A stretch of 64,000 bases of DNA from a virus, in the IMG/VR virus record IMGVR_UViG_3300014137_000003. One strand, 5' to 3'. The notes under the pieces are model-generated. The model made no database searches and had not been told where the DNA came from. It saw only the letters and a program-made list of their open reading frames with translations. Each line of letters starts with the position of its first letter. Positions within the stretch are counted from its first letter, which is position 1. The position numbers and the translations under genes were made by a program. This document shows, piece after piece, positions 1 to 64,000 of the stretch.

Positions 1-358
1 CAGCATATTTGAGTCCAATTTAAGTGGATATTTTGGTGGAAACGTTAAAAGGTCCCACATTGAAGACCTAGTAGAAGAGGGGTATGATTCGGTACTTTTA
101 ACCATTAGTGAGAAGGGTAGCATCGTATTACGTTTTAGTGGTAAATACTCAAGTATATTCTCCTTTAGGGGCTTAACCCAATTTCGTAGAGAATCGGAAA
201 AATTGAAGGATTTGGAAGGCTTGGTTTATGCTTTACTTACTGCTTGTGACTCTGCTGAGAAGGCTTCTAATATTTTAGTACCTAAGAGTTACAGTGTAGA
301 AGTTATAGCTGAAAGTCCAGAAGTCTTTTACCATAAGCTTCAAATACTAGAACAGTGA
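1..358 (+). CDS. C-terminal part of a hypothetical protein (gene starts upstream of window)
   Basis: Frame 2 open from base 2 to TGA 356-358; no motif recognised. Confidence 0.5.
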   Translation, partial: SIFESNLSGYFGGNVKRSHIEDLVEEGYDSVLLTISEKGSIVLRFSGKYSSIFSFRGLTQFRRESEKLKDLEGLVYALLTACDSAEKASNILVPKSYSVEVIAESPEVFYHKLQILEQ

Positions 359-388
359 TTACATTGGAAAACAAGAAGGAGTATCTAA

Positions 389-721
389 ATGTTTAAATTA
401 TCTAATGGTAAAGAGTTTTCTCGTCTAGTCCTTACTAGTTTTGAAACTACATTAGGTTATATTACTAAATCTCCTAGTAAGGGGTACTCTTTTAAGTTAC
501 TGAATTGTGAGTCTATGCTACACAAGTTAATGCTTGCAGGTCTTGATGAGTCTTATTCGAGCGAACAGATTCAGTCTTGGATGAGTGAACATTTGACAGT
601 AACTCAAACCAGAGCTAATCGAAGTGAATGTTACCCTAGTTGGTGTCGTACTATGGAAGACGAGATTTATGCAATAAGTTCTACAAAGGATAAGCCTGCA
701 AGGAGTTGGCATTATGAATAA
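389..721 (+). CDS. hypothetical protein (110 aa), overlaps the HipA-like gene
   Basis: ATG 389 with AAGGAG at 376-381; stop overlaps next start by 8 nt. Confidence 0.6.
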   Translation: MFKLSNGKEFSRLVLTSFETTLGYITKSPSKGYSFKLLNCESMLHKLMLAGLDESYSSEQIQSWMSEHLTVTQTRANRSECYPSWCRTMEDEIYAISSTKDKPARSWHYE

Positions 722-1508
722 TTATTCTAGCTTTGATGGAGCTCAAGCAAAATGGTCATCTAAGGGGATTTGGTACAAAAGAGACCTTCGAGGTGGTGAG
801 GCAGTAGCTGAGACTTTGGTGTCTTTATTCTTAGAGTCTTGCTTAAATGTTACAGACTTTAGGACAGGTAACTATGGTTATGTTCCGTATAGGGTATCCC
901 CTAACGACAAGCGTGTTTGTCTATCCCCTAATTTCTTAGAAAATGGTAAGACTTTTGTATCTTTGTATGAGGCTATGAAGTTACTTAAACCTAAGTGGTC
1001 TGAGCATGCCGACTTTGAAGGTAAGCTAGAGTATATAGATAGTGTTTATAGAGGAATACTAGGGCATTCTTGTAAGAACTGGCTACTTATGGTACTAACC
1101 TTAGATGTTATGTTTCGCAATACTGATAGACACTTATCAAATCTAGGTTTTGTATCTGATAGGTGGGGAAATTTGCAAGTTGCTCCTATCTTCGACAATG
1201 GTATGGCTCTAGGGGTATCTGAGGGTGCTTACTTCGATTTAGCAAACACTGTTTCGGGTCTTGGGTTTAGAATTAAACCTTATGAGTTAACAGTAAGATA
1301 CTTGGAGAAGTATATTAACCCTAGTTACTTTGCATTTAGTGTAGATAAGTTTATTAAATGTTTCGATAAGAACATACCTAAAAATAACTTATTACTGGCA
1401 TTTCTAAACATCTTGGTACGTTACTATCCTAAAGATGCCCTTGGGGTGGATACAAAGAAGAAGTTAGAAGAATATTTCGGACCTTTTAGTTCTAAGAGGT
1501 TTATATAG
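714..1508 (+). CDS. HipA-like Ser/Thr kinase domain protein
   Basis: FRNTDRHLSNLGF and VAPIFDNG resemble the HipA_C catalytic loop (DxHxxN) and metal-binding (aPxxD) motifs. Confidence 0.5.
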   Translation: MNNYSSFDGAQAKWSSKGIWYKRDLRGGEAVAETLVSLFLESCLNVTDFRTGNYGYVPYRVSPNDKRVCLSPNFLENGKTFVSLYEAMKLLKPKWSEHADFEGKLEYIDSVYRGILGHSCKNWLLMVLTLDVMFRNTDRHLSNLGFVSDRWGNLQVAPIFDNGMALGVSEGAYFDLANTVSGLGFRIKPYELTVRYLEKYINPSYFAFSVDKFIKCFDKNIPKNNLLLAFLNILVRYYPKDALGVDTKKKLEEYFGPFSSKRFI

Positions 1509-1516
1509 GTAGAAGA

Positions 1517-2038
1517 ATGGATAAAAAACGTTTCTTAAATTATAAACGCAACAACGAGAAAGTCTTAACAATTCAGGATTTGTATAAGACTTTTGTATCT
1601 CCACGTGCATCAAAATTTTCAAGGTATGATTTTGAACGTAGTAATACTGTTGTTTGCCCGTTCCATGACGATAATGACCCCTCTTTTGGTGTTATTAAAG
1701 GTAAGGATGGGGTAGATAGGTATCATTGTTTTGGTTGTGGTGTAGTTGGTAATTATATCGACTTCTACAGGGGTATCCAAAAAATCTTTAACTCCAGAAC
1801 CCTTACAGAGGAACGAGCTATCACAGAGATAGCAGAAAAGTTCTCTATTCCTTTAGATAGCTTGACTGTTAATGAAGAAGAAGTCGTCCTATCACGAGAA
1901 CAGCAATTAGAAGACTTTAAGAATAGGTACACTGTTGCTGACTTTGATAGGGACATTAGGACAGGTTTACTTTTAGAGAGACCTGTAGCTTATTACAACG
2001 CTAAGTTGTTAGAATTGATTAGTGAGGAAGTATTATGA
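1517..2038 (+). CDS. stand-alone DnaG-type primase zinc-binding domain (CHC2 finger)
   Basis: CPFHDDNDPSFGV...YHCFGCGVVGNYIDF is the CHC2 primase finger signature; no TOPRIM in this ORF. Confidence 0.7.
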   Translation: MDKKRFLNYKRNNEKVLTIQDLYKTFVSPRASKFSRYDFERSNTVVCPFHDDNDPSFGVIKGKDGVDRYHCFGCGVVGNYIDFYRGIQKIFNSRTLTEERAITEIAEKFSIPLDSLTVNEEEVVLSREQQLEDFKNRYTVADFDRDIRTGLLLERPVAYYNAKLLELISEEVL

Positions 2039-2454
2039 GAGGTGATTTGATAACTAAAAAGTTACCTAAATACAAGTTAGAAGCCATGGAGCGTATTGCT
2101 CGTTTATGCTTTGAGGAGTTAAACCCGTTATACAATAATAGGTTTAGTTATGCAGATTTTGAATCTGCTACTTACAGGTTTCAGGTGTCTTGGCTTATTA
2201 TCTCGGTTGGGGGTATTCAGATTAAAGTAAAACTTTATGGAGACTTCCCAAGGGTAGTTAAAGCTGCAGAAGACCAACCTTTAATCAGTTATAATGTAGC
2301 GAAGAAGATTATTAAAAAACTCCAAGAGTTAGAAAAACAGAATTATTTCTTAAATAGTTCTGACACAATCCTCATCACAGATTTTAACTTGACTCATAAG
2401 TACTTACGAATTGCAGGTCGTTTAGGTACTCGTGTTCAATATAAAGGAGAATAA
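2035..2454 (+). CDS. hypothetical protein
   Basis: ORF track; start overlaps previous stop; no motif recognised. Confidence 0.55.
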   Translation: MRGDLITKKLPKYKLEAMERIARLCFEELNPLYNNRFSYADFESATYRFQVSWLIISVGGIQIKVKLYGDFPRVVKAAEDQPLISYNVAKKIIKKLQELEKQNYFLNSSDTILITDFNLTHKYLRIAGRLGTRVQYKGE

Positions 2455-2455
2455 T

Positions 2456-3001
2456 ATGTCTTGGGGTAAAGCAGATGATTACTTCTCCACAGGAGAAGCA
2501 GAATATCGAAAGAAGAAGTTACAAGAAGAGTTAACTAAGAAGTATGAAAACTTTAAAGTAGATGTAAATTACTACTTATCTTTCTACCGTGAGGTACAGA
2601 GTTACTTAGCAGTGGTAGATAAGGCTCTTGAAAAGGCTCTTGGGGTATCGTCTTCTTCGGATGTAGATAAGTTTTATGTTAGAATTGTTAATGGAGAGGT
2701 ATCTATCGCTATTGATGATTACTATCAAAAAGGTGGAGAGTTGCATATTCATGCAAACCGAGAGTCCTCAGACCGTGTCTCTTGGGCAGGACCAGCTACT
2801 CATAGTTCTCTAATTTATCTAGATGTACCAGTTTTCACGGCATCGGAAGATTATCTAGTTCTTAATTTAGTAGGTAGTTCTAAGTATGTAGTAGAATTTA
2901 ATACTGAAGGGTTGATTATTGCTTATCAGAATGGTATTTATTCGCCTATTGCTTATAAGTACTCTGTGTTAGAAGGAAAGGTTGTTGAGTGGAAGTGCTA
3001 G
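2456..3001 (+). CDS. hypothetical protein
   Basis: ATG 2456 after AAAGGAG; ORF-track start 2432 is an alternative. Confidence 0.55.
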   Translation: MSWGKADDYFSTGEAEYRKKKLQEELTKKYENFKVDVNYYLSFYREVQSYLAVVDKALEKALGVSSSSDVDKFYVRIVNGEVSIAIDDYYQKGGELHIHANRESSDRVSWAGPATHSSLIYLDVPVFTASEDYLVLNLVGSSKYVVEFNTEGLIIAYQNGIYSPIAYKYSVLEGKVVEWKC

Positions 3002-3942
3002 ACTTGGATGAAGTTATTGGCGACCTTACTCCCGAGAGTGAGTTTGATGGTATTATTAACGGAGACACTTTAGAGTCTAAGAAACCAAAAGTAAAAGAAG
3101 ACAATGGTACTCGACAGTACAGGCAGTTAACTGTCTATGATATCTTACCTAGGACTGGTTTACATTTGGGATTGGATATTTCCAAAAGGTCAACAGGTAT
3201 TACTCTTGTAAAAGATGGAGAGTTTCGTTCTTGGAATAGAACTCTTAGTGGTAGTGAGGATGTTAAGTTTGCAGAGATTTTAATGCGACGTGAACTTAAG
3301 GACATCTTCCTAAAGGAGTTTAGGGGTATGTCCTTTGAAACCATTGTCGTAGAGGATGCTTTTGAAGGTGAGAACCCTACAACGACTAGAATGCTTTACT
3401 CTTTAAATACTGTAATTGACGAGATGGTTCTTGACGGTGACGTGCATTGTAAGGATTTTGTTAGGGCTAATAATCAGTCTTGGAAGTCTTGGTTATGGTC
3501 TATTGAACCCCAGATTGGTAAAGGACTAAACGAGAAAGTTAGGATCGAAGAGTTGTTAGCTTATCTCGGTGTTACTGATGAAGGTAAAGGTTATCAAGAT
3601 AGGTTGGACTCCTTAGGAATGTTAGTGGGGTATTTCTTTAAAGCTAGAACAGGCAGTTTCGACTCCTTTAAAATTCCTAAGATTACTTGGTCTAAGGTTA
3701 GGTATCTTGTCACCGAAGATGTTGAGACCTTGGTTGAGGTACCTGAGGAGTACCGAGTTCTTCCGACTGTTGAAGTTAACATTGGTAGGAAGGAGCTTAC
3801 TAGAGAGTACATTAAGTATCTTGTATCGCTCCATAGGGGTAATCTTGTTATTATACAATCTGACAAATCGTTAGACTTAGCATTAAAGATGCTAGGAATA
3901 CCTTGGGGAGTTCGGGGAACTTTGGTGTTGTGGGGTATCTAA
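2989..3942 (+). CDS. hypothetical protein, possible RuvC/RNase H-fold nuclease
   Basis: LGLDISKRSTGITLV ... IVVEDAF pattern is RuvC-like; weak. Confidence 0.3.
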   Translation: MEVLDLDEVIGDLTPESEFDGIINGDTLESKKPKVKEDNGTRQYRQLTVYDILPRTGLHLGLDISKRSTGITLVKDGEFRSWNRTLSGSEDVKFAEILMRRELKDIFLKEFRGMSFETIVVEDAFEGENPTTTRMLYSLNTVIDEMVLDGDVHCKDFVRANNQSWKSWLWSIEPQIGKGLNEKVRIEELLAYLGVTDEGKGYQDRLDSLGMLVGYFFKARTGSFDSFKIPKITWSKVRYLVTEDVETLVEVPEEYRVLPTVEVNIGRKELTREYIKYLVSLHRGNLVIIQSDKSLDLALKMLGIPWGVRGTLVLWGI

Positions 3943-3967
3943 TATAATTTAGGTATTAGGAGTTATT

Positions 3968-4261
3968 ATGAATAATCAGAACAATCAAAACAACTTAAAC
4001 CAACAACCTCAGAAAATGAGGCTTACAAAATCTTATGTTGTAGAGGTGCTTAAGAATAACTTAGGCATCCCTTATGCTGAGACGGTTTATTATGACGACA
4101 GAAAAAGTGAAACCAGACATTGTTGTTTAAATGAACCAGGCATTAAACATTTGACTTTAAACCAATGGCAATTTTCTGACGAAGATGGTAAACTTATTAT
4201 TGTAGAATATTTTGTATGTCCTCGGTGTGGCAAGTTATTTGTTTACCGAGACTTTATGTAA
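3968..4261 (+). CDS. hypothetical protein (Asn/Gln-rich N-terminus, C-terminal CPRCG)
   Basis: ORF track; AGGAG upstream. Confidence 0.55.
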   Translation: MNNQNNQNNLNQQPQKMRLTKSYVVEVLKNNLGIPYAETVYYDDRKSETRHCCLNEPGIKHLTLNQWQFSDEDGKLIIVEYFVCPRCGKLFVYRDFM

Positions 4262-4273
4262 GGAGAAGGATTT

Positions 4274-4699
4274 ATGTCTAAAGAACATGAAAAACTAAAA
4301 CAAGAATTAAATAAACATGGTAAAGCCTTGATTGGCTCTGTTGCAGATTTGCTAGGAATGAAATCTCATGCAAGATTTTTCCCTTATGAGGCTAATTTCG
4401 ATACTCTCCACTTGGGTATTAAAGGAGATAGAGTGTCCATTCAAGGTCGTGTCGATACCCGTATCCACTCTTACTTGGTTATTAGTGGTGAGCAGGTTTC
4501 TCTTCTAAGTGCTACAGGAGTTACTAAAGAGCTATCTGCAACACGTGCCAAGGAAATTGTTAAGGGTATTGAAAACATTAAGTCTTTGTTTACTTTCTAC
4601 GATGTAACTCCTTTTGAGATTGCTCTAGAAGTGAATGGCGACGGTAAAGTGGCAATGGTCGCTAGTACAAGTCAAGGTCGTGTTGTTATTGTAGGTTAG
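4274..4699 (+). CDS. hypothetical protein
   Basis: ORF track; AAGGAG upstream. Confidence 0.55.
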   Translation: MSKEHEKLKQELNKHGKALIGSVADLLGMKSHARFFPYEANFDTLHLGIKGDRVSIQGRVDTRIHSYLVISGEQVSLLSATGVTKELSATRAKEIVKGIENIKSLFTFYDVTPFEIALEVNGDGKVAMVASTSQGRVVIVG

Positions 4700-4734
4700 T
4701 GTTAGGTAAGTAGTAAGTAGAAGGGTTTTTAGTT

Positions 4735-4878
4735 TTGGTTGAGCATATTGTTAAAATTGAGTGTCCAGATTGTGGTTATGTGAATCACTTAGGTCGTTAT
4801 GATGAAGAAGAATGCTTTAAGTGTGGTGCAGATTTGCACATAGCAGTTCAAGAAAGAACGAGAGGTAAAAAGGCTTGA
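4735..4878 (+). CDS. small zinc-ribbon protein (47 aa, below ORF-track cutoff)
   Basis: TTG 4735 to TGA 4876-4878 encodes ..ECPDCGYVNHLGRYDEEECFKCGADL..; two CxxC pairs; stop overlaps the ligase start. Confidence 0.35.
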   Translation: MVEHIVKIECPDCGYVNHLGRYDEEECFKCGADLHIAVQERTRGKKA

Positions 4879-6146
4879 GTACGGTAGTAGAAATTGGTGA
4901 ACTCTTACATAGCGTAGACGCCTATGGGGTATCCAGCTTACAAGAAGACCAAATCGAAAATCTTGAAAGATACATTCAAGAATGTAACGACGCAATGAAC
5001 AGCAATGACGAGCCTTTGGTAGAAGATGCAATCTATGATAAATTGGTAGAAGTTCTTACTAAGGTTCGCTCAGGTAGTCCTATTTTGCAGGAGTTGTGGT
5101 CTAAGGACTCCGAAGTTATTGGTTCTTTCAATGATTTGTTGGATAAGCACCCTATGGCGTCTATTCAGACAGTTAAGTCTTGGGAAGATGAAAACATTTC
5201 TAAATTCATCCAAAGAATGCCAGAAGTTTCATCTTATCTTGCAGCTTACAAGATTAATGGTCATGGTATTCGTATCGTTTATAAGAACGGGCAGATGGTA
5301 GAGGCTACAACTCGTGGTCGTTCTACTAATGGTCGTTCTATCCTAGAACACATGAAAATTCTTCTAGGTGAGTACAATGACTCCTTGGCTGATGAGGGCT
5401 TGGTAGAGGTTCGAGGTGAGTTGGCTCTACGTCTTGACCGTCTTGACGATGCTCGTGAATTCAATCCAACTCTTAAGTCGGCTTTCTCAGCGGTATCTTC
5501 TCTAATTAAGCCTAGTGCTACAGAGGAGGAAATTAAGTTACTTGATTTCCTAGCATATCGCATTTACATTGACGATTTTGAGTTCACCTCCCTCGAAGAA
5601 GTTTATACAACACTAGAGGGTTGGGGGTATAGCGTTCCTCAGTACATTTCTTTAGAGGATGTACCGAAAGATGAACTCTTCGAATCAATGCAGACAGTCG
5701 TATCAGACCTAGAAGAGAGTCTAGATGACTTCGGTTACTTCTGTGATGGGGTAGTTTTCGAGGCTAATGATAGTTTTGTTCGTGAAGACAACGAAGGTGA
5801 CGGAAAGTATCACGACTACAACCTAGCATTAAAAGTTAATTCTTGGTCACAGGATTTGTACACTGGGTATATTCAAGAGATTAAGTGGAAGCGTGGGAAG
5901 TCTAAACTTAGTCCAGTTGCAGTAGTTTCGGAATCTTTAGATAGCGATGAGGGTGTTTTAACAGTACAAGGTAATCGAGTTAAGAATGTACCTTTGTACA
6001 ATCCCAAAAACATTCTAGTCTTAAGTGCTTACTTGGGTTGTCCTATCAACTTTAAGTATGGGGGTGAAGCTGGGGTAGTTCCTTGTTTCCCAGATGGTCG
6101 CTTGTTATCAGAAGATTTTGTAGTTTATGATTTATTAGGAAAGTAG
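4875..6146 (+). CDS. NAD-dependent DNA ligase (LigA-type), N-terminal half: adenylation + OB domains only
   Basis: HPMASIQ, KINGHGIRIVYKNGQMVEATTRG (motif I, KxDG with D->N), VEVRGEL (III), CDGVVFEAN (IV), ALKVN (V), OB-like IQEIKWKRGKSKLSPVAVV; ends where the LigA Zn finger would begin. Confidence 0.75.
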   Translation: MSTVVEIGELLHSVDAYGVSSLQEDQIENLERYIQECNDAMNSNDEPLVEDAIYDKLVEVLTKVRSGSPILQELWSKDSEVIGSFNDLLDKHPMASIQTVKSWEDENISKFIQRMPEVSSYLAAYKINGHGIRIVYKNGQMVEATTRGRSTNGRSILEHMKILLGEYNDSLADEGLVEVRGELALRLDRLDDAREFNPTLKSAFSAVSSLIKPSATEEEIKLLDFLAYRIYIDDFEFTSLEEVYTTLEGWGYSVPQYISLEDVPKDELFESMQTVVSDLEESLDDFGYFCDGVVFEANDSFVREDNEGDGKYHDYNLALKVNSWSQDLYTGYIQEIKWKRGKSKLSPVAVVSESLDSDEGVLTVQGNRVKNVPLYNPKNILVLSAYLGCPINFKYGGEAGVVPCFPDGRLLSEDFVVYDLLGK

Positions 6147-6158
6147 GTAGAAGTTAAA

Positions 6159-6947
6159 ATGGTAAGTAAGAAAGAAAATCAAAATGCCCCTCAACAGTTG
6201 GGTGCACAGGTCATTAAGGTAGAGGTTTCTACTGTTGAACGACGTAAGGAGTTGTCTAAACCAACTAAAGATTTCTCGGTAAATGAGTTGGTTGTTTCCA
6301 ACCTTGTACGAGGTTTGGAGATGGCAATTGCTGAGAAAGATGCTGAGAAAGTTCTTGGGGATTCTTCTCTATTGGTTAAGTCTGAAGGAAAGACCTTGGT
6401 ATTCACTGCTGATATTATGTCGTTCCATGAAGATTTCATCGACTTGGGGTATGTTTCGATTGTAGGTGAGAAGGTAGGTTCTGTATTGACTCCTATTAAG
6501 GGTTCTATCTCAAATCTAGTTTCTGAGAAGTTTACTACGAAGTTGTCAGATATCAACTTCCAAGCTTTAAGTGGTAAACTTCTTCGTGGAACGACTCTTA
6601 TGTTTACTGCTAAGGTAGTAACGGAGTTGGGTATCGTTAACTTGGAAGACCTTACGGTTGAAGACTTTGGTTTCCGTTTGCTTAAAGAAGACCGTACAGT
6701 AGATACTCTTGCTATCTTCAATGACCTAGTTGACACTTACAACTATGAGTATTATGTAGTTGAGTCTGGTGTTCTAGTTAAGAACCAGTACAGGAATACT
6801 TCTTTGGATAGTTATTTTGAAGCTTTCAAAACCTCTGAAGACCAGAAACCTTTGGAGGAGGCTCTTAAGTACATCCTTGGCTCTTATGACGATAAGTACA
6901 AGAAATTGAAAGAAGTTCTTTGGGGTATCATCCGCCCCCAAGACTAA
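6159..6947 (+). CDS. hypothetical protein
   Basis: ORF track; no motif recognised. Confidence 0.55.
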   Translation: MVSKKENQNAPQQLGAQVIKVEVSTVERRKELSKPTKDFSVNELVVSNLVRGLEMAIAEKDAEKVLGDSSLLVKSEGKTLVFTADIMSFHEDFIDLGYVSIVGEKVGSVLTPIKGSISNLVSEKFTTKLSDINFQALSGKLLRGTTLMFTAKVVTELGIVNLEDLTVEDFGFRLLKEDRTVDTLAIFNDLVDTYNYEYYVVESGVLVKNQYRNTSLDSYFEAFKTSEDQKPLEEALKYILGSYDDKYKKLKEVLWGIIRPQD

Positions 6948-7030
6948 TATCACTTTTCGTAGTCTTATAAAATCTAGCAACCTTATCTTAGTGGATTTGG
7001 TTGTTTTCTATTTAGAAAGGTTTATTGATT

Positions 7031-8548
7031 ATGAGTGAAGAGTTAGTATTAGAAGAGGAAGTCCTAACAGATGAGGATTATAGCTCTGAAGAAGTTAGGG
7101 ATGAGGATTCTAGTTCTGAAGTAGATGGTAGAGACTTACTTAGGCAGGAAATGGAACAGGCTGTTAGTGGGAATACTGCTATTGGTGAGGAGTTTCAGGC
7201 TACATTTACAGAGGAAGAAAGGATTTCTTCTATCTTGAATTTGCGTTCTGACTCCTATACTTTGGAGTTGGGTAGGATAAATCTGTTGGAGTTGTCTCCT
7301 ACAGTTCCTTTGAAGGAGAGTCGTAAACAGACATATAAAGGTTTAACTCAGTCTGTTAGGGAGCTTGGTATTTTAACACCTATCCACGTAATGTACACAG
7401 AGGGGTATAAGCAATACCTTAAGGATGTTGAAGAAGGCTACGAAACGGAAGAGTGGTCTAAAGAAGAGTTTGGCGATAAGTATATCTTAATTGACGGTTT
7501 CCGTAGGGTATGGGCAGGTATTACTAATAAGATGCCTACTGCTCCAGCGGTAATTTGGGACTTCAAAGATATGGATTTAGCCATGGAGTTGCTAGTTCCT
7601 CTTAGTTTGTTGCTTAATCGAAGTCAGCATCGTGACTGGAAAGAAACTTGGGGCTTATATCAAATCTTAGAGACTACAGCTTTAATGACGCCAGCTACTT
7701 TAGAGTATTTACTTCAGCTCCAGCCAGGTGAGGCTATGAAGCTTAAGGACGTAATGCTCTGTGAGTATCCAGAAGTTATTGATGAGTTGTTATCTGAAGC
7801 AAAAACTTTGCAACAGTGTTATAACAACTTACAAAAACTCCGTAAAGAGGAAAACCAACTTGAAAGGGACGACCAACGAAGTTTGTCTGAAATCGAAGGT
7901 GCCGATGGGGTAGTCGGAGATATTACTGATGGTAATGGACAGTTATCTTATGATGAGGTTAAACAGCTCTTAGAGTTTGATGAATCTGACATTGAGAACT
8001 TATCAGATGAAGATTTCATCGACTTGGCAGGTGGAAAGAATGATGGGGTAGAGATTAACCGTAGAGCTGGAGAGGATATCCCAAGGGAACTTAAGCAAGC
8101 AGCTTTAGCACGGGATAACTATTCTTGTCAGATTAGTGGAACAGGTCTTAATAGTGGTCTTAAGATGACTATGGCTATGTCAGTTCTACAGGTTCACCAC
8201 ATTATTCCGTTGTATCTTGGGGGTAAGAATACCTTAGACAACTTGGTAACTGTTCGTATGGACTTGCATACGTGGATTCACGTTATTGAGCGTCTTGGTG
8301 GTAAGATTGGGATGTCTCCAGAAGAGTTTAAAGAACTTGAAGGCGTAGACAAGAGAGATTTGTTTGGTGCTTTGAAGTATGCGAAAGTTATTGTTGATGA
8401 GGCTAAACGTCAAGGTAAATCTACTACTGACAAGGCTTTGCAACAAGCGTCTTATGATGCAAGTCGTTTCAAAATGCCAGGAACAGACTTAAAAGAAAAC
8501 ATGGCATCTATACGAGACCATGAGGAGATGAAAGATGAAGTTTACTAA
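7031..8548 (+). CDS. ParB/Srx-like domain fused to an HNH endonuclease
   Basis: ILIDGFRRVWAG (ParB GxRR box); CQISG..VHHIIPLYLGGKNTLDNLVTV..H (HNH); acidic N-terminus; ATG 7031 (TTG 7025 alternative). Confidence 0.7.
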   Translation: MSEELVLEEEVLTDEDYSSEEVRDEDSSSEVDGRDLLRQEMEQAVSGNTAIGEEFQATFTEEERISSILNLRSDSYTLELGRINLLELSPTVPLKESRKQTYKGLTQSVRELGILTPIHVMYTEGYKQYLKDVEEGYETEEWSKEEFGDKYILIDGFRRVWAGITNKMPTAPAVIWDFKDMDLAMELLVPLSLLLNRSQHRDWKETWGLYQILETTALMTPATLEYLLQLQPGEAMKLKDVMLCEYPEVIDELLSEAKTLQQCYNNLQKLRKEENQLERDDQRSLSEIEGADGVVGDITDGNGQLSYDEVKQLLEFDESDIENLSDEDFIDLAGGKNDGVEINRRAGEDIPRELKQAALARDNYSCQISGTGLNSGLKMTMAMSVLQVHHIIPLYLGGKNTLDNLVTVRMDLHTWIHVIERLGGKIGMSPEEFKELEGVDKRDLFGALKYAKVIVDEAKRQGKSTTDKALQQASYDASRFKMPGTDLKENMASIRDHEEMKDEVY

Positions 8549-9536
8549 GTTATGTTGTATTACGGTCATAGGCATTAGTCTTCTTAGTGGGGGTAGTGCT
8601 TATGCCTATTCTGATATAGACGGAAAAATTACAAGTACTGATAATATTTCTTGGAATGAATTTGACCCTCTATCTTGGAACCAGTTTAATGCGGATGATA
8701 TGCCTGAGTCTTGGTTAGGTCATAAGATGCTAGATGGTTCCAGTGGGGTATCTTTCCCAGAGGGTGGCGATTTAATTTATGTCTACACCTTTTTAGCCAT
8801 TAAGACAGGTCACAAAATGGCAGGGTATATTCCCTCATTTGCTAATGCCGACTTAGAGAGGATGCATGCTTATGCTAATGGTTTACCTCACTTTGGTGCT
8901 GAGGGTATTTGGTCTAATGGATGGCATGCAGACCTTGAACCTAATGGTTCTCAAATTCAGAAGAATGCAACCCTTGATTCTGCTAGAAAAGAATTTAAGG
9001 ACGGGAAGTTGGTAGTTCTGCAAGTAAAGAACGACAACTTTACTGAAGAAACCCCTTACACTCACTTTATTGCTATTGACTCGGTAGAGAAAGACAACTC
9101 AGTTAAAATATTTGACAGCTATAAGCCAAGTGCAGTATTTACAGATGCCTATTCGCCTAGTGATGTAGTGGGTATGATTACCTTATCATCTGACAAGGCG
9201 AAATCAACAGAGTTACCAAAACTATGGGAGCGTAGGGGTTGGAAAGACGTTTACTCCAAAGACGGTGAAAGAGATAAGGAAACCTTAGGAGGTGGCGGAG
9301 GTAAGGCAGGAAAAGCCGACTCTACCTATGAAGAACCTAAAGATAAGAAAAAGGATAATCAATCATTAGGTAAGTATTCTCCTAAAGATGACGCCCCAGT
9401 CAAACTCGAAAGGGGTAACAAAGTTAAGAAGAAAGAAAGTAGGAAGCTAAGTGTTTGGAAAGTAGTAGCAGCGGTTGTAGGTTTAGCTATCCCTCTTGGA
9501 GGACTAGTATATTCATGGAAAAGAAAAAGAAACTAA
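8535..9536 (+). CDS. secreted, C-terminally anchored protein; paralog of the next gene lacking the nucleophile Cys
   Basis: Signal peptide MKFTKLCCITVIGISLLSGGSAYA; C-terminal TM + KRKRN; THFIAIDSV..KIFDS aligns with RHVFTIDYI..AMLDS of the next ORF. Confidence 0.45.
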   Translation: MKFTKLCCITVIGISLLSGGSAYAYSDIDGKITSTDNISWNEFDPLSWNQFNADDMPESWLGHKMLDGSSGVSFPEGGDLIYVYTFLAIKTGHKMAGYIPSFANADLERMHAYANGLPHFGAEGIWSNGWHADLEPNGSQIQKNATLDSARKEFKDGKLVVLQVKNDNFTEETPYTHFIAIDSVEKDNSVKIFDSYKPSAVFTDAYSPSDVVGMITLSSDKAKSTELPKLWERRGWKDVYSKDGERDKETLGGGGGKAGKADSTYEEPKDKKKDNQSLGKYSPKDDAPVKLERGNKVKKKESRKLSVWKVVAAVVGLAIPLGGLVYSWKRKRN

Positions 9537-10768
9537 AGTACCTAATTTCTCTAGGTATTCCCTGTTTAAGCCTACTTCAGAGTGTTACGGTTTTAGCCTA
9601 TAACCCAGACCCTCCAACAGCACCAGGTAGTTATAACATTGTCGACGTTGCTACTTGGGACCAGATGGGGTATAACGGTACTGTTCCACCATCTAAGACA
9701 AATATGGGTGGTTTCCATTGGTCTGAGGGTTGTATGACAATGTCTTATGCCACCTTTATGAGGAAGAGTGGTCAAAGGGATAAGAACTGGGGACCGAACG
9801 ATGCTTTCGACGAATTGAACAATTTAGGTGACTATGGTGGTGGTCAGTTCCCTATGGCTAGGTATAACCCAGGAGCCAAATGGGGTGATTGGACACTTGA
9901 AGGCTACGAAGAGGGTGGTCTTGATGGTATGACGAAGGCTTGGGAAGCTGGGTATGGTCTTGTTTGTATGGTAGCTATGGGTGGGGGTGGACGCCACGTA
10001 TTCACTATAGACTACATAGAGAACGGCAAGGTAGCTATGCTAGACTCAGGTCGTAGAGGGGTATTTATCGATGACCCAGGTGAGTGGGGTGCAGGTTCTA
10101 TCTTGGGGTATTACAAGTTAAAATCTCCCGATGGAACTAAAGGTAAAGACTTACCAAGATTGAATGAAGTTAGGGACGGTTCTAACTCTAAACCTACAAA
10201 GGGTGATAAGGATGGGGATGATAAAAAGGTATCATCTTCTGATGTGGGTGATGGTGGCTTAGTAGCTGAGGAAGACTTGGTTGGTATGATTAAGAGAAAT
10301 CATTACCTCTACGAGTATCAAATTCCAGTTGTTCTACCAGGTGAGGCAGTTCAAGGAGATAGTGCTTTATCTAAGGAACAAAATACTAATGCAGCTAGCA
10401 TTAAGGAAGATGTAGTAAATCAAAAGTTCAACCTTATCGACTTCATTAGAACTGTAATAGCCTTTATGGGTATCGCCATCTTCGTATTTGGTTTCGCATT
10501 GATTGTAGCTTACTTGTTTGATAAGAGTAATGTATACTTCGAGTTTAGTCTCATTAGTGCTTTAACCTTCGGAAGGTATGGAGTAAGTCACGATAAAGAC
10601 GTCACTCAAGCAGGAAAAACTAAACTATTGAAAACTGCAGGAATTATTAAGTTGTTTGTGTTTACTGAGATTATTGGTTGGTTGCTTGCTTCAGGTACTG
10701 TTTACAGCATTCTAGAGTTTATTTTCACTACTGTAAGTCGACTTGTTTCTGAGGGTACTTGGTGGTAA
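9515..10768 (+). CDS. secreted papain-like (peptidase C39-like) domain protein with C-terminal multi-pass membrane region
   Basis: Signal peptide after ATG 9515; SEGCMTMSYATF (Cys) and GGGRHVFTIDY (His); hydrophobic helices near the C-terminus. Confidence 0.4.
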   Translation: MEKKKKLKYLISLGIPCLSLLQSVTVLAYNPDPPTAPGSYNIVDVATWDQMGYNGTVPPSKTNMGGFHWSEGCMTMSYATFMRKSGQRDKNWGPNDAFDELNNLGDYGGGQFPMARYNPGAKWGDWTLEGYEEGGLDGMTKAWEAGYGLVCMVAMGGGGRHVFTIDYIENGKVAMLDSGRRGVFIDDPGEWGAGSILGYYKLKSPDGTKGKDLPRLNEVRDGSNSKPTKGDKDGDDKKVSSSDVGDGGLVAEEDLVGMIKRNHYLYEYQIPVVLPGEAVQGDSALSKEQNTNAASIKEDVVNQKFNLIDFIRTVIAFMGIAIFVFGFALIVAYLFDKSNVYFEFSLISALTFGRYGVSHDKDVTQAGKTKLLKTAGIIKLFVFTEIIGWLLASGTVYSILEFIFTTVSRLVSEGTWW

Positions 10769-10806
10769 AATAATTATATATAAATATTAGGTGGTTTAGA
10801 TTTATT

Positions 10807-11742
10807 ATGGTTTTAGTTAATGAATTGAAAAGCTCTGAGATAGGTGCTAGTTTAGACCCAAGGTTCTTTGAGGTTTTGCCAACTGTCTGTGAATCTTGTG
10901 GTTCTCCGTATAACTTGAACTTAGCTCTAACGGAGTTGAGTTGCATCAACCCCTCTTGTGGGGATAAAGTTGTTATGCGTATTCGCAAGATTTGTGAGGC
11001 TTATGGTATTAAGCACTTTGGAGAATCTTCTATCGAGAAGTGGGTAGAGGCTGAGGGTATTGTTAATCCTTTAAAGATTTTCGACGTTTATGAAGGAAAA
11101 CTCTTGGGAGGGTTGACAGACACTCTAAGTGATAAGATTGTACCTCAAATCTTAGCGTGTCGGTCTATGAAGTTGTGGGAGTTTGTTGCTAATGCTCAAC
11201 TTCCTTACATTCAATCTTCTGCAAAAACACTCCTCGAGGGGTACTCTTCTTTGGAAGACTTTTACTCCGATATGGAAGATGGTGGAGTTGAATTCATCCA
11301 AGGTAAGTTGGGTATTAAGGACTCTTACGATAACTTTGGTAATCCTATTGTTTCGGTACAGGCTATGAAGGTCTTTACTTCTTTAGAGGAATACAAAGAG
11401 GAGTTGCTAGAAGGTGCTGAGTATGTTACCTTTATCGAAGAAGGAAACCTACGAGAGTATTTGATTGTAGCTAGTGACGAGGTTGGAGGAGACTTCAAAA
11501 CAAAACGAGAGTTCTACAACTTCATCAAACAACGCTATAGTGGTCTAGTAGATTTCACTATTGGTAGTTCTGTAACGAAGAAAACCGACATTGTAGTGTG
11601 GAAAGGTTTCGATGACACTCCTGCTCGTTTAACTACAAAGGTTAAACGTGCTTATGAGTTAGACGCTCAAGGGGTAAAAATTCAAGGTTATACGGCTAAA
11701 GAGTTCATTGAGGCTTTTGACGAGGCTCTTGGTATTAAGTAG
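10807..11742 (+). CDS. NAD-dependent DNA ligase (LigA-type), C-terminal half: Zn finger + HhH + BRCT-like
   Basis: CESCGSPYNLNLALTELSCINPSCGDK (C4 finger), IKHFGESSIEKWV (HhH-like), ..SVTKKTDIVVWKG.. (BRCT-like); followed by a terminator. Confidence 0.65.
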   Translation: MVLVNELKSSEIGASLDPRFFEVLPTVCESCGSPYNLNLALTELSCINPSCGDKVVMRIRKICEAYGIKHFGESSIEKWVEAEGIVNPLKIFDVYEGKLLGGLTDTLSDKIVPQILACRSMKLWEFVANAQLPYIQSSAKTLLEGYSSLEDFYSDMEDGGVEFIQGKLGIKDSYDNFGNPIVSVQAMKVFTSLEEYKEELLEGAEYVTFIEEGNLREYLIVASDEVGGDFKTKREFYNFIKQRYSGLVDFTIGSSVTKKTDIVVWKGFDDTPARLTTKVKRAYELDAQGVKIQGYTAKEFIEAFDEALGIK

Positions 11743-11759
11743 TTTTATACTTGCTATAC

Positions 11760-11791
11760 AACTGGCGACAATTTAGGGTTGCCAGTTTTTT
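11760..11791 (+). terminator. rho-independent terminator
   Basis: AACTGGC/GCCAGTT stem then T run. Confidence 0.6.
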
Positions 11792-11840
11792 AGTAAATTT
11801 TATCAAGGTATAAAATCCTTTTAAATTTTGTATCTTGAAT

Positions 11841-11926
11841 TATTGTTAATTTTAGTAGAATTAGCCTTATTTTTCGGTAAGATTTTAGGGTTTTTCTACT
11901 ACTTGGATCGTTGGTTTATTTAGTAG
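11841..11926 (+). repeat. conserved intergenic element, copy A
   Basis: GTTAATTTTAGTA .. TTAGCC .. GATTTT .. hairpin with TACTTGGATCGTTGGT (11900-11915); shared with 35911-36037. Confidence 0.55.
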
Positions 11927-12048
11927 TTATTAGTAATAGATTTTAGTACCTTAAGAGTTCAGCTTTATCTTTGTAAGCGGTGATTGTAGGGTTTCCTTTA
12001 AATATTTAAAGGTAGTGGAATGGGGTATTGTTGTTCTTTTAAGTTACT

Positions 12049-12077
12049 TTGAATTTATTGCGATGTTGTGTTATACT
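12049..12077 (+). promoter_or_regulatory. sigma-A-type promoter
   Basis: TTGAAT, 17 nt, TGtTATACT. Confidence 0.5.
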
Positions 12078-12101
12078 ATTTATAGTTATGAAGGAGATTA
12101 T

Positions 12102-12470
12102 ATGATTAAATTATCTATTTCTGAGAAAGGTTTCGCTCTAGTTAGAGACGGCAAGTCTCTTATTGCAAAAGCCTTTACTGGTAGCAATAAGCGTCAGCTT
12201 TTGTTACAGAATTTGCAACGTGGTATTGTAGCAGGGAAAGACTTCATTGAACATGAAGATATTCTCATTATTGAAGTCAATGACTCTTATGTCTATAGTT
12301 GGCTAAAAGAGGACTCTCCTAACTCTAAGTATTTGGAGCAGTTTACTGCAACCCATATTGCACTAAACAAACTTATTTGTAAGTACCGTTTTGTCCTTAA
12401 CAATAATCCGATTGTTAATCGACTAGAGTTAGAGAAATCCTATATCCCAGTAAGTAATTTTGAAATGTAA
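12102..12470 (+). CDS. hypothetical protein
   Basis: ATG 12102 after AAGGAG; the ORF-track extension from 12015 overlaps a promoter. Confidence 0.55.
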   Translation: MIKLSISEKGFALVRDGKSLIAKAFTGSNKRQLLLQNLQRGIVAGKDFIEHEDILIIEVNDSYVYSWLKEDSPNSKYLEQFTATHIALNKLICKYRFVLNNNPIVNRLELEKSYIPVSNFEM

Positions 12471-12487
12471 TTTTAGTAGGTGGTAGA

Positions 12488-13942
12488 ATGAAGAAAACAG
12501 TTCAAGCAGTTAAATATGCATTGGATACTTTACATATTTCCCCAGATAGCCTATTCAAGCTTATCGAAACCTCTCAGGGGTATGAGGGCGAAGACTATAA
12601 CCGTTGGTTGGCTGAAAAGATTATTAGAACAGCCGACTCCGAAGGAATTCCTTTCACAGAGTTGCTAGTTAAAAAGCTGAAGATTTTGGCAGAGATTATG
12701 TCCAACTCGGAAGAGGGTATTTCTCAATTGGTAGATGATTTTATTTCTGAGCGATTGAAAGAAGTAGAAACAGTTTACGACTTCTCAGGTTTGGGGTATT
12801 CGGGTACTACAGACAGTCAAGAAGATTTTGATTGGTTTAATGGTATCAACCCGATGGGCGAAGAAATCTTAGTAAATAACACAGATAGTTCTGCTTATGT
12901 AGGTTTCCTTGATTCTAAGGGTGCAGGTAAGTCTGAAGTAACTCTCGCAGGTCGCTCAATGGGGTATAGCATGAACTCTAAGGGTGGTGCAATGTTGCTC
13001 CGTTTTATTTTGATGGACGAGGCTTTAGAGCCTACTAATAGTACTTATGTGTTCATTAGTGATGCAGCTTTCTTTAAAGAAAATTCTTCTATCACTCAGG
13101 CTTTCATGAATCAGTTTGATTTGGTAGAGGCAGTTTATCTTAACAAATTAGACACTATGCCCTCTTCTTTTGCTAGTGGCTTAGATTTGATTACAGTGTG
13201 GAAGACTTATTCTTCAGAACGTGATTCTGTTTCTTCTATTTCTGCTTGTGACTTATTAAAAGGAGGTTCTCCTAAACTATTCTACGCTGATAGCGAAGAG
13301 TTAGAAGTTGACTACCTTAAATTTAACGAGGCTACCGAGGAAGTACCAGAACTTGACTTTGATTTGAACTTGTCGGAAGATACTTACGATGTTAGTAAGT
13401 CTGATTACCGTGCTTACTTATCAGTCAATGGTACTCAGCGTGTAGCAGACTACCCTATTATTGGTTCTGAACTTGTTTATGGTATTACCAAAGAAAATTT
13501 ACGTTCAATCATTGTTTACTTTGCTGGATCAAAATCTCTTGAAGGTTCTTGGGGGTATGGTCGAGGTCTTAAGCGTGTATGTGATGGCTTAGAGGGGTAT
13601 AACTCTTTAGTCGCTAATTGCTTGCCTATCTTCCTTTATAGCCCAGACTCTCTGTTTTGTACTATTGAGGGGACTTCTAGCTTTAATTATTCTTCTGATT
13701 TGGTTGCTGAGTTGTTTGAAGAGTATTCACCCTTTATGTCCTTTGAGTCTAAGGTACTTTGGGATTTGGCTCAAGATTACTCTAAAGCAATGGTAAAAGG
13801 TCAAGAAGAAGAGTTAGAGAACCAATCATTTTATCAAATTCGAAAAGCCTTGATGGATGATAGATTTGAAAAGGTGTACCAAGAAAAGTATGAGTCTGCC
13901 AAAAGTTATGTCAAACAACAACTTGAGGGGTATCTATGCTAA
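12488..13942 (+). CDS. hypothetical protein (484 aa)
   Basis: ORF track; AGGTGG upstream; no motif recognised. Confidence 0.6.
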   Translation: MKKTVQAVKYALDTLHISPDSLFKLIETSQGYEGEDYNRWLAEKIIRTADSEGIPFTELLVKKLKILAEIMSNSEEGISQLVDDFISERLKEVETVYDFSGLGYSGTTDSQEDFDWFNGINPMGEEILVNNTDSSAYVGFLDSKGAGKSEVTLAGRSMGYSMNSKGGAMLLRFILMDEALEPTNSTYVFISDAAFFKENSSITQAFMNQFDLVEAVYLNKLDTMPSSFASGLDLITVWKTYSSERDSVSSISACDLLKGGSPKLFYADSEELEVDYLKFNEATEEVPELDFDLNLSEDTYDVSKSDYRAYLSVNGTQRVADYPIIGSELVYGITKENLRSIIVYFAGSKSLEGSWGYGRGLKRVCDGLEGYNSLVANCLPIFLYSPDSLFCTIEGTSSFNYSSDLVAELFEEYSPFMSFESKVLWDLAQDYSKAMVKGQEEELENQSFYQIRKALMDDRFEKVYQEKYESAKSYVKQQLEGYLC

Positions 13943-14901
13943 AGGATTTAGTAGACAAAACCTTAAATTACCATACAGTTATGTGTGATAGTGGTAAACT
14001 AGATTTGCTAGTTTATAACCTATTAAAGCAAGCTTGTAACGGAAATAAGGATACTATCTTTTATGTAAATAAAAAGTCCGACGTTGAAGAAATGTTGGAC
14101 TTAAGTCTTATTATGCCTTATAGTGCCGACCAGTGGTTGTTTATTGTAAACTACAATAAAGTTAAAAGGCATAGAAGAAAACTAATTGAGTTTATAAAGG
14201 CAAAAACAGTAAGTTCTAAGGTACTAGTAAGCTTTGATAAATACGCTGATTTTAAAAAATTCAATGATGACTTAGGTGCACTAGTTAACTCTATGTATCT
14301 TAAGACTTTAAGGAAAGACGATATGGCTTTTCTCTTTAGAGATACGAAGTTAGGTAAGGACTTAAAGGAGTTTATCTTTTATTCTTATCGTTCTGAAGTA
14401 GAGAAGGTAATGTCTGTTTTAGAGTATATTAAGGACGGTCATTCTGTAAAAACAAGGAAAGATATTACGGAGTTAGTAGGGGTATCCACTGGTTCCATAC
14501 AACACTTCATCTTTCAACTTTTAGGGAAACCCCCTAAAACGGAGAAGTCTCGTGAAAGAATTATTAAGAATAGGTCTTACATTCTTTCAGAATTAGCGAA
14601 GGTATATGGGGTTAGGGGTATTAAAACTATCTTAACTAACTCTGTAAAAGACATCTTAGACATTAAGACATTATATCTCTCTGGTGTGGTATATAAAAGT
14701 TTAACAAACATACCCGAGGGGTACGACTCTAAGAGATTATTGCGTTATCGTGTATTTTTTGGTAAAATTGTAGATATTGAGTATTCTCGTATTTTAGAAC
14801 TTTACCTCTTACTTTATAATGAAGGGGCTTGGTCAAATGAGTTGGACTTGTATAAGTTCCTTTACATTTATTACAGGAATTTAGGTTTGGAGGGATCGTA
14901 G
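13936..14901 (+). CDS. hypothetical protein (321 aa)
   Basis: ORF track; overlaps previous stop. Confidence 0.6.
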   Translation: MLKDLVDKTLNYHTVMCDSGKLDLLVYNLLKQACNGNKDTIFYVNKKSDVEEMLDLSLIMPYSADQWLFIVNYNKVKRHRRKLIEFIKAKTVSSKVLVSFDKYADFKKFNDDLGALVNSMYLKTLRKDDMAFLFRDTKLGKDLKEFIFYSYRSEVEKVMSVLEYIKDGHSVKTRKDITELVGVSTGSIQHFIFQLLGKPPKTEKSRERIIKNRSYILSELAKVYGVRGIKTILTNSVKDILDIKTLYLSGVVYKSLTNIPEGYDSKRLLRYRVFFGKIVDIEYSRILELYLLLYNEGAWSNELDLYKFLYIYYRNLGLEGS

Positions 14902-15660
14902 ATGACGGTTTTAGCAAGCATCGGTTTAGTCGATGTTGATAAATTTAGTGGAAAAGGGAAAGGTTATCGCCTAGTTAGGACATTCCGAAAGGATAATACG
15001 GAAGGCAAGCCTAAAAAAGAGTTTCTATTCTTGAATTTAGAGGTTTCTAATGAAGAGGTAGAAGACCTCTTATCTGCACTTAAGACTTTAGACCCTAGTA
15101 AGTCAATTATTAAGGTTGTAACTATTGATGGTGACTTGCAGGAGGATGTAAGTATTCCTAGTGCGTGGAAAGGTAGGGTATTCTTAAAGGGTAGCGACTC
15201 TTATAAGGATATTACTACGTTACGCAAGGTAAGTGGTGTTCCTAATCTTTTAAAGCTTTACAAAGAAGCTAGTAAGTTCCCTAATACCCGATTCTATGGG
15301 GGTACTCTTTTAGAGATTGAAGGTGTTCCCGTTGGTAGGTTTGATGAGGGGGTAGCTAAGGATTATGGGATTCTAGGTAAGGATGATTCGAAGATTTACC
15401 ATGAAGAAGGTCAATCTTCTTATGATTTCTTTGACGAGTCAACATACTCAGAAGTGGAAGAGTCATGGGGTATTGGAAACATTCTATTTGAGGATAGTGT
15501 AAAAGCTAAGTCTCCTAAAGCCCCTAAAATTAGGATTAAAGCTAAAAAGGCTAAGAAGGCTCCTAAAGAAAAAGTATCAACACCTAAAAAACCTAAAGTT
15601 AAAGTTAATAAGAAGAAGGACGCATTCTCTAAGATTTTCTCTCAGAAGGTGGAATTCTAA
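14902..15660 (+). CDS. hypothetical protein with Lys/Pro-rich (histone H1-like) C-terminal tail
   Basis: KAKSPKAPKIRIKAKKAKKAPKEKVSTPKKPKVKVNKKKD. Confidence 0.55.
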   Translation: MTVLASIGLVDVDKFSGKGKGYRLVRTFRKDNTEGKPKKEFLFLNLEVSNEEVEDLLSALKTLDPSKSIIKVVTIDGDLQEDVSIPSAWKGRVFLKGSDSYKDITTLRKVSGVPNLLKLYKEASKFPNTRFYGGTLLEIEGVPVGRFDEGVAKDYGILGKDDSKIYHEEGQSSYDFFDESTYSEVEESWGIGNILFEDSVKAKSPKAPKIRIKAKKAKKAPKEKVSTPKKPKVKVNKKKDAFSKIFSQKVEF

Positions 15661-15661
15661 T

Positions 15662-16312
15662 ATGGTTAAACTTAGCTATTACTCTAACCTAGGTATAGAG
15701 GACTTCTCTAAGTTAGGATTAGTTTGGAATTTGTTTGCTAATTTTGGTAAGCATGAAAAAGGAGAAATCATTTCCCAGTCTAGAAATGGTTCGATTGATA
15801 GGTTTGATTTTACTGACAGGCTAATTGAAAAAGCAGCAGCTGGTGGTATCGATTTATCACAAGATGATTTCAACATCGGAGGGTATGATTATGTAAACCG
15901 TAATTATGCAGCTTTAACTAGGTATAAAAAGCTAGAAAAAGAAGTTTATCTTGTCAATGAGATAGATAAGGGTGGTGCTGAAAACACCTCTGATGGGTAT
16001 GGAGAGTATTCTGAGAATAGGTTAGTACAGGAAGAATCTGACTTTGATTTGTTGGATATGGATATTGATTATATTCTAGCGTGGTCAAGGTTTTCGGATA
16101 TGTCTAAACGTCTAGAGCGTAAGGGGTATTCTCTAGTTTATCTTCTTTTATCTGTAATAGAGGGGGTAGAAGAAGCCAAGAATAACTTATCCAAGGTTTG
16201 TTCTGAAGATGGAGACTTTAAATACTGGGTAGAAAGTATTTTTCTACCAGATAAGTTACCCGATATTTTAGATAGGTTAAAAGAGTTTAAGGAGATTGGT
16301 GCTTTTGTCTAA
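15662..16312 (+). CDS. hypothetical protein
   Basis: ORF track. Confidence 0.55.
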   Translation: MVKLSYYSNLGIEDFSKLGLVWNLFANFGKHEKGEIISQSRNGSIDRFDFTDRLIEKAAAGGIDLSQDDFNIGGYDYVNRNYAALTRYKKLEKEVYLVNEIDKGGAENTSDGYGEYSENRLVQEESDFDLLDMDIDYILAWSRFSDMSKRLERKGYSLVYLLLSVIEGVEEAKNNLSKVCSEDGDFKYWVESIFLPDKLPDILDRLKEFKEIGAFV

Positions 16313-17294
16313 GTTAAGTTATTTTAAATACAATACTTCAGAGATGTCACCTTCTCTGATTGTAGCTATTAACGAAACAATTCAAGAAAATAAAGCCTAC
16401 GCTACGGTTATTTGGAAAAGTAGGGCTGATGATGCAATTGATGCTACTTTGCATAATGCATTAAAATATTATTCTCCAGACAAAGGAGAACTTCGTAATT
16501 ATATTATCTCTACTATGAAGAATATTCTCAAGAATAGTTTCAAGAAAGAGCACTCTACAGAAGATGAGACTCTAAACTTCTTAGTAGACTCTAGTCAAGA
16601 GGATAATATAAATTCTGAGTTGGATGATTTGCTTGAAGACTTTAGTAGTGAGGTATCTGAGTGTATAGTTGAGTTCCTACCGTATGTAGTAGAGGATTAT
16701 GAGTTCTTTAAAGAACTAAAAAGAAATAAGATGAAGTTTGACTATAGTGAAATTCTAGGTAAATATTCGTCTAAGACGATAGTTTCTGCATTGCAGGCTA
16801 TCACTACCATTTATTTACCTAAGGTTTCAGAGTTTATGTCTACTCCAGCTCTTCCTACAGTAGGGGGTATCGGAACTATTTCTGAAACTCTCCAGAAGTT
16901 TGAGGCTCCAGTAAAAGTAAGGAGTGTAGTTCAGCGTATAGCTTTGGTAGAAGGTTTCTCTACTAAGAGTCTTATCTCTATCGATTTAAATCAAGCTTCT
17001 TCCGAGGTCATTGATACAATTTATGCGGGTAATGAATCTCTAGTTTTAAATTTTGAAGGCAAACAATATTACAGGTCTCCAAAATGGGGTATTGTCTCAA
17101 AAGAAGAATTGGTACAATCCTTGAAAGAATTTTGTTTAAGTTATATTTGTAAACGTCATGGTTTTTTGGTTTCGGAGATTATTGGTGATGTTGTCTACCT
17201 TCTTGGGAACAGTGATAAGGTTAATATTTCATTGTTTGGCGTAGAGTGTGGCATCTCTTATGATATGGTAGCACGGAAAGAGGTTGTATGTTAA
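16296..17294 (+). CDS. hypothetical protein (start uncertain: 16296/16299/16305)
   Basis: ORF track; AAGGAG at 16286-16291. Confidence 0.5.
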   Translation: MVLLSKLSYFKYNTSEMSPSLIVAINETIQENKAYATVIWKSRADDAIDATLHNALKYYSPDKGELRNYIISTMKNILKNSFKKEHSTEDETLNFLVDSSQEDNINSELDDLLEDFSSEVSECIVEFLPYVVEDYEFFKELKRNKMKFDYSEILGKYSSKTIVSALQAITTIYLPKVSEFMSTPALPTVGGIGTISETLQKFEAPVKVRSVVQRIALVEGFSTKSLISIDLNQASSEVIDTIYAGNESLVLNFEGKQYYRSPKWGIVSKEELVQSLKEFCLSYICKRHGFLVSEIIGDVVYLLGNSDKVNISLFGVECGISYDMVARKEVVC

Positions 17295-20200
17295 AAGGTT
17301 ATTATCTAAGTCCTGACGGACACAAGGTCAACTTAGTTGGTTATGACTTTGATAGTTATATTACTTTAATTGCTAGTTGTAGTTCTATTAAGGACAAGCG
17401 TTTCCTAGATAGAGGGGTAGCTTTGAAGGATGGAACAGAGTACTATCCTTGGGAAGAGCTTTATGTCCAAGTAAATACTGGCGATATTAAGGTAGACGAC
17501 TTGAGGGTTGAAGGTGAAAAAACCAACTTTAATGCTGAAGCTTTCACTCGTATTGGCTCTATTATTAGGGGTATGAAGTCTATCTGTATTCCCCAAAGGG
17601 AAGAAGATTTCTATAATATCAACAATATGGAATCTTTTGGTAGTAAGTCTGTTTATACTTATAACTATTTTGGTCAAGAAATTACCTTGGTAGAAAACCA
17701 GATTGATAAGTTATCTTATTCTAATGGGGACGAGATGTTAATCTTAGAGGATGTTTACTCAGAACCAGTCCCTATGTCTAAGAATACCTCTACACAACGT
17801 AAGTATGGATTAGATTTGACTGAATTTTCTAGAACAGATGATTTATCCGTTGACGGGATGGACTTTTTCTTGTCTAAGAACATTGGTAGTGATGACGTTT
17901 ACTCTCTTGCAGAAATTGTAGAACGCAACCCAGACAAGTCTTATGCTTGGCTTAAAGACCGTTTCTATCACATCGTTAATGATTTGGAACTTTGGAAGAA
18001 GATTTCTAAACGTATTTGGAAGCACCCTGACGTAGTTGCGTTCGATACGGAAACCACTGGTCTTAATATTACCTTTAAGTCAATTACTGGACAAGGTGAC
18101 CAGTTGGTTGGGTTGGTATTTTCTATTGAAAGTACGGCATCTGAGAAAGAAAAGATTAAACTTAAAAATCTTTTTGGTGATCCATTGTACGGTGATTCTT
18201 GGTATATTCCTATTAAACATAAGAACATCAAAAACATCGTTCCTCAGCAAGAGGTTAACAAGTTTATTGAGGTGTATGTTAAACCCCTTCTAGAGAAAAA
18301 AGAAATTGTCTGCCATAATGGTTCTTTCGATGCCAAGGTAATGTTTATCTACGGTGTTAAGATTAACCTTGTACATGATACGTTGATTCAGCTAAGGTTG
18401 TCTTACGGTGCTGAGAATACTCTTATGAAGCTAGGTTTGAAGCCTAATGCAAAAAGGTTCTTGGGTAGGGACAGTTTTGAGTTGAGTGACTTTGTAGAAG
18501 GGAAATGGGGTAGTGGAGACGTTACCTTTGCAGACCTTCCTTATGAGTCCGTTAAGTACTATGCGTGTCCCGATACTGACTCTACTTTGGCTTTACATAA
18601 ACTAGCAGTCAAAGAGAACTGGTTCGATAAATGGGGTATGCGAAGGGTTTACGAGTTGGAGGTTGACTTTACTCTTGTAATTGCCTATCAAGAATTCTTC
18701 GGTCACCACGTAGCCGTATCTAAGATTGCTAAGTTGCGTAAACAACTGCAGGAAGATGCAACTAAATATTCTAATAAAATCTTTGAAATTGCAGGTTATA
18801 GTCTTAACTTACGTTCTCCTGCCCAACTTAAAAAGTTATTCTTCGAAGAGTTAGGTATGCCAATACTTGAATACACCAATAGTGGAGCTCCTAGTACCTC
18901 TAAGGACGCTATGAAGAAGTATCTCTCTTATAAAGACGAGAATGGTAAACTTATGTACCCTATCGCAGATTACTTGTTGAAGTATCGTGATGCAGCTAAG
19001 TTGCTCTCAGATTTCATTAAGAATATTGATACAATTTCTACACCTGATGGGTTCATGTTCCCAGGAGTTAAGCAGTTCTTGGAAACTGGTCGTTTGTCGG
19101 TATCTAACCCTAACTACCAGTCTTACAATGACACGGTCAAGAAATATATCGCCCCTCGTAAGGGGTACTACATGATGGACTCGGATTATTCATCCGTGGA
19201 AATTCGTATCATGATGTCAATGGCTCAAGAGAAGCCTATGATTGAATATCTATTCGACCCAGACTCAGATTATCATACTTTAAAGGCGTCACAGATGTTC
19301 TCTATTCCTTATGAGTTGGTATCTAAGAAACAACGTGGAGCAGCCAAGGGGGTTAACTTTGGTATCGTCTATGGTATGGGGGATGCCTCATTAGGTGAAA
19401 ACGTTACTGGTAAGCGTAGTGCGGAATCTACTAGGTATGGTGGACAGTTGCGTAAGCTTTACTTTAAAGGTATGGATGTAACAGAAGATTTCATTGCTAA
19501 GAATCTAGAAAAGGCAGTAGAAAATAGGTATGCAGAGACTTTCTTTGGTAGACGACGTTATTTCCCTCCGACTATGCGTATCGGTTCGGTTAAGCGTCAA
19601 GGGGGTAACCACCCAATCCAAGGAACGGCAGCGGACTTGTATAAACAGGCAATGGTAAACCTTTATAATGCTATCATTGATAAAGGTTGGTGGGGTAAGT
19701 TCTTACTTCCTTGCTTTGTCCATGATGAGATCGTTATGGAAGCCCACAACTCTATTAACCCAGCTCACGCTCTTAAACTAGTTCAAGATAGCTTAATGCT
19801 CGACATCGAAGGTTGGTGTCCTTTGTATATTGGTTTTGGTTACGGTAGTCATTGGTATAATGCCAAGAAGACTGAGGTACCAGTACAACTCCAACAAGAG
19901 TTCGTAGACAAGTATGGCGAAAGTGGATTCCCATTTTGGGACGGTAATATCCATAACTTGTATGCATGGGAAGTTAAGGAAATTTACAACTACTGGGTTA
20001 ATCGTATTAAGGACTACATGAAAGACCCTAAGAATACTGGAACGGTTATTTCACCTGTTATCTCAGGTTTCTTGTTTGAGGTTATGCCTTATGTAAGTTC
20101 TCTAGGTAAGCTTAAACAAAAGGCTGAAGAGTTGTTGAAGTTTGCAACTTTCCTTAAAGATGAGCCAGATTTAACTGAAGAGGAATTGACTCTCTTGGTA

Positions 20201-20947
20201 GACGGTTACGAAGAATTACAGAAGTGCGGTGTCCATTTAGATAAACACACTGAAAAATTCTCTGAGTTCTTTGATGATATTAATATCAGTCTTGGTGATA
20301 AGGACGAGTTAGAAGGATTTAATATCCCAGTATATAAGAACATCTTATCAGAAACTTTCAATGACATGGATAAGATTAAAGAAGCTATCTCCAATGTTAT
20401 TACTGTTTGTGAGGAGGTGCTATCTGAGGAATTCTTACCACACCTTAAAACTACTGAAGTAGAGTTAGGGGGTATCAAGGAAAACTTGGTTGCTTTCGGT
20501 AAGGCTTTTGGTTGTGAGGATTTAGTAGAAAAAGCTAACTTGCAGGAACCTCATTCGGTAGAAGTAGAGGAGAAAGCAGTAGAAGAGACATATGAACCTC
20601 AACTTGATGATGTGCCAAAAGAAGAGTTGATGAAAGAGTACTTAGACGGATTTGGTTACTATCGTGACTATGATGAGCGTACTCTTTACTTCGATGGTAC
20701 TAATGATGCCTTGTTGAACTATATGGTAGGGTATCTTCAAAAGAATGGAGTTCTTGCTAAACGTGATGGTGATGCTTATGTAAAAGCTAAGAATAGCTTT
20801 GAGTCAGGTTCTGCTGAGTACACTCTAGTTAAGTTCGTAATTACAAAAGATGGGGGCTTACATAAAGCTAGTTTGTATCTTCCATCAACTCAAGCTAGTC
20901 GTTCTTGTACGATGTGTCTTAAGGTTAAGCGGCAAATTGGGGCTTAG
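17288..20947 (+). CDS. family A DNA polymerase with 3'-5' exonuclease domain and ~300-aa C-terminal extension
   Basis: VAFDTETTGL (Exo I), HNGSFDAKV (Exo II), YACPDTDS (Exo III), DYSSVEIRIM (motif A), RGAAKGVNFGIVYGMG (motif B), VHDEIV (motif C). Confidence 0.9.
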   Translation: MLKGYYLSPDGHKVNLVGYDFDSYITLIASCSSIKDKRFLDRGVALKDGTEYYPWEELYVQVNTGDIKVDDLRVEGEKTNFNAEAFTRIGSIIRGMKSICIPQREEDFYNINNMESFGSKSVYTYNYFGQEITLVENQIDKLSYSNGDEMLILEDVYSEPVPMSKNTSTQRKYGLDLTEFSRTDDLSVDGMDFFLSKNIGSDDVYSLAEIVERNPDKSYAWLKDRFYHIVNDLELWKKISKRIWKHPDVVAFDTETTGLNITFKSITGQGDQLVGLVFSIESTASEKEKIKLKNLFGDPLYGDSWYIPIKHKNIKNIVPQQEVNKFIEVYVKPLLEKKEIVCHNGSFDAKVMFIYGVKINLVHDTLIQLRLSYGAENTLMKLGLKPNAKRFLGRDSFELSDFVEGKWGSGDVTFADLPYESVKYYACPDTDSTLALHKLAVKENWFDKWGMRRVYELEVDFTLVIAYQEFFGHHVAVSKIAKLRKQLQEDATKYSNKIFEIAGYSLNLRSPAQLKKLFFEELGMPILEYTNSGAPSTSKDAMKKYLSYKDENGKLMYPIADYLLKYRDAAKLLSDFIKNIDTISTPDGFMFPGVKQFLETGRLSVSNPNYQSYNDTVKKYIAPRKGYYMMDSDYSSVEIRIMMSMAQEKPMIEYLFDPDSDYHTLKASQMFSIPYELVSKKQRGAAKGVNFGIVYGMGDASLGENVTGKRSAESTRYGGQLRKLYFKGMDVTEDFIAKNLEKAVENRYAETFFGRRRYFPPTMRIGSVKRQGGNHPIQGTAADLYKQAMVNLYNAIIDKGWWGKFLLPCFVHDEIVMEAHNSINPAHALKLVQDSLMLDIEGWCPLYIGFGYGSHWYNAKKTEVPVQLQQEFVDKYGESGFPFWDGNIHNLYAWEVKEIYNYWVNRIKDYMKDPKNTGTVISPVISGFLFEVMPYVSSLGKLKQKAEELLKFATFLKDEPDLTEEELTLLVDGYEELQKCGVHLDKHTEKFSEFFDDINISLGDKDELEGFNIPVYKNILSETFNDMDKIKEAISNVITVCEEVLSEEFLPHLKTTEVELGGIKENLVAFGKAFGCEDLVEKANLQEPHSVEVEEKAVEETYEPQLDDVPKEELMKEYLDGFGYYRDYDERTLYFDGTNDALLNYMVGYLQKNGVLAKRDGDAYVKAKNSFESGSAEYTLVKFVITKDGGLHKASLYLPSTQASRSCTMCLKVKRQIGA

Positions 20948-20972
20948 TCCTCTAAGTAGAAAGGGGTATTAA

Positions 20973-21452
20973 ATGGAAGATTTAGAATTAGAAGAGTTCT
21001 TTGAAGATTTCCCAGAAGACTTAGAAGAGCCTGAAGAGGTAGACAAAAAAGACGATTCTTTACCTAGCTTGGAGGACTCTAGTGGGGAGGTTATCCCCCA
21101 AGAACCTAAAGAAGTAGTAGAAGAGGTACAAGAAGAACCTAAAACAGTTGATAAGGGTGTTGAGCGGTATAGTTCCACTACTGTAAGTTATCCTTGTTTT
21201 ATTCTAGATTCTAAGACGGAGTTTCCTAAGCATGTTATTTCTGCTTTGTCACGTATGATTGAGTCTTCCTTAAGTTTAGATAACTTGATTAAGGTCTATA
21301 TCGACAATGAAGGAGAGTTGCTCTCTTTAGGGGGTATCAGTTCTGTACAGGTTAAGGCAACTATTGACTTACTTGGTCGTGATGCTATTACAGCCTATTT
21401 TGAAGAGGGGTATCTTCTTAAAGAAGATCTAATTTACACTTTGAGTAGTTAG
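20973..21452 (+). CDS. acidic hypothetical protein
   Basis: ORF track; GGGGTAT 4 nt upstream of ATG. Confidence 0.55.
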   Translation: MEDLELEEFFEDFPEDLEEPEEVDKKDDSLPSLEDSSGEVIPQEPKEVVEEVQEEPKTVDKGVERYSSTTVSYPCFILDSKTEFPKHVISALSRMIESSLSLDNLIKVYIDNEGELLSLGGISSVQVKATIDLLGRDAITAYFEEGYLLKEDLIYTLSS

Positions 21453-21493
21453 TAGTTTTCTCTTGTAACTAGTTTGATTTTTTCTTAAGGACT

Positions 21494-21502
21494 TGGTATA
21501 AT
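21494..21502 (+). promoter_or_regulatory. TG-extended -10 promoter
   Basis: TGgTATAAT then AGTAT. Confidence 0.5.
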
Positions 21503-21535
21503 AGTATTATCAAAAATGAAAGTTGGTACTATGTT

Positions 21536-21943
21536 ATGGCACTTACTGCAAAAGAGTTACTGATTGATTTACTTGGAAGAGATTACTTTTACCGTGAAGA
21601 GTTGGAAGGTGATTTTGTCTTAGTCACTAAGAAAGAAGAAGTAGAGAAAATCACTAATATGTTAGCATCTAACATTGAAGATATTACATATCTTAGTGAG
21701 TTTCACACGATTGCAGGCTACATTCATACTAAAGGTCATTATTTTGAGTTCCTGCATTTTAATGAGCCAGGCAATAGTGCTAGTGGGTATATCATTTATG
21801 ATTATGTTTTGAAAGACGGAGTTTGGGTAGAAAAAGTGAAACACCACTGGTCTTCTCAATATGAGTTAGATTATGGAAGAGAAGTAATTCTTAAAGCCAA
21901 GTTAATCGAAGAGGTATTCAAACTGCCTTGTTTCGTAGAGTAG
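21536..21943 (+). CDS. hypothetical protein, paralog of 22047-22397
   Basis: Own promoter and terminator; N-termini align (AKELLIDLLGRD / TRDILVKLIGGED). Confidence 0.55.
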   Translation: MALTAKELLIDLLGRDYFYREELEGDFVLVTKKEEVEKITNMLASNIEDITYLSEFHTIAGYIHTKGHYFEFLHFNEPGNSASGYIIYDYVLKDGVWVEKVKHHWSSQYELDYGREVILKAKLIEEVFKLPCFVE

Positions 21944-21949
21944 TATACT

Positions 21950-21980
21950 AGGTGGGTTAAGCTCCCACCTTTTATTTTTA
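21950..21980 (+). terminator. rho-independent terminator
   Basis: AGGTGGG/CCCACCT stem then TTTTATTTTT. Confidence 0.65.
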
Positions 21981-22007
21981 ATCCGTGTTGCTTTCTTCCT
22001 ATAAGTT

Positions 22008-22016
22008 TGTTATAAT
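22008..22016 (+). promoter_or_regulatory. TG-extended -10 promoter
   Basis: TGtTATAAT then GGTAGTAT. Confidence 0.5.
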
Positions 22017-22046
22017 GGTAGTATCAAAAATAAAGGTGGTAGTGAA

Positions 22047-22397
22047 ATGAACAACTTATCTACTCGTGATATCTTAGTTAAACTTATTGGGGGAGAAGAT
22101 CTCCTAAAGGATAATGAAAAGGATTTTGAACTAGTTAAATCTGCAGACGGATTGGATGCGTATGATCTAGGTGAAGAATTTAATATCAATGAAGTAGTTG
22201 GGTATATTAAATCTTCTGAACGTTTATTCATTATTAGTAAATGTGCTGATGATAGTATTTACTATGCAGGGGGCTGGTACGAAGTTAAGCCAGGTGACTG
22301 GATGGAGTTAGAAGCTTATGAATATTCTACTCGCTATATTGACGAAGCTGAAGTCTTGGGGGAGTGCGTTAAGTTGCTCAAAGATTTGTTCGAATAA
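22047..22397 (+). CDS. hypothetical protein, paralog of 21536-21943
   Basis: Own promoter and terminator; similar 5' UTR. Confidence 0.55.
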   Translation: MNNLSTRDILVKLIGGEDLLKDNEKDFELVKSADGLDAYDLGEEFNINEVVGYIKSSERLFIISKCADDSIYYAGGWYEVKPGDWMELEAYEYSTRYIDEAEVLGECVKLLKDLFE

Positions 22398-22405
22398 GTC
22401 GTAGG

Positions 22406-22430
22406 GGGTATCTTTGGGATACCCTTTCTT
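22406..22430 (+). terminator. rho-independent terminator
   Basis: GGGTATC/GATACCC stem then TTTCTT. Confidence 0.5.
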
Positions 22431-22459
22431 AGTATAAATTTGATTTTAAGAGGTTAATT

Positions 22460-22948
22460 ATGGAGAAGTACGATATTGTAATGGTTTTCCCAGCCATGGG
22501 AAAGACTGTGGTATCTGAGGAGGACTCTAGGTTTGTAGATTGTGACACTTTTAAGTATCACTATCGAATTCCTAATAAACTTTCTCATTTACCTATCGAT
22601 AAGTTAAAGGGTTCGGATAGTCTTATCCCAATCAATCATTGGGAAGATACATTTATTGAATCTTTAGAACATTGTAGTGGCGTTCCTTTGGTAAACACTA
22701 ATATTCTAATCTACAATAAATTGGTAGAACTTGGTAAGCGTGTATTAGTAGTATTACCATTAAAGAAAGACTTTGATTTGGTTATGCAGCGAATTAGGGA
22801 CCGAGGTGGAATTGACTATGACGATTCTTGGGTTTCTTGGTTCGAAAATTTATATTCGGAGTTTGGAAGAGCTAATGTTATAGAATACATTGGAGCTAAT
22901 GAGTTAAGTGAAAGGTTAAAAAGGTGGAAAGATTATGGCTACTTATAG
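22460..22948 (+). CDS. P-loop NTPase/kinase-like protein
   Basis: VMVFPAMGKT Walker-A-like motif at the N-terminus; small size. Confidence 0.35.
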   Translation: MEKYDIVMVFPAMGKTVVSEEDSRFVDCDTFKYHYRIPNKLSHLPIDKLKGSDSLIPINHWEDTFIESLEHCSGVPLVNTNILIYNKLVELGKRVLVVLPLKKDFDLVMQRIRDRGGIDYDDSWVSWFENLYSEFGRANVIEYIGANELSERLKRWKDYGYL

Positions 22949-23912
22949 TCTATTGAACAAAGAAGAGGTTGTAAAGTTACCTGACAAGAAAGTAGTACAG
23001 GGTATTGCTATCATTCAATCATATAATTCTGCTGAGGCAAAGAATGGTAGTTCTTACTTTAACGGGGTATTGAAGGCTCAAGGAGCTCTAGACTTTAAGG
23101 TTTGGGGTGGTAGTCTTTATGATCAGTTAGATGCGGAAGATTACAAGGGTACTCCAGTACTTGTAACTGGTGAAGTCAATGTTTGGAATGGCACTACCTC
23201 TCTTATTTTGACAAGTGTTATTGCCGTAGATCCTGAGGAGCTTGGTGTAGATATTACTTTGTTAGACCCTACCAAGTATGACATTTCTGCTAATGAAAAA
23301 GAATTTTATCGAACTCTAAAGGAAGAGTTGTCTGAAGAAGCCTTTGAACTCTTTAAGAAGATTTATGACAAAATTCGTCCAGCTTTTCGTCAGGAGTATG
23401 CAGCGGTAACTATTCACGATGCAAGTCGTGGTGGTTTGTTGGCTCATACACTTAAGATGTTGCGTATCTTGAAAACAACTTGGGGTAACTACCCTAACAT
23501 GCAGGAGCATGTTAATAAAGACATTGTATTCTTGGGGTTAGCAATTCATGATATGGGTAAAATCTTGGAGTACAATAATGGTACTCGAACTGATATTGCT
23601 TTTGCAACCCATAACTTCCTTGGTCAAGAAATCTTGTTTGAATTTAAAGATGATATCATCAACGGTTTTGATTATACATTTAAACCTATGAATGACATTA
23701 AGCACTTTGAAGGTTTTGGGGTAGATTTCTATTATCGTTTGCAGGCAGTTATTCAGCAACACCATGGTGAGTTTGGTGAGCCTTGTCATACTATTGAGTC
23801 TTATATTGTGCACATGGTTGATTTGTATGAATCTCGTATGCAGATGTTGGAAGAGAAGCTACCATTTACAGGCAGCTTGAATGTAGAGTTCGGTAAGTAC
23901 CGAGTGGAGTAG
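22935..23912 (+). CDS. YhaM-like 3'-5' exonuclease (OB fold + HD domain)
   Basis: OB-like N-terminus; GGLLAHTLKM, LAIHDMGK, QQHHGE HD-domain ligands; size as YhaM. Confidence 0.6.
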   Translation: MATYSLLNKEEVVKLPDKKVVQGIAIIQSYNSAEAKNGSSYFNGVLKAQGALDFKVWGGSLYDQLDAEDYKGTPVLVTGEVNVWNGTTSLILTSVIAVDPEELGVDITLLDPTKYDISANEKEFYRTLKEELSEEAFELFKKIYDKIRPAFRQEYAAVTIHDASRGGLLAHTLKMLRILKTTWGNYPNMQEHVNKDIVFLGLAIHDMGKILEYNNGTRTDIAFATHNFLGQEILFEFKDDIINGFDYTFKPMNDIKHFEGFGVDFYYRLQAVIQQHHGEFGEPCHTIESYIVHMVDLYESRMQMLEEKLPFTGSLNVEFGKYRVE

Positions 23913-23916
23913 TGTT

Positions 23917-24288
23917 ATGTACTTAGGTAGAAGTGATTTAAAACTAGGGGTTTTGCCCGAAGAACTTCTTAAAGAAGCTGTTTCTCAAGGATATTCCTAT
24001 GTAGTGGGTGATTACTCTCTAATTTTAGAAGCTGAAGGTAGAAAGGTGATTATTCAATCTTCCGGTGTCCTTGTAGAAGAAAAATATTATTGGCGTCAAC
24101 TAGATTATCCTTATTCTTATATGACTCAAGAGTTATCTAAAGAAACACTAAAAACTTTACATGGTAATTACCATGTAGGTAAAAGGTTAATTAAGCCTAC
24201 TAATTGGGAACAATCTTTTGCGGAAAGGGTGATTGATTATTTCGTTTCTCCTTCATGGGTTGTTCTGAGTTCCCTAGATACTGAATAG
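23917..24288 (+). CDS. hypothetical protein
   Basis: ORF track; followed by a terminator. Confidence 0.55.
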   Translation: MYLGRSDLKLGVLPEELLKEAVSQGYSYVVGDYSLILEAEGRKVIIQSSGVLVEEKYYWRQLDYPYSYMTQELSKETLKTLHGNYHVGKRLIKPTNWEQSFAERVIDYFVSPSWVVLSSLDTE

Positions 24289-24315
24289 CAGACTTTAATC
24301 AGTTTGCTATTTTTT
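24287..24315 (+). terminator. rho-independent terminator
   Basis: AGCAGACT/AGTTTGCT stem (one G.U) then ATTTTTT. Confidence 0.55.
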
Positions 24316-24323
24316 CTTTAATT

Positions 24324-24332
24324 TGGTAAAAT
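24324..24332 (+). promoter_or_regulatory. TG-extended -10 promoter
   Basis: TGgTAAAAT just after a terminator. Confidence 0.5.
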
Positions 24333-24363
24333 ATTATAAAATACATGAATTAGGAGATATTCT

Positions 24364-26898
24364 ATGAAAGTTGCAGACATTGTAAGAGAAATAGATAAAC
24401 GGGAAGCTCTAGAAAACTGTATCCTACACGGCAAGGTTAGGGGTATTATCAGCTCCCCTAATGGTTTTGAGGGGTTATCTCCTTCTAGTGGAGATTGGGC
24501 AGTTTTAGAACTTTATGCTATCACTGTAAAAGGTGAGAATTACTTTGGTTTTGGGGAAACAACCTTTTTGACTCCAAGGTCAACAATTCTTTTTGTACTT
24601 GAAGATAAGTCTTTTATTGGCAAGTTAGTAACTGTCTCAGGAAAACGTGGTAGAGGTATTAAACTTAGACGTCAAAAAATGCAGAACAATCGTTTAGGTT
24701 ATTTTGTTCCAGTGTTCGCTAAAGGAAGAGATTTATGGAAACTTGAACCTAATACCGTAACTCCATTTAAAGGTACCACATCTAAAGAAATCGACTTACT
24801 CTTTAAGGAGTACGAAAAGTTTGAGCCTTATTATCTAACTATGACTAAGTCTGTTGTAGGTTTTGATGGAACTGACTTCTATAGCTACATTGAAGATGAT
24901 AATAAAGTAAGTAGAGGTTCTTTGTCTTATATTACAGATTTCACTCAAAGGGTAAATCGTGAGAAAGAGGAAGAACTCAGTTCCTTGTTGAGTAAAGCGA
25001 AAGGTGAAAGGGATTTTTTCCTTTCAAATGTATTAGATAGCAATCCTTTGTCTGAAAGCATTAAAAATGACTTCGTAAAGTCCTTTAACAACTTAAGAAA
25101 AGTATCTAGTAGGTTAATCCCAGAAACGACTTCTAGGTTTAAGGATGTTGTCTCTAAAAAGGTCAAAACTTATTCTGAGGCTTTATCCTTATTGATAGGG
25201 GTAGATTCTTTAAAACACTTAGAGTCAGACATTTTGCTTGAAGACCCCTTTTACTATTATCTATCTAAGGAGTTAGATTTTGACACTTGTGAGATGTTGT
25301 TCTTTATTTCATCTCTTATTAGGGGTGAAGATTTTACGGCTCCACCTAAGTTGAGGGGTATCTCAGTATTAGTTGAAGGGGCTAGACGTGTCTATAAGAG
25401 ACGTGGTCATTCTATGTTGTTGAATACTTTATCTTCTCCATTAACTTGTAAGGTTAGTGATACTATGATTTCTCGGTATAAGAGTTCTCAAAGTCCTTTG
25501 AATAGCAAGTCCTTGAACGTACTAAAATACATGGGGTATCTTAAATACTCAAATTACAGGTCTTTGTACACTGACGGCATGTATTACTCTTTAGGTAAAG
25601 AGGTTGATTATCTCTCTTCAGCAGTATCTTCAGGTTTTGTTGTAAATCCTAAGAAGTCTTACTATTCTGTATATGACTTGGCAGAGTTGGAGTTAAACTT
25701 AGTGAAATTGGCTAGTAATTTTGCTAGTGTTGAGTTTGATTACGAGATGTGGGATATCCAACCCCATATCGACTTGGTATCTGAGAACTCTAAACGTCCT
25801 TTCAATACTGATATGCTTAGGTCAATGATTAATTTGAATACGGGTTTTGGACTCTTTTTAGGTACTAATCACAGTAGGCTCGACGAGGTAAAAGAAGTAA
25901 TTTTACGTTCTTGTAGAGCTAAGGGGTATCTAAGCAAACTCTTAGTTGTGGATAGCTCATTCAAACCAAGTACGTGGTATAAGGGGTATGAGGGAGTTTA
26001 CTTTCAACACATTAACCACGTAGCTTATAACGTAGAGCAAGGTAACTCATGGGAAGAGCCTAGTTTGGTATTTGTAAATAATGCACATACTATGTCTTTA
26101 CAAGAGTTAATTTCTATTTTAGAGTACGTTCCTACTGGTTCGGCAGTATATTTATTTGGTAGTCCTTGGAGTGGTGTAGGGGTACTCAGCTCTTTGGCTA
26201 GTAGGTATTCCTCTGCTATTGTATTACCAGAAGCTGGTGGTTCTGCTTTAGAGTCTACCCTAGCAACCGTAAGTAGTGGCTTAACATTTTCTATTGGTAA
26301 AAACCTGAAATTGAGTAGTGTTCCCTCTGCTAATACTCTGTTTTCTATTCGTGATGTTCTTAAAAGGACTTTTCAAGCGGGTATTCCTAAGAAGGACGTA
26401 CGAGTTATTAGTGACCTTGAGAAATCTATGTCTTGGAAGTCTTTGGGTGAGCGATTGTTAAGTGACTTCACTTCGGTAGAGGATATGTCTGAAATTGAGT
26501 CTGGAACTCTTGTGTTTTCTGAGGGAGTTACTTATGACTTATTTTATAAGGGTTCGTTTATTGGTAGTTGGTCTAGTGCTTTCTTAGGAACTTTAGAAAC
26601 TTATGACGGAGATTATGCAACTGTTAAATTAGGTAATGGTGACTATAGTCTTAGAATTGTTAAAGACGGCTTGAGCCTCGGTTATTGCCTACCGTCTCAT
26701 GTTGCTGAGTTATACCCAGTTCGTGTATCATTTGTAGTTTGTCAACGTAATCGTGGTCAGATTAGTCGAGAGTCTGTTGTACGTTCTATTAATGCCTCTC
26801 AAGGGGTATCTTTTATTGGGGATACATCTCTTGTTGTTGGTGCTTACAGTAGTCGAACTTCTCTACCAGTGACTTTAATTGAAAAGGTTCTAAAATGA
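24364..26898 (+). CDS. RecD/Dda-like SF1 helicase-related protein with degenerate ATPase motifs
   Basis: VRSINASQGVSF resembles SF1 motif VI (T.HKSQGSEF); VFVNNAHTM sits where Walker B DExxM would be; no GxGKT/S seen. Confidence 0.3.
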   Translation: MKVADIVREIDKREALENCILHGKVRGIISSPNGFEGLSPSSGDWAVLELYAITVKGENYFGFGETTFLTPRSTILFVLEDKSFIGKLVTVSGKRGRGIKLRRQKMQNNRLGYFVPVFAKGRDLWKLEPNTVTPFKGTTSKEIDLLFKEYEKFEPYYLTMTKSVVGFDGTDFYSYIEDDNKVSRGSLSYITDFTQRVNREKEEELSSLLSKAKGERDFFLSNVLDSNPLSESIKNDFVKSFNNLRKVSSRLIPETTSRFKDVVSKKVKTYSEALSLLIGVDSLKHLESDILLEDPFYYYLSKELDFDTCEMLFFISSLIRGEDFTAPPKLRGISVLVEGARRVYKRRGHSMLLNTLSSPLTCKVSDTMISRYKSSQSPLNSKSLNVLKYMGYLKYSNYRSLYTDGMYYSLGKEVDYLSSAVSSGFVVNPKKSYYSVYDLAELELNLVKLASNFASVEFDYEMWDIQPHIDLVSENSKRPFNTDMLRSMINLNTGFGLFLGTNHSRLDEVKEVILRSCRAKGYLSKLLVVDSSFKPSTWYKGYEGVYFQHINHVAYNVEQGNSWEEPSLVFVNNAHTMSLQELISILEYVPTGSAVYLFGSPWSGVGVLSSLASRYSSAIVLPEAGGSALESTLATVSSGLTFSIGKNLKLSSVPSANTLFSIRDVLKRTFQAGIPKKDVRVISDLEKSMSWKSLGERLLSDFTSVEDMSEIESGTLVFSEGVTYDLFYKGSFIGSWSSAFLGTLETYDGDYATVKLGNGDYSLRIVKDGLSLGYCLPSHVAELYPVRVSFVVCQRNRGQISRESVVRSINASQGVSFIGDTSLVVGAYSSRTSLPVTLIEKVLK

Positions 26899-27329
26899 AT
26901 ATTGTAAATAAATTTCTAACCAAAATAAAGTCCAACTATCACAGACGGATTGCATATCGTAAACTTTATAGTCCTGAGATGTTAGCTAAGATGCCAGACT
27001 CTGAAAAACTCGCTTTAAGGACTAAATATTTAAAGCATTTGGGTTTCTTCAGTACTCTTTTAGTGGTTAGTCTTTTGGCTTTACTTGGGGCTTATCTGCT
27101 TGATAGTCCTAAGGAGGATTTTACTAAAAATATAACTACCTACCGAAAAGAGCAGGATTTCCTAGCTAAGAAGCTAGACGGAATCTATGGTGCGGGTAAT
27201 TGGGAGTATGGTGTCTATCAGACTAATATGGACGCCTTTAGGGTAGAAGTTACGTTATCCGATGGCTCTAAGGTAGAGCATTATTATCAAGTTAAGGGTG
27301 ATAATATTTATCGCCTTAAGTTAAAGTGA
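26895..27329 (+). CDS. membrane protein (one TM)
   Basis: Hydrophobic FFSTLLVVSLLALLGAYLL. Confidence 0.5.
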   Translation: MNIVNKFLTKIKSNYHRRIAYRKLYSPEMLAKMPDSEKLALRTKYLKHLGFFSTLLVVSLLALLGAYLLDSPKEDFTKNITTYRKEQDFLAKKLDGIYGAGNWEYGVYQTNMDAFRVEVTLSDGSKVEHYYQVKGDNIYRLKLK

Positions 27330-27337
27330 GGTACTTA

Positions 27338-27658
27338 ATGAATTATATTTCCCAATTAATTGCCGTCCTTAGAGACGGTAGAACCTTACCTTTATCTCCT
27401 AAGTATCGAACATCATTTTACTATGAGAACGCATACACTGTAAGAGAAAGATTAGGTTGGTATGCACAAACTAAAAATGAGTATGATTTACTTAAAAGTG
27501 TAGTAAGTTATGCTAATTCAGGTAGTTTGGCTACTTTATCCAAACTAAATAACTCATTAAAAAGGTCAGACGTAAGTTCTGTCACAATAGTAGTTAAAGG
27601 TACTAGTCAGATAGTTATCTTAGAAGATTATGATATTCTTCGCTTTGATATCATGTAG
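27338..27658 (+). CDS. hypothetical protein
   Basis: ATG 27338 after AGTGAGG; GTG 27326 alternative. Confidence 0.5.
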   Translation: MNYISQLIAVLRDGRTLPLSPKYRTSFYYENAYTVRERLGWYAQTKNEYDLLKSVVSYANSGSLATLSKLNNSLKRSDVSSVTIVVKGTSQIVILEDYDILRFDIM

Positions 27659-27687
27659 CTAATTGAATTGAAAGGTAGTAAATAAAT

Positions 27688-27945
27688 ATGTCAGTAGTAG
27701 TAATTACAAAGAACCCTGCGGAGGGCGTTTGTCCACAGTGTCGTCAAGTTAAGAAATTTTTAGAGAAAGGTTCAATACCTTTCGAGGAAATCATGTTTGA
27801 TGGAGATAACCCTCAACATGAGGAACTCCTTGATAAGATCGGTGTTCGTACTGTACCTATTATCTTACCACAGGGGGTATCTAACCCTAAGAACTTCTTT
27901 GTTGGGTTTAATGTTAACAAGTTAAGGGAGCTAAAGGAGGCTTAG
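27688..27945 (+). CDS. NrdH/glutaredoxin-like redoxin
   Basis: 85 aa; CPQC near the N-terminus; ..TVPII.. thioredoxin-fold pattern. Confidence 0.65.
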   Translation: MSVVVITKNPAEGVCPQCRQVKKFLEKGSIPFEEIMFDGDNPQHEELLDKIGVRTVPIILPQGVSNPKNFFVGFNVNKLRELKEA

Positions 27946-27946
27946 C

Positions 27947-28444
27947 ATGGCAAAAAGTCTAGACAATATCTCCCAAGTGACTAGGGGTTGCTATGTTGTT
28001 ATGTTCTATACGCTAGGTCAGTCTATTAAAGTTGAATCTTCTTTGGTAGAGGTACTGCAGGTAAGTAGGAAAAACAACTTTATAAAAACTAAGTTAGCGG
28101 TATTCAACCTTAAGAGTGGTGATTTCTTAGAAAGAACTGAATCCCATAACTCCTATGTTCACCCTCATAAGTTGTTTGTAGGTTTTAAACCTAGCACTGT
28201 AGTTGCTAAGGAAGGTTCTTCTGTATCTGTAATCACCTTAACAGTGGGTAGTCCTAGGATGGTATATATTAGGGAAAGAAAGATTACTGGGGTAGCAGCT
28301 AATAACGGTGTAGTATCAGCAATTACTTTGTCTGATGGAAATACTTATGTTCGTAATTCGAGTGGACAGTGGTCTTACTCTTATGTATCTAGTTTTGGGT
28401 TTAAGTGTACTGATATTATAGTTGATAATTTGGTAGTAGGGTAG
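27947..28444 (+). CDS. hypothetical protein
   Basis: ORF track; AAAGGAGG upstream. Confidence 0.55.
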   Translation: MAKSLDNISQVTRGCYVVMFYTLGQSIKVESSLVEVLQVSRKNNFIKTKLAVFNLKSGDFLERTESHNSYVHPHKLFVGFKPSTVVAKEGSSVSVITLTVGSPRMVYIRERKITGVAANNGVVSAITLSDGNTYVRNSSGQWSYSYVSSFGFKCTDIIVDNLVVG

Positions 28445-28458
28445 AAGATGTTAGATTT
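28440..28458 (+). repeat. 19-nt direct repeat, left copy
   Basis: GGTAGAAGATGTTAGATTT, identical to 29570-29588. Confidence 0.8.
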
Positions 28459-28570
28459 AGTAGCTATGCCTACAGAGGAGTTAGTTCTGACTAGTAATGG
28501 TTCTGCTCCAGGAATTAAAATATCGAATAAGGTATTTTCTTGGGTAAAGTATTTAGGTCAAAAGATATAA
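28448..28570 (+). CDS. small ORF (40 aa) whose start duplicates the primase-core start
   Basis: ATG 28448 lies in a 19-nt copy of the 29578 start region (MLDL..); may be a remnant rather than a gene. Confidence 0.25.
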   Translation: MLDLVAMPTEELVLTSNGSAPGIKISNKVFSWVKYLGQKI

Positions 28571-28577
28571 TTAGGTA

Positions 28578-29534
28578 ATGAAAGGAAAACTTATGACAAT
28601 AAAAATAGGAAAAAGTTTGGATGGTTTACTGAGTGCACAAGAGTTTAACTTAGTGTTTCCTCAGGGTAGTGACTTCTTTAAAGGGTTTTTCAAAGTTGTA
28701 ACCTTTGTAGATTCTCTTATTTTGTATGCTAAGCCTTATAAGGGTTGTGCAGGAGAACACAGCATACATTTAAATTGGGGAGATGGTGAGGGTGTTTATT
28801 ACCTTGAGAGGGGTAGTTTAAAACCCGTTTATGGAAATCTTTTTTCAGTAATTCTCGGTGATACGGATTTATCAGGTCTTACCGCAGTTGTAATTAATCT
28901 TAAGTTAGAATTGAATTCTAACTTGTTGGTATCTAAGGTCGGAAACGATATTATTTTAGATAAAGTACCAAGTACTCGAAAAAAGGTAAAAGCGGAGAAA
29001 GCTGATTCGGTAAGTGTTAAATCTCCTATAAAGCCAACAGAAAAAGAAGCTAAATCTCAAAATATGGGGAAGGTTAAATCTAGAATCTCTAAATCTTACG
29101 AAAACTTAGTTGTTCGTTTAAGGTTTGCTAAGGCTCTTAGAGCGGAGGTTGAGGGAAATCTCGGAGATAAGATTACTAATCTTTACGATTCTCAGTCTTT
29201 GAAGGAGTCTATCAAGTTGTTAGCAGCTTCTTATACTGAAGATAAAAAGTTTATTCTTCGTATGCATAGAACTCAGCTCCCTACTGCAAAGGGTGCTGAA
29301 TACACTGATTATTATGGTGTATTCATGAAAGACTCTAAAAAGGCAAAAACTCTAGCTTATGTTTCAGAGGATGGAGCTCATTTTAATGAAAACGTAACTA
29401 GGGAACCTATGCCAGAAGTTCTGAAAGATGGGCTGATGGGTATGTTTGGAATAGTTAAGTACACTGCTCGTTCAGCAAGGGTCACGTTAAATGTCAAGAT
29501 AACTGATTCATCAATCCTTGTTGACATTATGTAG
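28578..29534 (+). CDS. hypothetical protein (318 aa; ATG 28593 alternative)
   Basis: ORF track; sits between 19-nt direct repeats. Confidence 0.55.
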   Translation: MKGKLMTIKIGKSLDGLLSAQEFNLVFPQGSDFFKGFFKVVTFVDSLILYAKPYKGCAGEHSIHLNWGDGEGVYYLERGSLKPVYGNLFSVILGDTDLSGLTAVVINLKLELNSNLLVSKVGNDIILDKVPSTRKKVKAEKADSVSVKSPIKPTEKEAKSQNMGKVKSRISKSYENLVVRLRFAKALRAEVEGNLGDKITNLYDSQSLKESIKLLAASYTEDKKFILRMHRTQLPTAKGAEYTDYYGVFMKDSKKAKTLAYVSEDGAHFNENVTREPMPEVLKDGLMGMFGIVKYTARSARVTLNVKITDSSILVDIM

Positions 29535-29569
29535 CAATCCTTATCAACACTATAAAGTATTTCAAGATA

Positions 29570-29588
29570 GGTAGAAGATGTTAGATTT
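29570..29588 (+). repeat. 19-nt direct repeat, right copy (includes the primase-core start codon)
   Basis: GGTAGAAGATGTTAGATTT, identical to 28440-28458. Confidence 0.8.
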
Positions 29589-30366
29589 GCAGGAGTTTGG
29601 GCTTTACGCTCAGGACTTTAAAAAGGTTTGGGGGTACTTCGAGACCTTAGATAGTGGTACCACTTACGAAGAGTTGTGTTCTCTAAGGTTGTATCAAGAC
29701 CCTAAAATGGTAGAAGTATTAAAGACAGTAGGGTTTATAAAGTTACCAGATACGGTAGATTTAGAGCCCTTGAAGGAATTACAGAGTTATTCGAATTTAG
29801 GGCTAGAAACCAAAACAGGCAGATGTTTGCTTGAAGGTAGGTTTGTTTTCCCAGTTAAGGATATGTTAGGTAATATCTTAGCTTTGATTGGTTGGTTTCC
29901 AGATGAAAAGAAATACATCACTACACCAAGTAAGTATTTCCACCGTTCGAGTTTATTCTTTGGGTTAGAGCAGTTATCTACTCACGGTAGGGAGAATATT
30001 GTATTCGTCTGCGAGGGAATCTTCGATGCCTTGTCTCTACGGTCTATGGGGTATCGAGCGTATGCCACTATGGGTGTTGAGTTATCTAGGCAGAAGAAGT
30101 TGATGTACTCCTTGCTCGGAGGTAGGGTAGTAGGGGTATCCGACCGAGATAGGGTCGGCAATTCTGTTAGGGATTATGATAGGTGGAGTTGTTGGAAGTA
30201 TCTAACTTGGGTTGGTGAGTTTGATATGTCTGAGGTAGATGAGGAAAACCTAAAAATCAAGGACATAGATGACTTAGTTAAGCTCTTTGACCCAGTAGCC
30301 TTGAAAGAAGTTATTGATGAAGAGTTAGCGACCAACCAAAATAAAATAGTTAAGTTAGAATTGTAG
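29578..30366 (+). CDS. DnaG-type primase catalytic core (RNA-polymerase + TOPRIM) without zinc finger
   Basis: RFVFPVKDMLGNILALIGW; VFVCEGIFDALSL (TOPRIM Glu); GVSDRDRVG (DxD). Confidence 0.65.
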   Translation: MLDLQEFGLYAQDFKKVWGYFETLDSGTTYEELCSLRLYQDPKMVEVLKTVGFIKLPDTVDLEPLKELQSYSNLGLETKTGRCLLEGRFVFPVKDMLGNILALIGWFPDEKKYITTPSKYFHRSSLFFGLEQLSTHGRENIVFVCEGIFDALSLRSMGYRAYATMGVELSRQKKLMYSLLGGRVVGVSDRDRVGNSVRDYDRWSCWKYLTWVGEFDMSEVDEENLKIKDIDDLVKLFDPVALKEVIDEELATNQNKIVKLEL

Positions 30367-30385
30367 GTTTAGGGGGGTAGTAGTT

Positions 30386-30607
30386 ATGCCAAAGGTTTTA
30401 GATACAGAGGATACAAAGAAAGTAATTAGGTGGCTAGATGATAATCCGTCTTATGTAAGTCGTTATCTAGACTCTTGCAAGCTCAGAGGGGTATTACCTA
30501 GTTGCTCTGATTTCTTTAGTGTAACTAGTCTAGATTGGCATAGAGTTTACAATCTTAGGTACTCTCTGATAACTGGGTATCTACGTGAGAAGTATAGAAA
30601 GGGGTAG
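30386..30607 (+). CDS. hypothetical protein
   Basis: ORF track. Confidence 0.5.
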   Translation: MPKVLDTEDTKKVIRWLDDNPSYVSRYLDSCKLRGVLPSCSDFFSVTSLDWHRVYNLRYSLITGYLREKYRKG

Positions 30608-30614
30608 TTAGTCT

Positions 30615-31001
30615 ATGTCGGAGGGTTCGAAGCATAAACTTGCTAAGGGAAACGCAGAAAATCTTATTGCTTATGTTTCTTCTTTGAAAGAAGAGTTAGG
30701 TGGTAAGCCTTTAAGTCAAGTTAGTTTGACTGTTAGTGAAAAAGATGGGTACATTGAATATGTAGCACGGTTTAGTAAGTCTATAGTTATAACATCTAAA
30801 ACTTATCCAAACTCAAAGGAGTTTAGTAATAAATCTTCGAATATGTTCCTAGATAATGTAATTACTTACGATGAGTACTATGTGGATTTGCTAAGAAAAT
30901 TGGTTATCTCTTCCTTGCATATTCTTGAGGAGGAAGTAGATGCGTTAACTATAAGTTATAATAATAAAACAAAAGAAATAAACTTGGAGGTTTTAAAATG
31001 A
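30615..31001 (+). CDS. hypothetical protein
   Basis: ORF track. Confidence 0.5.
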   Translation: MSEGSKHKLAKGNAENLIAYVSSLKEELGGKPLSQVSLTVSEKDGYIEYVARFSKSIVITSKTYPNSKEFSNKSSNMFLDNVITYDEYYVDLLRKLVISSLHILEEEVDALTISYNNKTKEINLEVLK

Positions 31002-31477
31002 GTCAAGTTAACTTAAATCAAGAAGGTCTTCGTTACCTGAAGAGTGCTTTAGGTAAGTTCTCACAATTTGTTATTGGAGCTAGTGATGATTTCTCTTTTG
31101 AAGAGGGTATTATCGCAGATACTCCTGACGGGGTAGTTATTCAATTCCTTGCAGGCGATATTGATGGTGGTGAGCAAACCTTACAAATTAGAAACTTGTC
31201 AGAGAACTCTATCTCCTATGTAAGTCCTAAACGTGGCAACAAGTACACTCGTGCTTGGCAGGAAGTTGGTTTGCGAGGCGACCAAAAAGCATTACTCCCA
31301 TTCTTCCAAGACGTTATTAAGGGTCTCATGCAGTTGGGTATTCTTGTTGACCGTCTTGAGTGGAATATGTCGGCAGCTTATACGGGTAAGTTGAATCTTG
31401 TAAAAACTAAGAAAATAAAGAATGGTAACTATGTTCTAATCCTAAGAGATAAAGATGCTTGGGGGGAGGGTGAGTAA
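30998..31477 (+). CDS. hypothetical protein
   Basis: ORF track; ATGA overlap with the previous gene. Confidence 0.55.
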   Translation: MSQVNLNQEGLRYLKSALGKFSQFVIGASDDFSFEEGIIADTPDGVVIQFLAGDIDGGEQTLQIRNLSENSISYVSPKRGNKYTRAWQEVGLRGDQKALLPFFQDVIKGLMQLGILVDRLEWNMSAAYTGKLNLVKTKKIKNGNYVLILRDKDAWGEGE

Positions 31478-32042
31478 CTTGTTTAATCCAAACAATTTAG
31501 TATTTTTGGAAGATAAATACTTGTCTATGGCAAGGTCTATCAATCCAAAGATACTCCTAGCAGTATTAGGGGTATTACTTCTATCTCGGTTTTTAAGGTC
31601 TTGGTCTTTATGGGTACTAGCTAGACGTTATTCTATCAAGGGTTCTTTCCTCTTATCTCAGTTACCGTTTGTTAGTGTCTTCTTGAACTATCGTTTAGGT
31701 AGAGAGCTTTGTGGTATGGGTGCAAAAACTAGGGTTTTATTTAAGGTCTTGTTACTTAGCTATATCATAGGTTTAACCTTAGTGCTAGTAGCTCCAAACT
31801 TTAACTTAATGGTTATTGGAGGGGTACTTACAGTAGTACCTTACCTCTTAAGCATTCAGTATTGGAGTACTGTTTCTGAGGGTGTTCTTGGTAGGGAGTC
31901 GCTTTGGTGGTACGTTCCTATTGTGGGCAGTTTGATGATTATTCATAGCGTAGGTAACTCTTATGAAAGGGACATTTATCAGAAGCCTAAGAATTTTGAT
32001 ACTTTCTTTAAGAAAGCAGAAGACTTAGAAATTTCACTCTAA
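31455..32042 (+). CDS. multi-pass membrane protein (start uncertain)
   Basis: Several hydrophobic helices; followed by a terminator. Confidence 0.5.
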   Translation: MLGGRVSNLFNPNNLVFLEDKYLSMARSINPKILLAVLGVLLLSRFLRSWSLWVLARRYSIKGSFLLSQLPFVSVFLNYRLGRELCGMGAKTRVLFKVLLLSYIIGLTLVLVAPNFNLMVIGGVLTVVPYLLSIQYWSTVSEGVLGRESLWWYVPIVGSLMIIHSVGNSYERDIYQKPKNFDTFFKKAEDLEISL

Positions 32043-32053
32043 GTGGTTTACTT

Positions 32054-32079
32054 GGTGCATACAGTTGTATGTACCTTTT
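32054..32079 (+). terminator. rho-independent terminator
   Basis: GGTGCATAC/GTATGTACC stem then TTTT. Confidence 0.6.
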
Positions 32080-32089
32080 GTTGTTGTTA

Positions 32090-32098
32090 TGGTATAAT
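32090..32098 (+). promoter_or_regulatory. TG-extended -10 promoter
   Basis: TGgTATAAT just after a terminator. Confidence 0.5.
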
Positions 32099-32124
32099 AT
32101 TTAAAAAGTATTAGGGGGTAGTCT

Positions 32125-32448
32125 ATGGAAAAGATTAGTGGACGTCTTGCAGACGATAATAATTATACTCTTTCATTAGAGGACGGTCGTTTGAAGATGT
32201 TAGTAGGTGTTGTTGAGTATGAGTTTAAGCTAGAAGATTTACTTGAATTCACTTGGGGTAACAATGCTTATGGTGAGTTTGCTATTCCTTTGAATATCCT
32301 AAGTTCAGCGGTTAGGGGCAGGACTCTTTATCCAGCTTGTTTGAAAATTAGGGGATGGCTCTCTGATAAGACTTTGGAAGAGCTATTAAAATTTAAATTT
32401 AAGAAAGAAAGACGTGGGGAAGATTATTTCCTCATTGGTAAATGGTGA
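32125..32448 (+). CDS. hypothetical protein
   Basis: ORF track; own promoter at 32090-32098. Confidence 0.55.
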   Translation: MEKISGRLADDNNYTLSLEDGRLKMLVGVVEYEFKLEDLLEFTWGNNAYGEFAIPLNILSSAVRGRTLYPACLKIRGWLSDKTLEELLKFKFKKERRGEDYFLIGKW

Positions 32449-32993
32449 TTTTTATGTATTTTAAAGTAACGAGTCATAGTGCGTTGAAGCGTTTGTATGA
32501 TTATCTTGATGAGCGTTTCATTCCTAATATTGCTAGAGATAGTCTTTTATTGAACTTGTCTATGTCGGGAGATGCTATTACTTTCCCTTTGGTACTTAGC
32601 CTTGGTGGTCTAAGCTTTAAGGTAGTAGAAGAGGGAAGCGTAGAAGAAGGCAGTCCTATCGTTGAGGTGCGTACCAAGGAAGTGTTTATCTCTTCGAATG
32701 GGGTAACTCGCAAATTGCGTGACGGATTGGACATCTATCCTAAGTTTAAGCGTGCTGATTGGTACTCTGGAAAGGTTGCTTTCAAAATTGAAGACTTCGA
32801 CACCTTGGAACAGTTTGTAGGCATCTTTGAACCAGGAGAAGTAAAAGATTTCCCAGAAACTTATAGCGGTAAAACTATTTACCTAACAGTTAAGGAGTCA
32901 AATATCTCTTTTCATAAAGAGTTACCTCAAGGTATGCCATGTGTTACCTATCACTCAGGTTATACTTTCCCTAGTGCTTTAGAGGTGATGTAG
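32442..32993 (+). CDS. hypothetical protein (ATG 32454 alternative)
   Basis: ORF track. Confidence 0.5.
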   Translation: MVIFMYFKVTSHSALKRLYDYLDERFIPNIARDSLLLNLSMSGDAITFPLVLSLGGLSFKVVEEGSVEEGSPIVEVRTKEVFISSNGVTRKLRDGLDIYPKFKRADWYSGKVAFKIEDFDTLEQFVGIFEPGEVKDFPETYSGKTIYLTVKESNISFHKELPQGMPCVTYHSGYTFPSALEVM

Positions 32994-32994
32994 T

Positions 32995-33921
32995 ATGGCT
33001 ACAAAGTTTGTAATTGATAAGGAATTATTTGACTTCTTAGAGTCAACTTATCACGAATGTGACCTCGGAATGGGTAATAATGGCATCGTCCATTTGTATA
33101 AAGTTCCAGGTGCTTCAATTACTATCTACAGGACTGGTACTCTTCTTATCCAAGGTAAGAAAGAAGAGAAGTATGCTCAACTTATTGGTGGGATGCTAAG
33201 TTCTAAGGCTATCCAGCCTAAATCGTCCAAGAAAGGGAAGGGTTCAAAGTCTTCGAAGGATAACCCTTTTAGTAATCAAGCTTTCATTATGGGTTCTGAC
33301 GAGGTTGGTAACAGCTCTTATACAGGGGGTATGACTGCAGCAGCGGTTTATGTTCCTAAGAAAGCCGTATCTCGTCTGCATGCTTTAGGGGTAGCGGACT
33401 CTAAGACCATCAGTGACGGTAGAGTGCTAAAACTTGCCGAAGAGGTTAAAAAGATTTGCCCTTATTTTGTTATGAGTTTATCTCCAAGGCAGTATAATAG
33501 GGCTATCGACAAGGGTTATAACCAAGTATCACTTAAAGTTTTTATGCATAATTACTGTGCATCTAAATTGCAAGAAGCTAATCCAGAACTTAAGTATCAA
33601 AATTATATTGTTGATGGGTTTACTCTTCAACCGTCATGGGATAAGTATGTTGCTAAGGAAAAGGAAAAATGTAGTGTTAAGGCTAGGTTGATTCCTCATG
33701 CTGAAGGTAAGTATTTGGCAGTAGCAGCAGCGTCTATCTTGGCTAGGGCAGCTTTTCTAGCTCAGATACAGTCTTTATCTACAGAGTCCGGTATTAACCT
33801 ACATCAGGGTGTTACTTCTCATGTTAGGGACGATGTACTAGCCATTAAATCACGTGGTTTTGATTTAAATGATTTTGTGAAACTACACTTTAAAAATACG
33901 AAAATGTGGGGGCTAAAATAA
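32995..33921 (+). CDS. rnhC: ribonuclease HIII
   Basis: GSDEVGNSSYTGGMTAAAVYV, ADSKTISD, IVDGF, HAEGKYLAVAAASILAR preceded by an ~90-aa N-terminal domain, as in RNase HIII. Confidence 0.75.
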   Translation: MATKFVIDKELFDFLESTYHECDLGMGNNGIVHLYKVPGASITIYRTGTLLIQGKKEEKYAQLIGGMLSSKAIQPKSSKKGKGSKSSKDNPFSNQAFIMGSDEVGNSSYTGGMTAAAVYVPKKAVSRLHALGVADSKTISDGRVLKLAEEVKKICPYFVMSLSPRQYNRAIDKGYNQVSLKVFMHNYCASKLQEANPELKYQNYIVDGFTLQPSWDKYVAKEKEKCSVKARLIPHAEGKYLAVAAASILARAAFLAQIQSLSTESGINLHQGVTSHVRDDVLAIKSRGFDLNDFVKLHFKNTKMWGLK

Positions 33922-33924
33922 TTT

Positions 33925-34758
33925 ATGGATAACAGTTTGCAAGTTTTTATGGAGTTAGATACTCTAGTAGCTGAGGGGTATGCAGATGAACTAACTCCAG
34001 TAGAAGAGCACGGTGGTCACTTAGTCAAACGTGATGACTTGTACTCTGCTTTCGGAGCAATGGGGGGTAAAGCTCGTTCTTGTCAGTATTTGTGTGAGCA
34101 GGCTTTAAAAAGTGGTTTGAATGGGTTAGTAACTGCAGGTTCTAAGAAAAGCCCTCAAATTCAAATTGTTTCCTTTATCGCTAAGCATTATGGAGTTCCT
34201 TTCCATGCACATTGCCCTCAAGGTGAATTGGGTCAGGAGTTGGAGGTAGCTAAGGCTAATGGAGCTGAAATCTTTCAACACCGTGCAGGTTATAATAATG
34301 TAATTATTAGACGTGCTAAGGATGATGCAGAGGCTATGGGCTATGCGGAAATTCCTTTTGGTATGGAGTGTTGGGAGGCAGTATATCAGACAGCCTTGCA
34401 GGTTAAGTCTTTGGTAGAACCTTACAAGGAAGGTAAGTTCTCTCGTATTATCATGCCTATTGGCTCAGGTATGAGTTTGAGTGGTGTTCTTTGGGGCTTG
34501 CTCCATTGGGGTATCGATGTTCCCGTTGTAGGTGTTCAGGTTGGTGGTAAGTATGAGAAACGCTTACAAACCTATGCACCTGAAGATATGAACCTAACTA
34601 CTGTTAAATCTTCCTATGATTACCATAAATACTATGAAAACAACCAAATTGGTGACTTGAAGTTAGACCCTATCTATGAGGCTAAGTGTTTAGACTTTAT
34701 CGAAGAGGGTGATTTGCTATGGGTAGTAGGTGTTCGTGATGGGATTATTGAATCTTAG
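33925..34758 (+). CDS. PLP-dependent enzyme, ACC deaminase/D-cysteine desulfhydrase (Trp-synthase-beta-like) family
   Basis: VKRDDL..GGKARSCQYL (candidate PLP Lys); PIGSGMSLSGV phosphate-binding loop. Confidence 0.55.
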   Translation: MDNSLQVFMELDTLVAEGYADELTPVEEHGGHLVKRDDLYSAFGAMGGKARSCQYLCEQALKSGLNGLVTAGSKKSPQIQIVSFIAKHYGVPFHAHCPQGELGQELEVAKANGAEIFQHRAGYNNVIIRRAKDDAEAMGYAEIPFGMECWEAVYQTALQVKSLVEPYKEGKFSRIIMPIGSGMSLSGVLWGLLHWGIDVPVVGVQVGGKYEKRLQTYAPEDMNLTTVKSSYDYHKYYENNQIGDLKLDPIYEAKCLDFIEEGDLLWVVGVRDGIIES

Positions 34759-34779
34759 ATTATTGAAAGGTTACAAGTT

Positions 34780-35145
34780 ATGATTAAACGAAGCTTAGGT
34801 TTCTATGTTGCTTGTTTTATTGGGTTTCTCTTAGTGACTTCAGTGGTAGGAGGGGTACTTCAGCTAAGTGGTTATCTTAGTAAGGCGGAGTCCAATTACA
34901 CTAAGGAGTCTCGGTCTAGAATTATTAAGGAGTTCGCTAATGAGAATGCAGTTTACACCGTAACTAAACTTAACATGGAAGAACATGGTGGTATCTTAGA
35001 TAAGTACCACGAATACTTTGTAACTGTAGAAGACGGCTCAGGTAAAGCAAAAACTATTACGGTTGAAGCTGGCTTGTATTACTCCTTAAATGTTGGAGAT
35101 AAGGTAGATTATAAAGGAAATATTTTAAGTTCAAGCAAGGAGTAA
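34780..35145 (+). CDS. membrane-anchored protein
   Basis: N-terminal TM FYVACFIGFLLVTSVVGGVL. Confidence 0.5.
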   Translation: MIKRSLGFYVACFIGFLLVTSVVGGVLQLSGYLSKAESNYTKESRSRIIKEFANENAVYTVTKLNMEEHGGILDKYHEYFVTVEDGSGKAKTITVEAGLYYSLNVGDKVDYKGNILSSSKE

Positions 35146-35152
35146 ATAAAAA

Positions 35153-35674
35153 ATGAAAAATTGGGATAAAACGCTTTTAGTTTTTAGTACATTTGTTTTA
35201 TTACATCTTGCAGTAATGCCATTTGTAGGTTACCTAACGGGTAGTGGAGAAATATCACTCTTTCTAGGTGTGGTGTTGGCTATTGTTTTTATATTCTCAG
35301 CCAAGCATATCTTGGATAGGGGGTATCTAAATAACCGCAAAGTAAAGGATGTTTTTATTGTAGTAGCTCTACTTTGCGTTGGAACTCTTGTATTCTACGC
35401 TAAGACTACTAAGACAGAAGTTACAACTACTTCTAAAACTAAGGTTGTCGATGCTAAAGTTACTACAGAGTATAGTTATATGTCCTTCTATAGAATGACT
35501 CTTTTATCTGATGGCGATGTTATCTCTCTAGAACATGTTAAGAATGGTGGAGATTTCTATTTGGGCGATAAAGTTCGTGGCATTAAGAACGTTACGAAGA
35601 CAACTCATACAACGAATGTCTTTGGGGTAAAAACTTCTCACGTTAGTAAGTATATTGAGTTAAAAGGTAAGTAA
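35153..35674 (+). CDS. membrane protein (about 3 TM)
   Basis: Hydrophobic N-terminal half. Confidence 0.5.
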   Translation: MKNWDKTLLVFSTFVLLHLAVMPFVGYLTGSGEISLFLGVVLAIVFIFSAKHILDRGYLNNRKVKDVFIVVALLCVGTLVFYAKTTKTEVTTTSKTKVVDAKVTTEYSYMSFYRMTLLSDGDVISLEHVKNGGDFYLGDKVRGIKNVTKTTHTTNVFGVKTSHVSKYIELKGK

Positions 35675-35675
35675 A

Positions 35676-35876
35676 ATGAAACTATCAAAAGCAGATGGAA
35701 AATATCTTTCAGAAGAAGGTTTCCTATCTTTGATTATAGGTGTTATCTTCTGTGTATCAGCTATTTTTAGTAGGTTTATGCTAGGAAGTAATACTTTGAC
35801 GACTTTATCCCTTATAGGAGTGGGGTATTTCTTTGGGAGTGGTATAACTTACCTAAAGATAGCTACTCGTAAATAG
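35676..35876 (+). CDS. small membrane protein (2 TM)
   Basis: 66 aa, two hydrophobic segments. Confidence 0.5.
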   Translation: MKLSKADGKYLSEEGFLSLIIGVIFCVSAIFSRFMLGSNTLTTLSLIGVGYFFGSGITYLKIATRK

Positions 35877-35910
35877 CTATCTTTTGGAGTCTTAGAAATT
35901 TTCGTTATTT

Positions 35911-36037
35911 TTATTGACAGTTAATTTTAGTATTAAATGCAATAGCTTAATTAGCTTTAATTTTTATAGGAATTCCTTAGATTTTTATCTAAGGTTTTAC
36001 TGGATTTATGGTACTTGGATCGTTGGTCTAGTACCTG
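35911..36037 (+). repeat. conserved intergenic element, copy B (upstream of gtfA)
   Basis: GTTAATTTTAGTA .. TTAGCT .. GATTTT .. hairpin GGTAC-TTGGATCGTTGGTCTA-GTACC with the identical 16-mer at 36012-36027. Confidence 0.55.
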
Positions 36038-36054
36038 TGCATAGGGGTGATTTA

Positions 36055-37554
36055 ATGGTAGTAGTAAATGTCAACCTTGGTATTGGGTATGCCTCAAGTG
36101 GGGTAGAGTACGCTCAAGCCTATCGTAGTAGGTTGTTAAAAAGTATGGGTAGAAAGCAAAAGAATGTTTTCTTAGATTTCATGCCCGATGATACGGTATA
36201 TGATATGGCTAGTAATTTGGGGATTCCGTCTGATTCGGTAGTATGGTTGTATGATTACTTTAGGGATTCCTTGGTTTCTAGCTCTGCTAAGAAATTGACA
36301 GACTTTGAAAAGGAGTGGGGTACTATTGATGAGTCTCGTTCTTCTGTATTCAGAAAGTATTTTGGAGATGAGAATGACTTTATCGTTGCTAATTTAAGTC
36401 GTTTTAACCCATCTTTTGTTACGTCTGTTGAGTATGTAAATGCTGGTTGTTTAGTCTTAAAAGAGTATTACTCTGAAAGCACTATTTATTGTAGGGAGCG
36501 TTTTACCCCTATTGATGGGGTAGCTACTCGGTATGTTAGGGAGTTCTATAATACAGATGGCACTCTTTACTTACAAGAGTTTATTGATGACACAAAAAAC
36601 TCAAGATTTCTCTATAAAGGAGAACTTTATCCAACAAAAGAAGCCTTATTTAAGTTAATGATGTCTAAAGTATTAACTAATAAGGATTTTGTACTACTTG
36701 ACCGTGCTAGTGGTACGGCTAAGGCTTTACTCTCTTTGAAGGATACTCTCAAATTTAAGTTGGGGGTAGTAGTTCATGCAGAGCATTTTGTTCCCGAAGG
36801 TACTAAGGATGGCAATATCCTATGGAACAACTTTTATGATTATGTTTTCCGTAATTCTGACAAGGTTAATGTCTTTATCTGTTCTACAGAGTTGCAGTCT
36901 GATATCTTGAAGAAGCAAATAAAACACTGCTATAATAAAGATATCGCAACTTATACTATTCCAGTGGGGTATCTTGAAGAGTTAAAAGGTAAAGATTTGG
37001 AAAGAGATTTAGCTAAGTTAGTCACTGTATCTCGTCTATCTAGTGAGAAGAACCTAGATATTCTTATTGAATCTCTTGCAACAGTAAAGGGTAAAGGTTA
37101 TGAATTTATTTTAGATATCTATGGTGAGGGTTCTGAGCGAATTAAGTTGGAGTCTCTAATTAAATCTAAAGGGTTAGAAGACTGTATCTTCTTAAAAGGT
37201 CACGTAGATGTATCAGATATCTATAAAGACTACTCATGTTATGTAAGTGCTTCTCAAGGGGAAGGTTTTGGTTTATCTTTAATGGAAGCAGTTGGCTCAG
37301 GTCTATTCCTAGTGGGGTATGATGTTAATTATGGAAACCCTACGTTCTGTAAGCAAAATGAGACAGGTTATCTAGTACCTTATGTAGAAGGTAAGCGAGA
37401 AGAAAATGTACTGTCACTTGCTGATGGTGTTGAGAAATATCTAGGCACTTATTTAACATTGCATAGGGGTAGTGTATATAACCTAGCTGAGGGGTATCTT
37501 AAAGATAAGGTAAAAGAATGTTGGAGGTCTTTGTTAAATGATAAGTCTATTTAG
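36055..37554 (+). CDS. gtfA: GtfA/TarM-family GT4 glycosyltransferase
   Basis: N-terminus VNVNLGIGYASSGVEYAQAYR matches the conserved start of GtfA-type enzymes; EGFGLSLMEAVGSGL GT4 region; ATG 36055 (ORF-track start 35914 lies in an intergenic element). Confidence 0.65.
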   Translation: MVVVNVNLGIGYASSGVEYAQAYRSRLLKSMGRKQKNVFLDFMPDDTVYDMASNLGIPSDSVVWLYDYFRDSLVSSSAKKLTDFEKEWGTIDESRSSVFRKYFGDENDFIVANLSRFNPSFVTSVEYVNAGCLVLKEYYSESTIYCRERFTPIDGVATRYVREFYNTDGTLYLQEFIDDTKNSRFLYKGELYPTKEALFKLMMSKVLTNKDFVLLDRASGTAKALLSLKDTLKFKLGVVVHAEHFVPEGTKDGNILWNNFYDYVFRNSDKVNVFICSTELQSDILKKQIKHCYNKDIATYTIPVGYLEELKGKDLERDLAKLVTVSRLSSEKNLDILIESLATVKGKGYEFILDIYGEGSERIKLESLIKSKGLEDCIFLKGHVDVSDIYKDYSCYVSASQGEGFGLSLMEAVGSGLFLVGYDVNYGNPTFCKQNETGYLVPYVEGKREENVLSLADGVEKYLGTYLTLHRGSVYNLAEGYLKDKVKECWRSLLNDKSI

Positions 37555-38800
37555 TTATTATGATTCAGATGCTTGGGACTTGCATTACTCCTTGGAGGTT
37601 GATGGAGTTCATAATAGGACTTTGTCTTTGGATTTTAATGGTTTTCTGCCGAGTGATGTGGAGTCTCCTTGGGAGTCTTACCTTTACACTAGGGAGTTAC
37701 CTTTTAAACCTTTGCATGTGAATGATTTACCTCTACCACTGGGTGTAGAGTTGGAGTCTGAGGATGGTATCTTTTATCTCTATGGGGAGACTGGTATTGT
37801 TGGAAGGGTTTCTTTCTATGGGGAGTTGGTAGACCGTATTGTCAAGAGTGTCGATTATTTTGACACTAAAGGGCAACTTCTAGTTACCGAAAACTATTGT
37901 AACCGTGGATTTGTTTTCCGTAGGGACTACTATATTAGTGGTTCTTGGGTATCTAGTGTTTATTTTGATGACGAAGGTAAAGAGGTTATCTCTCACAACC
38001 TTTATACAGGGTATTTAATGGTAGGCTCTAAGTCTTACAGTAGCTTAAGCGAATTCTACTTGGGGTACTTGAAGGAACTTAACGAGCCTATCTTATTCAC
38101 AGAAGAAATGCTTGGCTTGGGTATTGTGGAAGGTTTGGGGTATAATCCTGAGAATGTTTTAGTGGTAACTGGTAGATACGATGACAATTTACCAGAAAAT
38201 ATTGTAGAGTTCGCTAAGACTGGTAAGGTTGTGTTTACTAACCGTTTCCAATATGATTCTACTAAAGAGGAGTACTCTAACTCAGGTTTTGCAGGTCTTA
38301 AGTTTAGAAAGGTTTCTGAGCTAGGTAGTCCTAATGATGTGGTAATTACTACTGACACAGACAATTTAGTTGGTATAGAAGAGTTAGTTCATGAATGTAA
38401 GAACACTCACTTCCATATTTTAGCAAGTACCTTGGTATCTAAGAAGTTAGAAAATCTAGGTAATCTGCCTAATGTCTCTGTATATCCATCTGCTAGTGAG
38501 GAGGATGTTACTTCATGCTTTGCTACAGCAGGTATTTTCCTAGATATCTCTACTGGTTCTACTGTATTCAATGCAAATAAGAGGGCTGTTGAGAACTCGA
38601 TGTTGCGGATTGGAGTATTGGGGGTATCTAGTGGCAAGCATATCACCAACGAGCTTTTGCACTCTAAAGACATGAAAGGGATTAGTAATATCCTTAATCT
38701 TGTGGCTGATGATAAGTCGGAACTAGCTGAATTGTATAAAAATCAAGAAACCTTGTTGGGGTATAACTCTTCAGAGTCTTTTAGTAGTTTTATTAAGTAG
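37538..38800 (+). CDS. GtfB-like partner of GtfA (glycosylation chaperone/co-subunit)
   Basis: Overlaps the gtfA stop; ~420 aa; N-terminus MISLFSYYDSDAWDLHYSL resembles GtfB starts as I recall them; no GT4 E-x7-E motif. Confidence 0.4.
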   Translation: MISLFSYYDSDAWDLHYSLEVDGVHNRTLSLDFNGFLPSDVESPWESYLYTRELPFKPLHVNDLPLPLGVELESEDGIFYLYGETGIVGRVSFYGELVDRIVKSVDYFDTKGQLLVTENYCNRGFVFRRDYYISGSWVSSVYFDDEGKEVISHNLYTGYLMVGSKSYSSLSEFYLGYLKELNEPILFTEEMLGLGIVEGLGYNPENVLVVTGRYDDNLPENIVEFAKTGKVVFTNRFQYDSTKEEYSNSGFAGLKFRKVSELGSPNDVVITTDTDNLVGIEELVHECKNTHFHILASTLVSKKLENLGNLPNVSVYPSASEEDVTSCFATAGIFLDISTGSTVFNANKRAVENSMLRIGVLGVSSGKHITNELLHSKDMKGISNILNLVADDKSELAELYKNQETLLGYNSSESFSSFIK

Positions 38801-38867
38801 CTTTGCGTTCAGGGGGTGTTTATGGTAAACTATGTTATATAGATATAGTTTAGTGGAGGTTTTATAT

Positions 38868-39080
38868 ATGGATTTGAATGCAAGTGGAGAAAGTAACGGT
38901 AGCTTGGAAGGACGCAAACAGTTCTTAGCAGAACTTACAAAAATGTCTAGCAAGGTTTCTACTATGGATAAAGCAGTGCTACTATCTTTCGATCCAAAAG
39001 GTAAAGTAGATATCTCATCCTTTGGTTTTCATCCTTTGGAGTTGGCAGCAACTCTTGATGGTATCTCTAAAACAATCTGA
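38868..39080 (+). CDS. hypothetical protein (70 aa); frame stays open past its TGA to 39203
   Basis: ATG 38868 after GTGGAGG; see finding on the in-frame TGA. Confidence 0.45.
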   Translation: MDLNASGESNGSLEGRKQFLAELTKMSSKVSTMDKAVLLSFDPKGKVDISSFGFHPLELAATLDGISKTI

Positions 39081-39229
39081 GATGGCGTATTTCAAAGTCA
39101 AAATCCTGAAGAAGCATTAATTGCAGCCCGTAGGGATGTAGCCATAGCGTGTGGGGTACCTCCAGAAGAACTAGATAAACTTGAAGATGATGAATCTAAG
39201 TAGAAGAAAATAAATGAAGGTATTAAATT

Positions 39230-39823
39230 ATGAGTAAACAGTATTTAATTGTTAGTGAGCAGGTAGGTAGTTTCCTAGAGAATAAGTCCTACAAAACTCC
39301 TCGTGAAAAGGTTGCCTTTATGGCATCCATATATGAGGCTGAGAGGCGTGCTGAAGACCCTCTCGTTCTGAGCGATGGGGATTACGATATTATTATGCGT
39401 ATCCTAAACGGTGAGGAGTTCGTAGTTGATACAGGTAAATTTTATATCAATGTAGGAGCACCTATTAATCGTGAGGAGTTCTTGTGTACGGTAGAGGTTA
39501 CTTATGATGCTGAAGGTAACCGTCTAATTGAGTGGGGCTTAGATACTCTCGATAATGCCTTCCTCTTTAGGGAACAGGATTGGGAAACTCTTGTACCTGA
39601 AGGGTATCGTAGTGATATCTTTAAGGTTATGGAACGTCTTGCTTATTTGAGGAAGGAAGAGAAGGAAGAAAGTTTCTCTCCATTTAATCCTCCTGTTGTA
39701 GAAGAAGCAGACAATGAAGTAATTTCGTATGAGGAAGGCACTTCAGACGAAGATAGCAGTGAGAACACTCATCTTAGTGAGGAAGGAACTACCTCTCTTT
39801 TAAACCAGGAAATAATCCTTTAA
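39230..39823 (+). CDS. acidic hypothetical protein
   Basis: ORF track. Confidence 0.55.
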   Translation: MSKQYLIVSEQVGSFLENKSYKTPREKVAFMASIYEAERRAEDPLVLSDGDYDIIMRILNGEEFVVDTGKFYINVGAPINREEFLCTVEVTYDAEGNRLIEWGLDTLDNAFLFREQDWETLVPEGYRSDIFKVMERLAYLRKEEKEESFSPFNPPVVEEADNEVISYEEGTSDEDSSENTHLSEEGTTSLLNQEIIL

Positions 39824-40002
39824 CCTCGGTCTAGGGGTATGGATTTACCTAAGTGAACTTTTGGTAGTAATTAGCGTGGGTTAAGTGTATATAGCAGCTT
39901 TGTTAGGGTATGTACTTAACTATTTTAGAATATTGTATATTTTATTAGGGTATCTTACTTGGGCACCTTAAGCAATAATTAAAAGAATAAAGAGGAAAAA
40001 TA

Positions 40003-40965
40003 ATGAATAAAGTTAAGTTATTTTCAGGCGTAGTTTTGGCAACAACAGTTGCTAGTTTGGTGGGTAGTGTAGCATCTGCTGATATTCAGACAGATACAAT
40101 CAATGAGAAGTGGGGCAAACCTACTTTGGTTTACGGTAGTGACCTTACTGATGCACAGGTTGCAGAGACTAACAACGCTTTCGGTATCAAGAATATCGAT
40201 AACGTAAACCGTCAAATCACAACTTCGGACGACTTTAACAAATGGATGGGAACTACTGGTGAAACTCCAGCCCTTATTTCTTCAGCTTTGGTACAAAAGG
40301 CTGATAAAGGTAATGGTGTAAAAGTAAATATTAAAACTCCACAAAATATTACCAAAGTGACTACCTTGCAGTATCAAAATGCAGCTATTACGGCAGGAGC
40401 TAGTGATGTAAATATTGATATTGCTAGCCCTATTTCCGTAACAGGTGAATCCGCCTTAGTAGGGGTATCTAAAGCCTTAGAGGCAAATGGTCAGAAAGTA
40501 GATCCAAAACGTGCAGAAGTCGCTAACCAAGAGTTGTCTACTACTGCAAATATTGCTGACCAGAACAAAGATAACAAAAAATTCGACCCAGCAGCTCTTG
40601 ATTTGGCTTTAGCTCAAATTAAGACTGATTTGGCTGACTATAAAAACTCAAATGGTAAAACTGCAGACAACGCTAAAATTGAAGAAATCGTTAACAAGGC
40701 TTTGAAAGACAATGGTCTTGACCAAATCATTTCTGCTGACCAAGTTCAACAGCTTGTATCATTTGCTAATGCTTATCAAAATACTTCTGCCATTGACTCT
40801 AAAGAAGTGAAAAACCAGCTTGATAGTTTTGCAAAAAATGCTTACAATTCTTTGTCTGATAGCTACAAGAAAGTAATTGACGGTGATGGTGGTGGAATCC
40901 TTGATGGATTTGTATCATTCTTTAAGGGATTGTTTAATGGTATTGCTGATTTGTTTAAAAATTAA
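40003..40965 (+). CDS. secreted DUF1002-like extracellular protein
   Basis: Signal peptide ..LVGSVASA; INEKWGKPTLVYGSDLTDAQVAETNNAFGI resembles the DUF1002 start; codon usage differs from neighbours. Confidence 0.45.
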   Translation: MNKVKLFSGVVLATTVASLVGSVASADIQTDTINEKWGKPTLVYGSDLTDAQVAETNNAFGIKNIDNVNRQITTSDDFNKWMGTTGETPALISSALVQKADKGNGVKVNIKTPQNITKVTTLQYQNAAITAGASDVNIDIASPISVTGESALVGVSKALEANGQKVDPKRAEVANQELSTTANIADQNKDNKKFDPAALDLALAQIKTDLADYKNSNGKTADNAKIEEIVNKALKDNGLDQIISADQVQQLVSFANAYQNTSAIDSKEVKNQLDSFAKNAYNSLSDSYKKVIDGDGGGILDGFVSFFKGLFNGIADLFKN

Positions 40966-40989
40966 GAAGCAATTAGGGGTAGTAGTATT

Positions 40990-41268
40990 ATGTTAGGTTT
41001 AGTAAAGGTAAATAAGCTCATGGACTTGCTATCTAAGGATATCGAGTCTCAGCTTTGTCCAGTGTATCATATCGTTAATCCTCAAACTAAAGAGGAAGAA
41101 TTCCAGTTAACTCCTAGTCATGATTGGGCACCTATGTTGATTCGTGTACGTGATGAGAGGGTTTATACGGCAGAGTCGGCTATTAGGGGTACTTTAGGAA
41201 GACTGGAAAGGCAAGGCTATTTGGTAGCATCAAGGGTGGAAGAGTTATGTCAACTAAAAGAAAATTAG
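40990..41268 (+). CDS. hypothetical protein
   Basis: ORF track. Confidence 0.5.
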   Translation: MLGLVKVNKLMDLLSKDIESQLCPVYHIVNPQTKEEEFQLTPSHDWAPMLIRVRDERVYTAESAIRGTLGRLERQGYLVASRVEELCQLKEN

Positions 41269-41696
41269 TAATAGCAGTCCTAGTAACGTTGGTTTCAGCT
41301 TTAGGGTTGTTTCTTTACAGAGCTTATTCCGCAGCAGATTACTTTATATTTGCTGAACGCAATCAAAATACCAGTGTAGTTAAGTCCTTAGAAACCTTGG
41401 AATCTCGTAAGATTATTGTTCTTTACAAAAGGCACTGTAAGGTATGTAAGGCATGGGACGAAGAGGTAACTTCAACCTTAGAGCCTTATGATGCTTCTTA
41501 CTTGGATATGGAAGACGGTATTCCAGAAAATGTTTCTACTGTCTTAAGTACTCTGCATCAGGATGTGCATACACCTCTTGTCTTAGTGGTAAGTAGGGTA
41601 GGGGGTAGCTACCTTGTACAGTATAGTCGTACAGTTGATAGTAAGGACTCTTTAGAAGACTTGAAGAATTATCTAAGAAGTAATTTCACTTCTTAG
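41247..41696 (+). CDS. membrane-anchored thioredoxin-fold protein
   Basis: N-terminal TM LVIAVLVTLVSALGLFLY; VLYKRHCKVCKAW CxxC. Confidence 0.5.
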   Translation: MSTKRKLVIAVLVTLVSALGLFLYRAYSAADYFIFAERNQNTSVVKSLETLESRKIIVLYKRHCKVCKAWDEEVTSTLEPYDASYLDMEDGIPENVSTVLSTLHQDVHTPLVLVVSRVGGSYLVQYSRTVDSKDSLEDLKNYLRSNFTS

Positions 41697-41727
41697 GTTT
41701 TTCTTATTTATAGGGGTATAAATCAGT

Positions 41728-41756
41728 TTGTAACTATCTTAAGAGTTTGGTAGAAT
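41728..41756 (+). promoter_or_regulatory. promoter, TTGTAACTAT..TTAAGAGTTTGGTA family
   Basis: TTGTAA, 17 nt, TGgTAGAAT. Confidence 0.55.
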
Positions 41757-41785
41757 ATATTTATAGAAATTGGAGGTATATATTT

Positions 41786-42238
41786 ATGGGTTATAGTATT
41801 TTCTCTCATAAAAGTGAGTTGCTTGGACGTTCTGAGTTTACCTTAGCATATCTAAAGGATATCAATAATAAACTAAGTAACTTAAATGCTGATGGATGTG
41901 TCATTCAAAATGTAGAGTATGATAATGATGGTCGTTTTCTAATTCAGTATTTAACCCGTGACTCTGCAGAAGTTCTTAAAACAGTTGCGGAACATGAAGA
42001 AAAGGAACAAGCAATCATTAATTCTTTGGTTCGAGATTGCTCTAAAGCTTTGACTAATACTGTTTCTGAAGATGTTTATTGCAAAGTAGTAAACTATGGC
42101 AGTGGAGAAGTTTCAAAAGAGCTTTCTTCTAGCTTTTTCAAACGTTGGTATCGAGATATCCAAAGCATTAGCCGTGCTGACGGGTGCTTTGAGGTAGAGT
42201 TGGAGAATGGTGAAAAGTACGCTCTATCACGTTTGTAG
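41786..42238 (+). CDS. hypothetical protein
   Basis: ATG 41786 after GGAGG; the ORF-track TTG 41747 lies inside the promoter. Confidence 0.55.
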   Translation: MGYSIFSHKSELLGRSEFTLAYLKDINNKLSNLNADGCVIQNVEYDNDGRFLIQYLTRDSAEVLKTVAEHEEKEQAIINSLVRDCSKALTNTVSEDVYCKVVNYGSGEVSKELSSSFFKRWYRDIQSISRADGCFEVELENGEKYALSRL

Positions 42239-42294
42239 TCTTAAGATATTATTTTAGGTAAGACCATTTATATTTTAATATGTGGTTAGTTTCG

Positions 42295-42384
42295 TTCACC
42301 GTAGCTCTTTTTAGGGTGAATTGGTGCTCTTTGCTCCTATTTAGGGGTTTAGGGCTTATGCAGGTTCGAGTCCCGTCGGTGGCG
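42295..42384 (+). ncRNA. tRNA-like element with non-canonical centre (possible degenerate class II tRNA)
   Basis: T arm GCAGG-TTCGAGT-CCCGT (one A.C mismatch); acceptor TTCACCG/CGGTGGC (6 of 7 bp); I could not fold a canonical D or anticodon arm. Confidence 0.25.
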
Positions 42385-42568
42385 TAGACTGTTAGGGTTT
42401 TACGGTCTTTAGGTCTTAGGGGGTAACCCGTTATAGTTTACCTTTTTCATATTGTTCCATAATAGACGAATATTTTGCCACTCTAAGACGGCTTTTCCTT
42501 GCTAGGTTTGAGGGGGTTGGATTCCCTCTAAGAGCTTTATAAATTTTTAAATAAAGGTGTTTGGTTTT

Positions 42569-42811
42569 ATGATCCGTGGTAGTTATGCGTGTGTAAAGTA
42601 CGCAAGAAATGTATCAAAAAGTAATTTCACTGCATTAGATTTAGTTCAGGAATGTAATGACAATTCTCTATGGGGTATCTCTTTAGAGGATTTATACTTG
42701 CAAACTGGTATCCTAGTTCCAAGGCTTAAGAAGTTTTTCAACTACTTGGCTATACCTAATGAGAAAGAGTTCTCATCTTTGCTTTCTGTTCGTAATCGTT
42801 ATGTTAGCTAA
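42569..42811 (+). CDS. hypothetical protein
   Basis: ATG 42569 (GTG 42557 alternative). Confidence 0.45.
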   Translation: MIRGSYACVKYARNVSKSNFTALDLVQECNDNSLWGISLEDLYLQTGILVPRLKKFFNYLAIPNEKEFSSLLSVRNRYVS

Positions 42812-42856
42812 TCTATTGGTTATTAGGTTAGCTTTAATTGTATATAGGAGTTTTAA

Positions 42857-43522
42857 ATGCATAAAGAAAAGAAAATCCAGTACTCAAATTATAAGTATAG
42901 AGCTTATAAAAAGTTGAATAAGTTGTTCCTAGATAAACTTAAACAGCTTGGTATTACAGGGACTGAATCTGTTCTTCTAGATTTCCAGATAGAGTACTAT
43001 ATACCCAGTAATAGATATCGTGTTGTAGTATTTTATGGAGAAAGGGGTATTATTTGTACAATACCTTATACGGACTCCGATGAATATACAATTAGTATAG
43101 AAATAGGTAGAGGGGGATGTTGTTATGTAGGAAATAACTTCTCTAATAAAATGGAATCTTATCTAAAGGAGTTAATCAAATATAAGTTGCCAGATACTGT
43201 TGAGATTGTTAGGTTTTATGCAAATAACAATCAGATTTCTTATAGTTATATGACTAGGAGCTATATAGAACTTGAAAGAGGTAGGTCGGGGTATCCAGAA
43301 AAAGATAAGCCGAAACACTTAAAGCACGATTTTTCTAGTAAAATGGTCTCTTACCTAAAACAGCTACTAAAATATAAACTGCAAGAAAATGTTGAATATT
43401 TCTATTTTTATGCAGATTATTTTCGTATTGACTATAATAGTAAAGATAAAAACTGTGAGATTATTGAAAATGCTAGGTCAGGTCAACCAGAGAAAGGTGG
43501 GTTTAGCTTTTATATGGGGTAG
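42857..43522 (+). CDS. KPY/YKxEAY-family paralog 1 (internally duplicated C-terminal half)
   Basis: YSNYKYRAYKKLNKL N-terminal motif; KMESYLKELIKYKLPDTVE.. repeated as KMVSYLKQLLKYKLQENVE.. Confidence 0.55.
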   Translation: MHKEKKIQYSNYKYRAYKKLNKLFLDKLKQLGITGTESVLLDFQIEYYIPSNRYRVVVFYGERGIICTIPYTDSDEYTISIEIGRGGCCYVGNNFSNKMESYLKELIKYKLPDTVEIVRFYANNNQISYSYMTRSYIELERGRSGYPEKDKPKHLKHDFSSKMVSYLKQLLKYKLQENVEYFYFYADYFRIDYNSKDKNCEIIENARSGQPEKGGFSFYMG

Positions 43523-43534
43523 AAAGGTGTTCAG

Positions 43535-44005
43535 ATGAGTAATGTAAGGAAAATAAAATATTCAGATTATAAGTACGAAGCTTACAAACGTTTGAATAAG
43601 TTGGTTTTAGAACAGATGGAAGAAATTGTCACATCTAGGCTTCCAAAGGGGTATGTTGTAACGAGCCCTAATAATTTAGAATTTCAAATTCAGTATGATG
43701 TACCAGAAAATAGATATCGTATTGAAGGGTTCTATGAAAGATATCCAATTTGTTCACTATTTTGTATTGATGAACCTAGTTCATTCCATGCAGTAATGAA
43801 GTTTCCTAACTATCCTAAAGTAGGTGACGACTTCTTTGAGAAGATATTATCCCCTATAAAGAAGTTAATGAATTATAGCTTACAAGAGAATGTTGCATCT
43901 GTTAAGCTCTATGTAGATGACAGTCAGATTTATTATAGTCGCCTAAATAGTAGGGGTAGAGTTATAGAGTCAGGTAACTCAGGCTATTATAAGAGGGGTA
44001 ACTAA
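43535..44005 (+). CDS. KPY/YKxEAY-family paralog 2
   Basis: YSDYKYEAYKRLNKL; C-terminal half aligns with paralog 1. Confidence 0.55.
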   Translation: MSNVRKIKYSDYKYEAYKRLNKLVLEQMEEIVTSRLPKGYVVTSPNNLEFQIQYDVPENRYRIEGFYERYPICSLFCIDEPSSFHAVMKFPNYPKVGDDFFEKILSPIKKLMNYSLQENVASVKLYVDDSQIYYSRLNSRGRVIESGNSGYYKRGN

Positions 44006-44934
44006 TGCCATATAATGGGAAAATTACAAAAAGTATTTTAAGACCTTACTATCACAAGGCACTTGAGTACAAAGTTATTAAGGGTATCGCCCTTAAAGTT
44101 CTAGAAGAAAGTGACTTTTTTGATAAGACTGGTTTATCACCTGACAAGATTAGAATTTCTTTTGGTGACGATGGCACTTTTCCTAAATGGGAGACTCCAG
44201 TATTTGTTAATGGAGTTTGCGTATTTAGATTTAATGGACCTAGTATTGAAAGTTCAGGGCAATATAAGTTCCGTAGATGTCTTACAGACGAGGAGTTCTA
44301 TAAGTTTAGCGATAACTTAAAATTCCTTTTCATGGGTTCTAACACTAACACAATCCCTAAAGAGTTAGGTGGGGTGGTTAGTTATTGGGAAGTCACGGAA
44401 AGCTACTGTGAGTTTGTCGTTGAGGAGACTAGGTTCTTAAACAAAGATTGGGGTACTGAATTCCCCAACGTTTACGAGAAAGAACTTCCAAAGTATAAAA
44501 AGGAAGCTTTTGGGAAAATTGAAAAGGTAGTTAATGGTTTAATTACTAAGGCAGGTTTCACTCCTAGTAATAATCCTTACTATATGAACGGTAAGTTTAA
44601 GACGATTTTACGATATACCGACCCCAGCAATCAAAACAATAGTGGAAGTACTCGTAGTTTTGTTGTTTCTCTTGGGGTTGAGCAGTGCCTTGTCGTAAAT
44701 GGTAGGAGTGTCTATTGTGTAAATGGTTTTAAGTGCAACTTATCTGAGAAAGAGTACCGTACAATCTACAAGAACATAGAAATTCTACATAGGTTTGCAG
44801 GAGAGAAGGGTACTACAATAGAGTCCAAGATAGGTAAAATCACTAATTACTATCTTAGCAGTGATAAGACTAAGTTTACTGGTACTTTTGGTCATTACTT
44901 GGAGAGAGGCAGAGAGTACAAAGAAGTTAAATAG
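44005..44934 (+). CDS. KPY/YKxEAY-family paralog 3 (two modules)
   Basis: LRPYYHKALEYKVIKG and a second ELPKYKKEAFGKIEKV module. Confidence 0.5.
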   Translation: MPYNGKITKSILRPYYHKALEYKVIKGIALKVLEESDFFDKTGLSPDKIRISFGDDGTFPKWETPVFVNGVCVFRFNGPSIESSGQYKFRRCLTDEEFYKFSDNLKFLFMGSNTNTIPKELGGVVSYWEVTESYCEFVVEETRFLNKDWGTEFPNVYEKELPKYKKEAFGKIEKVVNGLITKAGFTPSNNPYYMNGKFKTILRYTDPSNQNNSGSTRSFVVSLGVEQCLVVNGRSVYCVNGFKCNLSEKEYRTIYKNIEILHRFAGEKGTTIESKIGKITNYYLSSDKTKFTGTFGHYLERGREYKEVK

Positions 44935-44944
44935 GGGGTATCTA

Positions 44945-45472
44945 ATGACAAAAACAACTATTAAACCTTATCACTCTTACAAAAGAGAGGCTTATCAAGA
45001 GTTAGTTCGGTTCTTAACACCTCTCCTTGAAAGGGTTTCTCCTTTATACGAGTCTGTTAAGTTGGTAAATGGGGGAGAGTATAGTCTTAGGTTTAGCTTA
45101 ACAACCAAGTTTCAAAAAGATTTCTCACCTAGGCTCTTGAATGTTACTATAACAGGTTCCAGACGCTCTGCCCAGCTGCTTCAGATTTTATTAGATTCTG
45201 AGGAATGGGTTGTATTAGTAAACTCAGGAAACGGTCAAAGACCTAATAAGGTTAAACTAACTGCGTCAGAGTTCTCGTTTATACTTAAGAGGTTCTACGA
45301 GTTGGCTAGAGTGGGAGAAGTAATCCCTAAGACTTTGCATAGCTTTGTAGCTAACTGTTATTCTTCTCAGGTATCTTACTTTAATAGCGATACTACATTA
45401 TCCGTGGTAGCTTATGCGAGTGAAGGGGACTTAGCCTACTACGGGGGTATCAGCCCTTATGTCTTAAAATAG
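44945..45472 (+). CDS. KPY/YKxEAY-family paralog 4
   Basis: ATG 44945 after GGGGTAT; IKPYHSYKREAYQELV. Confidence 0.55.
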   Translation: MTKTTIKPYHSYKREAYQELVRFLTPLLERVSPLYESVKLVNGGEYSLRFSLTTKFQKDFSPRLLNVTITGSRRSAQLLQILLDSEEWVVLVNSGNGQRPNKVKLTASEFSFILKRFYELARVGEVIPKTLHSFVANCYSSQVSYFNSDTTLSVVAYASEGDLAYYGGISPYVLK

Positions 45473-45505
45473 GGGGTTGGTAGTTTATAAAGAAAGGAGC
45501 AAATA

Positions 45506-45616
45506 GTGGAAAATTTAAAGCAACGATTTGAATCAGAGGCGTTCAAAGATGATTTTAAATTCTATACAATTTTTATCGTAGTTGCAACAATCTTAGTCCC
45601 TTGCCATTATCTATAG
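45506..45616 (+). CDS. small hydrophobic peptide (36 aa)
   Basis: GTG 45506 after AAAGGAG; ..FYTIFIVVATILVPC.. Confidence 0.3.
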   Translation: MENLKQRFESEAFKDDFKFYTIFIVVATILVPCHYL

Positions 45617-45664
45617 TGGGTATCTAACTGATTTGTTGCATTCAGTTTCAGGAGAAACTACAGT

Positions 45665-45811
45665 ATGGAAGTAGATGATGATTTGACTGTTAAGGAGATA
45701 TTTATGAAAGAGAACAACCTCGGATTTAAACTTGCAATGACAGCTTGGGTATCAGTAAGCGTTCTGATGACTTTAGGATTTATTGTAAACATTGTGTTTG
45801 CAATTAGGTAA
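45665..45811 (+). CDS. small membrane peptide (48 aa; ATG 45704 alternative)
   Basis: AAGGAG before ATG 45704; ..LAMTAWVSVSVLMTLGFIVNIVFAIR. Confidence 0.35.
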   Translation: MEVDDDLTVKEIFMKENNLGFKLAMTAWVSVSVLMTLGFIVNIVFAIR

Positions 45812-45820
45812 GGAGCTTAA

Positions 45821-45943
45821 ATGACTGAATATAATAAGTTAGCGAAAGAATGTTTGAATAAGTACCCAAATCGAAAAATTAACGTATTTATGAATCCCAA
45901 CATAGTTGGGAGTGTGAATTGGCTTGGGATATTTGATGATTAG
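45821..45943 (+). CDS. small ORF (40 aa)
   Basis: ATG 45821 after AAGGAG. Confidence 0.3.
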   Translation: MTEYNKLAKECLNKYPNRKINVFMNPNIVGSVNWLGIFDD

Positions 45944-45960
45944 GATTAGAAAGGATTTAT

Positions 45961-46407
45961 ATGTCAACTAAAACAAAACCGTACTTCAAGTACAAACAAC
46001 AAGCCGTTCAAAGTATTTTAGATTTAGCGTGGAAACTTCTAACAGAGGCGAATGTTCCAAAACAATATCCAAACATTGTTAGGGAAGAACTGGAAGTGTA
46101 CCATGAGAGAGGTGAAATGAATGCTGATGAACTTGAAATTAGCTGGCGTGGTCATACGTTATTGGTTATCAGTACTGCTTCAGGTGAAGTGAAGTCGTCA
46201 AGTAACTTGAATATTCGTAATACAATCACCAAAGAAGAGTGGCTTATCTTATTCAAAGCTGAAAAAGATATTTTCAGATACGGTGAAGGCATAAGTATTG
46301 CTTGGTACTTCAAGTGTGCCGTTGAAGAATGGTATGGAAATGAAAATGAATTAGCTTTCAGAGCAGGCTCACGTTGGTTACGATATGCGAAAGCGAAGGG
46401 GATCTAA
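45961..46407 (+). CDS. KPY/YKxEAY-family paralog 5
   Basis: TKPYFKYKQQAVQSIL. Confidence 0.55.
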   Translation: MSTKTKPYFKYKQQAVQSILDLAWKLLTEANVPKQYPNIVREELEVYHERGEMNADELEISWRGHTLLVISTASGEVKSSSNLNIRNTITKEEWLILFKAEKDIFRYGEGISIAWYFKCAVEEWYGNENELAFRAGSRWLRYAKAKGI

Positions 46408-46422
46408 GTCAAATGGGTAATT

Positions 46423-46869
46423 ATGAAAGAAGAAACAAAGAAACAAGCGTCTAAAAGAGCAAACTACTGGAGATATAGATTGTATAAATTCCAAGAGCTC
46501 CACCCTGTATTAAGTAAGCGTGAAGATTCTAAAATGGAGTTCACAGACGTCTCTAAGATGCTAGCTCTAGGGGTATCTATTGAGATTGGAACTTATAATG
46601 CCATTTATTCTTGGTCAAGCGTCAAATCTAACGAGATGTATAACAAAGTAACCGTTAAACAAGAAGGGGTATCAAACCCTTACATTTTAATCTTTATCGG
46701 TGAACCTTATGAAGACCAAAGTAAGTCTTTCCTATTTGACAATAAAGACGAAGCAACTCAATGGTTACTAAAGCGTATGCATAGTTGGTGCAAAAGGAAG
46801 CCAACATTTACTGACCCTTTTACTGATGCTATGAAGATGTGTCTAGCAATGGTTCAAAATCTAGCTTGA
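46423..46869 (+). CDS. hypothetical protein, possibly a distant family member
   Basis: RANYWRYRLYKFQEL loosely matches the family N-terminal motif. Confidence 0.45.
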   Translation: MKEETKKQASKRANYWRYRLYKFQELHPVLSKREDSKMEFTDVSKMLALGVSIEIGTYNAIYSWSSVKSNEMYNKVTVKQEGVSNPYILIFIGEPYEDQSKSFLFDNKDEATQWLLKRMHSWCKRKPTFTDPFTDAMKMCLAMVQNLA

Positions 46870-46895
46870 ATTAAGTTGTTTTTAGTAGGGTAGTA

Positions 46896-46904
46896 TGTTA
46901 AAAT
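46896..46904 (+). promoter_or_regulatory. TG-extended -10 promoter
   Basis: TGtTAAAAT. Confidence 0.45.
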
Positions 46905-47001
46905 AATATTATTAGGTTAGAAAATCTTCTAACTTAAAATAACTTTTCTTCAGGTGTGCTTTAAGCACCTTGAAGTAGATTTCTTATAATGGAGGATTTC
47001 A

Positions 47002-47460
47002 ATGAAAATCAAAAGCATGTCGAAACGTATTCTTTCAACTGTAGCTTTGGGGGTATTAACTGTCTCAGCTCTCTCAGTAGTTGAATCTGTTAAAGCGGAT
47101 GTTTACTATAATCCGAGCACCTCTTATAACCGTTACGGTGTGGGTGGCGATAATAACGATTACATCGAAAACACCACAGTTGATGGTAATCACCTAAGCT
47201 ACAACACTAACTTTGAACTGTTCAACTTCAAATGGGAGTACAAACGTAGTGATGGTAGCATCGTTCGTTATTGGGAAGCTAAGAAAGACGCATCAGTTAT
47301 TCAAGATGAGTCACGATACTCTTTAAATAACATCAATCGTCGTGTTTACGACTTTGACTCTTATGGGTATCAGCTACCTGAAGGAACTGACTTCTCAGCT
47401 AAAACCTTTATCGGTGAGCAAAATGTAGATGCCCACACGGTTTATCGTTATTGGAAGTAA
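47002..47460 (+). CDS. secreted hypothetical protein
   Basis: Signal peptide ..ALSVVESVKA; own promoter and terminator. Confidence 0.55.
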   Translation: MKIKSMSKRILSTVALGVLTVSALSVVESVKADVYYNPSTSYNRYGVGGDNNDYIENTTVDGNHLSYNTNFELFNFKWEYKRSDGSIVRYWEAKKDASVIQDESRYSLNNINRRVYDFDSYGYQLPEGTDFSAKTFIGEQNVDAHTVYRYWK

Positions 47461-47503
47461 AACAAATTAGTTGTCTGTATTAACATCGAAAAGGTGTTCT
47501 TGG

Positions 47504-47531
47504 TAGTTAGGGTAGAACCTAACTATCTTTT
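47504..47531 (+). terminator. rho-independent terminator
   Basis: TAGTTAGG/CCTAACTA stem then TCTTTT. Confidence 0.55.
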
Positions 47532-47545
47532 GTGCTTTAAGGAGT

Positions 47546-47574
47546 TTGTAACTATCTTAAGACTTTGGTAAAAT
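47546..47574 (+). promoter_or_regulatory. promoter, same family as 41728
   Basis: TTGTAA, 17 nt, TGgTAAAAT; drives tRNA-Arg. Confidence 0.55.
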
Positions 47575-47641
47575 AGTTATATAAGTTAGTTCGGTAATAC
47601 TAACTTATAACTCCTTCCCTTGGGGGTATTTACCCCTTTTA

Positions 47642-47713
47642 GCACCCTTGGTCTAATGGATATGACAGAGGACTTCTAATCCTTTAATACTGGTTCGATT
47701 CCAGTAGGGTGTA
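47642..47713 (+). tRNA. tRNA-Arg (anticodon TCT)
   Basis: Cloverleaf: GCACCCT/AGGGTGT acceptor, anticodon arm GAGGA-CTTCTAA-TCCTT, T arm ACTGG-TTCGATT-CCAGT. Confidence 0.85.
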
Positions 47714-47741
47714 TAGTTATAAAACTAAGGAGAAACAATCT

Positions 47742-48134
47742 ATGAGCAATTTACAACAAGGAGTACCAAAAACAAAGAAGGGTTATCTCTTATTTTCTAG
47801 ACCAAGTGAAGACTTTGGTATGTCAGCTAGTGTACCTCTTATTTATTATGGTAGTGTAGTTTCTCAGGCGAATGGTCAACCGATTGTTGGTATGTCGAGA
47901 AGTCCAATTGTCATTAAATCTAAGAAGGCTTTAGAAGACACAATTGAACTGTTACAGGGGAGTGGTTTGCTATCTCTATATTCGTATCTTACTGTAAGTG
48001 AGGTTCTGTATCAAAGAGTTTACTTCCCAAAGGTAAATAAATTCGGTAAACCTAAAGAAATGCTAGGTGATCGATTGATTGAGGTGCTTTCTGAAACACG
48101 TTTAGACAAACCACTTCCGAATTGGAAATTTTAA
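47742..48134 (+). CDS. hypothetical protein
   Basis: ATG 47742 after AAGGAG; the ORF-track GTG 47709 overlaps the tRNA-Arg 3' end. Confidence 0.55.
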   Translation: MSNLQQGVPKTKKGYLLFSRPSEDFGMSASVPLIYYGSVVSQANGQPIVGMSRSPIVIKSKKALEDTIELLQGSGLLSLYSYLTVSEVLYQRVYFPKVNKFGKPKEMLGDRLIEVLSETRLDKPLPNWKF

Positions 48135-48160
48135 GGGTTTGTAGGATAGAGGGATAACTC

Positions 48161-48454
48161 ATGACAGAAAATATTAAATTATTATCTATAGAACAAAGCC
48201 AAGCTATTAAGATGCTTGAGTCTGAAGAACTAGCTAAGCAGATTGAGACTTCTGAGCTATTATCTGCTGAGAATTACTTTTCAGCTTTCTCTTGGTATTG
48301 CGAAGAGTGTGGTGAACATAATGAGAGCGACCTTCGTTCAGGTTGTGAGATTGAGTGTGAGCACTGTGGTACTTACTGTCCAGATGTAGATGATGACACT
48401 TATAAACTAGCCGAGTTGGTTTATTCTCAGCTAGTTAAGCGTGGGGAGTATTAA
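48161..48454 (+). CDS. zinc-ribbon protein
   Basis: CEECGEHN..CEIECEHCGTYC. Confidence 0.5.
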   Translation: MTENIKLLSIEQSQAIKMLESEELAKQIETSELLSAENYFSAFSWYCEECGEHNESDLRSGCEIECEHCGTYCPDVDDDTYKLAELVYSQLVKRGEY

Positions 48455-48467
48455 AGGGGTATGTTAA

Positions 48468-48887
48468 ATGACAGATAGAGTAGTAAAACCTTACTATAGG
48501 TATAAACAAGAAGCTTATGGTAAACTTAGGGAATTAGCAGTTCGCTTACTTAAGGAGTCGGACTATTATATCAGGTCTGGGAATTCGGAAGATACTCCTA
48601 TTACCGTAGGTAGTAACCTGAAAGATTGGGTAAATGGAACGGTAAACTTTTACATTAAAGACCAGTGGGTATTATCTATTGTTGGTACTAAGGTTTCAGG
48701 TTTGGCTAGTTGCAGTCCGAGAGGTTCTTTAACTCTCTTGGAAGTCAAGGTTCTTAAAAATAACGTAGAGAAGTTATTCCGTCATGTCTCTAGCACTTTG
48801 GGAGCCCCTATCGTCCAGTGGATGGTTACTGAGGATTATTGTAAGTTTATCTCTAGTAACGGTACACGTTACATCAATAAGGGTTAG
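48468..48887 (+). CDS. KPY/YKxEAY-family paralog 6
   Basis: VKPYYRYKQEAYGKLRELAV. Confidence 0.55.
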   Translation: MTDRVVKPYYRYKQEAYGKLRELAVRLLKESDYYIRSGNSEDTPITVGSNLKDWVNGTVNFYIKDQWVLSIVGTKVSGLASCSPRGSLTLLEVKVLKNNVEKLFRHVSSTLGAPIVQWMVTEDYCKFISSNGTRYINKG

Positions 48888-48915
48888 ACTAAGTCTTTCC
48901 TTTATCTTTAAAAGT

Positions 48916-48947
48916 ACACAACTGGGTTTCCTCTTAGTTGTGTTTTC
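48916..48947 (+). terminator. rho-independent terminator
   Basis: ACACAACT/AGTTGTGT stem then TTTT. Confidence 0.55.
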
Positions 48948-48961
48948 TCCTTTAATTGAGT

Positions 48962-48990
48962 TTGTAACTATACTAAGAGTTTGGTAAACT
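48962..48990 (+). promoter_or_regulatory. promoter, same family as 41728
   Basis: TTGTAA, 17 nt, TGgTAAACT then ATTAGTAT. Confidence 0.55.
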
Positions 48991-49020
48991 ATTAGTATGG
49001 GTTATCTCGTGGGGTATTTT

Positions 49021-49416
49021 ATGAACAATTTCAACGTAAGTTTACTAGCTAATATCAGTTCCCAAAAGGGTACTAATTGTAATGTTATGGCTGATATTTT
49101 CAAATTCATGCTAGTAAAGGAAGGAAGTTATTTGGATGAGCTTATCTCTGTATCTTTCGTACCTATTCATGGGGTAAGTCTAGTAAATCAGCCATGCTAC
49201 AGAAAAGGTGAATATTTATATTCCCTTATAGTTACTGGTACAGCTAGTAGTTCTACTGCCCTTAAGTTAGGGAAAATTTTAGTTAAAGTACTAGATGATT
49301 TTACGGAAAAATATGGTACTTGTTACTTCTTGTATAGTATGTTTGTTGAGAGGGAAGACAAAAAAGATTTATGCGTTCAATCTAGTCAAGAAAGGGTATT
49401 TTATGACAAACACTAA
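49021..49416 (+). CDS. hypothetical protein (ATG 48997 would be leaderless)
   Basis: ATG 49021 after GGGGTAT. Confidence 0.5.
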   Translation: MNNFNVSLLANISSQKGTNCNVMADIFKFMLVKEGSYLDELISVSFVPIHGVSLVNQPCYRKGEYLYSLIVTGTASSSTALKLGKILVKVLDDFTEKYGTCYFLYSMFVEREDKKDLCVQSSQERVFYDKH

Positions 49417-49519
49417 CCTAATTACTAAATACATCAAACAGGATGGTTCAATTATTCATGTTATGAATACACTTCTCGCAGAGGTCTGTCTTACTGAACG
49501 AGAATTGGAGATGGTATAA
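49403..49519 (+). CDS. small ORF (38 aa) resembling fused ends of the next gene
   Basis: ITKYIKQDGS..LLAEVC vs YTKYDGT..LIAEVC in 49519-49815. Confidence 0.3.
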   Translation: MTNTNLITKYIKQDGSIIHVMNTLLAEVCLTERELEMV

Positions 49520-49815
49520 TGGCTAAATATACGAAATATGACGGAACTCCTATTGAGGTAGATGCTCAGACCGAGTTGGTATATACTCGTTGGATTTCTC
49601 TTATCGGTGAGTTTGCTCGTTTTAGGAATTCAGGTAGGTTTCCTTTTTGGTCTGATGGGGTATATCTTCGCAAGAGCGATTTTCCTAGCTCTAATGCAGG
49701 GTTTAAACGTTTCTTGAAGTACACAATGCCACGCCATTATGATATTTACTGTACTGAGAAGTATAAAGTTACACCTATGAGTCAGCTTATTGCTGAGGTT
49801 TGTAGGAACGCTTAG
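49519..49815 (+). CDS. hypothetical protein
   Basis: ORF track. Confidence 0.5.
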   Translation: MAKYTKYDGTPIEVDAQTELVYTRWISLIGEFARFRNSGRFPFWSDGVYLRKSDFPSSNAGFKRFLKYTMPRHYDIYCTEKYKVTPMSQLIAEVCRNA

Positions 49816-49825
49816 GGGGTATAAG

Positions 49826-50296
49826 ATGTCAGAAAAGTTTGTAAAGGGTGAAGAATTGGTTCACCCAGAACGTTATACAAAGAACAAGATTGAATCTTGG
49901 GACTTCACTCTGCAGTCTCTATTCCCTCATACTATTGCAACGGTAGTTGAGTATGTAATTCGCTATAAACATAAGGGTGGGTTACAGGACTTAGAGAAGG
50001 CAATTAACTGGACAAAGAAGGCTAGTCAGTCTTATCAGTATATTAGGTTATGTAGACCTAGGGAGCTTACTAGGATTGAATACTTTAAGAGTGTACCTTT
50101 TGTAGATGAAACTAACTTCCCAGACCTCTCATGGGAACAGCTTTTGATTCTACAGCACGCTCAAATGTTAACATTCTACTTAGATAACGAAGAGAAGTTT
50201 AACAGTTATATTGCTAAAATCTTAGAATCACTTGAGAAGCTTGTGGAAATGGAAAAAGAGAAAGAAGGTAGTGGTAATGATTTCAATGAAAAGTAA
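49826..50296 (+). CDS. DUF3310-like protein, paralog of 55466-55894
   Basis: VHPERY..IESWDF....VIRYKHKGGLQDLEKAINW pattern; ATG 49826. Confidence 0.5.
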   Translation: MSEKFVKGEELVHPERYTKNKIESWDFTLQSLFPHTIATVVEYVIRYKHKGGLQDLEKAINWTKKASQSYQYIRLCRPRELTRIEYFKSVPFVDETNFPDLSWEQLLILQHAQMLTFYLDNEEKFNSYIAKILESLEKLVEMEKEKEGSGNDFNEK

Positions 50297-50597
50297 GTTT
50301 AAGGTGTTATACCCAGCTATACTGATTGAATGGGTACTAGCAACAGGTTTGGGGTATCTCTCAACCTTGGTGCAGATGACGATTTTTAAATTAGTCTGCG
50401 AGGATGTTTCTCTTATCTTGTTTATTGTAAGTTATCTTCAGGTATTGATTATCTTATTTTCTTTTAATCATAAAGAAAAGACAGGTTTTCGTCAACTAAT
50501 GACTTATACTTTTGAAGAGGTTTTTAGGATAACTACACCTAGATCTTATAAACGTGCAATTGCCCTAGATAAGGAGAAAGAAGAAAATGGAATTTAG
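50277..50597 (+). CDS. membrane protein
   Basis: ATG 50277; two hydrophobic helices. Confidence 0.45.
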   Translation: MISMKSKFKVLYPAILIEWVLATGLGYLSTLVQMTIFKLVCEDVSLILFIVSYLQVLIILFSFNHKEKTGFRQLMTYTFEEVFRITTPRSYKRAIALDKEKEENGI

Positions 50598-50943
50598 TAC
50601 AGTAATGCTTATTCTTGGTTGTGCGTCTATCTTTAGGTTGGGAATTAACTATGCAGTCGCACTAATTGTTAGAGTTGCTTTAGACAAGTTTTATGAGGAT
50701 AAATTTAGGCAACTAAATAAGTACATGGTTAGGAAAGCCCTTTACAAGATTGTTATGTCTATGTGTTATGTTACTGTTTATAACGTAGTCAGCTCTTTAA
50801 ACTACCCAGTTCAGCAATCGTTATTGTTGATGGGTATGCTTGGTTTAGTGGAGTTAACGGTGTTTGCTTACTATGACCGCCCTAGCTATGGGTATGCACA
50901 GCTAAAACAACTCCTTGGAGCTTTGAGATGGGTACTAGTTTAG
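50587..50943 (+). CDS. membrane protein
   Basis: Hydrophobic helices. Confidence 0.5.
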   Translation: MEFSTVMLILGCASIFRLGINYAVALIVRVALDKFYEDKFRQLNKYMVRKALYKIVMSMCYVTVYNVVSSLNYPVQQSLLLMGMLGLVELTVFAYYDRPSYGYAQLKQLLGALRWVLV

Positions 50944-50952
50944 GGGTAGTAG

Positions 50953-51501
50953 ATGTTTAAGTGTTTTAGAAGAAACAAAGAAATTACTTTTGACTCTTTA
51001 AGTACTCACAAGTTACGTTTAACTTGTTTTTCGGTAAATTTAGACGTTTTAGAAAAGTATGTAAATGGGTATTACTCTAGACGTGGAGTTCTTTATAGAG
51101 AAGGTAGTTACGAGTTGGTTTGTGAGGAACGTTCTTCCTTTAAGACTAAACTAGTTTGCCGTAGTGTAGACGGTTTTGAAGGTTTAGATCCCGAATTGCA
51201 TGTTGTTATAGATAAAGATGTGGAAGGTGAGTTAAAAGTTACTGTTACTTATAAAGATATTACTCTTCTTTTTGGGACTCCGTGGTCTAAATCTGTAACT
51301 ATATCTACTGATATAGATAGTCTTGAGAAGTTAGAGCATGAGTTCTATAAACTTCATAAATTAGGTATGTATGAGGTTTATGATTTGTTCATTGATTTTT
51401 CAGCTAGTCTGAGGGGGTTCTTACAAATCTCAGATGAAGAGTATAAGGAACTTCTAGAAAAGAAGACGAAAGAGTTGTGGGTTAGGAAAGAAGGTAAATA
51501 A
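50953..51501 (+). CDS. hypothetical protein
   Basis: ORF track. Confidence 0.55.
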   Translation: MFKCFRRNKEITFDSLSTHKLRLTCFSVNLDVLEKYVNGYYSRRGVLYREGSYELVCEERSSFKTKLVCRSVDGFEGLDPELHVVIDKDVEGELKVTVTYKDITLLFGTPWSKSVTISTDIDSLEKLEHEFYKLHKLGMYEVYDLFIDFSASLRGFLQISDEEYKELLEKKTKELWVRKEGK

Positions 51502-51543
51502 TGGTAGTACTGGGGTACGTTAACAAGTGTTAGGGGATGGCAA

Positions 51544-51810
51544 ATGATTATTATAGGGTTGTTTTGGTTTAGTTTGACGGGGTACTTATTTTTCATGAAG
51601 CACACCCCTGAGTTCATGTACTACGCTCAGTTATCTGAAAGGCAGATTAATTCAGCAATGGTGTTTAACTTAGCTTATGCAGTGTTATCTTGTCTAGTTT
51701 TAGTTTTATTGGGTAGGCTAGGTTTTGGGAATATACTAGAGCCATTAGCTTTGGTCTTGATGGTTATTGGTGCTTTACTTTCCCTCTATCCTCTATTGAG
51801 GAAGAGTTAG
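51544..51810 (+). CDS. membrane protein
   Basis: Three hydrophobic segments. Confidence 0.5.
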   Translation: MIIIGLFWFSLTGYLFFMKHTPEFMYYAQLSERQINSAMVFNLAYAVLSCLVLVLLGRLGFGNILEPLALVLMVIGALLSLYPLLRKS

Positions 51811-51865
51811 TTAGAAATATTAAATGTAGGGTAAGTTAAACTAAGAATTTATATTATTTATTATT

Positions 51866-51887
51866 CCCCTCGTTGTAGGGGTATTTT
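51866..51887 (+). terminator. possible terminator
   Basis: CCCCT/AGGGG stem then TATTTTA. Confidence 0.4.
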
Positions 51888-52022
51888 ATATTCAAGGAGT
51901 TATTCTACCAAAGTATGTAGTTAATGCAAGAGATTTCTTAGTCTTATCCTCAGGACGTACTTTCACAGAATCTAAGAAGTTAGAAAACTAGGCGAGATTA
52001 CCTTGCTTTAAACTTTAGTAAG

Positions 52023-52031
52023 TGTTAAAAT
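52023..52031 (+). promoter_or_regulatory. TG-extended -10 promoter
   Basis: TGtTAAAAT then AAGTAT. Confidence 0.45.
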
Positions 52032-52143
52032 AAGTATTATAGTGATGTGGTAGACCTCCTATATAGTTTATCTTTATAGGATTGGAAGTCTTTCAAATAA
52101 ACTATAAGTATTTAGAAAGCATCGAATGTTAAGGGGTATCTAA

Positions 52144-52377
52144 ATGTCAGAAGTTTCTATAGAACAGCGTGTTTCTTACTGGAAGAATAAAATAGGTATT
52201 GGTTCTGTATGGTTATTACAGAGTTTCAATACTCGCAAAGCTACAGTTGAGAGAGTATATTTCGACCTTAATTGTGGTTCAGTTGTAGTAGATTACACTT
52301 TAGAGGATTGTCCGCAAGCTATTCAGACTGCGGAAGTAGAGTATTTTCTAAACTACATTGTTCAGTGTAGGGCATAG
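52144..52377 (+). CDS. hypothetical protein, paralog of 58231-58467
   Basis: ..YWKNKIGIGSVWLLQ..FLNYIV vs ..HWRRLLPVGSVWLTQ..FYNYIV. Confidence 0.55.
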   Translation: MSEVSIEQRVSYWKNKIGIGSVWLLQSFNTRKATVERVYFDLNCGSVVVDYTLEDCPQAIQTAEVEYFLNYIVQCRA

Positions 52378-52400
52378 CAACGCAAGAAAGGAGAGAGTAT

Positions 52401-52739
52401 ATGAAAGTAATCAAACGTAACGGAACGAAAGTCGACTTTGAAGCAATTAAAATTTATAATGCAATGTATAAGGCAGCACGTTCAGTTTATGCAGTAAATG
52501 ACGACTTAGCTAATACTTTATACCGTATCGCTCGAAGTATTGAAGCACAGCTATTAGAAAGTAAAACAGAAGTAGTTACTATTTCTATGATACAGGCTTT
52601 GGTAGAAGAGAAACTGCTATCTGAGGGGTACCTTCACATTGCAGAGCATTACATCTCTTATCGTTTACAGCGTGATATTGAGCGTACTGACTATAAGGAT
52701 AAGGTTATTGTTAGGTTAAAGTTGGAACAAATTAGGTGA
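52401..52739 (+). CDS. stand-alone ATP-cone domain protein
   Basis: MKVIKRNGTKVDFEAIKIYNAM.. is the typical ATP-cone start of RNR/NrdR proteins; only 112 aa. Confidence 0.55.
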   Translation: MKVIKRNGTKVDFEAIKIYNAMYKAARSVYAVNDDLANTLYRIARSIEAQLLESKTEVVTISMIQALVEEKLLSEGYLHIAEHYISYRLQRDIERTDYKDKVIVRLKLEQIR

Positions 52740-52913
52740 GGTGTTATATGAAAGAGGTAAAACCTTCGGTTTATTGGCAGTTTTTTCAACTATTGTGTTA
52801 GGTCTAGGATTTGTTCTTTGTAAGAAGGAACAAAAATAAAGATAAGTCAAGTATTTAGCTTAGATTTAGTGGCAAGTTGGCTTTTTAGTCTGTTTGCTTT
52901 TCTTTTTCCATTT

Positions 52914-52922
52914 TGTTAAAAT
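52914..52922 (+). promoter_or_regulatory. TG-extended -10 promoter
   Basis: TGtTAAAAT then ATTAGTAT. Confidence 0.45.
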
Positions 52923-52948
52923 ATTAGTATATAAAGGAGGATTTTGTA

Positions 52949-53209
52949 ATGAAATTATTATTTCCAGAACATGGTAGGTATACTAAAAAGGGAGTCCTCG
53001 GTTTTTATAATGAAAAGGAAAACTGGGTTCACTTAATTTACCCAGACAAGATGGATAACCCCTTTTTAGGTGGTGGTTTGCTGGATGATTCCATAGATAG
53101 GTTTACTAAAGAGACTGGTATTAATGTTTCTTTCACTCCAGTGGGTTCTAGGTATGGGTTGAGTGATGACAGGGAAACCTTGGGGTATTACGAAGAGGTG
53201 CTTGTATGA
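52949..53209 (+). CDS. hypothetical protein
   Basis: AAAGGAGG upstream. Confidence 0.55.
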   Translation: MKLLFPEHGRYTKKGVLGFYNEKENWVHLIYPDKMDNPFLGGGLLDDSIDRFTKETGINVSFTPVGSRYGLSDDRETLGYYEEVLV

Positions 53210-53277
53210 TTGCGTCTGCTAGAAATAAGAAGTAACCCTTATTTACAGACTATTTATCTCACTCCCAACTAACTAGT

Positions 53278-53643
53278 ATGTATAACTCTTTAGCTAGGAT
53301 GCCCTATAAAGACCCTAGAATAGTTTATACTAATCTGCATTTAATTTTAGAGATTACTTTAAAGAAAATAGCAATATATCATGGCTTTGAGGTTTCTGTT
53401 ACTTCTCATAGGATTGGTGACTCTTTACTGAAATTAAAAGAAGTTGAGCCTTTTGTTAAAGATATGTGGTCATTTCTACAAGGTCATGGGTTATTAAGGT
53501 ATTTGCAACGTTTTCCTTATGATTCTCTTAGATTTAACTCTAAAGAGCCTATACCTCCTATACCTATGGATGTATTCTTTGTAATTACAAGAAATTCATT
53601 AAGAAGGTTAGAGTACATAGAAAAAGAATCGTTAACATTATAG
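53278..53643 (+). CDS. hypothetical protein (no visible RBS)
   Basis: ORF track only. Confidence 0.4.
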   Translation: MYNSLARMPYKDPRIVYTNLHLILEITLKKIAIYHGFEVSVTSHRIGDSLLKLKEVEPFVKDMWSFLQGHGLLRYLQRFPYDSLRFNSKEPIPPIPMDVFFVITRNSLRRLEYIEKESLTL

Positions 53644-53675
53644 TCTTAAATTAAGTTGAATTAGCTTATCTAATT

Positions 53676-53684
53676 TGGTAAACT
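53676..53684 (+). promoter_or_regulatory. TG-extended -10 promoter (tRNA-CAT transcript)
   Basis: TGgTAAACT then ATTAGTAT. Confidence 0.5.
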
Positions 53685-53778
53685 ATTAGTATAGTAGCTT
53701 AGGCTACTAGGGTAGGATGCATTTAATACGTGTAAGAGTCATGGTGGAAGTGTCTAAAGCGTCCTACCTTTTCTATTT

Positions 53779-53852
53779 GTACCTTTAGCTTAGTTGGTTA
53801 AAGCCCTCGGCTCATAACCGAGTCACCGTAGGTTCGAGTCCTGCAAGGTACA
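53779..53852 (+). tRNA. tRNA with CAT anticodon (Met, or Ile if lysidine-modified)
   Basis: GTACCTT/AAGGTAC acceptor, CTCGG-CTCATAA-CCGAG, GTAGG-TTCGAGT-CCTGC; no initiator hallmarks. Confidence 0.85.
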
Positions 53853-53878
53853 TAATTTTAAGAAATGAGGTATTCTAG

Positions 53879-54367
53879 ATGGGAATTGTGAATCCAGTAT
53901 TTGTGAATCCAGCAAAAACTTATGATTTTGATACACATAGGTTAAGTGTAAATGAGGTTAGACTTACCTCTGCACATGGTAGCTCTGATGGAGTTGTTCG
54001 TGTATCTTTAGCCGTATATGGAGAGGTGGTAGCCAAGGGTGGATTTCTTGCGAAACTAGGTATGAAACCTAAGCCTCAAAAGTATTCTCTTTCTCTTGGG
54101 TATAGGGTATCTTTCGACAACCAAGTAGTTTCAGACTACTCCTTTGTAGGGTTAGATGTAGGAAAAGTACAGGAAGACAGTAAGTACTTAGTACGAAGTT
54201 CCTCTCTAGAGAAATTAGTATCTAAGGGTATTAAGACTACTAAAAGTTTTGCATTAGTTACAGAAAGTTTTAATGTAATTAAACCTAACCTTTATTCAGA
54301 TATTATGCTCTATACAAAAAGAATGGCTACTAGTCGCAAAGGGAGGGAATCTCCTTGGAACAAATAA
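53879..54367 (+). CDS. hypothetical protein
   Basis: ORF track. Confidence 0.55.
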   Translation: MGIVNPVFVNPAKTYDFDTHRLSVNEVRLTSAHGSSDGVVRVSLAVYGEVVAKGGFLAKLGMKPKPQKYSLSLGYRVSFDNQVVSDYSFVGLDVGKVQEDSKYLVRSSSLEKLVSKGIKTTKSFALVTESFNVIKPNLYSDIMLYTKRMATSRKGRESPWNK

Positions 54368-54774
54368 CTTTACAAAGCTACCATAATAGGTTAGATTGTC
54401 TATTAACTGAAGGTACTTTATCTGATTTGCTTGAGTTTTTGGGTATGCAGTATTTTGAAGGAAGTAGGCAAGAAGGTAATGAGAACCGTGACGTTTATGA
54501 ATTCGTTGATAAGGGTACTATGGCGATAGAGGTTCTATTGAATGAATCCAAGGTTCGCTTTTGGAGTAACTTCTCTAGTTGGATGAGCCTACCTAATAAT
54601 GACAATTTTTGGTCACTATTATTTGATGGGTATCCTAAATTAGTAAAAAGGCTAATAGAGTTACTAGATAAAGAGTACTCATACTTAGGTTCTCTGTCTT
54701 ATGAGGTACGGTTAGATGGTAAGTTTAATGAATTCAAGAAGGAATACTTAGAGTTGAATAACTCTAAATCATGA
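54355..54774 (+). CDS. hypothetical protein (TTG start)
   Basis: GGGAGG 8 nt upstream of TTG 54355. Confidence 0.5.
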   Translation: MEQITLQSYHNRLDCLLTEGTLSDLLEFLGMQYFEGSRQEGNENRDVYEFVDKGTMAIEVLLNESKVRFWSNFSSWMSLPNNDNFWSLLFDGYPKLVKRLIELLDKEYSYLGSLSYEVRLDGKFNEFKKEYLELNNSKS

Positions 54775-54796
54775 TAAGAAGTTTTAGGAGGTTTAT

Positions 54797-55105
54797 ATGC
54801 AAAGGCAATACATCGTAATGAATGGTTATGGAAATAATGGAATTATAACTACTTACTTAGTAGACGTAGAACGTAGGGTACGTTGGTTTAACAATAAGGC
54901 AAGAGAAACTGGCTTAAATTTGCGTATTCGACTAACAGGAGACTCAGAAGAGTATGCATACTATGCAGAATTGATTTTGCCTAATAAATCTAAGATTCCT
55001 TTTCTTATCCGTCCGGATTACGGTTGGGGTATGTATGGAAGGACAGACTTTTCTAAAGAAGCTATGGAGTGGTATTATCAGGCTTGGTACTTGTGGAAAT
55101 CTTAA
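54797..55105 (+). CDS. hypothetical protein
   Basis: AGGAGG upstream. Confidence 0.55.
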   Translation: MQRQYIVMNGYGNNGIITTYLVDVERRVRWFNNKARETGLNLRIRLTGDSEEYAYYAELILPNKSKIPFLIRPDYGWGMYGRTDFSKEAMEWYYQAWYLWKS

Positions 55106-55172
55106 TTTTAAGTTGTAAGTAGTTTGCTCTGAAGACTACTTGCTTTTCTATTGGAAAGAGTGGGTTATAGGT

Positions 55173-55430
55173 ATGAAAGACAAAGACAATTATAAGTCAA
55201 CAATGTGCGTCAAGCTGAATCACCCAGAAGCTTCAACGGTATTTAATGTTATCTGTACTAAGGAGCAAGAAAACTTTCTAAAGTTCTTAGCAAGTATTTC
55301 TACTAATGTTTCTATGAATAGGTATGAACCTACAATGAGTGTGGCTGAGGGGGTAGGGAACTGCGAAAGTGATACTTTAAACGGTACTAAGAAGGCTTTT
55401 ATCTTCGATGCAACAATGTTGGAGGAGTGA
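55173..55430 (+). CDS. hypothetical protein
   Basis: ATG 55173; ORF-track 55140 alternative. Confidence 0.45.
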   Translation: MKDKDNYKSTMCVKLNHPEASTVFNVICTKEQENFLKFLASISTNVSMNRYEPTMSVAEGVGNCESDTLNGTKKAFIFDATMLEE

Positions 55431-55465
55431 GAAGTATCTTGCTTACTAACGAAGTGGAGGTAATC

Positions 55466-55894
55466 ATGAAAGAAAAATTCGTAAAAGACGAAGAACTAGT
55501 AAATCCAGAACGGTATATGCAAAATAAGATTGAAGCTTGGGATTTTGCCATTCAAAGTCTCTTTCCTTACCCTCTAGGGGTAGTTTCTAAGTATGTAATT
55601 CGTCATAGACATAAGGGTGGTAAACAAGACTTAGAAAAGGCTCTTATTTGGGCTAAGAAAGCTAAGGAATCTTATAAGTATATTTCTTTGAGTTGTCCTA
55701 GTGGTATTATTTACTTTGAAGAGGTACCTAAGGCAAGTGTAGAGAACTTTCCAGACCTTGGTGACGAGGAGATTTTAATATTAAAACTTTTACAAGAGGT
55801 TACTTCTCGTCTAAGGGAGGAGGAGATGTTCGAAGGAGTAATGTCTCACATTATTAAAATATTAGAGGGAATGATAGAAAACTTCCCTAGTTAG
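55466..55894 (+). CDS. DUF3310-like protein, paralog of 49826-50296
   Basis: MKEKFVKDEELVNPERYMQNKIEAWDF.. closely parallels MSEKFVKGEELVHPERYTKNKIESWDF.. Confidence 0.5.
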   Translation: MKEKFVKDEELVNPERYMQNKIEAWDFAIQSLFPYPLGVVSKYVIRHRHKGGKQDLEKALIWAKKAKESYKYISLSCPSGIIYFEEVPKASVENFPDLGDEEILILKLLQEVTSRLREEEMFEGVMSHIIKILEGMIENFPS

Positions 55895-55918
55895 TAGAAG
55901 ATTATTGAAGGTTTTATT

Positions 55919-56305
55919 ATGAGAACTGTTAGGTTAGTTGAGGGTATATCGGAGCTTGGTACAAACATTCGGACAATTTTAGAGTATTTGGCTTTGAATG
56001 GTGAACATTTTGTAACATTCGTTCTTCGTGACCCTCTAGGTGAGATTTTAGTGTACAACCATTTATCTATGAAGGATGATGGTAGTATCGTAAGCAAGGT
56101 AATGCTGAGGGAAGAGGAAGAACCAGAAGAAAGTTCTACTGTCGAACCTACCTTATTGATGTTTAAGGGTGTTATTGCTTACTCTAAGGAAATTCCCCCG
56201 TCAGAGAAGTTTAAAGATACTTTCTCTAGTAAGTGGGATGAGATTGTTGCGGTTACTGATTTGAATGTTAGTGTTAATAGGTGGCGACAAGCCAATATCT
56301 TGTAG
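55919..56305 (+). CDS. hypothetical protein
   Basis: ORF track. Confidence 0.55.
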   Translation: MRTVRLVEGISELGTNIRTILEYLALNGEHFVTFVLRDPLGEILVYNHLSMKDDGSIVSKVMLREEEEPEESSTVEPTLLMFKGVIAYSKEIPPSEKFKDTFSSKWDEIVAVTDLNVSVNRWRQANIL

Positions 56306-56386
56306 GGGGTATTAAAGATAGCTTAAGTTTTATTAGAATATGCGAGTAGTTTGTTACGCAGACTGCTTGCATATTCTGTAAGTCTT

Positions 56387-56395
56387 TGCTAAAAT
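56387..56395 (+). promoter_or_regulatory. TG-extended -10 promoter (tmRNA/tRNA transcript)
   Basis: TGcTAAAAT then AGATGTAT. Confidence 0.5.
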
Positions 56396-56448
56396 AGATG
56401 TATAGTTTGTTAGGGGTATCTCCTTGCTAGGCTATAAGATATTATTTA

Positions 56449-56830
56449 GGGGTCGTCTTGGATTCGACAGGCGACTGAGATTAAGAACTTCACTCCGAGT
56501 GGTGACGTAATCACCAAACTTAAATATAACTGCAAACACAGTTCAACCTGTTGAGATGGCAGCCTAACAAGTCTCCCTCGACTTGTATGTCTGTCTAATC
56601 AACACAAGTAAATTACCGATTAAGGTGAGCGACTATCTGTAAGTAACGGTGCAGTGGTAGCTATAAACCACGTTACTCGCTAGAAGGGGTATCTCAGCCC
56701 TCTAGTTAAATACGAGATATAGCTTTAGGGTTTGTGCATTTACCTAAGGTCGAATGTTTAAATGTAGCAGAGTGCTATAGAGTTTTTAGTTGAGGTTGTT
56801 TGGACGTGGGTTCGAAACCCACCGGCTCCA
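56449..56830 (+). ncRNA. ssrA: tmRNA (SsrA-like)
   Basis: 5' GGGGTCGTCTTGGATTCGACAGG; 3' GGACGTGGGTTCGAAACCCACCGGCTCCA; acceptor GGGGTCG/CGGCTCC with G3:U70; tag ORF 56532-56567 GCA AAC ACA GTT CAA CCT GTT GAG ATG GCA GCC TAA = ANTVQPVEMAA. Confidence 0.85.
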
Positions 56831-56833
56831 TTA

Positions 56834-56906
56834 GGCTTGATAGCTCAATTGGTAGAGCAGTGGACTCTTAATCCACGGGTTGTAGGTTCGAGCCCTACTC
56901 AGGTCA
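56834..56906 (+). tRNA. tRNA-Lys (anticodon CTT)
   Basis: Starts 3 nt after the tmRNA; GTGGA-CTCTTAA-TCCAC, GTAGG-TTCGAGC-CCTAC. Confidence 0.8.
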
Positions 56907-57335
56907 TGGCTGATGTTGTAATATCAACATTCCAGCTAGTAAATTCCTTTTGCCTAAGAAGTACAATTTCTAAGCAATAAAAAGCACTGGCAATATCTGT
57001 CTGATTGTACTGGGCAGATGTCTAAAAACTTGTTGGTTAAAAGGTTCTCCAACATACGATACCAGGAGGCGTTAGAGGTATCATTTCAGGCTTAGTACCT
57101 CGATAAGGGGTAGTAAGTCATAGCTAATACTTAGGTATTAGTGAACCTTTATAGAATAACGAGTAAATAAGTGCAACTTGAGAGGTCGTTGCAGGTACAG
57201 CCAGGAAACCTTTTAAATAGTAGCCCTTAGGATAGACACTGTGTAAGTCGAGAATTGATCAGCTCGCAATCAGATGATTCTATCTGAAAGTAGTTGGCAG
57301 GGGTGAGAGCTTGTTGTTTTATAGGGGTATTCTTA

Positions 57336-57408
57336 TCCACCATAGCTCAGTTGGTAGAGCACCTGACTGTTAATCAGGTTGTCACAGGTTCGAGACCTGT
57401 TGGTGGAG
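57336..57408 (+). tRNA. tRNA-Asn (anticodon GTT)
   Basis: TCCACCA/TGGTGGA acceptor, CCTGA-CTGTTAA-TCAGG, ACAGG-TTCGAGA-CCTGT. Confidence 0.85.
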
Positions 57409-57535
57409 TTCAGTAAAAATCTTCCCAGATATTTCCCTTTTACTGAAGCTAATCGTATAATTATCGATAAGACGACAGGAATACGGTTAGTCAGACCTAG
57501 CTAGGCAAGTCTAATTGTTTAGCTAGGTTTATTAT

Positions 57536-57677
57536 TGGGGTATAGCCAAGTGGTAAGGCAGTAAGAGAACTGTGGAACGGAGGTTCGAATCCTCTCAAGA
57601 CGACTAGGTCGTGCTTGTAGCCAAGGGGTAAGGCTCACAGCTACTTATGACCGTGGGTTCGAATCCCACTACCTCGA
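57536..57677 (+). ncRNA. double tRNA-like 'dumbbell' RNA: two cloverleaf bodies joined through their anticodon stems, no anticodon loop
   Basis: Outer body: acceptor 57536-42/57670-76, D arm 57545-59, stem 57561-65/57644-48, T arm 57653-69. Inner permuted body: stem 57570-74/57636-40, T arm 57579-95, capped acceptor-like helix 57596-604/57608-17, D arm 57620-34. Both T loops are TTCGAAT. Confidence 0.6.
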
Positions 57678-57731
57678 TAGTTCAGTCCTTGTAAAGTGGT
57701 CTGTAACTACTTTGCTAAGTATCCTCTAATG

Positions 57732-57740
57732 TGGTAAACT
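57732..57740 (+). promoter_or_regulatory. TG-extended -10 promoter
   Basis: TGgTAAACT then TACAGTAT. Confidence 0.45.
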
Positions 57741-57812
57741 TACAGTATCATAGTTAGGGGTATTCTATATTTCTAACAGTTAAGACTAGTAATTTATCTG
57801 AGAGGTGTACTA

Positions 57813-58175
57813 ATGGAAGTTCTATTAGGTAAGACTAAGTTAAGTGGTAATGCAAGAACTGTCTCTATGAAAACAACAATACCTTTGGTAGTTCAAGAGA
57901 ATTTGCATGTAACTGAAGGTCAAGAAATTTTCCTTTATTTTAAGGAAGGACGTGTTTATCTTGAGATTTCTAAGAAGGATGAATCCTCTTATGGGCTTGG
58001 CAAGGATATTTGTTTCCTAGGAAGTAAAACTTTAGTAAATCAAGGTTCTGTGCTTGCATTTTCTTTCGCTAATGTGCTAAGAGAGGTTTTGATGTTATCT
58101 ATTGGTGACTACCTTGGTTATTACTTTAGTGAGGGTAGAATTTATATTAAAAAGTATGAAGAGGGTTTTAGTTGA
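57813..58175 (+). CDS. possible AbrB/MazE (SpoVT-AbrB)-like DNA-binding protein
   Basis: ..TTIPLVVQENLHVTEGQEIFLYF..GRVYLE pattern, repeated more weakly in the C-terminal half. Confidence 0.3.
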   Translation: MEVLLGKTKLSGNARTVSMKTTIPLVVQENLHVTEGQEIFLYFKEGRVYLEISKKDESSYGLGKDICFLGSKTLVNQGSVLAFSFANVLREVLMLSIGDYLGYYFSEGRIYIKKYEEGFS

Positions 58176-58230
58176 TTCTCTAGGACTTGTTAACTTATAG
58201 GGGTAAGCCTTGGAATAGGGGGTATTTAAA

Positions 58231-58467
58231 ATGGAAAAACAAACAATTCAAGAACAATTAGACCATTGGAGAAGGTTACTTCCAGTAGGTTCAGTGTGGC
58301 TTACTCAACAACTCTCTTGTAGGTTTGTAACAGTCAAGGGCGTTCATTATAGTTTATTTCCTAATTGTATTATGGTGCAGTACACTAGAGATGATGCACC
58401 TGACACAGTTTATCAAGAGATGGTAGGTGCTTTCTACAACTATATTGTAAGTAAACAAGTTAGATAA
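58231..58467 (+). CDS. hypothetical protein, paralog of 52144-52377
   Basis: See 52144-52377. Confidence 0.55.
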   Translation: MEKQTIQEQLDHWRRLLPVGSVWLTQQLSCRFVTVKGVHYSLFPNCIMVQYTRDDAPDTVYQEMVGAFYNYIVSKQVR

Positions 58468-58568
58468 GGTAGTAGGTTAGGTAGGTTACTATTTTGAAGA
58501 TGGCAAGATCTTTATTAAGAAGTACGTTGAAGAAGATTAGCAAGTAGTTTGCCTTAGTTATCGATGTA

Positions 58569-58577
58569 TGGTATACT
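58569..58577 (+). promoter_or_regulatory. TG-extended -10 promoter (tRNA-Glu/Pro transcript)
   Basis: TGgTATACT then ATATGTAT. Confidence 0.5.
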
Positions 58578-58751
58578 ATATGTATAGTATTTATTAGTAG
58601 TTATATTCTAGCTGAGCGTTTAGGGGTAACGACTACCAAACGTCTGTTAGCATATTCGTCTATATGGGAGTTGGGGTCGCCCGAACAAAAAAGAACACGG
58701 TTGCGAAAGTCAAATCTGTCTGCGGAAAAGCAGAGGCTTACCCTACAATGA

Positions 58752-58823
58752 GCACTGTTGGTCAAGTGGTTAAGACACTGCCTTTTCACGGCAGTAACAG
58801 GAGTTCGATTCTCCTACAGTGTA
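58752..58823 (+). tRNA. tRNA-Glu (anticodon TTC)
   Basis: GCACTGT/ACAGTGT acceptor, CTGCC-TTTTCAC-GGCAG, AGGAG-TTCGATT-CTCCT. Confidence 0.85.
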
Positions 58824-58919
58824 TTGTCGATAAGGTAGCATAGCCTTACCTCTGGTATCTGGGTAAGGAGATGTCGGTTCATATCCGACTAAAGTTTTGC
58901 TTGATGGTGTAAGCGACAA
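58824..58919 (+). ncRNA. non-canonical tRNA-like element
   Basis: Closing helix TTGTCG/CGACAA; 7-bp hairpin CCTTACC/GGTAAGG with 11-nt loop; T-arm-like GTCGG-TTCATAT-CCGAC; 24 extra nt before the 3' strand. Confidence 0.3.
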
Positions 58920-58929
58920 ATTTAAATAT

Positions 58930-59003
58930 CGGGAAGTAGCTCAGCTTGGTAGAGCACTTGCTTTGGGAGTAAGGGGTCGCAGGTTCGAATCCTGTCTTCC
59001 CGA
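58930..59003 (+). tRNA. tRNA-Pro (anticodon TGG)
   Basis: CGGGAAG/CTTCCCG acceptor, CTTGC-TTTGGGA-GTAAG, GCAGG-TTCGAAT-CCTGT. Confidence 0.85.
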
Positions 59004-59426
59004 TGGCAAAAGATTGTATTTGAAGTAATTCATTGCATTTCGGCTTAATAGCTTGGGTAAGGTTGTTAAGTCATTAGGTGCAAGCATAATGTGCAACCGT
59101 TATGTGAGTGCTTTAGTTCCTTAATTACAAGGACGCCTAAGTGAAGGGTTAATATTCACTAACGCTCCTCAGCGATACGAGGTGACGACAACGGTTCGAT
59201 TAATAGCTAAATTTAGTCAGATAAGGTTGTTGAGATTTAATGCATTGTGTAGATGTTATCCCCTTTTAGTATAATTTAGATTCGTACCTTTCTTTCTATA
59301 GGTAACTCTCTACAAACGGTTTAGGGTAAGTAAAAAGCCGTTCATTAAATCAATATAAAACCCAGTTGCAAAAACGATATTGACATCTCCTTAATGTCTT
59401 AAATTACTTACTTTTTATCGTTTTTA

Positions 59427-59577
59427 GCTTGTGTGGTGGAATTAAGAAGACACATGGGACAGTGCTATAGCTAGGGTATCCTAGTGAGTTGCCATGCTCG
59501 CCAAACCCCATAAAGTACCGAATTAACGGTCGCCTCAGTAAATGGCAGGCTTGCGGGTGCAACTCCCGTCACAAGTG
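59427..59577 (+). ncRNA. structured RNA closed by a tRNA-like acceptor helix (tRNA-like or minimal RNase P-like; unresolved)
   Basis: GCTTGTG/CACAAGT terminal helix; hairpin GCGGG-TGCAACT-CCCGT; helix TGCCAT/ATGGCA; hairpin CTAGG-GTAT-CCTAG. Confidence 0.3.
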
Positions 59578-59590
59578 TTAGGAGGGTATC

Positions 59591-59938
59591 ATGCAGAGAG
59601 AAGATTTGAAAGAGTTTCTAGGATGGTTTTTAATTAACTTAGTGGCGTTTGTTAATTCTTGCTTTATTGGTTTCTTGTTCTTTATGCTTACTTATAAGTT
59701 ACATGTTCATTTTGGGTTTCCAGAGCCTAGTGTTAACGGATTAGTTCTTCTAGTTTGTTTAAATAGTGTCTTTTTCAAACTTAAGTTAGAATTAGAGTTA
59801 GAGGAATCAGAACTTTCCACCAAAGAGGTTCTATCTCAGACTGTTAGTAGGACTTTGTTTATGGTTTGTATCCTAGTTGTAATCTTTAATATTGATACTG
59901 CTTTTAGTTTTCTTCAAAATGCAATTGGAATAGATTGA
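59591..59938 (+). CDS. membrane protein
   Basis: Hydrophobic helices; AGGAGGGTATC before ATG. Confidence 0.5.
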   Translation: MQREDLKEFLGWFLINLVAFVNSCFIGFLFFMLTYKLHVHFGFPEPSVNGLVLLVCLNSVFFKLKLELELEESELSTKEVLSQTVSRTLFMVCILVVIFNIDTAFSFLQNAIGID

Positions 59939-59961
59939 TTACTCAACTTGCATTATATTCA

Positions 59962-60045
59962 GCACCCATGGCGGAACAGGCAGACGCTCAGGACTTAAAA
60001 TCCTGTGTCCAGAGGGACGTCCGAGTTCGAGTCTCGGTGGGTGTA
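59962..60045 (+). tRNA. tRNA-Leu (anticodon TAA), class II
   Basis: GCACCCA/TGGGTGT acceptor, CAGGA-CTTAAAA-TCCTG, 15-nt variable arm, CCGAG-TTCGAGT-CTCGG. Confidence 0.85.
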
Positions 60046-60353
60046 TGTGGTTAGAGGTTATCCCAGTATAAAACCTCAAGGTTTATAGATCATTGCGTAC
60101 TCCTTTGGGGAGGAGAGGAGCTCTACTCTCGCTAAATTGAGCAGTCGGTTTGGTTTCTTTTTGTGGGGACATATTTACATATCTCTTAATAATATATGCA
60201 GAATGTTATTAGTCCTCCTAGCTAGGGGTTCCTAAGGGTAATGATAGTAACAGGAAAAGGACGAGGGGGTTATATGGGGTATTTTAGCTATTTACTTCCA
60301 GTAATCTGAAGTGGGTTTGCATTCCATGGTGTAGAATCTCCTAGCTACACGGT

Positions 60354-60458
60354 ACTTGGGTAGTGATGAGGTGCAATTCCTTATCATGAATCGGAAAGCG
60401 TGACAGCGTACCTATCTTTAAGGGGTAGGTGATGAGGGTTCGAGCCCCTCTCCAAGTA
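60354..60458 (+). ncRNA. aberrant tRNA-like RNA: canonical anticodon (TAA), T and acceptor arms, D region replaced by a long hairpin
   Basis: ACTTGGG/TCCAAGT acceptor; CTATC-TTTAAGG-GGTAG; GAGGG-TTCGAGC-CCCTC; 8-9-bp hairpin 60363-60387 plus ~23 nt where the D arm should be. Confidence 0.35.
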
Positions 60459-60562
60459 TAGCTCACCGCTGAGAAGTAGCGAGCATTCGTCTAGTTATCT
60501 GTCTAGCTAGGCATGAAAAAGCTAAAAAGTAAAATGAAGAAAGAAAAAAAGGTTAAAAATTT

Positions 60563-61651
60563 ATGGCATTTAATAAACTTAAACCACGTCAAGTGGACCC
60601 AGAACACTTGAAAGCTATTGCAGAACAAGCAAAAGCTCAACGCTTTTATCAATCTGTTCCTAAATCAGAAGATCCAGATAACTATCCAGTGTTTAGTATT
60701 TCTCAAGAAAACAACCTTATCTACGTTCCAAACTTTGTTGTAGAGAACGAAGAAGGTATGGAAGAACTTCGCATGGATAAGCCTTTCTTGTATTCTGTAA
60801 AAGATGGCAGTCAATTCTTGAAACTTCGTTCACCTGAGGGTATCGTAGACGAAGCTCTTGGTCTTGATGGTTCTGATCCTATTGCAGACGCTTTCCAATT
60901 GGTAACAGAGTTGGCACAGAAAGAGGCAGCACGCCACTTGGTTGCTAATGGTTTCCAAGCAGACGATCAGTCAGACGAAGCTCGTAAACTTACTTCTCAT
61001 ATCTATGGAGGTCGTATCATCAAACAAAAACAACGTACTTATACGTTCCCGATTGTTGTGTTTGAGCGTACTTCTGAAGAAAAGAGTGGACGTAAGACTT
61101 ACAAACTCGTTCTTGACGAAAATGGTAAACCTAAATACCAAGTTATGTGGTATTCAATTTCTGAAAACCTTTACAATGATACTGGTAAATGGAAAGAAGA
61201 GCTTAACAACCGTTCTGAAGAGTACGGGGAAGACTTCCTTACTCCAGCAGGTCTCTTCTTCCAAATCAAAGGGGATTACACTCGTAAACCTAATGAAGAA
61301 TGGTCAGCCTTTAATGCAGCTCGTAAATTCGCAGTTGTTATGTCAAACCCACCAAAAGAAATTGCTGATCTTGGGGATGAATTCCTTGACGAATTGGACA
61401 AGGCAGCTGAAGATTGGACTCCAGAAAAAGCAATCGAAATGGTTATCGCAAACCACTTCTATTCAGTTGAAGATTTGCGTGTAGAACTTGATCGTTTGAT
61501 TCAACCAGTTAAAGATAAACTTGCTTTGCTTGAGCTTGGTGAGGGTACTACTGAACCAGCCAAAGCTATTGCAACAACGGCAGCTCCTAAGGGGCAACAA
61601 GCCTTGGCAAGTCTTGATGACGACGATATCGACGATCCTAACGACGAATAA
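60563..61651 (+). CDS. abundant-protein-like ORF with acidic C-terminal tail; possible ssDNA-binding protein
   Basis: Ends ..LDDDDIDDPNDE (SSB-like acidic tail); codon choice differs from neighbours; strong terminator; no GGGGTA motif inside. Confidence 0.3.
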   Translation: MAFNKLKPRQVDPEHLKAIAEQAKAQRFYQSVPKSEDPDNYPVFSISQENNLIYVPNFVVENEEGMEELRMDKPFLYSVKDGSQFLKLRSPEGIVDEALGLDGSDPIADAFQLVTELAQKEAARHLVANGFQADDQSDEARKLTSHIYGGRIIKQKQRTYTFPIVVFERTSEEKSGRKTYKLVLDENGKPKYQVMWYSISENLYNDTGKWKEELNNRSEEYGEDFLTPAGLFFQIKGDYTRKPNEEWSAFNAARKFAVVMSNPPKEIADLGDEFLDELDKAAEDWTPEKAIEMVIANHFYSVEDLRVELDRLIQPVKDKLALLELGEGTTEPAKAIATTAAPKGQQALASLDDDDIDDPNDE

Positions 61652-61667
61652 TCTTCTCGTAAATAAT

Positions 61668-61699
61668 GACAGTGTAGGGCAGAGTGCACTGTCTTTTTT
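61668..61699 (+). terminator. rho-independent terminator
   Basis: GACAGTG/CACTGTC stem then TTTTTT. Confidence 0.65.
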
Positions 61700-61709
61700 A
61701 TTTTCTTTG

Positions 61710-61718
61710 TGGTAGAAT
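61710..61718 (+). promoter_or_regulatory. TG-extended -10 promoter
   Basis: TGgTAGAAT just after a terminator. Confidence 0.5.
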
Positions 61719-61752
61719 ATATTTAAGATTATTAGGTTTTGGAGGTTGTTTC

Positions 61753-62484
61753 GTGAGGATTTACTATTTAAGCGACATGCATATAGAAAGCCCTGAGGGG
61801 TATCTATACGATTTAGAGGGGATATTACCTTTAGAAGAAAACCACGGGAAAGACTGGGTAGTAGTTGCAGGTGATATTTCTTCGAGTCCTTCTGTTGTTA
61901 GGGATATTCTAGGTTATTTAGCGTCTAAGTTCGCTCATGTTTTCTTTGTGATGGGTAATCATGAATATCGAAATGATTCCCCCTCAACTTACAAGAGTAC
62001 TGAAAAACTATATAAGGCTTTGTTATCTAGTATTAGTAACTTACACTTCTTAAATAATGAGGTGGTTGAAGTTGACGGTCTTACTGTTGCAGGTTCAACT
62101 TATTGGTATGAGTTGGCTGATAATTATAGTAAGGCTTGGTGGAAAACTTTTTCTAATGATTATGTTTATGTACACCGTGATTGGGATGACTCAAACAGAC
62201 ATCACGACCGTGACTTCAAGTTCTTGCAAAGTCTAAAGGATAGGAAGATTGACTTACTAGTAACTCACTTCCCACCGAAGAGCTTTAGAAAAGAGCGTAT
62301 AGAGGACCTAGAACTTCCCCCTATTAAAGATAGTGGTGTTCGTCCTCGTTACTGGATTTGTGGACATGAGCATGTATGTTGCGATGAGGACTTTAATGGT
62401 TCTAGGGTTCTAATGAACCCAGTGGGGTATCAAGATGAAGATACTTCTTATGTTGCAAGGTATGTGGACATTGAACCTATGTAG
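61753..62484 (+). CDS. calcineurin-like metallophosphoesterase (SbcD/Mre11-like)
   Basis: YYLSDMHIE (DxH), VAGDIS (GD), MGNHEY (GNHE), CGHEH (GHxH); GTG 61753 after GGAGG. Confidence 0.65.
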   Translation: MRIYYLSDMHIESPEGYLYDLEGILPLEENHGKDWVVVAGDISSSPSVVRDILGYLASKFAHVFFVMGNHEYRNDSPSTYKSTEKLYKALLSSISNLHFLNNEVVEVDGLTVAGSTYWYELADNYSKAWWKTFSNDYVYVHRDWDDSNRHHDRDFKFLQSLKDRKIDLLVTHFPPKSFRKERIEDLELPPIKDSGVRPRYWICGHEHVCCDEDFNGSRVLMNPVGYQDEDTSYVARYVDIEPM

Positions 62485-62522
62485 TTTTTAGGTATATCAG
62501 TTAAATAAAAATGGAGGTATAT

Positions 62523-63695
62523 ATGTCAAAGGGTATGTCTAAAATTCTTGGGTTAGAGCTTAAGAATTTTATGTCTATCAAAGAAGCTAAGTTAGTCTTT
62601 GATGAGACAAATATTATTAACCTTAAGGGTTATAACGATAGTGGTAAGTCTGCTATCACACGGGCTTTAGATGTTTTGTTGTTTGATTCTTATAAGCGAG
62701 CTCAGAAAAACTTTATCACCCACGGAGAGCATTATTTCCGTATTAAGTTGCACTTCGATGATGGCGTAACTATTGTGCGTGACAAGTATTTGAATGGCTC
62801 TAGTTTATATGAAATGTATTCCGAGGGTAGTCTCATCTTTAGCACTAAGGTGGGAAACACTTTAACTCAAGTTAAAGATGTCCCTCTTGAAATTAAAGAA
62901 TACTTGGCTATGACGGAGACCTCACAAGGTAATTACCTTAATAGCCAGTCTATTTATGACAAACAGTTTCTTATTCAAACGTCAGGTTCTGAGAACGTAG
63001 AACTCTTGAATGGGGTACTGAAGCTAAAAGAAACTGGTCTAGCAACCACTGCTATTAAGAACGATATTAATCAGTTATCTTCTAGTATTAATGGTATTTT
63101 AGCAGATATTGAGGCTATCAAAACTTCTCTTGAACGTTATGAAGATTTAGACGAAGACTTTATTCTCTTACTTTCTGACTTAGATAGTAAGTATGATGAA
63201 GTTGAACGTAAATACAATCGTCTAGCAGAACTAGAGGATTTACTTGTAGACATCTCTGAGTTGCCGGAGGGTGTTCCTGAGTTGTCTATGATTGACGGTT
63301 CTCTCTATTCTTCCTTGTTAGGGGTAGCTGAATCTGTAGAGGAGTTAGCTAAAATCAAGGAAATTCCTAATGTAGACAAGATTGACTATAATTTTTACCT
63401 TGATTTACTTAAATTATGGGAGTTGCAAAATTCTTATAAAAACGTCGACACTCTAATTTTGGATATTCCACTAATTGATTTTGGTATATTAAATTCCTTG
63501 AAAATTCTAGGGAATAGCTTTGAAGAATTGGTAGAAATTTCAAACATTATTAGTTCCCTTAGTGGTAGGGCTGAAGAGCTAGAAAATGAAAGTTCTGAGA
63601 TTCAGGAGTATGCTCGTGAGAATGGAATTTCTATTAGTAAGTGTGACAATTGTGGTGCTTTAGTTCAGGGTGTTGCAGGTCATGTGCATTTGTAA
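62523..63695 (+). CDS. SbcC/Rad50-like ATPase, N-terminal head + coiled coil, ending at a CxxC
   Basis: LELKNFMSIKEA..GYNDSGKSAITRAL (Walker A); long heptad-like region; ends ..CDNCGALVQGVAGHVHL; no signature or Walker B seen. Confidence 0.5.
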   Translation: MSKGMSKILGLELKNFMSIKEAKLVFDETNIINLKGYNDSGKSAITRALDVLLFDSYKRAQKNFITHGEHYFRIKLHFDDGVTIVRDKYLNGSSLYEMYSEGSLIFSTKVGNTLTQVKDVPLEIKEYLAMTETSQGNYLNSQSIYDKQFLIQTSGSENVELLNGVLKLKETGLATTAIKNDINQLSSSINGILADIEAIKTSLERYEDLDEDFILLLSDLDSKYDEVERKYNRLAELEDLLVDISELPEGVPELSMIDGSLYSSLLGVAESVEELAKIKEIPNVDKIDYNFYLDLLKLWELQNSYKNVDTLILDIPLIDFGILNSLKILGNSFEELVEISNIISSLSGRAEELENESSEIQEYARENGISISKCDNCGALVQGVAGHVHL

Positions 63696-63733
63696 TGTAA
63701 TTACTTAATATTAGAAAGTTTAGGTGTTATAAA

Positions 63734-64000
63734 GTGAAATTTAAAATCTTTAAGATGACTATTCGTGTTTATGACTTGGCAGTTTTCTTGTTCTTAGTGG
63801 GGTATTTCTTCCATAAGCCTTTCCGAGAATTGTTTGATAGTAGTCCTTATCTTGTAAAGGCTTTGGCTTGGTTATTAGTTGTTCTTTTCTTTTACTATTC
63901 TTGTGCATCTTGGTATCATGTAATCAAGAAGTCTATGATTAATGTACTTAAAAAAGAAGAGTCAGAAGCCTTAGAAGAAGAGAACTACGAAGAAGGCAAG
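63734..64000 (+). CDS. membrane protein, 5' part (continues beyond the window)
   Basis: GTG 63734 after AGGTG; two hydrophobic helices; open to the window end. Confidence 0.45.
   Translation, partial: MKFKIFKMTIRVYDLAVFLFLVGYFFHKPFRELFDSSPYLVKALAWLLVVLFFYYSCASWYHVIKKSMINVLKKEESEALEEENYEEGK

Follow-up and report, generated by a model that had tools for sequence, protein, structure and literature searches.

GGGGTA, a strand-specific word private to a phage lineage and a possible start site for a phage-encoded primase

Introduction

The primase of phage T7 starts at 5'-GGGTC/TGGTC/GTGTC-3', where the 3' base is cryptic, and makes primers consisting only of A and C; its zinc-binding module reads the site on single-stranded DNA (PMC2910064). 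The described Chi words include GCTGGTGG in Escherichia coli, AGCGG in Bacillus subtilis, and GCGCGTG in the Streptococcaceae (PMC5959072), and a passage in PMC3321194 describes dead helicase folds as the Chi scanners of RecC and AddB. The KOPS and SRS words comprise GGGNAGGG, GAGAAGGG, and GAAGAAG of L. lactis (PMC3384302). Here, we compare with these systems the word GGGGTA of a large uncultivated phage of Gram-positive bacteria; the window, i.e., the whole stretch of DNA analyzed, comprises 64,000 nt.

Results

One orientation of GGGGTA is in large excess

Exact counts on the + strand of the window were 162 GGGGTA versus 2 TACCCC, 93 GGGGTAT versus 0 ATACCCC, and 268 GGGTA versus 20 TACCC. 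A preliminary description had estimated by eye about 160 GGGGTA and about 90 GGGGTAT, and both tallies were right; it had also reported the complement only once, and whereas its near-absence stood, there are actually two copies (36504 and 47631). Among the 6-mers of the window, GGGGTA is the most extreme, and its best extended form is RGGGGTATC. None of its 18 single-mismatch variants was enriched (ratios of 0.13 to 1.54), and 4 were clearly depleted (absolute z of at least 3).

Whole-window dinucleotide shuffles, counted on both strands, gave 27.9 ± 5.4 copies, compared to the 164 seen. For the 126 copies located in genes, the expectation was (i) 35.7 ± 4.9 in synonymous-codon shuffles, which were done per gene and held protein sequence, dipeptides, and codon usage; (ii) 44.4 ± 5.6 (z = 14.7) in a shuffle that additionally held dinucleotide content exactly; and (iii) 17 ± 4 under free codon permutation. 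The excess is thus 3.5- to 10-fold and strictly polar, and it outlasts the codon- and dipeptide-preserving shuffling under which the preliminary description had envisaged that it might vanish; nor are the two strands comparable, the other outcome considered there. Selection for GGGGTA is strong enough to bend the protein sequences of the phage.

The + strand contains more G than C and more T than A, and all genes lie on it. TACCCC was seen once or twice versus about 2.4 expected copies and is not depleted; therefore, the strand asymmetry is a surplus of one orientation and not an avoidance of the other. Evasion of type III restriction through site orientation was rejected on the basis of this near-chance complement and the 3.5- to 10-fold forward excess. 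The array and individual copies of interest are as follows.

1..64000, + strand: GGGGTA array of 162 copies (268 GGGTA), mean spacing of 396 nt, on the sense, G-rich strand throughout
1212..1217, + strand: example copy in codon phase 0 (GGG-GTA)
6922..6927, + strand: example copy in codon phase 1 (TGG GGT ATC)
6446..6451, + strand: example copy in codon phase 2
20963..20968, + strand: example copy in Shine-Dalgarno position, 4 nt 5' of the ATG at 20973
22405..22424, + strand: copy serving as 5' arm in a hairpin that resembles a terminator, GGGTATC-TTTGG-GATACCC with TTTCTT after it (read directly from the sequence)
47623..47636, + strand: copy serving as 5' arm in GGGGTA-TT-TACCCC, a hairpin with TTTT after it; contains one of the two antisense copies (47631)
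36504..36522, no strand assigned: the other antisense copy (TACCCC, 36504), separated by 7 nt from the sense copy that follows at 36517

Both antisense copies are thus found within an inverted repeat with a nearby + copy.

Placement of the copies and a signal at the level of RNA

The copies in genes are distributed equally over the three codon phases (44/39/43), and the examples quoted previously for phases 0, 1, and 2 (1212, 6922, and 6446), as well as the sites at 20963, 44935, 48456, 52133, 56686, and 57537, were all confirmed. Density is 2.35 per kb of coding DNA versus 3.5 per kb outside genes, and it is kept up and is even higher in the tRNA/tmRNA region, with the highest values between tRNA genes. 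The copies are spaced more evenly than by chance: the coefficient of variation of the gaps is 0.75 versus 0.99 ± 0.08 under random placement, only 6 gaps are shorter than 50 nt (19 expected), and the longest gap between GGGTA copies is 894 nt (about 1,470 expected).

Some of these data bear on the possibility that the word is read on the nontemplate strand in the transcription bubble, in an ops-like manner, or as GGGGUA on the nascent RNA, where it would keep very long cooriented transcription units processive or protected. We consider this reading unlikely. It agrees with the orientation of GGGGTA, which is always that of the sense strand for all genes, RNA genes included, in the roughly 141 kb examined of a genome of about 181 to 189 kb; since no inverted gene block and no flip of the word were seen in these 141 kb, readings at the DNA and RNA levels are not separable in this way. 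Further points in its favor are the strong avoidance of T runs, which are pause or termination signals, on the same strand (TTTTT, 49 versus 153), the GGTA that GGGGTA has in common with the RfaH ops element GGCGGTAG, and the Shine-Dalgarno position of GGGGTA in 12 of 85 genes, where it ends 3 to 13 nt 5' of the predicted start codon. However, (i) the word has no positional preference along genes; (ii) its density peaks between tRNA genes, where mRNA-level roles make no sense; (iii) its RNA accessibility showed no excess over that of other G-rich hexamers; (iv) no NusG/RfaH-like or RNA-binding domain was detected in the approximately 60 window proteins scanned; and (v) the ops and nut signals described are limited to one per operon. 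Simple pairing with the anti-Shine-Dalgarno sequence was rejected as the selected trait, because the better-pairing GGGGTG is not enriched (ratio of 0.83). Inside genes, the canonical Shine-Dalgarno-like words GAGGA and AAGGAGG are depleted, and enrichment does not track complementarity to the 3' end of 16S rRNA.

The word is conserved along the phage lineage

At motif positions, genomes of 97% identity differ by 7 and 6 substitutions, compared to 20.9 and 20.5 at average sites, a divergence about 3 times slower. In the polymerase gene of relatives (about 70% protein identity), 5 to 7 of the 10 GGGGTA sites are found at the same aligned position. In all relatives examined, the GGGTA core, in RGGGTATC-like form, shows both polarity and enrichment, and the lineage carrying it extends to proteins of 30 to 40% identity and to G+C contents from 30% to 39%. 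Thus, GGGTA counts are 105:4 in a relative with a zinc-finger protein of 62% identity (L057) and 43:2 in a very distant one with 33% identity and 30% G+C (L056), where it is the top 5-mer. As the excess is independent of phase, outlasts amino acid, codon, and dinucleotide shuffles, and is denser outside genes and as motif sites evolve slowly, selection acts on the nucleic acid and not on the protein, as the preliminary description had maintained.

Enrichment was not seen elsewhere: loci of Streptococcus suis, a candidate host, contained 0 to 4 GGGGTA copies per 20 kb, which is below expectation; pneumococcal phage Dp-1 contained 6 copies versus 8.9 expected; and unrelated cooriented, AT-rich phages of similar composition and GC skew were not enriched either. 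GGGGTA is therefore a polar word private to the phage lineage, without enrichment in candidate hosts, which suggests that its reader is phage encoded and acts on one strand.

Candidate readers and the primase

The window contains the following replication genes and candidate readers.

1517..2038, + strand: stand-alone CHC2 zinc ribbon of the DnaG type, candidate reader (Zn_ribbon_DnaG, E = 5e-12)
4875..6146, + strand: NAD-dependent DNA ligase, for sealing Okazaki fragments or nicks
7025..8548, + strand: ParB_N + HNH nuclease, candidate reader and possible strand-specific nickase (weak HNH match, E of about 1e-5)
17288..20947, + strand: family A DNA polymerase (PolA), 1,219 amino acids
24364..26898, + strand: protein with RecD2-like SF1B helicase fold, candidate reader (moderate-quality model)
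29578..30366, + strand: primase catalytic core, DNAG_N + Toprim (weak Pfam matches)
32995..33921, + strand: RNase HIII, for primer removal

In addition, the phage encodes SbcCD-like and UvrD-like proteins and a member of the FtsK/SpoIIIE ATPase family, which has N-terminal membrane segments and whose Walker A motif is intact; a DnaB-like helicase is encoded nearby on a sister genome.

Our best explanation, which is tentative (probability of about 0.3), is that the split DnaG-type primase encoded by the phage may preferentially start at GGGGTA when it primes the lagging-strand template. As judged from domain matches, the phage encodes the parts for it, namely, the zinc ribbon and the Toprim core. 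The CHC2 zinc ribbon is the module for template-sequence recognition in DnaG/T7-type primases; the core protein lacks the zinc-finger cysteine cluster, and the two genes are separate, 27 kb apart. The replication machinery of the phage would recognize the word in single-stranded DNA, the primase reading the template 5'-GGGGTA-3' in the 3'-to-5' direction. The A at the 3' end would correspond to the cryptic base, which is not copied, and priming would begin with ATP opposite the T and continue with C along the G run; the product would be a stable pppACCCC primer, in parallel to the pppACCC of T7 primase at 5'-GGGTC-3'. Should forks follow the direction of transcription, as in unidirectional or rolling-circle replication, the + strand alone would ever serve as the lagging-strand template, which would explain the absolute polarity. 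Chance would supply the hexamer about once per 4 kb in AT-rich DNA, and enrichment and even spacing would then be needed to keep Okazaki fragments short. The primase would then be the reader and the + strand the lagging-strand template; the direction of the forks is inferred from GC/AT skew and gene orientation only, GGGGTA being on the G-rich, T-rich strand.

The site pattern 5'-GGGG-T-A-3' matches the 5'-GGG-T-C-3' of T7 on paper. The primase core is 73 to 75% identical in distant relatives, and in one relative, the core (75%) and the zinc-finger protein (69%) belong to the best-conserved proteins, many others being of 39 to 50% identity. However, (i) the zinc-finger protein is no better conserved than the ParB_N-HNH nuclease or the RecD2-like protein, which weakens the assignment to the primase; (ii) DnaG-type primases usually need just a trinucleotide, which also counts against it; and (iii) strand counts in the genome of T7, which among phages with pentameric primase sites has been studied best, are 39:55 for GGGTC, 79:62 for TGGTC, and 43:42 for GTGTC, so that these pentameric sites are without strand bias and little enriched, and an enrichment of primase sites is therefore without precedent.

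Chi-like signals, nicks, and translocases

GGGGTA may alternatively be a phage-private, Chi-like word, read on single-stranded DNA by a helicase-nuclease of the phage or of the host that it would switch from degradation to protection, so that it would mark phage DNA as self at broken forks or ends. Like Chi, GGGGTA is short, G-rich, overrepresented, skewed to the G-rich strand, and spaced for coverage (PMC3384302); its overrepresentation exceeds composition and codon usage (126 versus 36 to 44; 164 versus 28), and its 162:2 skew is to the G-rich, T-rich strand, presumably the leading strand. The Streptococcaceae Chi GCGCGTG is missing from both strands of the window (0:0; PMC5959072), which leaves the phage without another host-type Chi. 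The RecD2-like protein, in which neither the lysine of Walker A nor the DE pair of Walker B is present, is predicted to be an ATPase-dead helicase fold, as are the Chi scanners of RecC and AddB, and the SbcCD-like and UvrD-like proteins would also fit. We nevertheless regard this reading as improbable: the lack of overrepresentation in Dp-1 and in S. suis loci, the latter from a candidate host, indicates that GGGGTA is not a known host Chi; one core kept across phages of 30 to 39% G+C speaks against a reader specific to a host; the genes for the candidate nuclease parts do not form a single operon but are scattered; the RecD2-like structural model is of only moderate quality (pLDDT of 55, TM of about 0.2 to 0.36); and one copy per 400 nt is ten times the density of Chi in E. 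coli.

The ParB_N-HNH protein could instead be a nickase that cuts the + strand at or near GGGGTA, comparable to T5, whose virion DNA is nicked in one strand. Such nicks would be swivels or 3'-OH starts for strand-displacement synthesis by PolA, and the NAD ligase of the phage would reseal them. The gene is located near the ligase gene and directly adjacent to it in L056; its product is the most conserved protein seen on the L057 locus (74% identity); and absolute one-strand polarity with lineage-wide conservation suits a phage-encoded reader of double-stranded DNA. Phage HNH nickases with asymmetric sites of 3 to 7 bp exist, and T5 likewise encodes PolA, an NAD ligase, and an SbcCD-like nuclease. 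However, to our knowledge, nicked phages show no enrichment of their nick sites, for which even spacing is not required either, and the T5 sites are few; about 450 nicks per genome would leave the virion DNA very fragile; and the HNH match is weak. We thus find such nicks rather doubtful.

Least probable, and in our view very unlikely, is a KOPS/SRS-like word that loads and orients a pump for double-stranded DNA, either the FtsK/SpoIIIE-family membrane ATPase of the phage or the packaging motor. The existence of this ATPase and the G-rich, highly skewed, polar nature of KOPS and SRS (PMC3384302) support it. A sequence-level test returned no Ftsk_gamma match even at E = 10, and the stretch C-terminal to the motor domain has only about 35 residues, which leaves no room for a KOPS-reading gamma domain. 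Moreover, the family includes the protein secretion ATPases EccC and EssC, which match the phage protein too; comparable FtsK-like genes are found in Bacillus phages without a known polar word; and KOPS are 7- to 8-mers that occur once per 1 to 13 kb and flip at ori and dif, whereas GGGGTA is a hexamer without a flip in about 141 kb. Host-read Chi- or KOPS-like behavior, suggested in the preliminary description from density and polarity, was not borne out, given the absence of GCGCGTG, the unenriched S. suis and Dp-1 sequences, the lineage-wide occurrence, and the ATPase without gamma domain; its view that a choice among primase, nicking, and RNA-level alternatives is beyond sequence alone was right.

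Discussion

The comparison with known systems can be summarized as follows. (i) The phage word differs in sequence from the known Chi words, and its conservation follows a lineage of phages, not of hosts. (ii) It shares with KOPS/SRS the polar, G-rich character and extreme skew, and the phage encodes an FtsK/SpoIIIE-family ATPase; it differs as a hexamer present once per 400 nt, with an ATPase devoid of a detectable gamma reading domain. (iii) The EcoP15I site word CTGCTG is found 36:0 in the T7 genome, likewise an asymmetric word in a single orientation in a genome of cooriented genes, but there one orientation has been lost, whereas TACCCC is about as frequent as chance predicts and GGGGTA is in excess. 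(iv) T5 resembles the phage in one-strand specificity and in a gene set of PolA, NAD ligase, SbcCD-like nuclease, tRNA cluster, and HNH nuclease, but the T5 nicks are physical features of virion DNA, whereas the phage is known from assembled sequence alone. (v) With the T7 gp4 primase sites, GGGGTA shares the G run, the T, and a 3' base that would be cryptic here, and the zinc-finger reading of single-stranded DNA and A/C-only primer of gp4 have their possible counterpart in the DnaG-type zinc ribbon and Toprim core of the phage. The T7 sites, however, are neither biased nor notably enriched, whereas GGGGTA, a full hexamer, is strictly polar with about 10-fold enrichment, and the zinc finger and catalytic core of the phage are encoded by separate genes.

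Counts of the GGGGTA word and null models

The window has a G+C content of 37% and a constant GC skew of approximately +0.2, and its + strand carries all credible genes, 8 tRNA genes, and one tmRNA gene. Exact counting yielded 162 copies of GGGGTA on the + strand versus 2 of its complement TACCCC, in agreement with the by-eye tally of the preliminary description, so that the two orientations do not occur at comparable frequency; the respective numbers were 93 and 0 for GGGGTAT and 268 and 20 for the core GGGTA. With a z score of 18.9, GGGGTA was by far the top word among all 6-mers. The coordinates and codon phases quoted for individual copies were all correct, and the word occurs in all three phases (44/39/43), as claimed. 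TACCCC had been reported only once, at 47631; this copy is real, but a second one, at 36504, had been overlooked. Since the TACCCC count is at chance level, the asymmetry corresponds to an excess of one orientation. Type III restriction evasion as its origin was ruled out, as the complement is not depleted.

The excess survived codon/dipeptide-preserving shuffles in genes (126 copies versus 35.7±4.9), and three protein-preserving nulls fell short of it, which rules out an artifact of composition or codon usage. Such an artifact was also rejected because phages that are unrelated to this one but likewise AT rich, co-oriented, and of the same GC skew contain 0 to 2 GGGTA per 2 kb. The low expectation under free codon permutation shows that the order of amino acids is bent toward the word, and the signal is strong enough to shape amino acid usage.

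Observed and expected numbers of GGGGTA under different null models
Null model; expected; observed
Dinucleotide shuffles, whole window, both strands; 27.9±5.4; 164
Synonymous-codon shuffles in genes; 35.7±4.9; 126
Synonymous-codon shuffles with dinucleotides kept exactly; 44.4±5.6 (z = 14.7); 126
Free codon permutation; 17±4; 126

Specificity, spacing, and placement of the word

None of the 18 single-mismatch variants of GGGGTA was enriched (ratios of 0.13 to 1.54). GGGGAA, GGGGTT, and GGTGTA were clearly depleted (|z| of 3 or more), and GGGGTC was nearly absent (1 seen versus 7.9 expected); such a depletion of these four variants would follow from conversion of near-cognates into the word. 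The flanks have a modest influence, the best being a purine on the 5' side and T followed by C on the 3' side, and GGGGTATC was enriched 7.3-fold. The spacing is more even than under random placement, since the coefficient of variation of the gaps is 0.75 versus 0.99±0.08, only 6 gaps are shorter than 50 nt versus 19 expected, and GGGTA gaps reach at most 894 nt versus approximately 1,470 nt expected.

The word is less dense in genes (2.35 per kb) than elsewhere (3.5 per kb, with the tRNA/tmRNA cluster included), and no preference for a position along genes was found. As described previously, the word occurs upstream of start codons, occupying the Shine-Dalgarno (SD) position of 12 of the 85 genes, and two copies form the 5' arm of a terminator-like hairpin. 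That the word acts as a transcription- or RNA-level signal is nevertheless unlikely: plain anti-SD pairing was rejected as the property selected, and nothing special was found in RNA accessibility at the word.

Other words deviate from expectation in the window. T runs are avoided on the + strand (TTTTT, 49 versus 153; TTTTTT, 6 versus 45), SD-like words are likewise avoided within genes (GAGGA, 82 versus 135; AAGGAGG, 3 versus 15), and TCTGG (5 versus 45), CCTG, and CTGG are strongly depleted on the + strand. GTAGAAG (29:1, + versus - strand) and GAAGAAG (29:4), published KOPS or KOPS-candidate words of Streptococcus pyogenes and Lactococcus lactis, are also polar, a bias that the codons of Glu/Lys-rich proteins could explain. 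In the control phage T7 (L027), CTGCTG shows the classical EcoP15I orientation bias (36:0), and the Chi-fragment words GCTGGT (44:2) and TGGTGG (37:1) are strongly polar as well.

Two observations concern the RNA genes. The tmRNA (56449-56833; Rfam, 103.9 bits) is phage encoded, lies within the cluster of 8 tRNAs, and specifies the tag peptide ANTVQPVEMAA. At 57537-57672 there is a "dumbbell" made of two tRNA-like halves in tandem, both of which have D-arm-like and T-arm-like segments; ARAGORN made no call there, Rfam gave only a subthreshold tmRNA-like match (57625-57680), and the minimum-free-energy fold was no better than those of shuffled sequences (z = -1.1).

Conservation across the phage lineage

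No close relative was found among GenBank phages, where nothing is 30% or more identical to the polymerase, but a family of genomes of roughly 180 to 236 kb was found in IMG/VR and metagenome assemblies. We surveyed 131 kb of a sister genome that is ~97% identical and 10 kb of another assembly; in all of this DNA, every gene and the word are on the + strand, with 186 GGGGTA versus 5 TACCCC outside the window. Between the 97%-identical genomes, 7 and 6 substitutions fell on motif positions, versus 20.9 and 20.5 expected. In the polymerase gene of relatives with ~70% protein identity, 5 to 7 of 10 sites have kept their aligned position and the others turn over, and distant relatives with 39 to 50% protein identity retain the word (29:3 and 38:3). 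The specificity drifts among clades: some use RGGGTAT, whereas one (L057, a relative with a 62%-identical zinc-finger protein) uses NGGGTA, once per 140 nt (105:4). In the distant relative L056 (30% G+C), whose zinc-finger protein is just 33% identical, GGGTA is still the top 5-mer (43:2). The word is missing from unrelated AT-rich, co-oriented control phages of similar skew. An inverted gene block, sought to separate an RNA-level from a DNA-level reading, was absent from the ~141 kb reached, so that these data do not distinguish between the two.

GGGTA is also polar (85:8) on a 236-kb contig (CAKAFX010000005.1). This contig was deposited within an uncultured Mogibacterium genome bin but is a phage of the same family, its placement being either a binning error or a hint at the host. 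At ~156.9-159.9 kb of the sister genome (pieces L051:18300-20672 and L054), small genes form a block in which every one of them is equipped with a sigma-70-like promoter and a hairpin terminator. The GC skew of this block is lower (0.06 to 0.10) and word copies are fewer; it may represent a recent acquisition or early-expressed DNA into which the word has yet to be "written."

The likely host and its words

Several data point to a Gram-positive, Streptococcus-like host: (i) a DUF1002 protein shares 55% identity with streptococcal proteins; (ii) GtfA/GtfB-type glycosyltransferases and RNase HIII are encoded by the phage, and a sortase by relatives; (iii) canonical SD words are avoided inside genes; and (iv) GATC is avoided (24 in genes versus 127 expected from synonymous shuffles; 29 in the whole window), likewise in the pneumococcal phage Dp-1 (8 versus 180), which suggests a host with GATC-specific restriction.

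35914-38800 and 40003-40965, + strand, GtfA/GtfB-like glycosyltransferases and the DUF1002 protein

In the accessory-Sec system, glycosyltransferases of the GtfA/GtfB type act on serine-rich adhesins. These host-surface genes, like the sortase of the relatives, are borne by a large phage of lytic appearance.

The preliminary description had likened the word to Chi or translocase-orienting sequences. As signals read by the host, both were rejected from the data on candidate hosts, which may not be the phage's own: a GGGGTA excess was detected neither in S. suis loci nor in Dp-1, and the word matches no published Streptococcaceae word. The window contains no copy of GCGCGTG, the published Streptococcaceae Chi (PMC5959072).

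Candidate readers and ranking of explanations

The absolute polarity argues for a reader that acts on one strand or moves directionally. From the conservation within the lineage, the small clade-specific shifts, and the lack of enrichment in candidate hosts, we infer that this reader is phage encoded. Pfam and PHROG annotation left most of the ~60 window proteins without a match; the candidates are as follows.

1517-2038, + strand, recognition part of a split DnaG-type primase, a stand-alone CHC2 zinc ribbon
29578-30366, + strand, catalytic part of this primase, a Toprim core without zinc-finger cysteines
4875-8548, + strand, neighboring ParB_N+HNH nuclease and NAD ligase
24364-26898, + strand, 844-amino-acid protein with a RecD2-like SF1B helicase fold (Foldseek E = 1.7e-8; moderate-quality model)
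L049:12195-14396 (piece of the sister genome, ~48.3-50.5 kb; outside the window), + strand, FtsK/SpoIIIE-family ATPase, membrane anchored, whose Walker A motif is intact

We favor, with a probability of about 0.3, that the word marks primase start sites. If forks ran with transcription, the + strand would be the sole lagging-strand template, which would explain the polarity, and a rare hexamer serving as start site would need enrichment and even spacing. The phage encodes the whole lagging-strand toolkit. The zinc ribbon and the Toprim core, encoded 27 kb apart, both belong to the most strongly conserved proteins in this family. In the T7 primase sites, 5'-GGGTC-3', the 3' base is cryptic, T specifies ATP, and G specifies C (PMC2910064), a logic that 5'-GGGGTA-3' matches. 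Against this reading, T7's own sites are neither enriched nor biased, so that T7 is a negative precedent for primase-site enrichment, and no direct link connects the zinc finger with the word.

Little weight is given to nick sites. The nuclease and the ligase are directly adjacent in the most distant relative (L056:2518-5387; 31 to 41% protein identity), which suggests a functional pair. A private Chi-like signal is similarly doubtful. The RecD2-like protein, restricted to this phage family, lacks the Walker A lysine and any GK[ST] P-loop and has NN in place of the Walker B DE pair; judged from its predicted fold, it may act as a scanner or clamp without ATPase activity. Translocase orientation is improbable: no gamma domain was found in the FtsK/SpoIIIE-family ATPase, nor is there room for one. 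This ATPase has uncharacterized GenBank homologues in Bacillus, Staphylococcus, and Mycobacterium phages. The remaining weight falls on something else.

Significance of the word and comparison with known systems

Should the reader be the phage primase, we would know of no earlier genome so visibly written around its priming code, and the specificity of an uncharacterized split primase would become predictable. As a nick-site mark or a private Chi, the word would represent sequence-based self-marking of phage DNA. More broadly and rather tentatively, an old phage lineage of ~180 to 240 kb may maintain a private DNA code word (core GGGTA), written on one strand every ~150 to 400 nt, even at a cost to its proteins, for a phage-encoded reader (primase, nickase, or dead-helicase scanner), whereby replication or nuclease machinery could tell phage from host DNA without base modification. 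Whatever its role, the word offers a cheap and highly specific means of recognizing this family in metagenomes, including contigs misbinned into bacterial genomes.

In the literature on phages we found no report of a GGGGTA word or of a lineage-specific polar word of such strength. Chi and KOPS are textbook examples of polar, overrepresented words in bacterial chromosomes, and each is linked to a machine of the host. The word described here belongs to this known class of skewed, overrepresented oligomers; in contrast to those host-owned words, its signal is stronger and far denser, and its owner is a virus lineage rather than the likely hosts of that lineage.

Follow-up and report, generated by a model that had tools for sequence, protein, structure and literature searches.

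The locus studied here lies at positions 4735-11742 of the window, which is the whole 64-kb stretch of phage DNA that was analysed, taken from a ~180 kb genome. The parts of a LigA-type DNA ligase are found at this locus in two ORFs on the plus strand, termed the N-half and the C-half. These are 4660 nt (~4.7 kb) apart, and four genes lie in that gap. The original prediction had described this arrangement, and both ORFs (4875-6146 and 10807-11742) and the four genes between them are present in the ORF listing. The halves stop and start at ordinary codons, and plausible ribosome-binding sites are located upstream of both ligase-half genes. The features of the locus are collected in Table 1.

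Table 1. Features of the split-ligase locus, with positions given in the window.
Feature	Position	Strand	Details
47-aa CxxC...CxxC zinc-ribbon-like ORF	4735..4878	+	TTG start; 4-nt overlap of its stop with the start of the N-half
Ligase large subunit (N-half), 423 aa	4875..6146	+	TTG start; Ia-NTase-OB, ends in the OB-to-Zn linker
Motif I, K126-I-N-G	5250..5261	+	From alignments; K126 = E. coli K115; N128 in place of D117
Gene 1, hypothetical, 262 aa	6159..6947	+	Fast-evolving; 41% identical in L004, same position
Gene 2, ParB_N + HNH nuclease-like, 507 aa	7025..8548	+	Pfam ParB_N E 6e-5, HNH E 7e-5; HNH and ParB PHROGs
Gene 3, 333 aa	8535..9536	+	Signal peptide and C-terminal membrane anchor (sequence features); paralog of gene 4
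Gene 4, ~417 aa	9515..10768	+	Signal peptide and C-terminal transmembrane segments; ATG at 9515, ORF extends to TTG at 9455
Ligase small subunit (C-half), 311 aa	10807..11742	+	N-terminal extension, C4 zinc finger, HhH repeats, BRCT-like domain
Intrinsic terminator-like hairpin	11760..11787	+	10-bp stem, T run; directly 3′ of C-half gene

Genes surrounding the ligase halves

Successive genes of the block are spaced by -4, 12, 77, -14, -22 and 38 nt, and the terminator-like hairpin is followed by a gap of ~270 nt. Judged from the sequence, this hairpin and gap probably mark the end of a transcription unit. The two ligase genes would be co-transcribed in a single replication-module operon, one as its first long cistron and the other as its last. 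A split DnaG primase is also encoded in the 64-kb window, and phages of this group may therefore be prone to gene fission in their replication enzymes. No second LigA-like ORF was found in any of the six frames of the window, and a scan of its ORFs of 150 aa or more showed no other ligase (64 kb of the ~180 kb genome).

The small ORF at 4735-4878 does overlap the start of the N-half gene as predicted, while its identity as a zinc ribbon is weak, with matches to Pfam zinc-ribbons (E 0.002-0.03) that fall under the Pfam cut-offs. A 44-aa counterpart with 61% identity occurs at the related locus L008 (dN/dS 0.13, a rough value because dS is saturated), and none was found at the related locus L004. 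This ORF is probably not a component of the ligase.

Gene 1 has no Pfam or PHROG match. The designation of gene 2 as a ParB-HNH nuclease is backed by weak matches in the window itself and by clear ones in the relative L014. Gene 2 is 82% identical in L004 and 45% identical in L005, has the lowest dN/dS of the block (0.027, rough owing to saturated dS), and is near a ligase half in every related locus seen. The families of genes 3 and 4 are related to each other according to hhalign (probability 92%, E 6e-7). In gene 4, Cys73, His161 and Asp177 are invariant, and towards its C-terminus it is similar to the C-terminal end of a Phage_lysozyme2 protein encoded in L004. Both had been called papain-like secreted proteins; the papain-like part of this label is not backed by any Pfam, PHROG or PDB match for either gene, nor by a protease family match for gene 4. 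No introns or ribozymes were found in the block by Rfam.

Domain content and active-site residues

The N-half contains the adenylation and OB domains of LigA, as had been proposed. It matches the Pfam family DNA_ligase_aden (PF01653) above the cut-off (E 1.9e-16), the full-length phage LigA family phrog_3869 over positions 4-354 of 656 (E 7.6e-36), and LigA adenylation-domain structures in the PDB (E 1e-11). Residues 10-365 of E. coli LigA align to it with phmmer, and a MAFFT alignment carries on through the OB fold, which appears in the predicted model as a region rich in β-strands (residues 316-404).

The C-half has no Pfam match. It matches phrog_3869 over positions 391-651 (E 2.6e-16, 60 bits) and the T5-like B family phrog_3498 (E 2.2e-9, 38 bits). 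Its zinc finger contains C28, C31, C46 and C51, all four of which are invariant in relatives, and is preceded by a conserved 23-residue N-terminal extension. Residues M1, V4, L7, F20 and P25 of the extension, like the zinc-finger cysteines, are invariant or nearly so in relatives down to 42% identity. A C-half profile, which matches residues 403-547 of full-length LigAs, finds in the PDB 9hu3_B, “DNA ligase subunit B” (E 2.3e-5), 8ak4 (3e-4) and 2owo (0.016). The AlphaFold (AF2) model of the C-half has a pLDDT of 86.9, and its best structural matches in Foldseek are 9hu3_B (E 1.4e-8, 283 columns) followed by the C-terminal regions of E. coli, Thermus and Deinococcus LigA (2owo_A, E 7.6e-6). 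These results agree with the predicted C4 finger, HhH and BRCT-like regions, with the SVTKKTD segment of the last aligning weakly to the LigA BRCT domain.

Taken together, the two ORFs make up a whole LigA, as was originally claimed. Profile searches assign both to the same family, their spans on phrog_3869 are complementary, and when the two halves are joined into one chain and modelled, the model can be superposed over its whole length on structures of full-length LigA (E 1e-27 to 4e-33). This concatenated AlphaFold model has a pTM of 0.45 and a low-confidence junction, and is thus uninformative on the subunit interface.

The substitutions described in the catalytic motifs are also present in the alignments. 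Motif I reads Y-K126-I-N-G, so that KxDG has become KING, and TRGDG has become TRGRS in the N-half. K126 is the predicted AMP-accepting lysine. D117 belongs to the metal-binding set of LigA and is asparagine in the window. Within the N-half clade, the K and G of motif I are found in nearly all active-looking members, and the third position alternates between N and D, so that asparagine is tolerated there. Residues kept across the clade are K115, G118, R136, E173, D285, G286 and K314 (E. coli numbering), and D32, Y35 and D36 of domain Ia.

Compared with E. coli LigA, the N-half of the window has a derived nucleotide pocket: it carries E113A, D117N and K290E, and has lost R200, R208, R277 and the domain Ia residues Y22 and H23. 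Across the clade R200 is replaced by F or L, residue 290 is variable, and the positions of Y22 and H23 are replaced and variable. Domain Ia is present, with D32, Y35 and D36 clade-wide, i.e., three of the five residues (Y22, H23, D32, Y35 and D36) that bind NMN and confer NAD+ specificity according to E. coli mutational work. The role of domain Ia in NAD+ use by LigA, and the contacts of E113 and K290 with adenine/NAD+, have been described (PMC7470946, PMC10504179). Because residues important in E. coli and Deinococcus LigA are changed, the activity or the cofactor, presumably NAD+, could differ. In addition, remote N-half-like proteins without K115 exist, indicating that the fold is open to re-use.

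Conservation of the split in related phages

Both halves are kept as separate full-length proteins, without frameshifts, across hundreds of metagenomic phage contigs of 175-200 kb. In relatives the N-half has 423-425 aa and the C-half 309-316 aa, with hundreds of clusters. The N- and C-half clusters co-occur, the longest contigs of many being equal in size, and the two halves diverge at matching rates, with paired N-half/C-half identities to relatives of 85/86, 80/80, 72/68 and about 47/42%. Both are under strong purifying selection: pN is far below pS, and dN/dS is 0.085 for the N-half and 0.044 for the C-half, values that are rough because dS is saturated. The nearest ~100 representatives of N-half clusters at 50% identity are all half-length (390-500 aa), with no intact allele among them, and full-length LigAs surface only at E ~1e-19 in the N-half cluster search. 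The split is an ancient one that has stayed stable throughout a large lineage of phages of ~175-200 kb, all of them uncultivated.

These conservation data effectively refute the reading of the ORFs as decaying pseudogene fragments of a dispensable or replaced ligase, which is extremely improbable. It could appeal to the active-site substitutions and to the larger part of the ~180 kb genome that lies outside the 64-kb window, but the catalytic lysine, motifs III-V and the four cysteines are all conserved in genes that remain full-length and have plausible ribosome-binding sites.

Gene order has been kept among close relatives, and the order and spacing of the halves vary in more distant ones. 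The six-gene order (N-half, four genes, C-half) is the same in L004 and L008, and the four-gene insert is itself conserved, being present in relatives that are 72-85% identical. In L009 the order of the halves is reversed, with the C-half gene 7.6 kb upstream of the N-half gene. In L014 (36% identical) the N-half gene is directly followed by a ParB_N+HNH gene, and no C-half was found within 10 kb downstream.

Free-standing HNH homing endonuclease genes or introns can split phage genes. An HNH-associated mobile cassette might have been inserted into a once-intact ligase gene, leaving the present layout as a scar. An HNH-domain gene does lie between the halves, and the adjacency seen in L014 makes an ancestral order of N-half, HNH gene and C-half conceivable. 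Nevertheless, the insert is not sporadic, its 507-aa two-domain ParB-HNH protein is more tightly constrained than any other in the block, which is not how a selfish homing gene behaves, and no intron or ribozyme was found in the block by Rfam. The absence of intact alleles among the nearest clusters and the reversed order in L009 also argue against such an origin, which is very unlikely. A recent insertion can be rejected and a mobile one is not supported, given the conservation of the insert in L004 and L008 and the lack of a full-length allele among the nearest ~100 clusters. If insertion did cause the split, it was ancient, and it would be compatible with a functional heterodimer today.

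It has also been suggested that the halves are independent, neofunctionalised fragments. The N-half alone would be a nucleotidyltransferase or a minimal ligase with a remodelled pocket, maybe for another donor or substrate, and the C-half would be a free DNA-binding/BRCT adaptor, e.g., for the ParB-HNH nuclease. NTase plus OB is regarded as the minimal catalytic unit of LigA (PMC10504179), which fits this proposal, as do the loss of E113, K290, R200 and Y22/H23, the KxNG form of motif I, the remote proteins without K115, the unlinked ligase-half genes of some relatives, and the ParB-HNH gene that every related locus seen carries close to a ligase half. This reading is unlikely, however, since the halves co-occur and diverge at equal rates, the C-half retains exactly the Zn-HhH-BRCT set of LigA plus an invariant N-terminal extension, the same split works as a heterodimer in the solved PR1 enzyme, and no other ligase is seen in the window that could take the place of the pair.

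The best reading of the two ORFs is therefore a working LigA-type DNA ligase made up of two subunits, with a probability of about 0.75. Among the three readings originally offered, this one is favoured because both genes are conserved, co-occur and are under purifying selection, the catalytic lysine and core motifs are kept, and there is a solved precedent; fission by a recent or mobile HNH cassette is unsupported, and nothing specifically favours neofunctionalised fragments. Moreover, profiles place both ORFs in one family, neither is decaying, and an extra intact ligase is excluded within the loci examined. In the two-subunit ligase, Lys126 of the large subunit (Ia-NTase-OB) would accept AMP, and this subunit would also catalyse the sealing of nicks. 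The small subunit (Zn finger-HhH-BRCT) would provide the half of the clamp that binds DNA, a half that follows the OB fold in the same covalent chain in single-chain LigA. The subunits would associate non-covalently, on or off DNA, like those of the PR1 heterodimeric ligase.

The locus means that LigA can be cut at the linker that joins the OB fold to the zinc finger and yet be maintained long-term. With its naturally occurring active-site variants (KxNG, no K290 or E113), the clade could also help to establish which contacts LigA truly depends on. In addition, the locus has value for annotation, as half-ligases are easily missed or called truncated, both in this lineage and in at least one deposited phage, Vibrio phage Morian (gp55).

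Comparison with single-chain, homing-split and T5-like systems

Single-chain LigA, as in E. coli (PDB 2owo/5tt5) and phrog_3869 (Clostridium phage c-st, Erwinia phage Y3 and cyanophage MaMV-DH01), shares all six modules and their order with the two halves of the window taken together. In this enzyme the HhH domain is linked to the OB fold through the zinc finger, and contact between NTase and HhH closes the clamp (PMC10504179). The adenylylation lysine, motif III Glu, motif IV Asp, motif V Lys, D32/Y35/D36 of domain Ia and the four cysteines are shared. The window differs in encoding two ORFs 4660 nt apart instead of one polypeptide, in the substitution of E113, D117, K290, R200, R208, R277, Y22 and H23, and in having insertions within the OB fold and, ahead of the zinc finger, an additional N-terminal element. 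The deposited phages that weakly match the N-half all have intact ligase genes of ~650 aa.

Where phage genes are split by free-standing homing endonuclease genes or introns, a replication gene is likewise found in two parts on either side of an HNH-domain gene, whereas the insert of the window consists of conserved core genes, with no intact alleles nearby, a variable order of the halves and no intron.

The closest parallel is found in the T5-like phages (Demerecviridae), which include T5 (ligA/ligB) and Providencia phage PR1 (gp116/gp117) and are represented by PHROG families 3359 (A) and 3498 (B). An alignment of the break point that took in the A and B subunits of PR1, SuperGirl and Morian places the break after the OB fold, just before the C4 zinc finger, in both groups, so that A is Ia-NTase-OB and B is Zn-HhH-BRCT. 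As in the window, the ligase genes lie in the replication module, and in at least one T5-like phage, Morian, other genes (three) separate A from B. The T5-like A subunits also lack E113, R208 and R277. However, the window subunits are larger (423 and 311 aa compared to about 330 and 250 aa), and the T5-like A and B genes are about 190 bp apart compared to 4.7 kb in the window, whose relatives also vary in order. T5-like A keeps KxDG, R200, the Ia Tyr-Tyr and K290R, while the window clade has KxNG, TRGR, R200F/L and a variable residue 290.

The two groups are only remotely related in sequence: the N-half scores 44 bits against T5-like A and 71-88 bits against full-length LigAs, and reaches E 7.6e-36 on the full-length family compared to 8.9e-16 on the T5-like A family (phrog_3359). 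In a BLAST matrix and a rough NJ tree the two split groups are apart, with T5-like A placed among the full-length LigAs, and this points to a fission event of its own. The descent signal of the C-half is mixed: the C-half of the window scores 60 bits on phrog_3869 and 38 on phrog_3498, that of L009 scores 52 and 56, and the clade C-half profile ranks T5-like B above full-length LigAs. On these comparisons, the window lineage is probably separate from the T5-like phages and split independently. Phages have probably evolved the OB/Zn split on more than one occasion, and the two genes can persist without being neighbours.

It is conceivable, but quite unlikely, that this ligase, which probably split independently of the T5-like one, has a nucleotide pocket re-engineered for another use. 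With E113, K290, Y22/H23 and R200 lost and motif I in the KxNG form, it might take its nucleotidyl group from another donor or be regulated through the dosage of its subunits, and its conserved ParB-HNH neighbourhood may be a nick-making/nick-sealing module. This putative module would be analogous to the site-specific nicks of T5-like genomes.

Two-subunit LigA is already established by T5 ligA/ligB and by the PR1 heterodimer solved on nicked DNA (PDB 9hu3/9i5i; 9hu3 is titled [quoted passage not shown]), which lowers the novelty of the split ligase in the window. It opens no new class of system and, next to these precedents, is an unusual form of the enzyme but not a new kind.

Complementary ligase parts encoded by separate genes

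The window encodes two separate parts of a LigA-type DNA ligase, as the original prediction had held: an N-half (Ia-NTase-OB) and a C-half (zinc finger-HhH-BRCT). Both are present, and they match complementary segments of phrog_3869, a full-length phage LigA family. The N-half covers positions 4–354 of the 656 (E 7.6e-36), and it also matches Pfam DNA_ligase_aden (E 1.9e-16) and crystal structures of LigA adenylation domains, including residues 10–365 of E. coli LigA. The C-half has no match in Pfam and covers phrog_3869 positions 391–651 (E 2.6e-16). Searched with a profile built from its relatives, PDB yields 9hu3_B, “DNA ligase subunit B” (E 2.3e-5), and residues 403–547 of full-length LigAs. 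Its AlphaFold model (pLDDT 86.9) finds its best structural matches in 9hu3_B and in the E. coli (2owo/5tt5), Deinococcus (8ak4), and Thermus (1v9p/1dgs) enzymes. The profile and structure searches that had been proposed for both ORFs thus lead to the same LigA family.

The finer details of the prediction also hold. The C4 finger near the start of the C-half consists of C28, C31, C46, and C51, motif I of the N-half reads Y-K126-I-N-G, and TRGRS stands in place of TRGDG. No other LigA-like ORF is found in the six frames of the window, and its ORFs of 150 aa or more include no other ligase.

When the two halves are joined head to tail, the resulting model (pLDDT 84) aligns with full-length LigA structures over 650–750 columns, with E values from 1e-27 to 4e-33. 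The pTM of this model is 0.45, and it gives no usable interface between the halves. It is unlikely that the halves have been neofunctionalised and act independently. The favored reading, with a probability of about 0.75, is that they form a functional heterodimeric LigA-type ligase.

Features of the window and of related loci (positions are in the window unless a locus is named)
Feature	Coordinates	Strand	Description
47-aa ORF	4735-4878	+	CxxC...CxxC; stop overlaps TTG start of N-half
N-half	4875-6146	+	TTG start, 423 aa; LigA adenylation part
Intervening gene 1	6159-6947	+	fast-evolving hypothetical protein
181-aa ORF	6191-6736	-	wholly inside intervening gene 1
Intervening gene 2	7025-8548	+	507-aa ParB_N+HNH protein
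Intervening gene 3	8535-9536	+	secreted, membrane-anchored; paralog of gene 4
Intervening gene 4	9515-10768	+	secreted, membrane-anchored; paralog of gene 3
C-half	10807-11742	+	311 aa; 23-residue N-terminal extension, then C4 finger
Terminator	11760-11787	+	10-bp stem + T run; directly 3′ of C-half gene
Primase ORF, zinc ribbon	1517-2038		173 aa, CHC2 zinc ribbon only (Pfam Zn_ribbon_DnaG, E 5e-12)
Primase ORF, core	29578-30366		262 aa, Toprim core (Toprim_2, E 1.7e-5)
Glycosyltransferase	35914-37554		GtfA-like (Glycos_transf_1 + GtfA_EBD)
Nucleotide-kinase-like ORFs	49790-50296, 55427-55894		small P-loop paralogs (phrog_236, phrog_5839)
tmRNA	56449-56833		Rfam 103.9 bits; tag peptide ANTVQPVEMAA
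Eight tRNAs	47642-47713, 53778-53853, 56834-56906, 57336-57408, 58752-58823, 58929-59004, 59962-60045, 60389-60458		
ParB_N+HNH homologues	L004 12151-13716; L005 1829-3172; L009 5149-6498; L014 4770-6332		metagenomic loci
Phage_lysozyme2 gene	L004 4458-5009		
Sortase gene and giant TED/SpaA-type surface protein	L009 1-1430, 13574-14632		
Morian gp55	L003 1646-2614		ligase A subunit (phrog_3359, E 3.4e-140)

Operon and genome setting

The block that carries the two halves (4735–11742) is tightly packed, with successive gene spacings of -4, 12, 77, -14, -22, and 38 nt. No convincing terminator is found inside it, while the one after the C-half gene is followed by a gap of ~270 nt. For these reasons, the block looks like a single operon whose long cistrons start with the N-half and end with the C-half. 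No intron or ribozyme that would rejoin the halves at the RNA level is found.

Translation of the 47-aa ORF appears to be coupled to that of the N-half. The closest relative, the metagenomic locus L008, has the ORF and L004 lacks it, so that it is no fixed part of the ligase system. As a candidate for the displaced zinc finger of the ligase it is rejected, both by this absence and by its different cysteine spacing.

The paralogy of intervening genes 3 and 4 is supported by an hhalign probability of 92%. The product of gene 4 contains invariant Cys73/His161/Asp177, of which the gene 3 product lacks the Cys. Neither secreted protein has a family or structure match, papain-like or other, in Pfam, PHROG, or PDB, so their earlier description as papain-like is unverified. 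The C-terminal membrane part of the gene 4 product is similar to the C-terminal end of a Phage_lysozyme2 protein, which is encoded a few kb upstream in relatives.

The window as a whole appears to come from a large phage genome. Its GC content is ~37%, and its GC skew is positive (0.12–0.27) in every 2-kb window over the 64 kb. Every ORF of at least 150 aa lies on the + strand except the one of 181 aa, which is probably spurious. This indicates one very long co-directional arm of replication and transcription. The neighbourhood of the ligase halves is a replication module: a DnaG zinc ribbon, PolA, and SbcCD-like proteins are encoded in the window, and GyrA/ParC-like and DnaB genes lie upstream in relatives. 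The DnaG-type primase also looks split, as its two ORFs, 27.5 kb apart, cover consecutive stretches of the same primase PHROGs (phrog_47 positions 37–108 and 172–288). Further along, the phage-encoded tmRNA lies directly upstream of a tRNA-Lys gene, and the two nucleotide-kinase-like ORFs flank the tRNA/tmRNA region. The glycosyltransferase gene, together with the sortase and surface-protein genes of the distant relative L009, hints at a Gram-positive host.

Relatives and age of the split

A near-identity DNA search of the block finds no match among deposited phages, nor does tblastn with the ParB-HNH protein or the C-half, and PolA reaches at most 28% identity there. In metagenome assemblies, both halves are abundant and always occur as separate proteins. 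Their relatives have 423–425 aa (N-half) and 309–316 aa (C-half) on contigs of 175–200 kb, and in many N and C clusters the longest contigs are of equal length. The exhaustive N-half search covered 1.84 billion cluster representatives. The nearest ~100 relatives, down to ~26% identity, have 390–500 aa, and full-length LigAs of 630–690 aa emerge only at E ~1e-19 and weaker. This search shows that the split is old.

All six genes, the four intervening ones among them, stand in the same order in L008 (85% identity) and L004 (72%). In L009 (C-half 42% identical), the C-half gene lies upstream of the N-half gene, at a distance of 7.6 kb that holds ~15 genes. In L014 (N-half 36% identical), the N-half is directly followed by ParB_N+HNH, and no C-half is found within 10 kb downstream. 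Compared with L008, the N-half has a dN/dS of 0.085 and the C-half one of 0.044, at a saturated dS but with pN far below pS. Taken together, these data show two independent, stably maintained genes and exclude both pseudogene decay and a recent mobile insertion. That the halves are pseudogenes is extremely improbable, as conservation and dN/dS speak against decay.

The ParB_N+HNH gene is the most conserved of the block (dN/dS 0.027), with 91% identity in L008 and 79–82% in L004. In L008, and in each of the four more distant related loci in which the gene was seen, one ligase half is no more than a few kb away, also where the halves are rearranged. Conceivably, nicking by this protein and sealing by the ligase are functionally linked. 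That the split originated in an ancient HNH-associated insertion is rather improbable, and would be compatible with present function.

Active site and comparison with known ligases

In LigA, NTase+OB form the minimal catalytic unit, and specificity for NAD+ comes from domain Ia. Adenine/NAD+ is contacted by K290, the lysine of motif IV, and by E113, the acidic residue of motif I; the aspartate of motif I is part of the metal-binding set. The zinc finger bridges OB to HhH, and the clamp closes via NTase-HhH contact (PMC7470946, PMC10504179). Nearly all active-looking members of the window's clade keep K115, G118, R136, E173, D285, G286, and K314, along with D32, Y35, and D36 of domain Ia (E. 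coli LigA numbering). The D117 position is N in most members and D in several, which means that N is tolerated. The D138 position is always R, K290 is replaced by E, Q, S, or A, and E113 by S or A. R200 gives way to F or L in the clade's derived part, R208 and R277 are missing, and the residues at Y22 and H23 vary. Subunit A of T5-like phages is likewise without E113, R208, and R277 and carries K290R, so these shared losses are compatible with a ligase crystallised on nicked DNA. This fixed catalytic core with a relaxed cofactor-contact periphery fits a working nucleotidyltransferase whose pocket is unlike the textbook one, and it does not prove NAD+ use. Among remote half-length N-half-like metagenome proteins (360–460 aa), one set has lost the motif I lysine and often other catalytic residues (P0332, P0340, P0342, P0345, P0346, P0357, P0358, P0372, P0390, P0393, P0398, P0410, P0417); they are probably descendants of the split ligase subunit that have become catalytically dead.

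The two-subunit LigA is an established kind. T5 ligA/ligB are annotated as ligase genes (PMC3632103), PDB 9hu3 and 9i5i are titled [quoted passage not shown], and a similar B subunit is found in 911 deposited phage records. The T5-like A and B families (PHROG 3359 and PHROG 3498) have the same break point as the window, after the OB fold and just before the zinc finger. Their genes are ~190 bp apart in T5-like phages, with three small genes between them in the T5-like Vibrio phage Morian (PQ768829.1). In an annotation gap of that record, the A subunit of Morian, gp55, is deposited as “hypothetical protein”; with the annotated B subunit gp51 it provides a precedent for non-adjacent ligase subunits.

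N-halves of the window's clade score 44 bits against T5-like A and 71–88 bits against full-length LigAs, while T5-like A scores 115 bits against the latter. In a rough NJ tree, the window's clade stands apart from a group formed by T5-like A and the full-length enzymes. On these N-half bit scores and this tree, a fission independent of the T5-like one is moderately favored, the C-half evidence on relation to T5-like B being ambiguous. In deposited phages, the nearest intact relatives (c-st, Erwinia Y3, MaMV-DH01) are ordinary ligases of ~650 aa. For the ligase specialist, the clade is a useful natural experiment on a principle that is already known and solved. The best explanation is that the enzyme would work like the T5/PR1 heterodimer, from which it differs in its doubtful membership by descent, its unlinked genes, and its derived pocket.

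What the first reader, a model, noticed from the sequence alone, without database searches (positions are those of the whole stretch)
57536..57677. A 142-nt RNA folding as two complete tRNA bodies fused through their anticodon stems
Read as two tandem tRNAs, neither has an anticodon arm or a matching acceptor. Read as one nested RNA, everything pairs.

Outer body (tRNA-Gln-like):
- Acceptor TGGGGTA (57536-42) pairs with TACCTCG (57670-76).
- D arm 57545-59.
- T arm GTGGG-TTCGAAT-CCCAC (57653-69).
- Stem GTAAG (57561-65) pairs with CTTAT (57644-48).

Inner body (circularly permuted):
- Stem CACAG (57636-40) pairs with CTGTG (57570-74).
- 4-nt variable region, then T arm GGAGG-TTCGAAT-CCTCT (57579-95).
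- A 9-bp acceptor-like helix with one bulged G (57596-604 with 57608-17), capped by the triloop TAG.
- D arm 57620-34.

Both D loops carry GG. The two anticodon stems are linked by a 4 x 3-nt internal loop (AGAA / CTA), which is exactly 7 nt in total. If those 7 nt were joined for the inner body they would read CTAAGAA, a canonical C-U-NNN-A-A anticodon loop with anticodon AAG.

I know of no described phage RNA with this architecture. It recalls the capped tRNA-like module of bacterial YrlA/Y RNAs and permuted tRNA genes. It could be a decoy for tRNA-targeting host nucleases, a scaffold presenting two tRNA elbows, or a precursor processed by cleavage and ligation.
Basis: partly seen in the sequence, partly recalled or inferred. 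Interest (0 to 1): 0.85.

Follow-up and report, generated by a model that had tools for sequence, protein, structure and literature searches.

The report
Double tRNA-shaped RNA in oral phages
A 142-base gene in the tRNA cluster of an uncultivated, phage-like element from the human mouth encodes a conserved RNA that folds into two complete tRNA shapes joined where their anticodons should be; I found no earlier description of this design, and its function is unknown.

Summary
It belongs to a family of 28 distinct sequences (139-143 nt, down to 65% identity, 5-9 lineages). These come from 120-290 kb IMG/VR and metagenome contigs, plus one Streptococcus-type plasmid-like replicon. On their alignment the nested fold has 96% canonical pairs and 21 of 42 pairs carry compensatory double changes. 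RNAalifold finds the same fold independently. The rival reading, two side-by-side cloverleaves, pairs only at shuffle level (47%).

The RNA is best described as two tandem tRNA-Gln/Cys-like units whose acceptor and anticodon-stem strands are swapped. One body has free ends. The other is circularly permuted and capped by a variable triloop. An irregular connector of about 12 bp, nearly invariant in sequence, replaces both anticodon loops.

It is not a tRNA, an intron-containing or permuted tRNA gene, YrlA, tmRNA or T4 species 1 RNA.

It is most likely a stable, non-decoding tRNA mimic matured by the tRNA-processing machinery and acting by binding proteins, as a decoy or scaffold. That function is inferred, not shown. 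No prior description was found.

The parts
57536..57677 (+). Whole element: a 142-nt double tRNA-like RNA gene
   Evidence: Scores 152.3 bits over the full length of family model R1. The nested fold is supported by covariation.
57536..57542 (+). Outer acceptor stem, 5' strand (TGGGGTA). In this lineage it carries G3.U70, G2-C71 and G4-C69.
   Evidence: Pairs with 57670-57676. Four of 7 pairs covary in the family.
57545..57559 (+). Outer D arm (GCCA AGTGGTA AGGC), of the tRNA-Gln/Cys type
   Evidence: Invariant in 28 sequences. Best matches are the D arms of tRNA-Gln and tRNA-Cys in the fetched loci.
57561..57565 (+). Outer connector stem, 5' strand (GTAAG; the outer 'anticodon stem')
   Evidence: Pairs with 57644-57648. 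98.6% of cells are paired, with one compensatory A-U to G-C change; otherwise nearly invariant.
57566..57569 (+). Connector internal loop, 5' side (AGAA; AGA in most lineages)
   Evidence: A31, G32 and A34 are invariant. RNAalifold pairs A31-U108 and G32-C107.
57570..57574 (+). Inner connector stem, 3' strand (CTGTG)
   Evidence: Pairs with 57636-57640. All 5 pairs show compensatory changes among lineage representatives.
57575..57578 (+). Variable region of the inner body (GAAC)
   Evidence: Its last base forms the Levitt-type tertiary pair with the inner D loop. This pair is C-G in 27 sequences and U-A in L028.
57579..57595 (+). T arm of the inner body (GGAGG TTCGAAT CCTCT)
   Evidence: Three of 5 pairs covary. 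The loop keeps TTCRANT.
57596..57617 (+). Capped acceptor-like helix of the inner body (CAAGACGAC / TAG / GTCGTGCTTG, with a bulged G)
   Evidence: Six of 9 pairs covary. The capping loop sequence and the bulges vary between lineages.
57620..57634 (+). D arm of the inner body (GCCA AGGGGTA AGGC)
   Evidence: Stem is invariant and the GG is conserved.
57636..57640 (+). Inner connector stem, 5' strand (CACAG)
   Evidence: Partner of 57570-57574.
57641..57643 (+). Connector internal loop, 3' side (CTA; CUN in the family)
   Evidence: C107 and U108 are conserved and N109 is variable (A, G or C).
57644..57648 (+). Outer connector stem, 3' strand (CTTAT)
   Evidence: Partner of 57561-57565.
57649..57669 (+). 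Variable region (GACC) and T arm (GTGGG TTCGAAT CCCAC) of the outer body
   Evidence: Four of 5 T-stem pairs covary. The G15-C48 pair is kept.
57670..57677 (+). Outer acceptor stem, 3' strand (TACCTCG) plus discriminator A; no CCA is encoded
   Evidence: The discriminator is A in 27 of 28 sequences.
57496..57535 (+). Upstream 8-bp hairpin (CCTAGCTA ... TAGCTAGG, 16-nt loop) followed by TTTATTAT, abutting the 5' end. Probably a leader or terminator-like signal; its role is not established.
   Evidence: Seen directly in the sequence. Conserved only in the window lineage. Not called by the terminator scan.

Best explanation
What it is. The element is a dedicated gene for a stable, non-decoding RNA of about 140 nt. 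It is built from two tandem tRNA-Gln/Cys-like units whose strands are swapped. The acceptor 5' strand and 'anticodon-stem' 5' strand of unit A pair with the matching 3' strands of unit B, and the reverse. Each D arm and each T arm folds locally.

What results. The product has two complete tRNA L-shaped bodies.
- The outer body has free 5' and 3' ends and a discriminator A.
- The inner body is circularly permuted. Its acceptor helix (8-9 bp) is closed by a variable triloop.
- The two are joined by a connector that replaces both anticodon loops: a 5-bp stem, a 3 x 3 internal loop (AGA/CUN, able to form A-U and G-C pairs flanked by two single-base bulges), then a 4-5-bp stem. Its length is fixed and its sequence is nearly invariant.

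How it most likely works (inferred).
- It is transcribed within the element's tRNA operon, or from its own promoter on a plasmid-like replicon.
- The outer body is matured like a tRNA: RNase P at the 5' end, 3' trimming and CCA addition, and modification of the T and D loops.
- It accumulates as a stable RNA that cannot decode. It acts by binding proteins that recognise tRNA shape.
- Most probably it is a bivalent decoy or sponge for a host tRNA-targeting factor, or a Y-RNA-like tether. The conserved connector would fix the geometry of the two bodies or be a recognition site itself.

My confidence by step: architecture and selection on the RNA fold about 0.95; maturation through the tRNA pathway about 0.7; decoy or scaffold function about 0.4.
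For: Shown by tool results:
- Every helix is present.
- 28 distinct homologues fall into 5-9 lineages with a minimum identity of 65%.
- The nested fold has 96.4% canonical cells and 21 of 42 compensatory pairs, and beats all 500 shuffles and all slid controls. The same holds for 9 lineage representatives.
- RNAalifold recovers the nested fold and adds the invariant A31-U108 and G32-C107 pairs; in L011 the second becomes G.U.
- Pair 35-106 covaries: U-A in 12 sequences, C-G in 7.
- The tertiary Levitt pair of the inner body covaries: C-G in 27, U-A in 1.
- U8, A14, G18G19 and the TTCRANT loop are conserved in both bodies.
- If a 7-nt loop is inserted in silico, ARAGORN calls the outer body as a tRNA in 28 of 28 sequences and the inner body in 22 of 28. 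It calls none of the 28 native elements.
- Family model R1 separates members (133-158 bits) from everything else (66 bits or less). There is one copy per locus.

Evidence bearing on maturation:
- The element is always on the same strand as the tRNA/tmRNA cluster.
- In most lineages it ends 16-17 nt before tRNA-Pro.
- Neither the element nor any tRNA or the tmRNA of the window encodes CCA.
- In L062 the element stands alone. A 12/12 consensus promoter ends about 37 nt upstream, and a hairpin plus T-run terminator starts 25 nt downstream. It lies beside the iterons and Rep_3 gene of a Streptococcus-type replicon.
- Precedent: YrlA tRNA-like modules are modified by TruB and DusA. The M. smegmatis YrlA module is cut by RNase P and receives CCA in vivo (PMC4201824).

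Evidence bearing on function:
- Presence on two unrelated kinds of mobile element fits a role in conflict between mobile elements and the host better than a role in codon supply.
- There is no anticodon loop.
Against: - There is no expression, end-mapping or binding data. The function is inference only.
- No conserved neighbouring protein gene points to a partner.
- No Ro60/TROVE, RtcB, RNA ligase or CCA-enzyme gene was seen among 40 ORFs of at least 150 aa in the 64-kb window. The rest of the genome is unseen.
- Most known tRNA-targeting defence nucleases cut the anticodon loop, which this RNA lacks.
- The inner body has been lost by T-arm-by-T-arm deletion at least twice (L027/L029/L060/L063, and L042). 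The double form is therefore dispensable in some genomes.
- Single-sequence thermodynamics do not favour the nested fold for the window copy.
Confidence: 0.6

Rival explanations
1. Two-piece, two-ended molecule. RNase P and a 3' nuclease open the capped inner acceptor hairpin. This leaves two RNAs of about 70 nt held together by the swapped helices. Both acceptor ends receive CCA and may be aminoacylated. This is a variant of the main explanation, not an opposite.
For: M. smegmatis YrlA, which has a closed 7-bp acceptor, is cut by RNase P and gets CCA in vivo (PMC4201824). The inner T stem plus acceptor helix form the 12-bp stack that RNase P measures (established knowledge). The inner acceptor helix covaries strongly.
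Against: The cap is a tight 3-5-nt loop of variable sequence on an 8-9-bp helix. The helix carries lineage-specific bulges (bulged G in the window group, bulged U in the L013 group). The bases at the -1 and 73 positions are paired in 27 of 28 sequences. This looks like a structural helix rather than a conserved processing or charging site. Salmonella YrlA and D. radiodurans Yrn1, which do not have a 7-bp acceptor stem, are not cut.
Confidence: 0.2
2. Precursor of real tRNA(s). The connector is cut on both strands and the ends are religated crosswise. This would yield a permuted or split tRNA with a contiguous anticodon loop, as in archaeal split tRNAs or algal permuted tRNA genes.
For: In the window lineage the two loop sides sum to 7 nt and read C-U-N-A-G-A-A. 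ARAGORN in intron mode calls all 28 elements as full-length 'intron-containing tRNAs'.
Against: - 21 of 28 sequences give a 6-nt joined loop.
- The would-be wobble base is A, G or C and never U.
- ARAGORN's assigned anticodons disagree between lineages: Val, Leu, Gly.
- The AG and CU bases are predicted to pair with each other.
- There is no bulge-helix-bulge motif, and no group I intron or other Rfam match.
- No RNA ligase or splicing endonuclease was seen in the window.
- The outer body would be left with no usable loop.
Confidence: 0.06
3. Y RNA analogue. The inner capped module works like the YrlA tRNA-like module, and the RNA tethers a Ro60/Rsr-type or other ring protein to a nuclease.
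For: The module order matches: T arm, capped acceptor, D arm, with ends leaving through the 'anticodon' stem. YrlA genes occur in phages (PMC4201824). The window encodes a YhaM-like 3'-5' exoribonuclease, which shows that the element carries RNA-turnover genes.
Against: The element scores 15 bits against the 69-bit gathering score of RF02553, and that model scores higher on a tmRNA/tRNA junction. There is no Ro-binding helix or GNCGAAN0-1G motif. No TROVE-domain ORF is present in the 64-kb window. The stem that binds Ro in YrlA is replaced here by a complete tRNA body.
Confidence: 0.1
4. Cis-acting processing or stability element of the tRNA operon with no function in trans. For example it could be a site for RNase III, RNase P or RNase Z, or a 'tRNA scaffold' protecting neighbouring transcripts.
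For: It is embedded in the tRNA cluster, 16-17 nt upstream of tRNA-Pro in most lineages. The coaxial D stem, connector and D stem give about two helical turns with a conserved internal loop, which recalls phage RNase III sites (own knowledge).
Against: In L062 it is a stand-alone transcription unit with its own promoter and terminator, and ARAGORN finds no tRNA gene in the 12.5-kb locus. All tertiary-contact nucleotides of both bodies are conserved, which goes beyond what a cleavage signal needs.
Confidence: 0.08
5. Non-functional debris: two decayed tandem tRNA genes, or an assembly artefact.
For: Degenerate tRNA-like genes do occur in phage tRNA clusters, for example L012, L002 and L007 and the window's weak second tRNA-Leu. 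Collapsed single-body derivatives exist.
Against: There are compensatory changes in six helices across 5-9 lineages and independent assemblies. The cis cloverleaf pairing is at chance level. Dozens of independent contigs carry the element.
Confidence: 0.02

Closest known systems
YrlA / bacterial Y RNA tRNA-like module (Rfam RF02553; Chen et al. 2014, PMC4201824)
   Same: Both contain a non-decoding tRNA mimic with the order T arm, capped acceptor-like helix, D arm. In both, the strands leave through the position of the anticodon stem. Elbow nucleotides are conserved. YrlA occurs in bacteria and phages.
   Different: The helix that binds Ro60 in YrlA is replaced here by a second, complete tRNA body with an open acceptor end. 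No Ro-binding motif is present and no rsr gene is seen nearby. The model score is far below threshold (15 against 69 bits).
tmRNA, including circularly permuted two-piece tmRNA
   Same: Both have a tRNA-like body (acceptor, T arm, D-loop element) with a large insert where the anticodon arm would be. Both are matured by tRNA enzymes. A tmRNA gene lies about 700 nt upstream in the same cluster. The window lineage has an AlaRS-like G3.U70 with A73.
   Different: The element has no reading frame, no pseudoknots and no match to the tmRNA models beyond the T arm. G3.U70 is absent from the other lineages (G-C in 20, A-U in 1).
Circularly permuted and split tRNA genes (Cyanidioschyzon merolae; Nanoarchaeum). 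From own knowledge.
   Same: The inner body is encoded with its 3' half before its 5' half. The flanking sequences pair with each other.
   Different: Those genes yield ordinary tRNAs with an intact 7-nt anticodon loop, after cleavage at a bulge-helix-bulge motif and ligation. Here there is no bulge-helix-bulge motif and no consistent anticodon loop, and the acceptor is capped by only a 3-5-nt loop.
Phage T4 species 1 RNA (rnaC, 139 nt) and species 2 RNA (rnaD)
   Same: These are stable small RNAs of unknown function encoded inside a phage tRNA cluster. rnaC is almost the same length as the element. rnaC ends in a T arm and an acceptor-like stem.
   Different: rnaC has a single T arm and long hairpins, and no second tRNA body. 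It does not match family model R1.
Engineered 'tRNA scaffold' RNAs (Ponchon and Dardel). From own knowledge; usage is listed.
   Same: A tRNA body whose anticodon arm is replaced by a structured insert. This makes the chimera a substrate for tRNA maturation and very stable in vivo.
   Different: That design is artificial. Here the arrangement is natural, and the insert is itself a permuted tRNA-like body.

Membership tests
tRNA (Rfam RF00005; ARAGORN) | One contiguous cloverleaf that reaches the model threshold of 29 bits | tested here: not met
   There are only two partial hits, 23.6 bits (57543-57595) and 22.6 bits (57616-57671). ARAGORN in default mode calls none of the 28 family members.
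tRNA (Rfam RF00005; ARAGORN) | An anticodon arm with a 7-nt loop | tested here: not met
   Both 'loops' are 3-4 nt and face each other as an internal loop.
tRNA (Rfam RF00005; ARAGORN) | D arm, T arm, acceptor stem and tertiary-contact nucleotides (U8, A14, G18G19, T54-A58, R15-Y48) | tested here: met
   All are present in both bodies. The 15-48 pair of the inner body covaries. Bodies repaired in silico with a 7-nt loop are called as tRNA: 28 of 28 outer, 22 of 28 inner.
Intron-containing tRNA | Removing the insert leaves a tRNA with a consistent anticodon, and a known splicing signal is present (group I intron or bulge-helix-bulge) | tested here: not met
   ARAGORN in intron mode of 28, but the anticodons are inconsistent: Val, Leu, Gly. 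There is no intron family in Rfam scans. The connector is a 3 x 3 loop, not a bulge-helix-bulge.
Circularly permuted tRNA gene | The 3' half is encoded before the 5' half | tested here: met
   The inner body runs stem 3' strand, variable region, T arm, acceptor 3' strand, loop, acceptor 5' strand, D arm, stem 5' strand.
Circularly permuted tRNA gene | Processing gives a normal tRNA with free acceptor ends and a contiguous 7-nt anticodon loop | tested here: not met
   The joined loop is 6 nt in 21 of 28 sequences. The acceptor is capped by a 3-5-nt loop. The processing itself cannot be tested here.
YrlA / Y RNA-like (RF02553) | Reaches the Rfam gathering score of 69 bits | tested here: not met
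   15.0 bits. The same model gives 26.4 bits on the tmRNA/tRNA-Lys junction.
YrlA / Y RNA-like (RF02553) | A Ro60-binding stem with the conserved GNCGAAN0-1G motif formed by the 5' and 3' ends | tested here: not met
   The ends form a 7-bp tRNA acceptor stem. No such motif occurs outside the T loops (motif taken from PMC4201824).
YrlA / Y RNA-like (RF02553) | Encoded next to an rsr (Ro60, TROVE domain) gene | tested here: inconclusive
   No TROVE hit among 40 ORFs of at least 150 aa in the window, nor in L062 neighbours. The rest of these 120-290-kb genomes was not available.
tmRNA (RF00023 / RF04321) | A tRNA-like domain plus a tag reading frame and pseudoknots, with a model match | tested here: not met
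   Only the 18-nt T arm matches, at 12.6 bits. ARAGORN calls the true tmRNA at 56449-56830 and nothing here.
T4 species 1 RNA (rnaC) | Shared architecture or sequence | tested here: not met
   rnaC folds into long hairpins plus one T arm. R1 has no hit on rnaC in L070.
New family defined here (model R1) | A full-length match to the 140-position, 44-pair nested model, well separated from tRNAs | tested here: met
   The window copy scores 152.3 bits. Members score 133-158 bits and the best non-member 66.5 bits.

The most novel reading that the evidence does not exclude
This is the first example of a new class of RNA carried by mobile elements: a bivalent, anticodon-less 'Siamese' tRNA. It arose by strand-swapping of a tandem tRNA duplication. 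Phage-like elements and plasmids of oral Firmicutes would use it to trap or mis-direct a tRNA-recognising host factor, such as a dimeric tRNA nuclease or toxin, or a processing or modification enzyme. The invariant connector would set the spacing of the two tRNA bodies or serve as the actual recognition site.
Probability: 0.3. Interest if true: 0.9.

Novelty: new variant of a known kind. Interest (0 to 1): 0.72.

Why it matters
tRNA mimicry is a recurring strategy: tmRNA, Y RNAs, viral tRNA-like structures and phage tRNAs that evade anticodon nucleases. All described mimics present one tRNA body. Here comparative evidence supports, helix by helix, a natural RNA with two complete tRNA bodies held in a fixed arrangement by a conserved connector. 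It shows a simple evolutionary route to a new fold: duplicate a tRNA, shorten the loops, and let the strands swap partners. It is carried by very poorly known large mobile elements of the human mouth and by a streptococcal-type replicon. It gives RNA structural biologists a compact new architecture. It also gives the phage-defence field a concrete candidate for an RNA decoy or scaffold, testable with standard tools such as RNase P and CCA assays, pull-downs and cryo-EM. If it turns out to be only a stable by-product of the tRNA operon, it still warns that tRNA finders miss such genes.

Tried and rejected
- Standard annotation. ARAGORN in default mode and Rfam at gathering thresholds do not call the element.
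- Single-sequence MFE of the window copy gives a different fold in which the T arms pair with each other. I rejected it as the native fold because covariation supports the nested one.
- BLAST searches. blastn and tblastn against INPHARED phages and PLSDB plasmids found no homologue of the element. The neighbouring 362-aa ORF also has no match. The DNA polymerase is at most 28% identical to that of any isolate phage.
- Two tandem cloverleaves: rejected.
- Intron-containing or split tRNA with anticodon NAG: rejected as a family feature.
- T4 species 1 RNA as a homologue: rejected.
- A conserved protein partner.
  - The P-loop 159-aa ORF just upstream occurs in one subclade only.
  - The 398-aa ORF shared by L062 and some phage loci looks like a transposase and is probably incidental.
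  - There are no PADLOC hits.
- One IMG/VR scan was wasted on a mis-spaced pattern. The corrected second-half pattern found no new members.
- A scan for the same shortened D-arm-to-T-arm spacing with the common GCTCAG-type D arm found many single tRNA-like genes but no nested doubles.
- Papers on oral jumbo phages and 'Inocle' elements do not mention the RNA. Inocles differ in G+C content and replication genes.
Full report
**1. The observation**

The element lies in a tRNA cluster on the + strand. The cluster holds tmRNA at 56449-56833, tRNA-Lys at 56834, tRNA-Asn at 57336, then tRNA-Glu, tRNA-Pro and two tRNA-Leu further downstream. Neither ARAGORN nor Rfam at gathering thresholds calls the element. 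A permissive Rfam scan finds only three things:
- two sub-threshold partial tRNA matches, one per half (23.6 and 22.6 bits against a threshold of 29);
- a T-arm-only tmRNA match;
- a 15-bit YrlA match, against a threshold of 69.

The MFE fold of this copy alone is not the nested fold, because the two near-identical, partly palindromic T arms pair with each other.

**2. Homologues**

blastn and tblastn against isolate phages found nothing. Pattern scans of IMG/VR, metagenome and GTDB contigs were more productive. They used the Gln-type D arm and the abnormally short distance from D arm to T arm.

These scans recovered 28 distinct full-length elements of 139-143 nt. The elements fall into 9 clusters at 95% identity and 5 at 85%, with a minimum identity of 65%. 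Most sit on contigs of 120-290 kb from human-associated (HMP-type, oral) samples. One such contig was binned into a Mogibacterium MAG.

A covariance model built from the alignment (R1) scores members at 133-158 bits. The window copy scores 152.3. The best non-members are ordinary tandem tRNAs at 66 bits or less. Each locus has exactly one copy.

**3. Structure test**

On alignment A1 the nested structure performs as follows:
- 96.4% canonical cells, against a shuffle mean of 87.2% (0 of 500 shuffles reach the observed value) and 38-52% when partners are slid by 1-3 columns;
- 21 of 42 pairs have changes on both sides;
- covariation score 0.359 against 0.187 in shuffles.

Using one sequence per 95% cluster, compensatory pairs are found in these helices:

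| Helix | Compensatory pairs |
|---|---|
| Outer acceptor | 4 of 7 |
| Outer connector stem | 1 of 5 |
| Inner connector stem | 5 of 5 |
| Inner T stem | 3 of 5 |
| Capped acceptor helix | 6 of 9 |
| Outer T stem | 4 of 5 |

The D stems are invariant.

RNAalifold, given no structure, returns the same nested fold. It adds two invariant pairs inside the 'internal loop': A31-U108 and G32-C107, the latter becoming G.U in L011. Column pair 35-106 covaries (U-A in 12, C-G in 7, unpaired in 9). The Levitt-type tertiary pair of the inner body changes from G-C to A-U in L028.

The competing reading, two ordinary side-by-side cloverleaves, gives 46.8% canonical cells, indistinguishable from shuffles.

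If a 7-nt loop is inserted in silico to separate the bodies, ARAGORN calls the outer body as a tRNA in 28 of 28 cases and the inner body in 22 of 28. It calls none of the native elements. The L062 copy folds into the nested structure by MFE alone (z = -3.7). Across members the nested secondary structure lies 3-16 kcal/mol above the nearest-neighbour MFE. That is not unusual for tRNA-like RNAs, whose tertiary contacts are not scored by the energy model.

**4. Anatomy**

The clearest description is a strand-swapped (domain-swapped) tandem dimer.
- Unit A (columns 1-69) and unit B (columns 73-143) each run: acceptor 5' strand, D arm, stem 5' strand, 3-4-nt loop, stem 3' strand, 4-nt variable region, T arm, acceptor 3' strand.
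- The acceptor strands and stem strands of A pair with those of B, not with each other.

The outcome has three parts.
- An outer body with free ends. The discriminator is A in 27 of 28 sequences, and no CCA is encoded.
- An inner, circularly permuted body. Its 8-9-bp acceptor helix is closed by a 3-5-nt loop of variable sequence. Bulges in the helix differ between lineages.
- A connector: a 5-bp outer stem (GUAAG/CUUAU, nearly invariant), the loop sides AGA(A) and CUN, and a 4-5-bp inner stem that covaries freely. Its length is fixed to within 1 nt.

Both bodies keep U8, A14, G18G19, the TTCRANT loop and the R15-Y48 pair. Both should therefore form authentic tRNA elbows.

Both 5' halves most resemble the tRNA-Gln and tRNA-Cys of the same and related elements. 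R1's best single-tRNA hits are the phage tRNA-Gln genes. I infer that the element arose by tandem duplication of a Gln-type tRNA gene, followed by shortening of the loops and divergence that locked in the swapped pairing.

**5. The '7-nt anticodon loop'**

Only the window lineage (7 of 28) has a 4 x 3 loop. The other 21 have 3 x 3, giving CUN|AGA, which is 6 nt. The would-be wobble base is A, G or C. ARAGORN's intron mode calls every element as a full-span 'tRNA with a 67-69-nt intron', but the assigned anticodons differ between lineages: Val, Leu, Gly. There is no bulge-helix-bulge motif, no intron family match, and no ligase or endonuclease gene in the window. I therefore consider a cut-and-religate pathway to a decoding tRNA unlikely.

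**6. Context**

In all phage-like loci the element is co-oriented with a cluster of tRNAs plus a tmRNA. In most lineages it ends 16-17 nt before tRNA-Pro. None of the window's tRNAs, nor its tmRNA, encodes CCA. The element is thus positioned to be matured by RNase P, 3' trimming and CCA addition, like its neighbours.

The most informative case is L062, an 87-kb contig. There the element stands alone.
- A perfect TTGACA-17-TATAAT promoter lies at 67-95.
- The element occupies 132-271.
- A 10-bp hairpin plus T-run terminator lies at 296-319.
- Five 22-bp iterons follow.
- Next comes a Rep_3 initiator gene. Its product is 84% identical to the Rep of a Streptococcus pseudopneumoniae plasmid, and that plasmid lacks the element.

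The RNA is therefore an autonomous gene, and it has moved between unrelated mobile elements of (probably) oral streptococci or other Firmicutes.

The 64-kb window encodes replication and nucleotide-metabolism functions: PolA, an NAD-dependent ligase split over two ORFs, RNase HII, a Toprim protein, SbcCD-like proteins, an ATP-cone protein and a YhaM-like exoribonuclease. It encodes no TROVE/Ro60, RtcB, RNA ligase or CCA enzyme. No protein gene is consistently adjacent to the element.

I did not see capsid or terminase genes in this window. The 'phage' label rests on IMG/VR classification of the homologous contigs.

**7. Loss variants**

Five contigs in two lineages carry a 67-nt single-body derivative: L027/L029/L060/L063, and independently L042. 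Recombination between the two T arms has deleted the inner body and the 3' strand of the outer connector stem (50-56 bits). This confirms the direction of change, which is deletion rather than insertion. It also shows that the double form is not indispensable everywhere.

**8. How it probably works**

Shown:
- a conserved RNA-level fold under purifying selection;
- two tRNA bodies;
- no anticodon loop;
- tRNA-operon or stand-alone expression signals.

Inferred more weakly: because it cannot decode and is carried by different mobile elements, it most likely acts by binding tRNA-recognising proteins. It could be a bivalent decoy for a host tRNA-targeting factor or a Y-RNA-like tether. The invariant connector of fixed length suggests a defined geometry or a specific recognition site.

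Two further points.
- Whether the capped acceptor is opened by RNase P is open. I put this at about 0.2.
- The window lineage alone has G2-C71, G3.U70, G4-C69 and A73, the classical AlaRS determinants (own knowledge). That copy might be alanylated like tmRNA, but this is not a family trait.

**9. Comparison with known families**

The element fails defining tests for tRNA, intron-containing tRNA, permuted tRNA genes, YrlA, tmRNA and T4 species 1 RNA (see the membership table).
- It works most like the tRNA-like module of YrlA placed in a natural tRNA scaffold.
- Topologically it resembles tmRNA, with an insert in place of the anticodon arm.

Five full-text literature searches found no description of a nested or strand-swapped double tRNA-like RNA. 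The oral jumbo-phage and Inocle papers do not mention it either. A scan for the same spacing anomaly with the commonest D-arm type found no further nested doubles. As far as I could see, the family is confined to this group of oral elements.

**10. Verdict**

I rate it a new variant of a known kind (tRNA-mimic non-coding RNAs) with an architecture I could not find described. Interest is 0.72.

Noticed in passing
L027:922-988, L029:11921-11987, L060:6075-6141 (-), L063; L042:1015-1081: These are 67-nt single-body derivatives of the element. A deletion between the two near-identical T arms has removed the inner body. It arose independently in two lineages and is found in several independent assemblies.
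   Followed up: partly
L062:1-1450 (contig ODIQ01000077.1, 87 kb): A stand-alone copy of the element has a 12/12 consensus promoter and an intrinsic terminator. It lies directly upstream of five 22-bp iterons and a Rep_3 initiator that is 84% identical to that of a Streptococcus pseudopneumoniae plasmid. A sortase gene lies downstream. This is a plasmid-like context, not a phage one.
   Followed up: yes
window 56449-56833 and 56834-56906: The phage-like element carries its own tmRNA (tag ANTVQPVEMAA). tRNA-Lys(CTT) follows it after only 3 nt. Related loci all carry tmRNA genes with tags ending MAA, MVA or VAA.
   Followed up: partly
window 60389-60458: ARAGORN calls a second tRNA-Leu(TAA) of 70 nt. 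Rfam scores it at only 26.6 bits, below threshold, so it may be a degenerate or atypical tRNA.
   Followed up: no
window 22935-23912: A 325-aa HD-domain ORF aligns over nearly its whole length to the Firmicute 3'-5' exoribonuclease YhaM (E = 2e-13, below the equivalog cut-off). An RNA-trimming enzyme encoded by the element could bear on 3'-end maturation of its tRNAs.
   Followed up: no
window 714-1508: A 264-aa ORF has a weak, sub-threshold HipA_C kinase-like match (Pfam E = 3e-4; NCBIfam YjjJ E = 5e-3). HipA-family kinases target aminoacyl-tRNA synthetases. The hit is too weak to interpret.
   Followed up: no
window 52144-52377 and 58231-58467; also 49790-50296 and 55427-55894: Paralogous small ORFs are scattered through the tRNA region. 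One pair of 77/78-aa proteins is 34% identical (E = 4e-17). There are also two DUF3310 proteins.
   Followed up: partly
L062:3924-5120; L056:1926-3095; L006:151-1317; L065:9034-9474: A 398-aa ORF with only a weak PHROG 'transposase' hit is shared at 41-48% identity between the plasmid-like contig and several phage-like contigs that carry the element, a few kb from it. It is probably a mobile gene. A functional link is not excluded.
   Followed up: partly
L071-L150 (for example L088:1161-1211, L074:483-533): Many IMG/VR contigs carry single tRNA-like genes with a normal GCTCAG-type D arm, a T arm, a matching acceptor stem and an encoded CCA. The distance from D arm to T arm is 3-8 nt too short for a normal anticodon arm. 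They are often preceded by ATG.
   Followed up: no
L002:6437-6504 (-), L007:3176-3239 (-), L012:2047-2215 (-): These are other Gln-type tRNA-like genes with truncated anticodon regions, in unrelated viral contigs. L012 is a tRNA-Gln missing the 5' strand of its anticodon stem, next to an intact tRNA-Gln.
   Followed up: no
window 57496-57535: An 8-bp hairpin with a 16-nt loop, followed by TTTATTAT, ends exactly at the 5' end of the element. It is conserved only in the window lineage. Other lineages have a different hairpin (GAGGTAGA...TCTACCTC) about 30-60 nt upstream.
   Followed up: partly
L037:5619-6098 and homologues in L004, L006, L009, L013, L023, L024, L026, L034, L036, L038, L044, L050, L064, L067: A 159-aa ORF has a Walker-A-like motif (FPCLGKTT) and no family match. 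It lies immediately upstream of the element in one subclade only. It is absent from the window, and in L033 it lies far from the element.
   Followed up: partly
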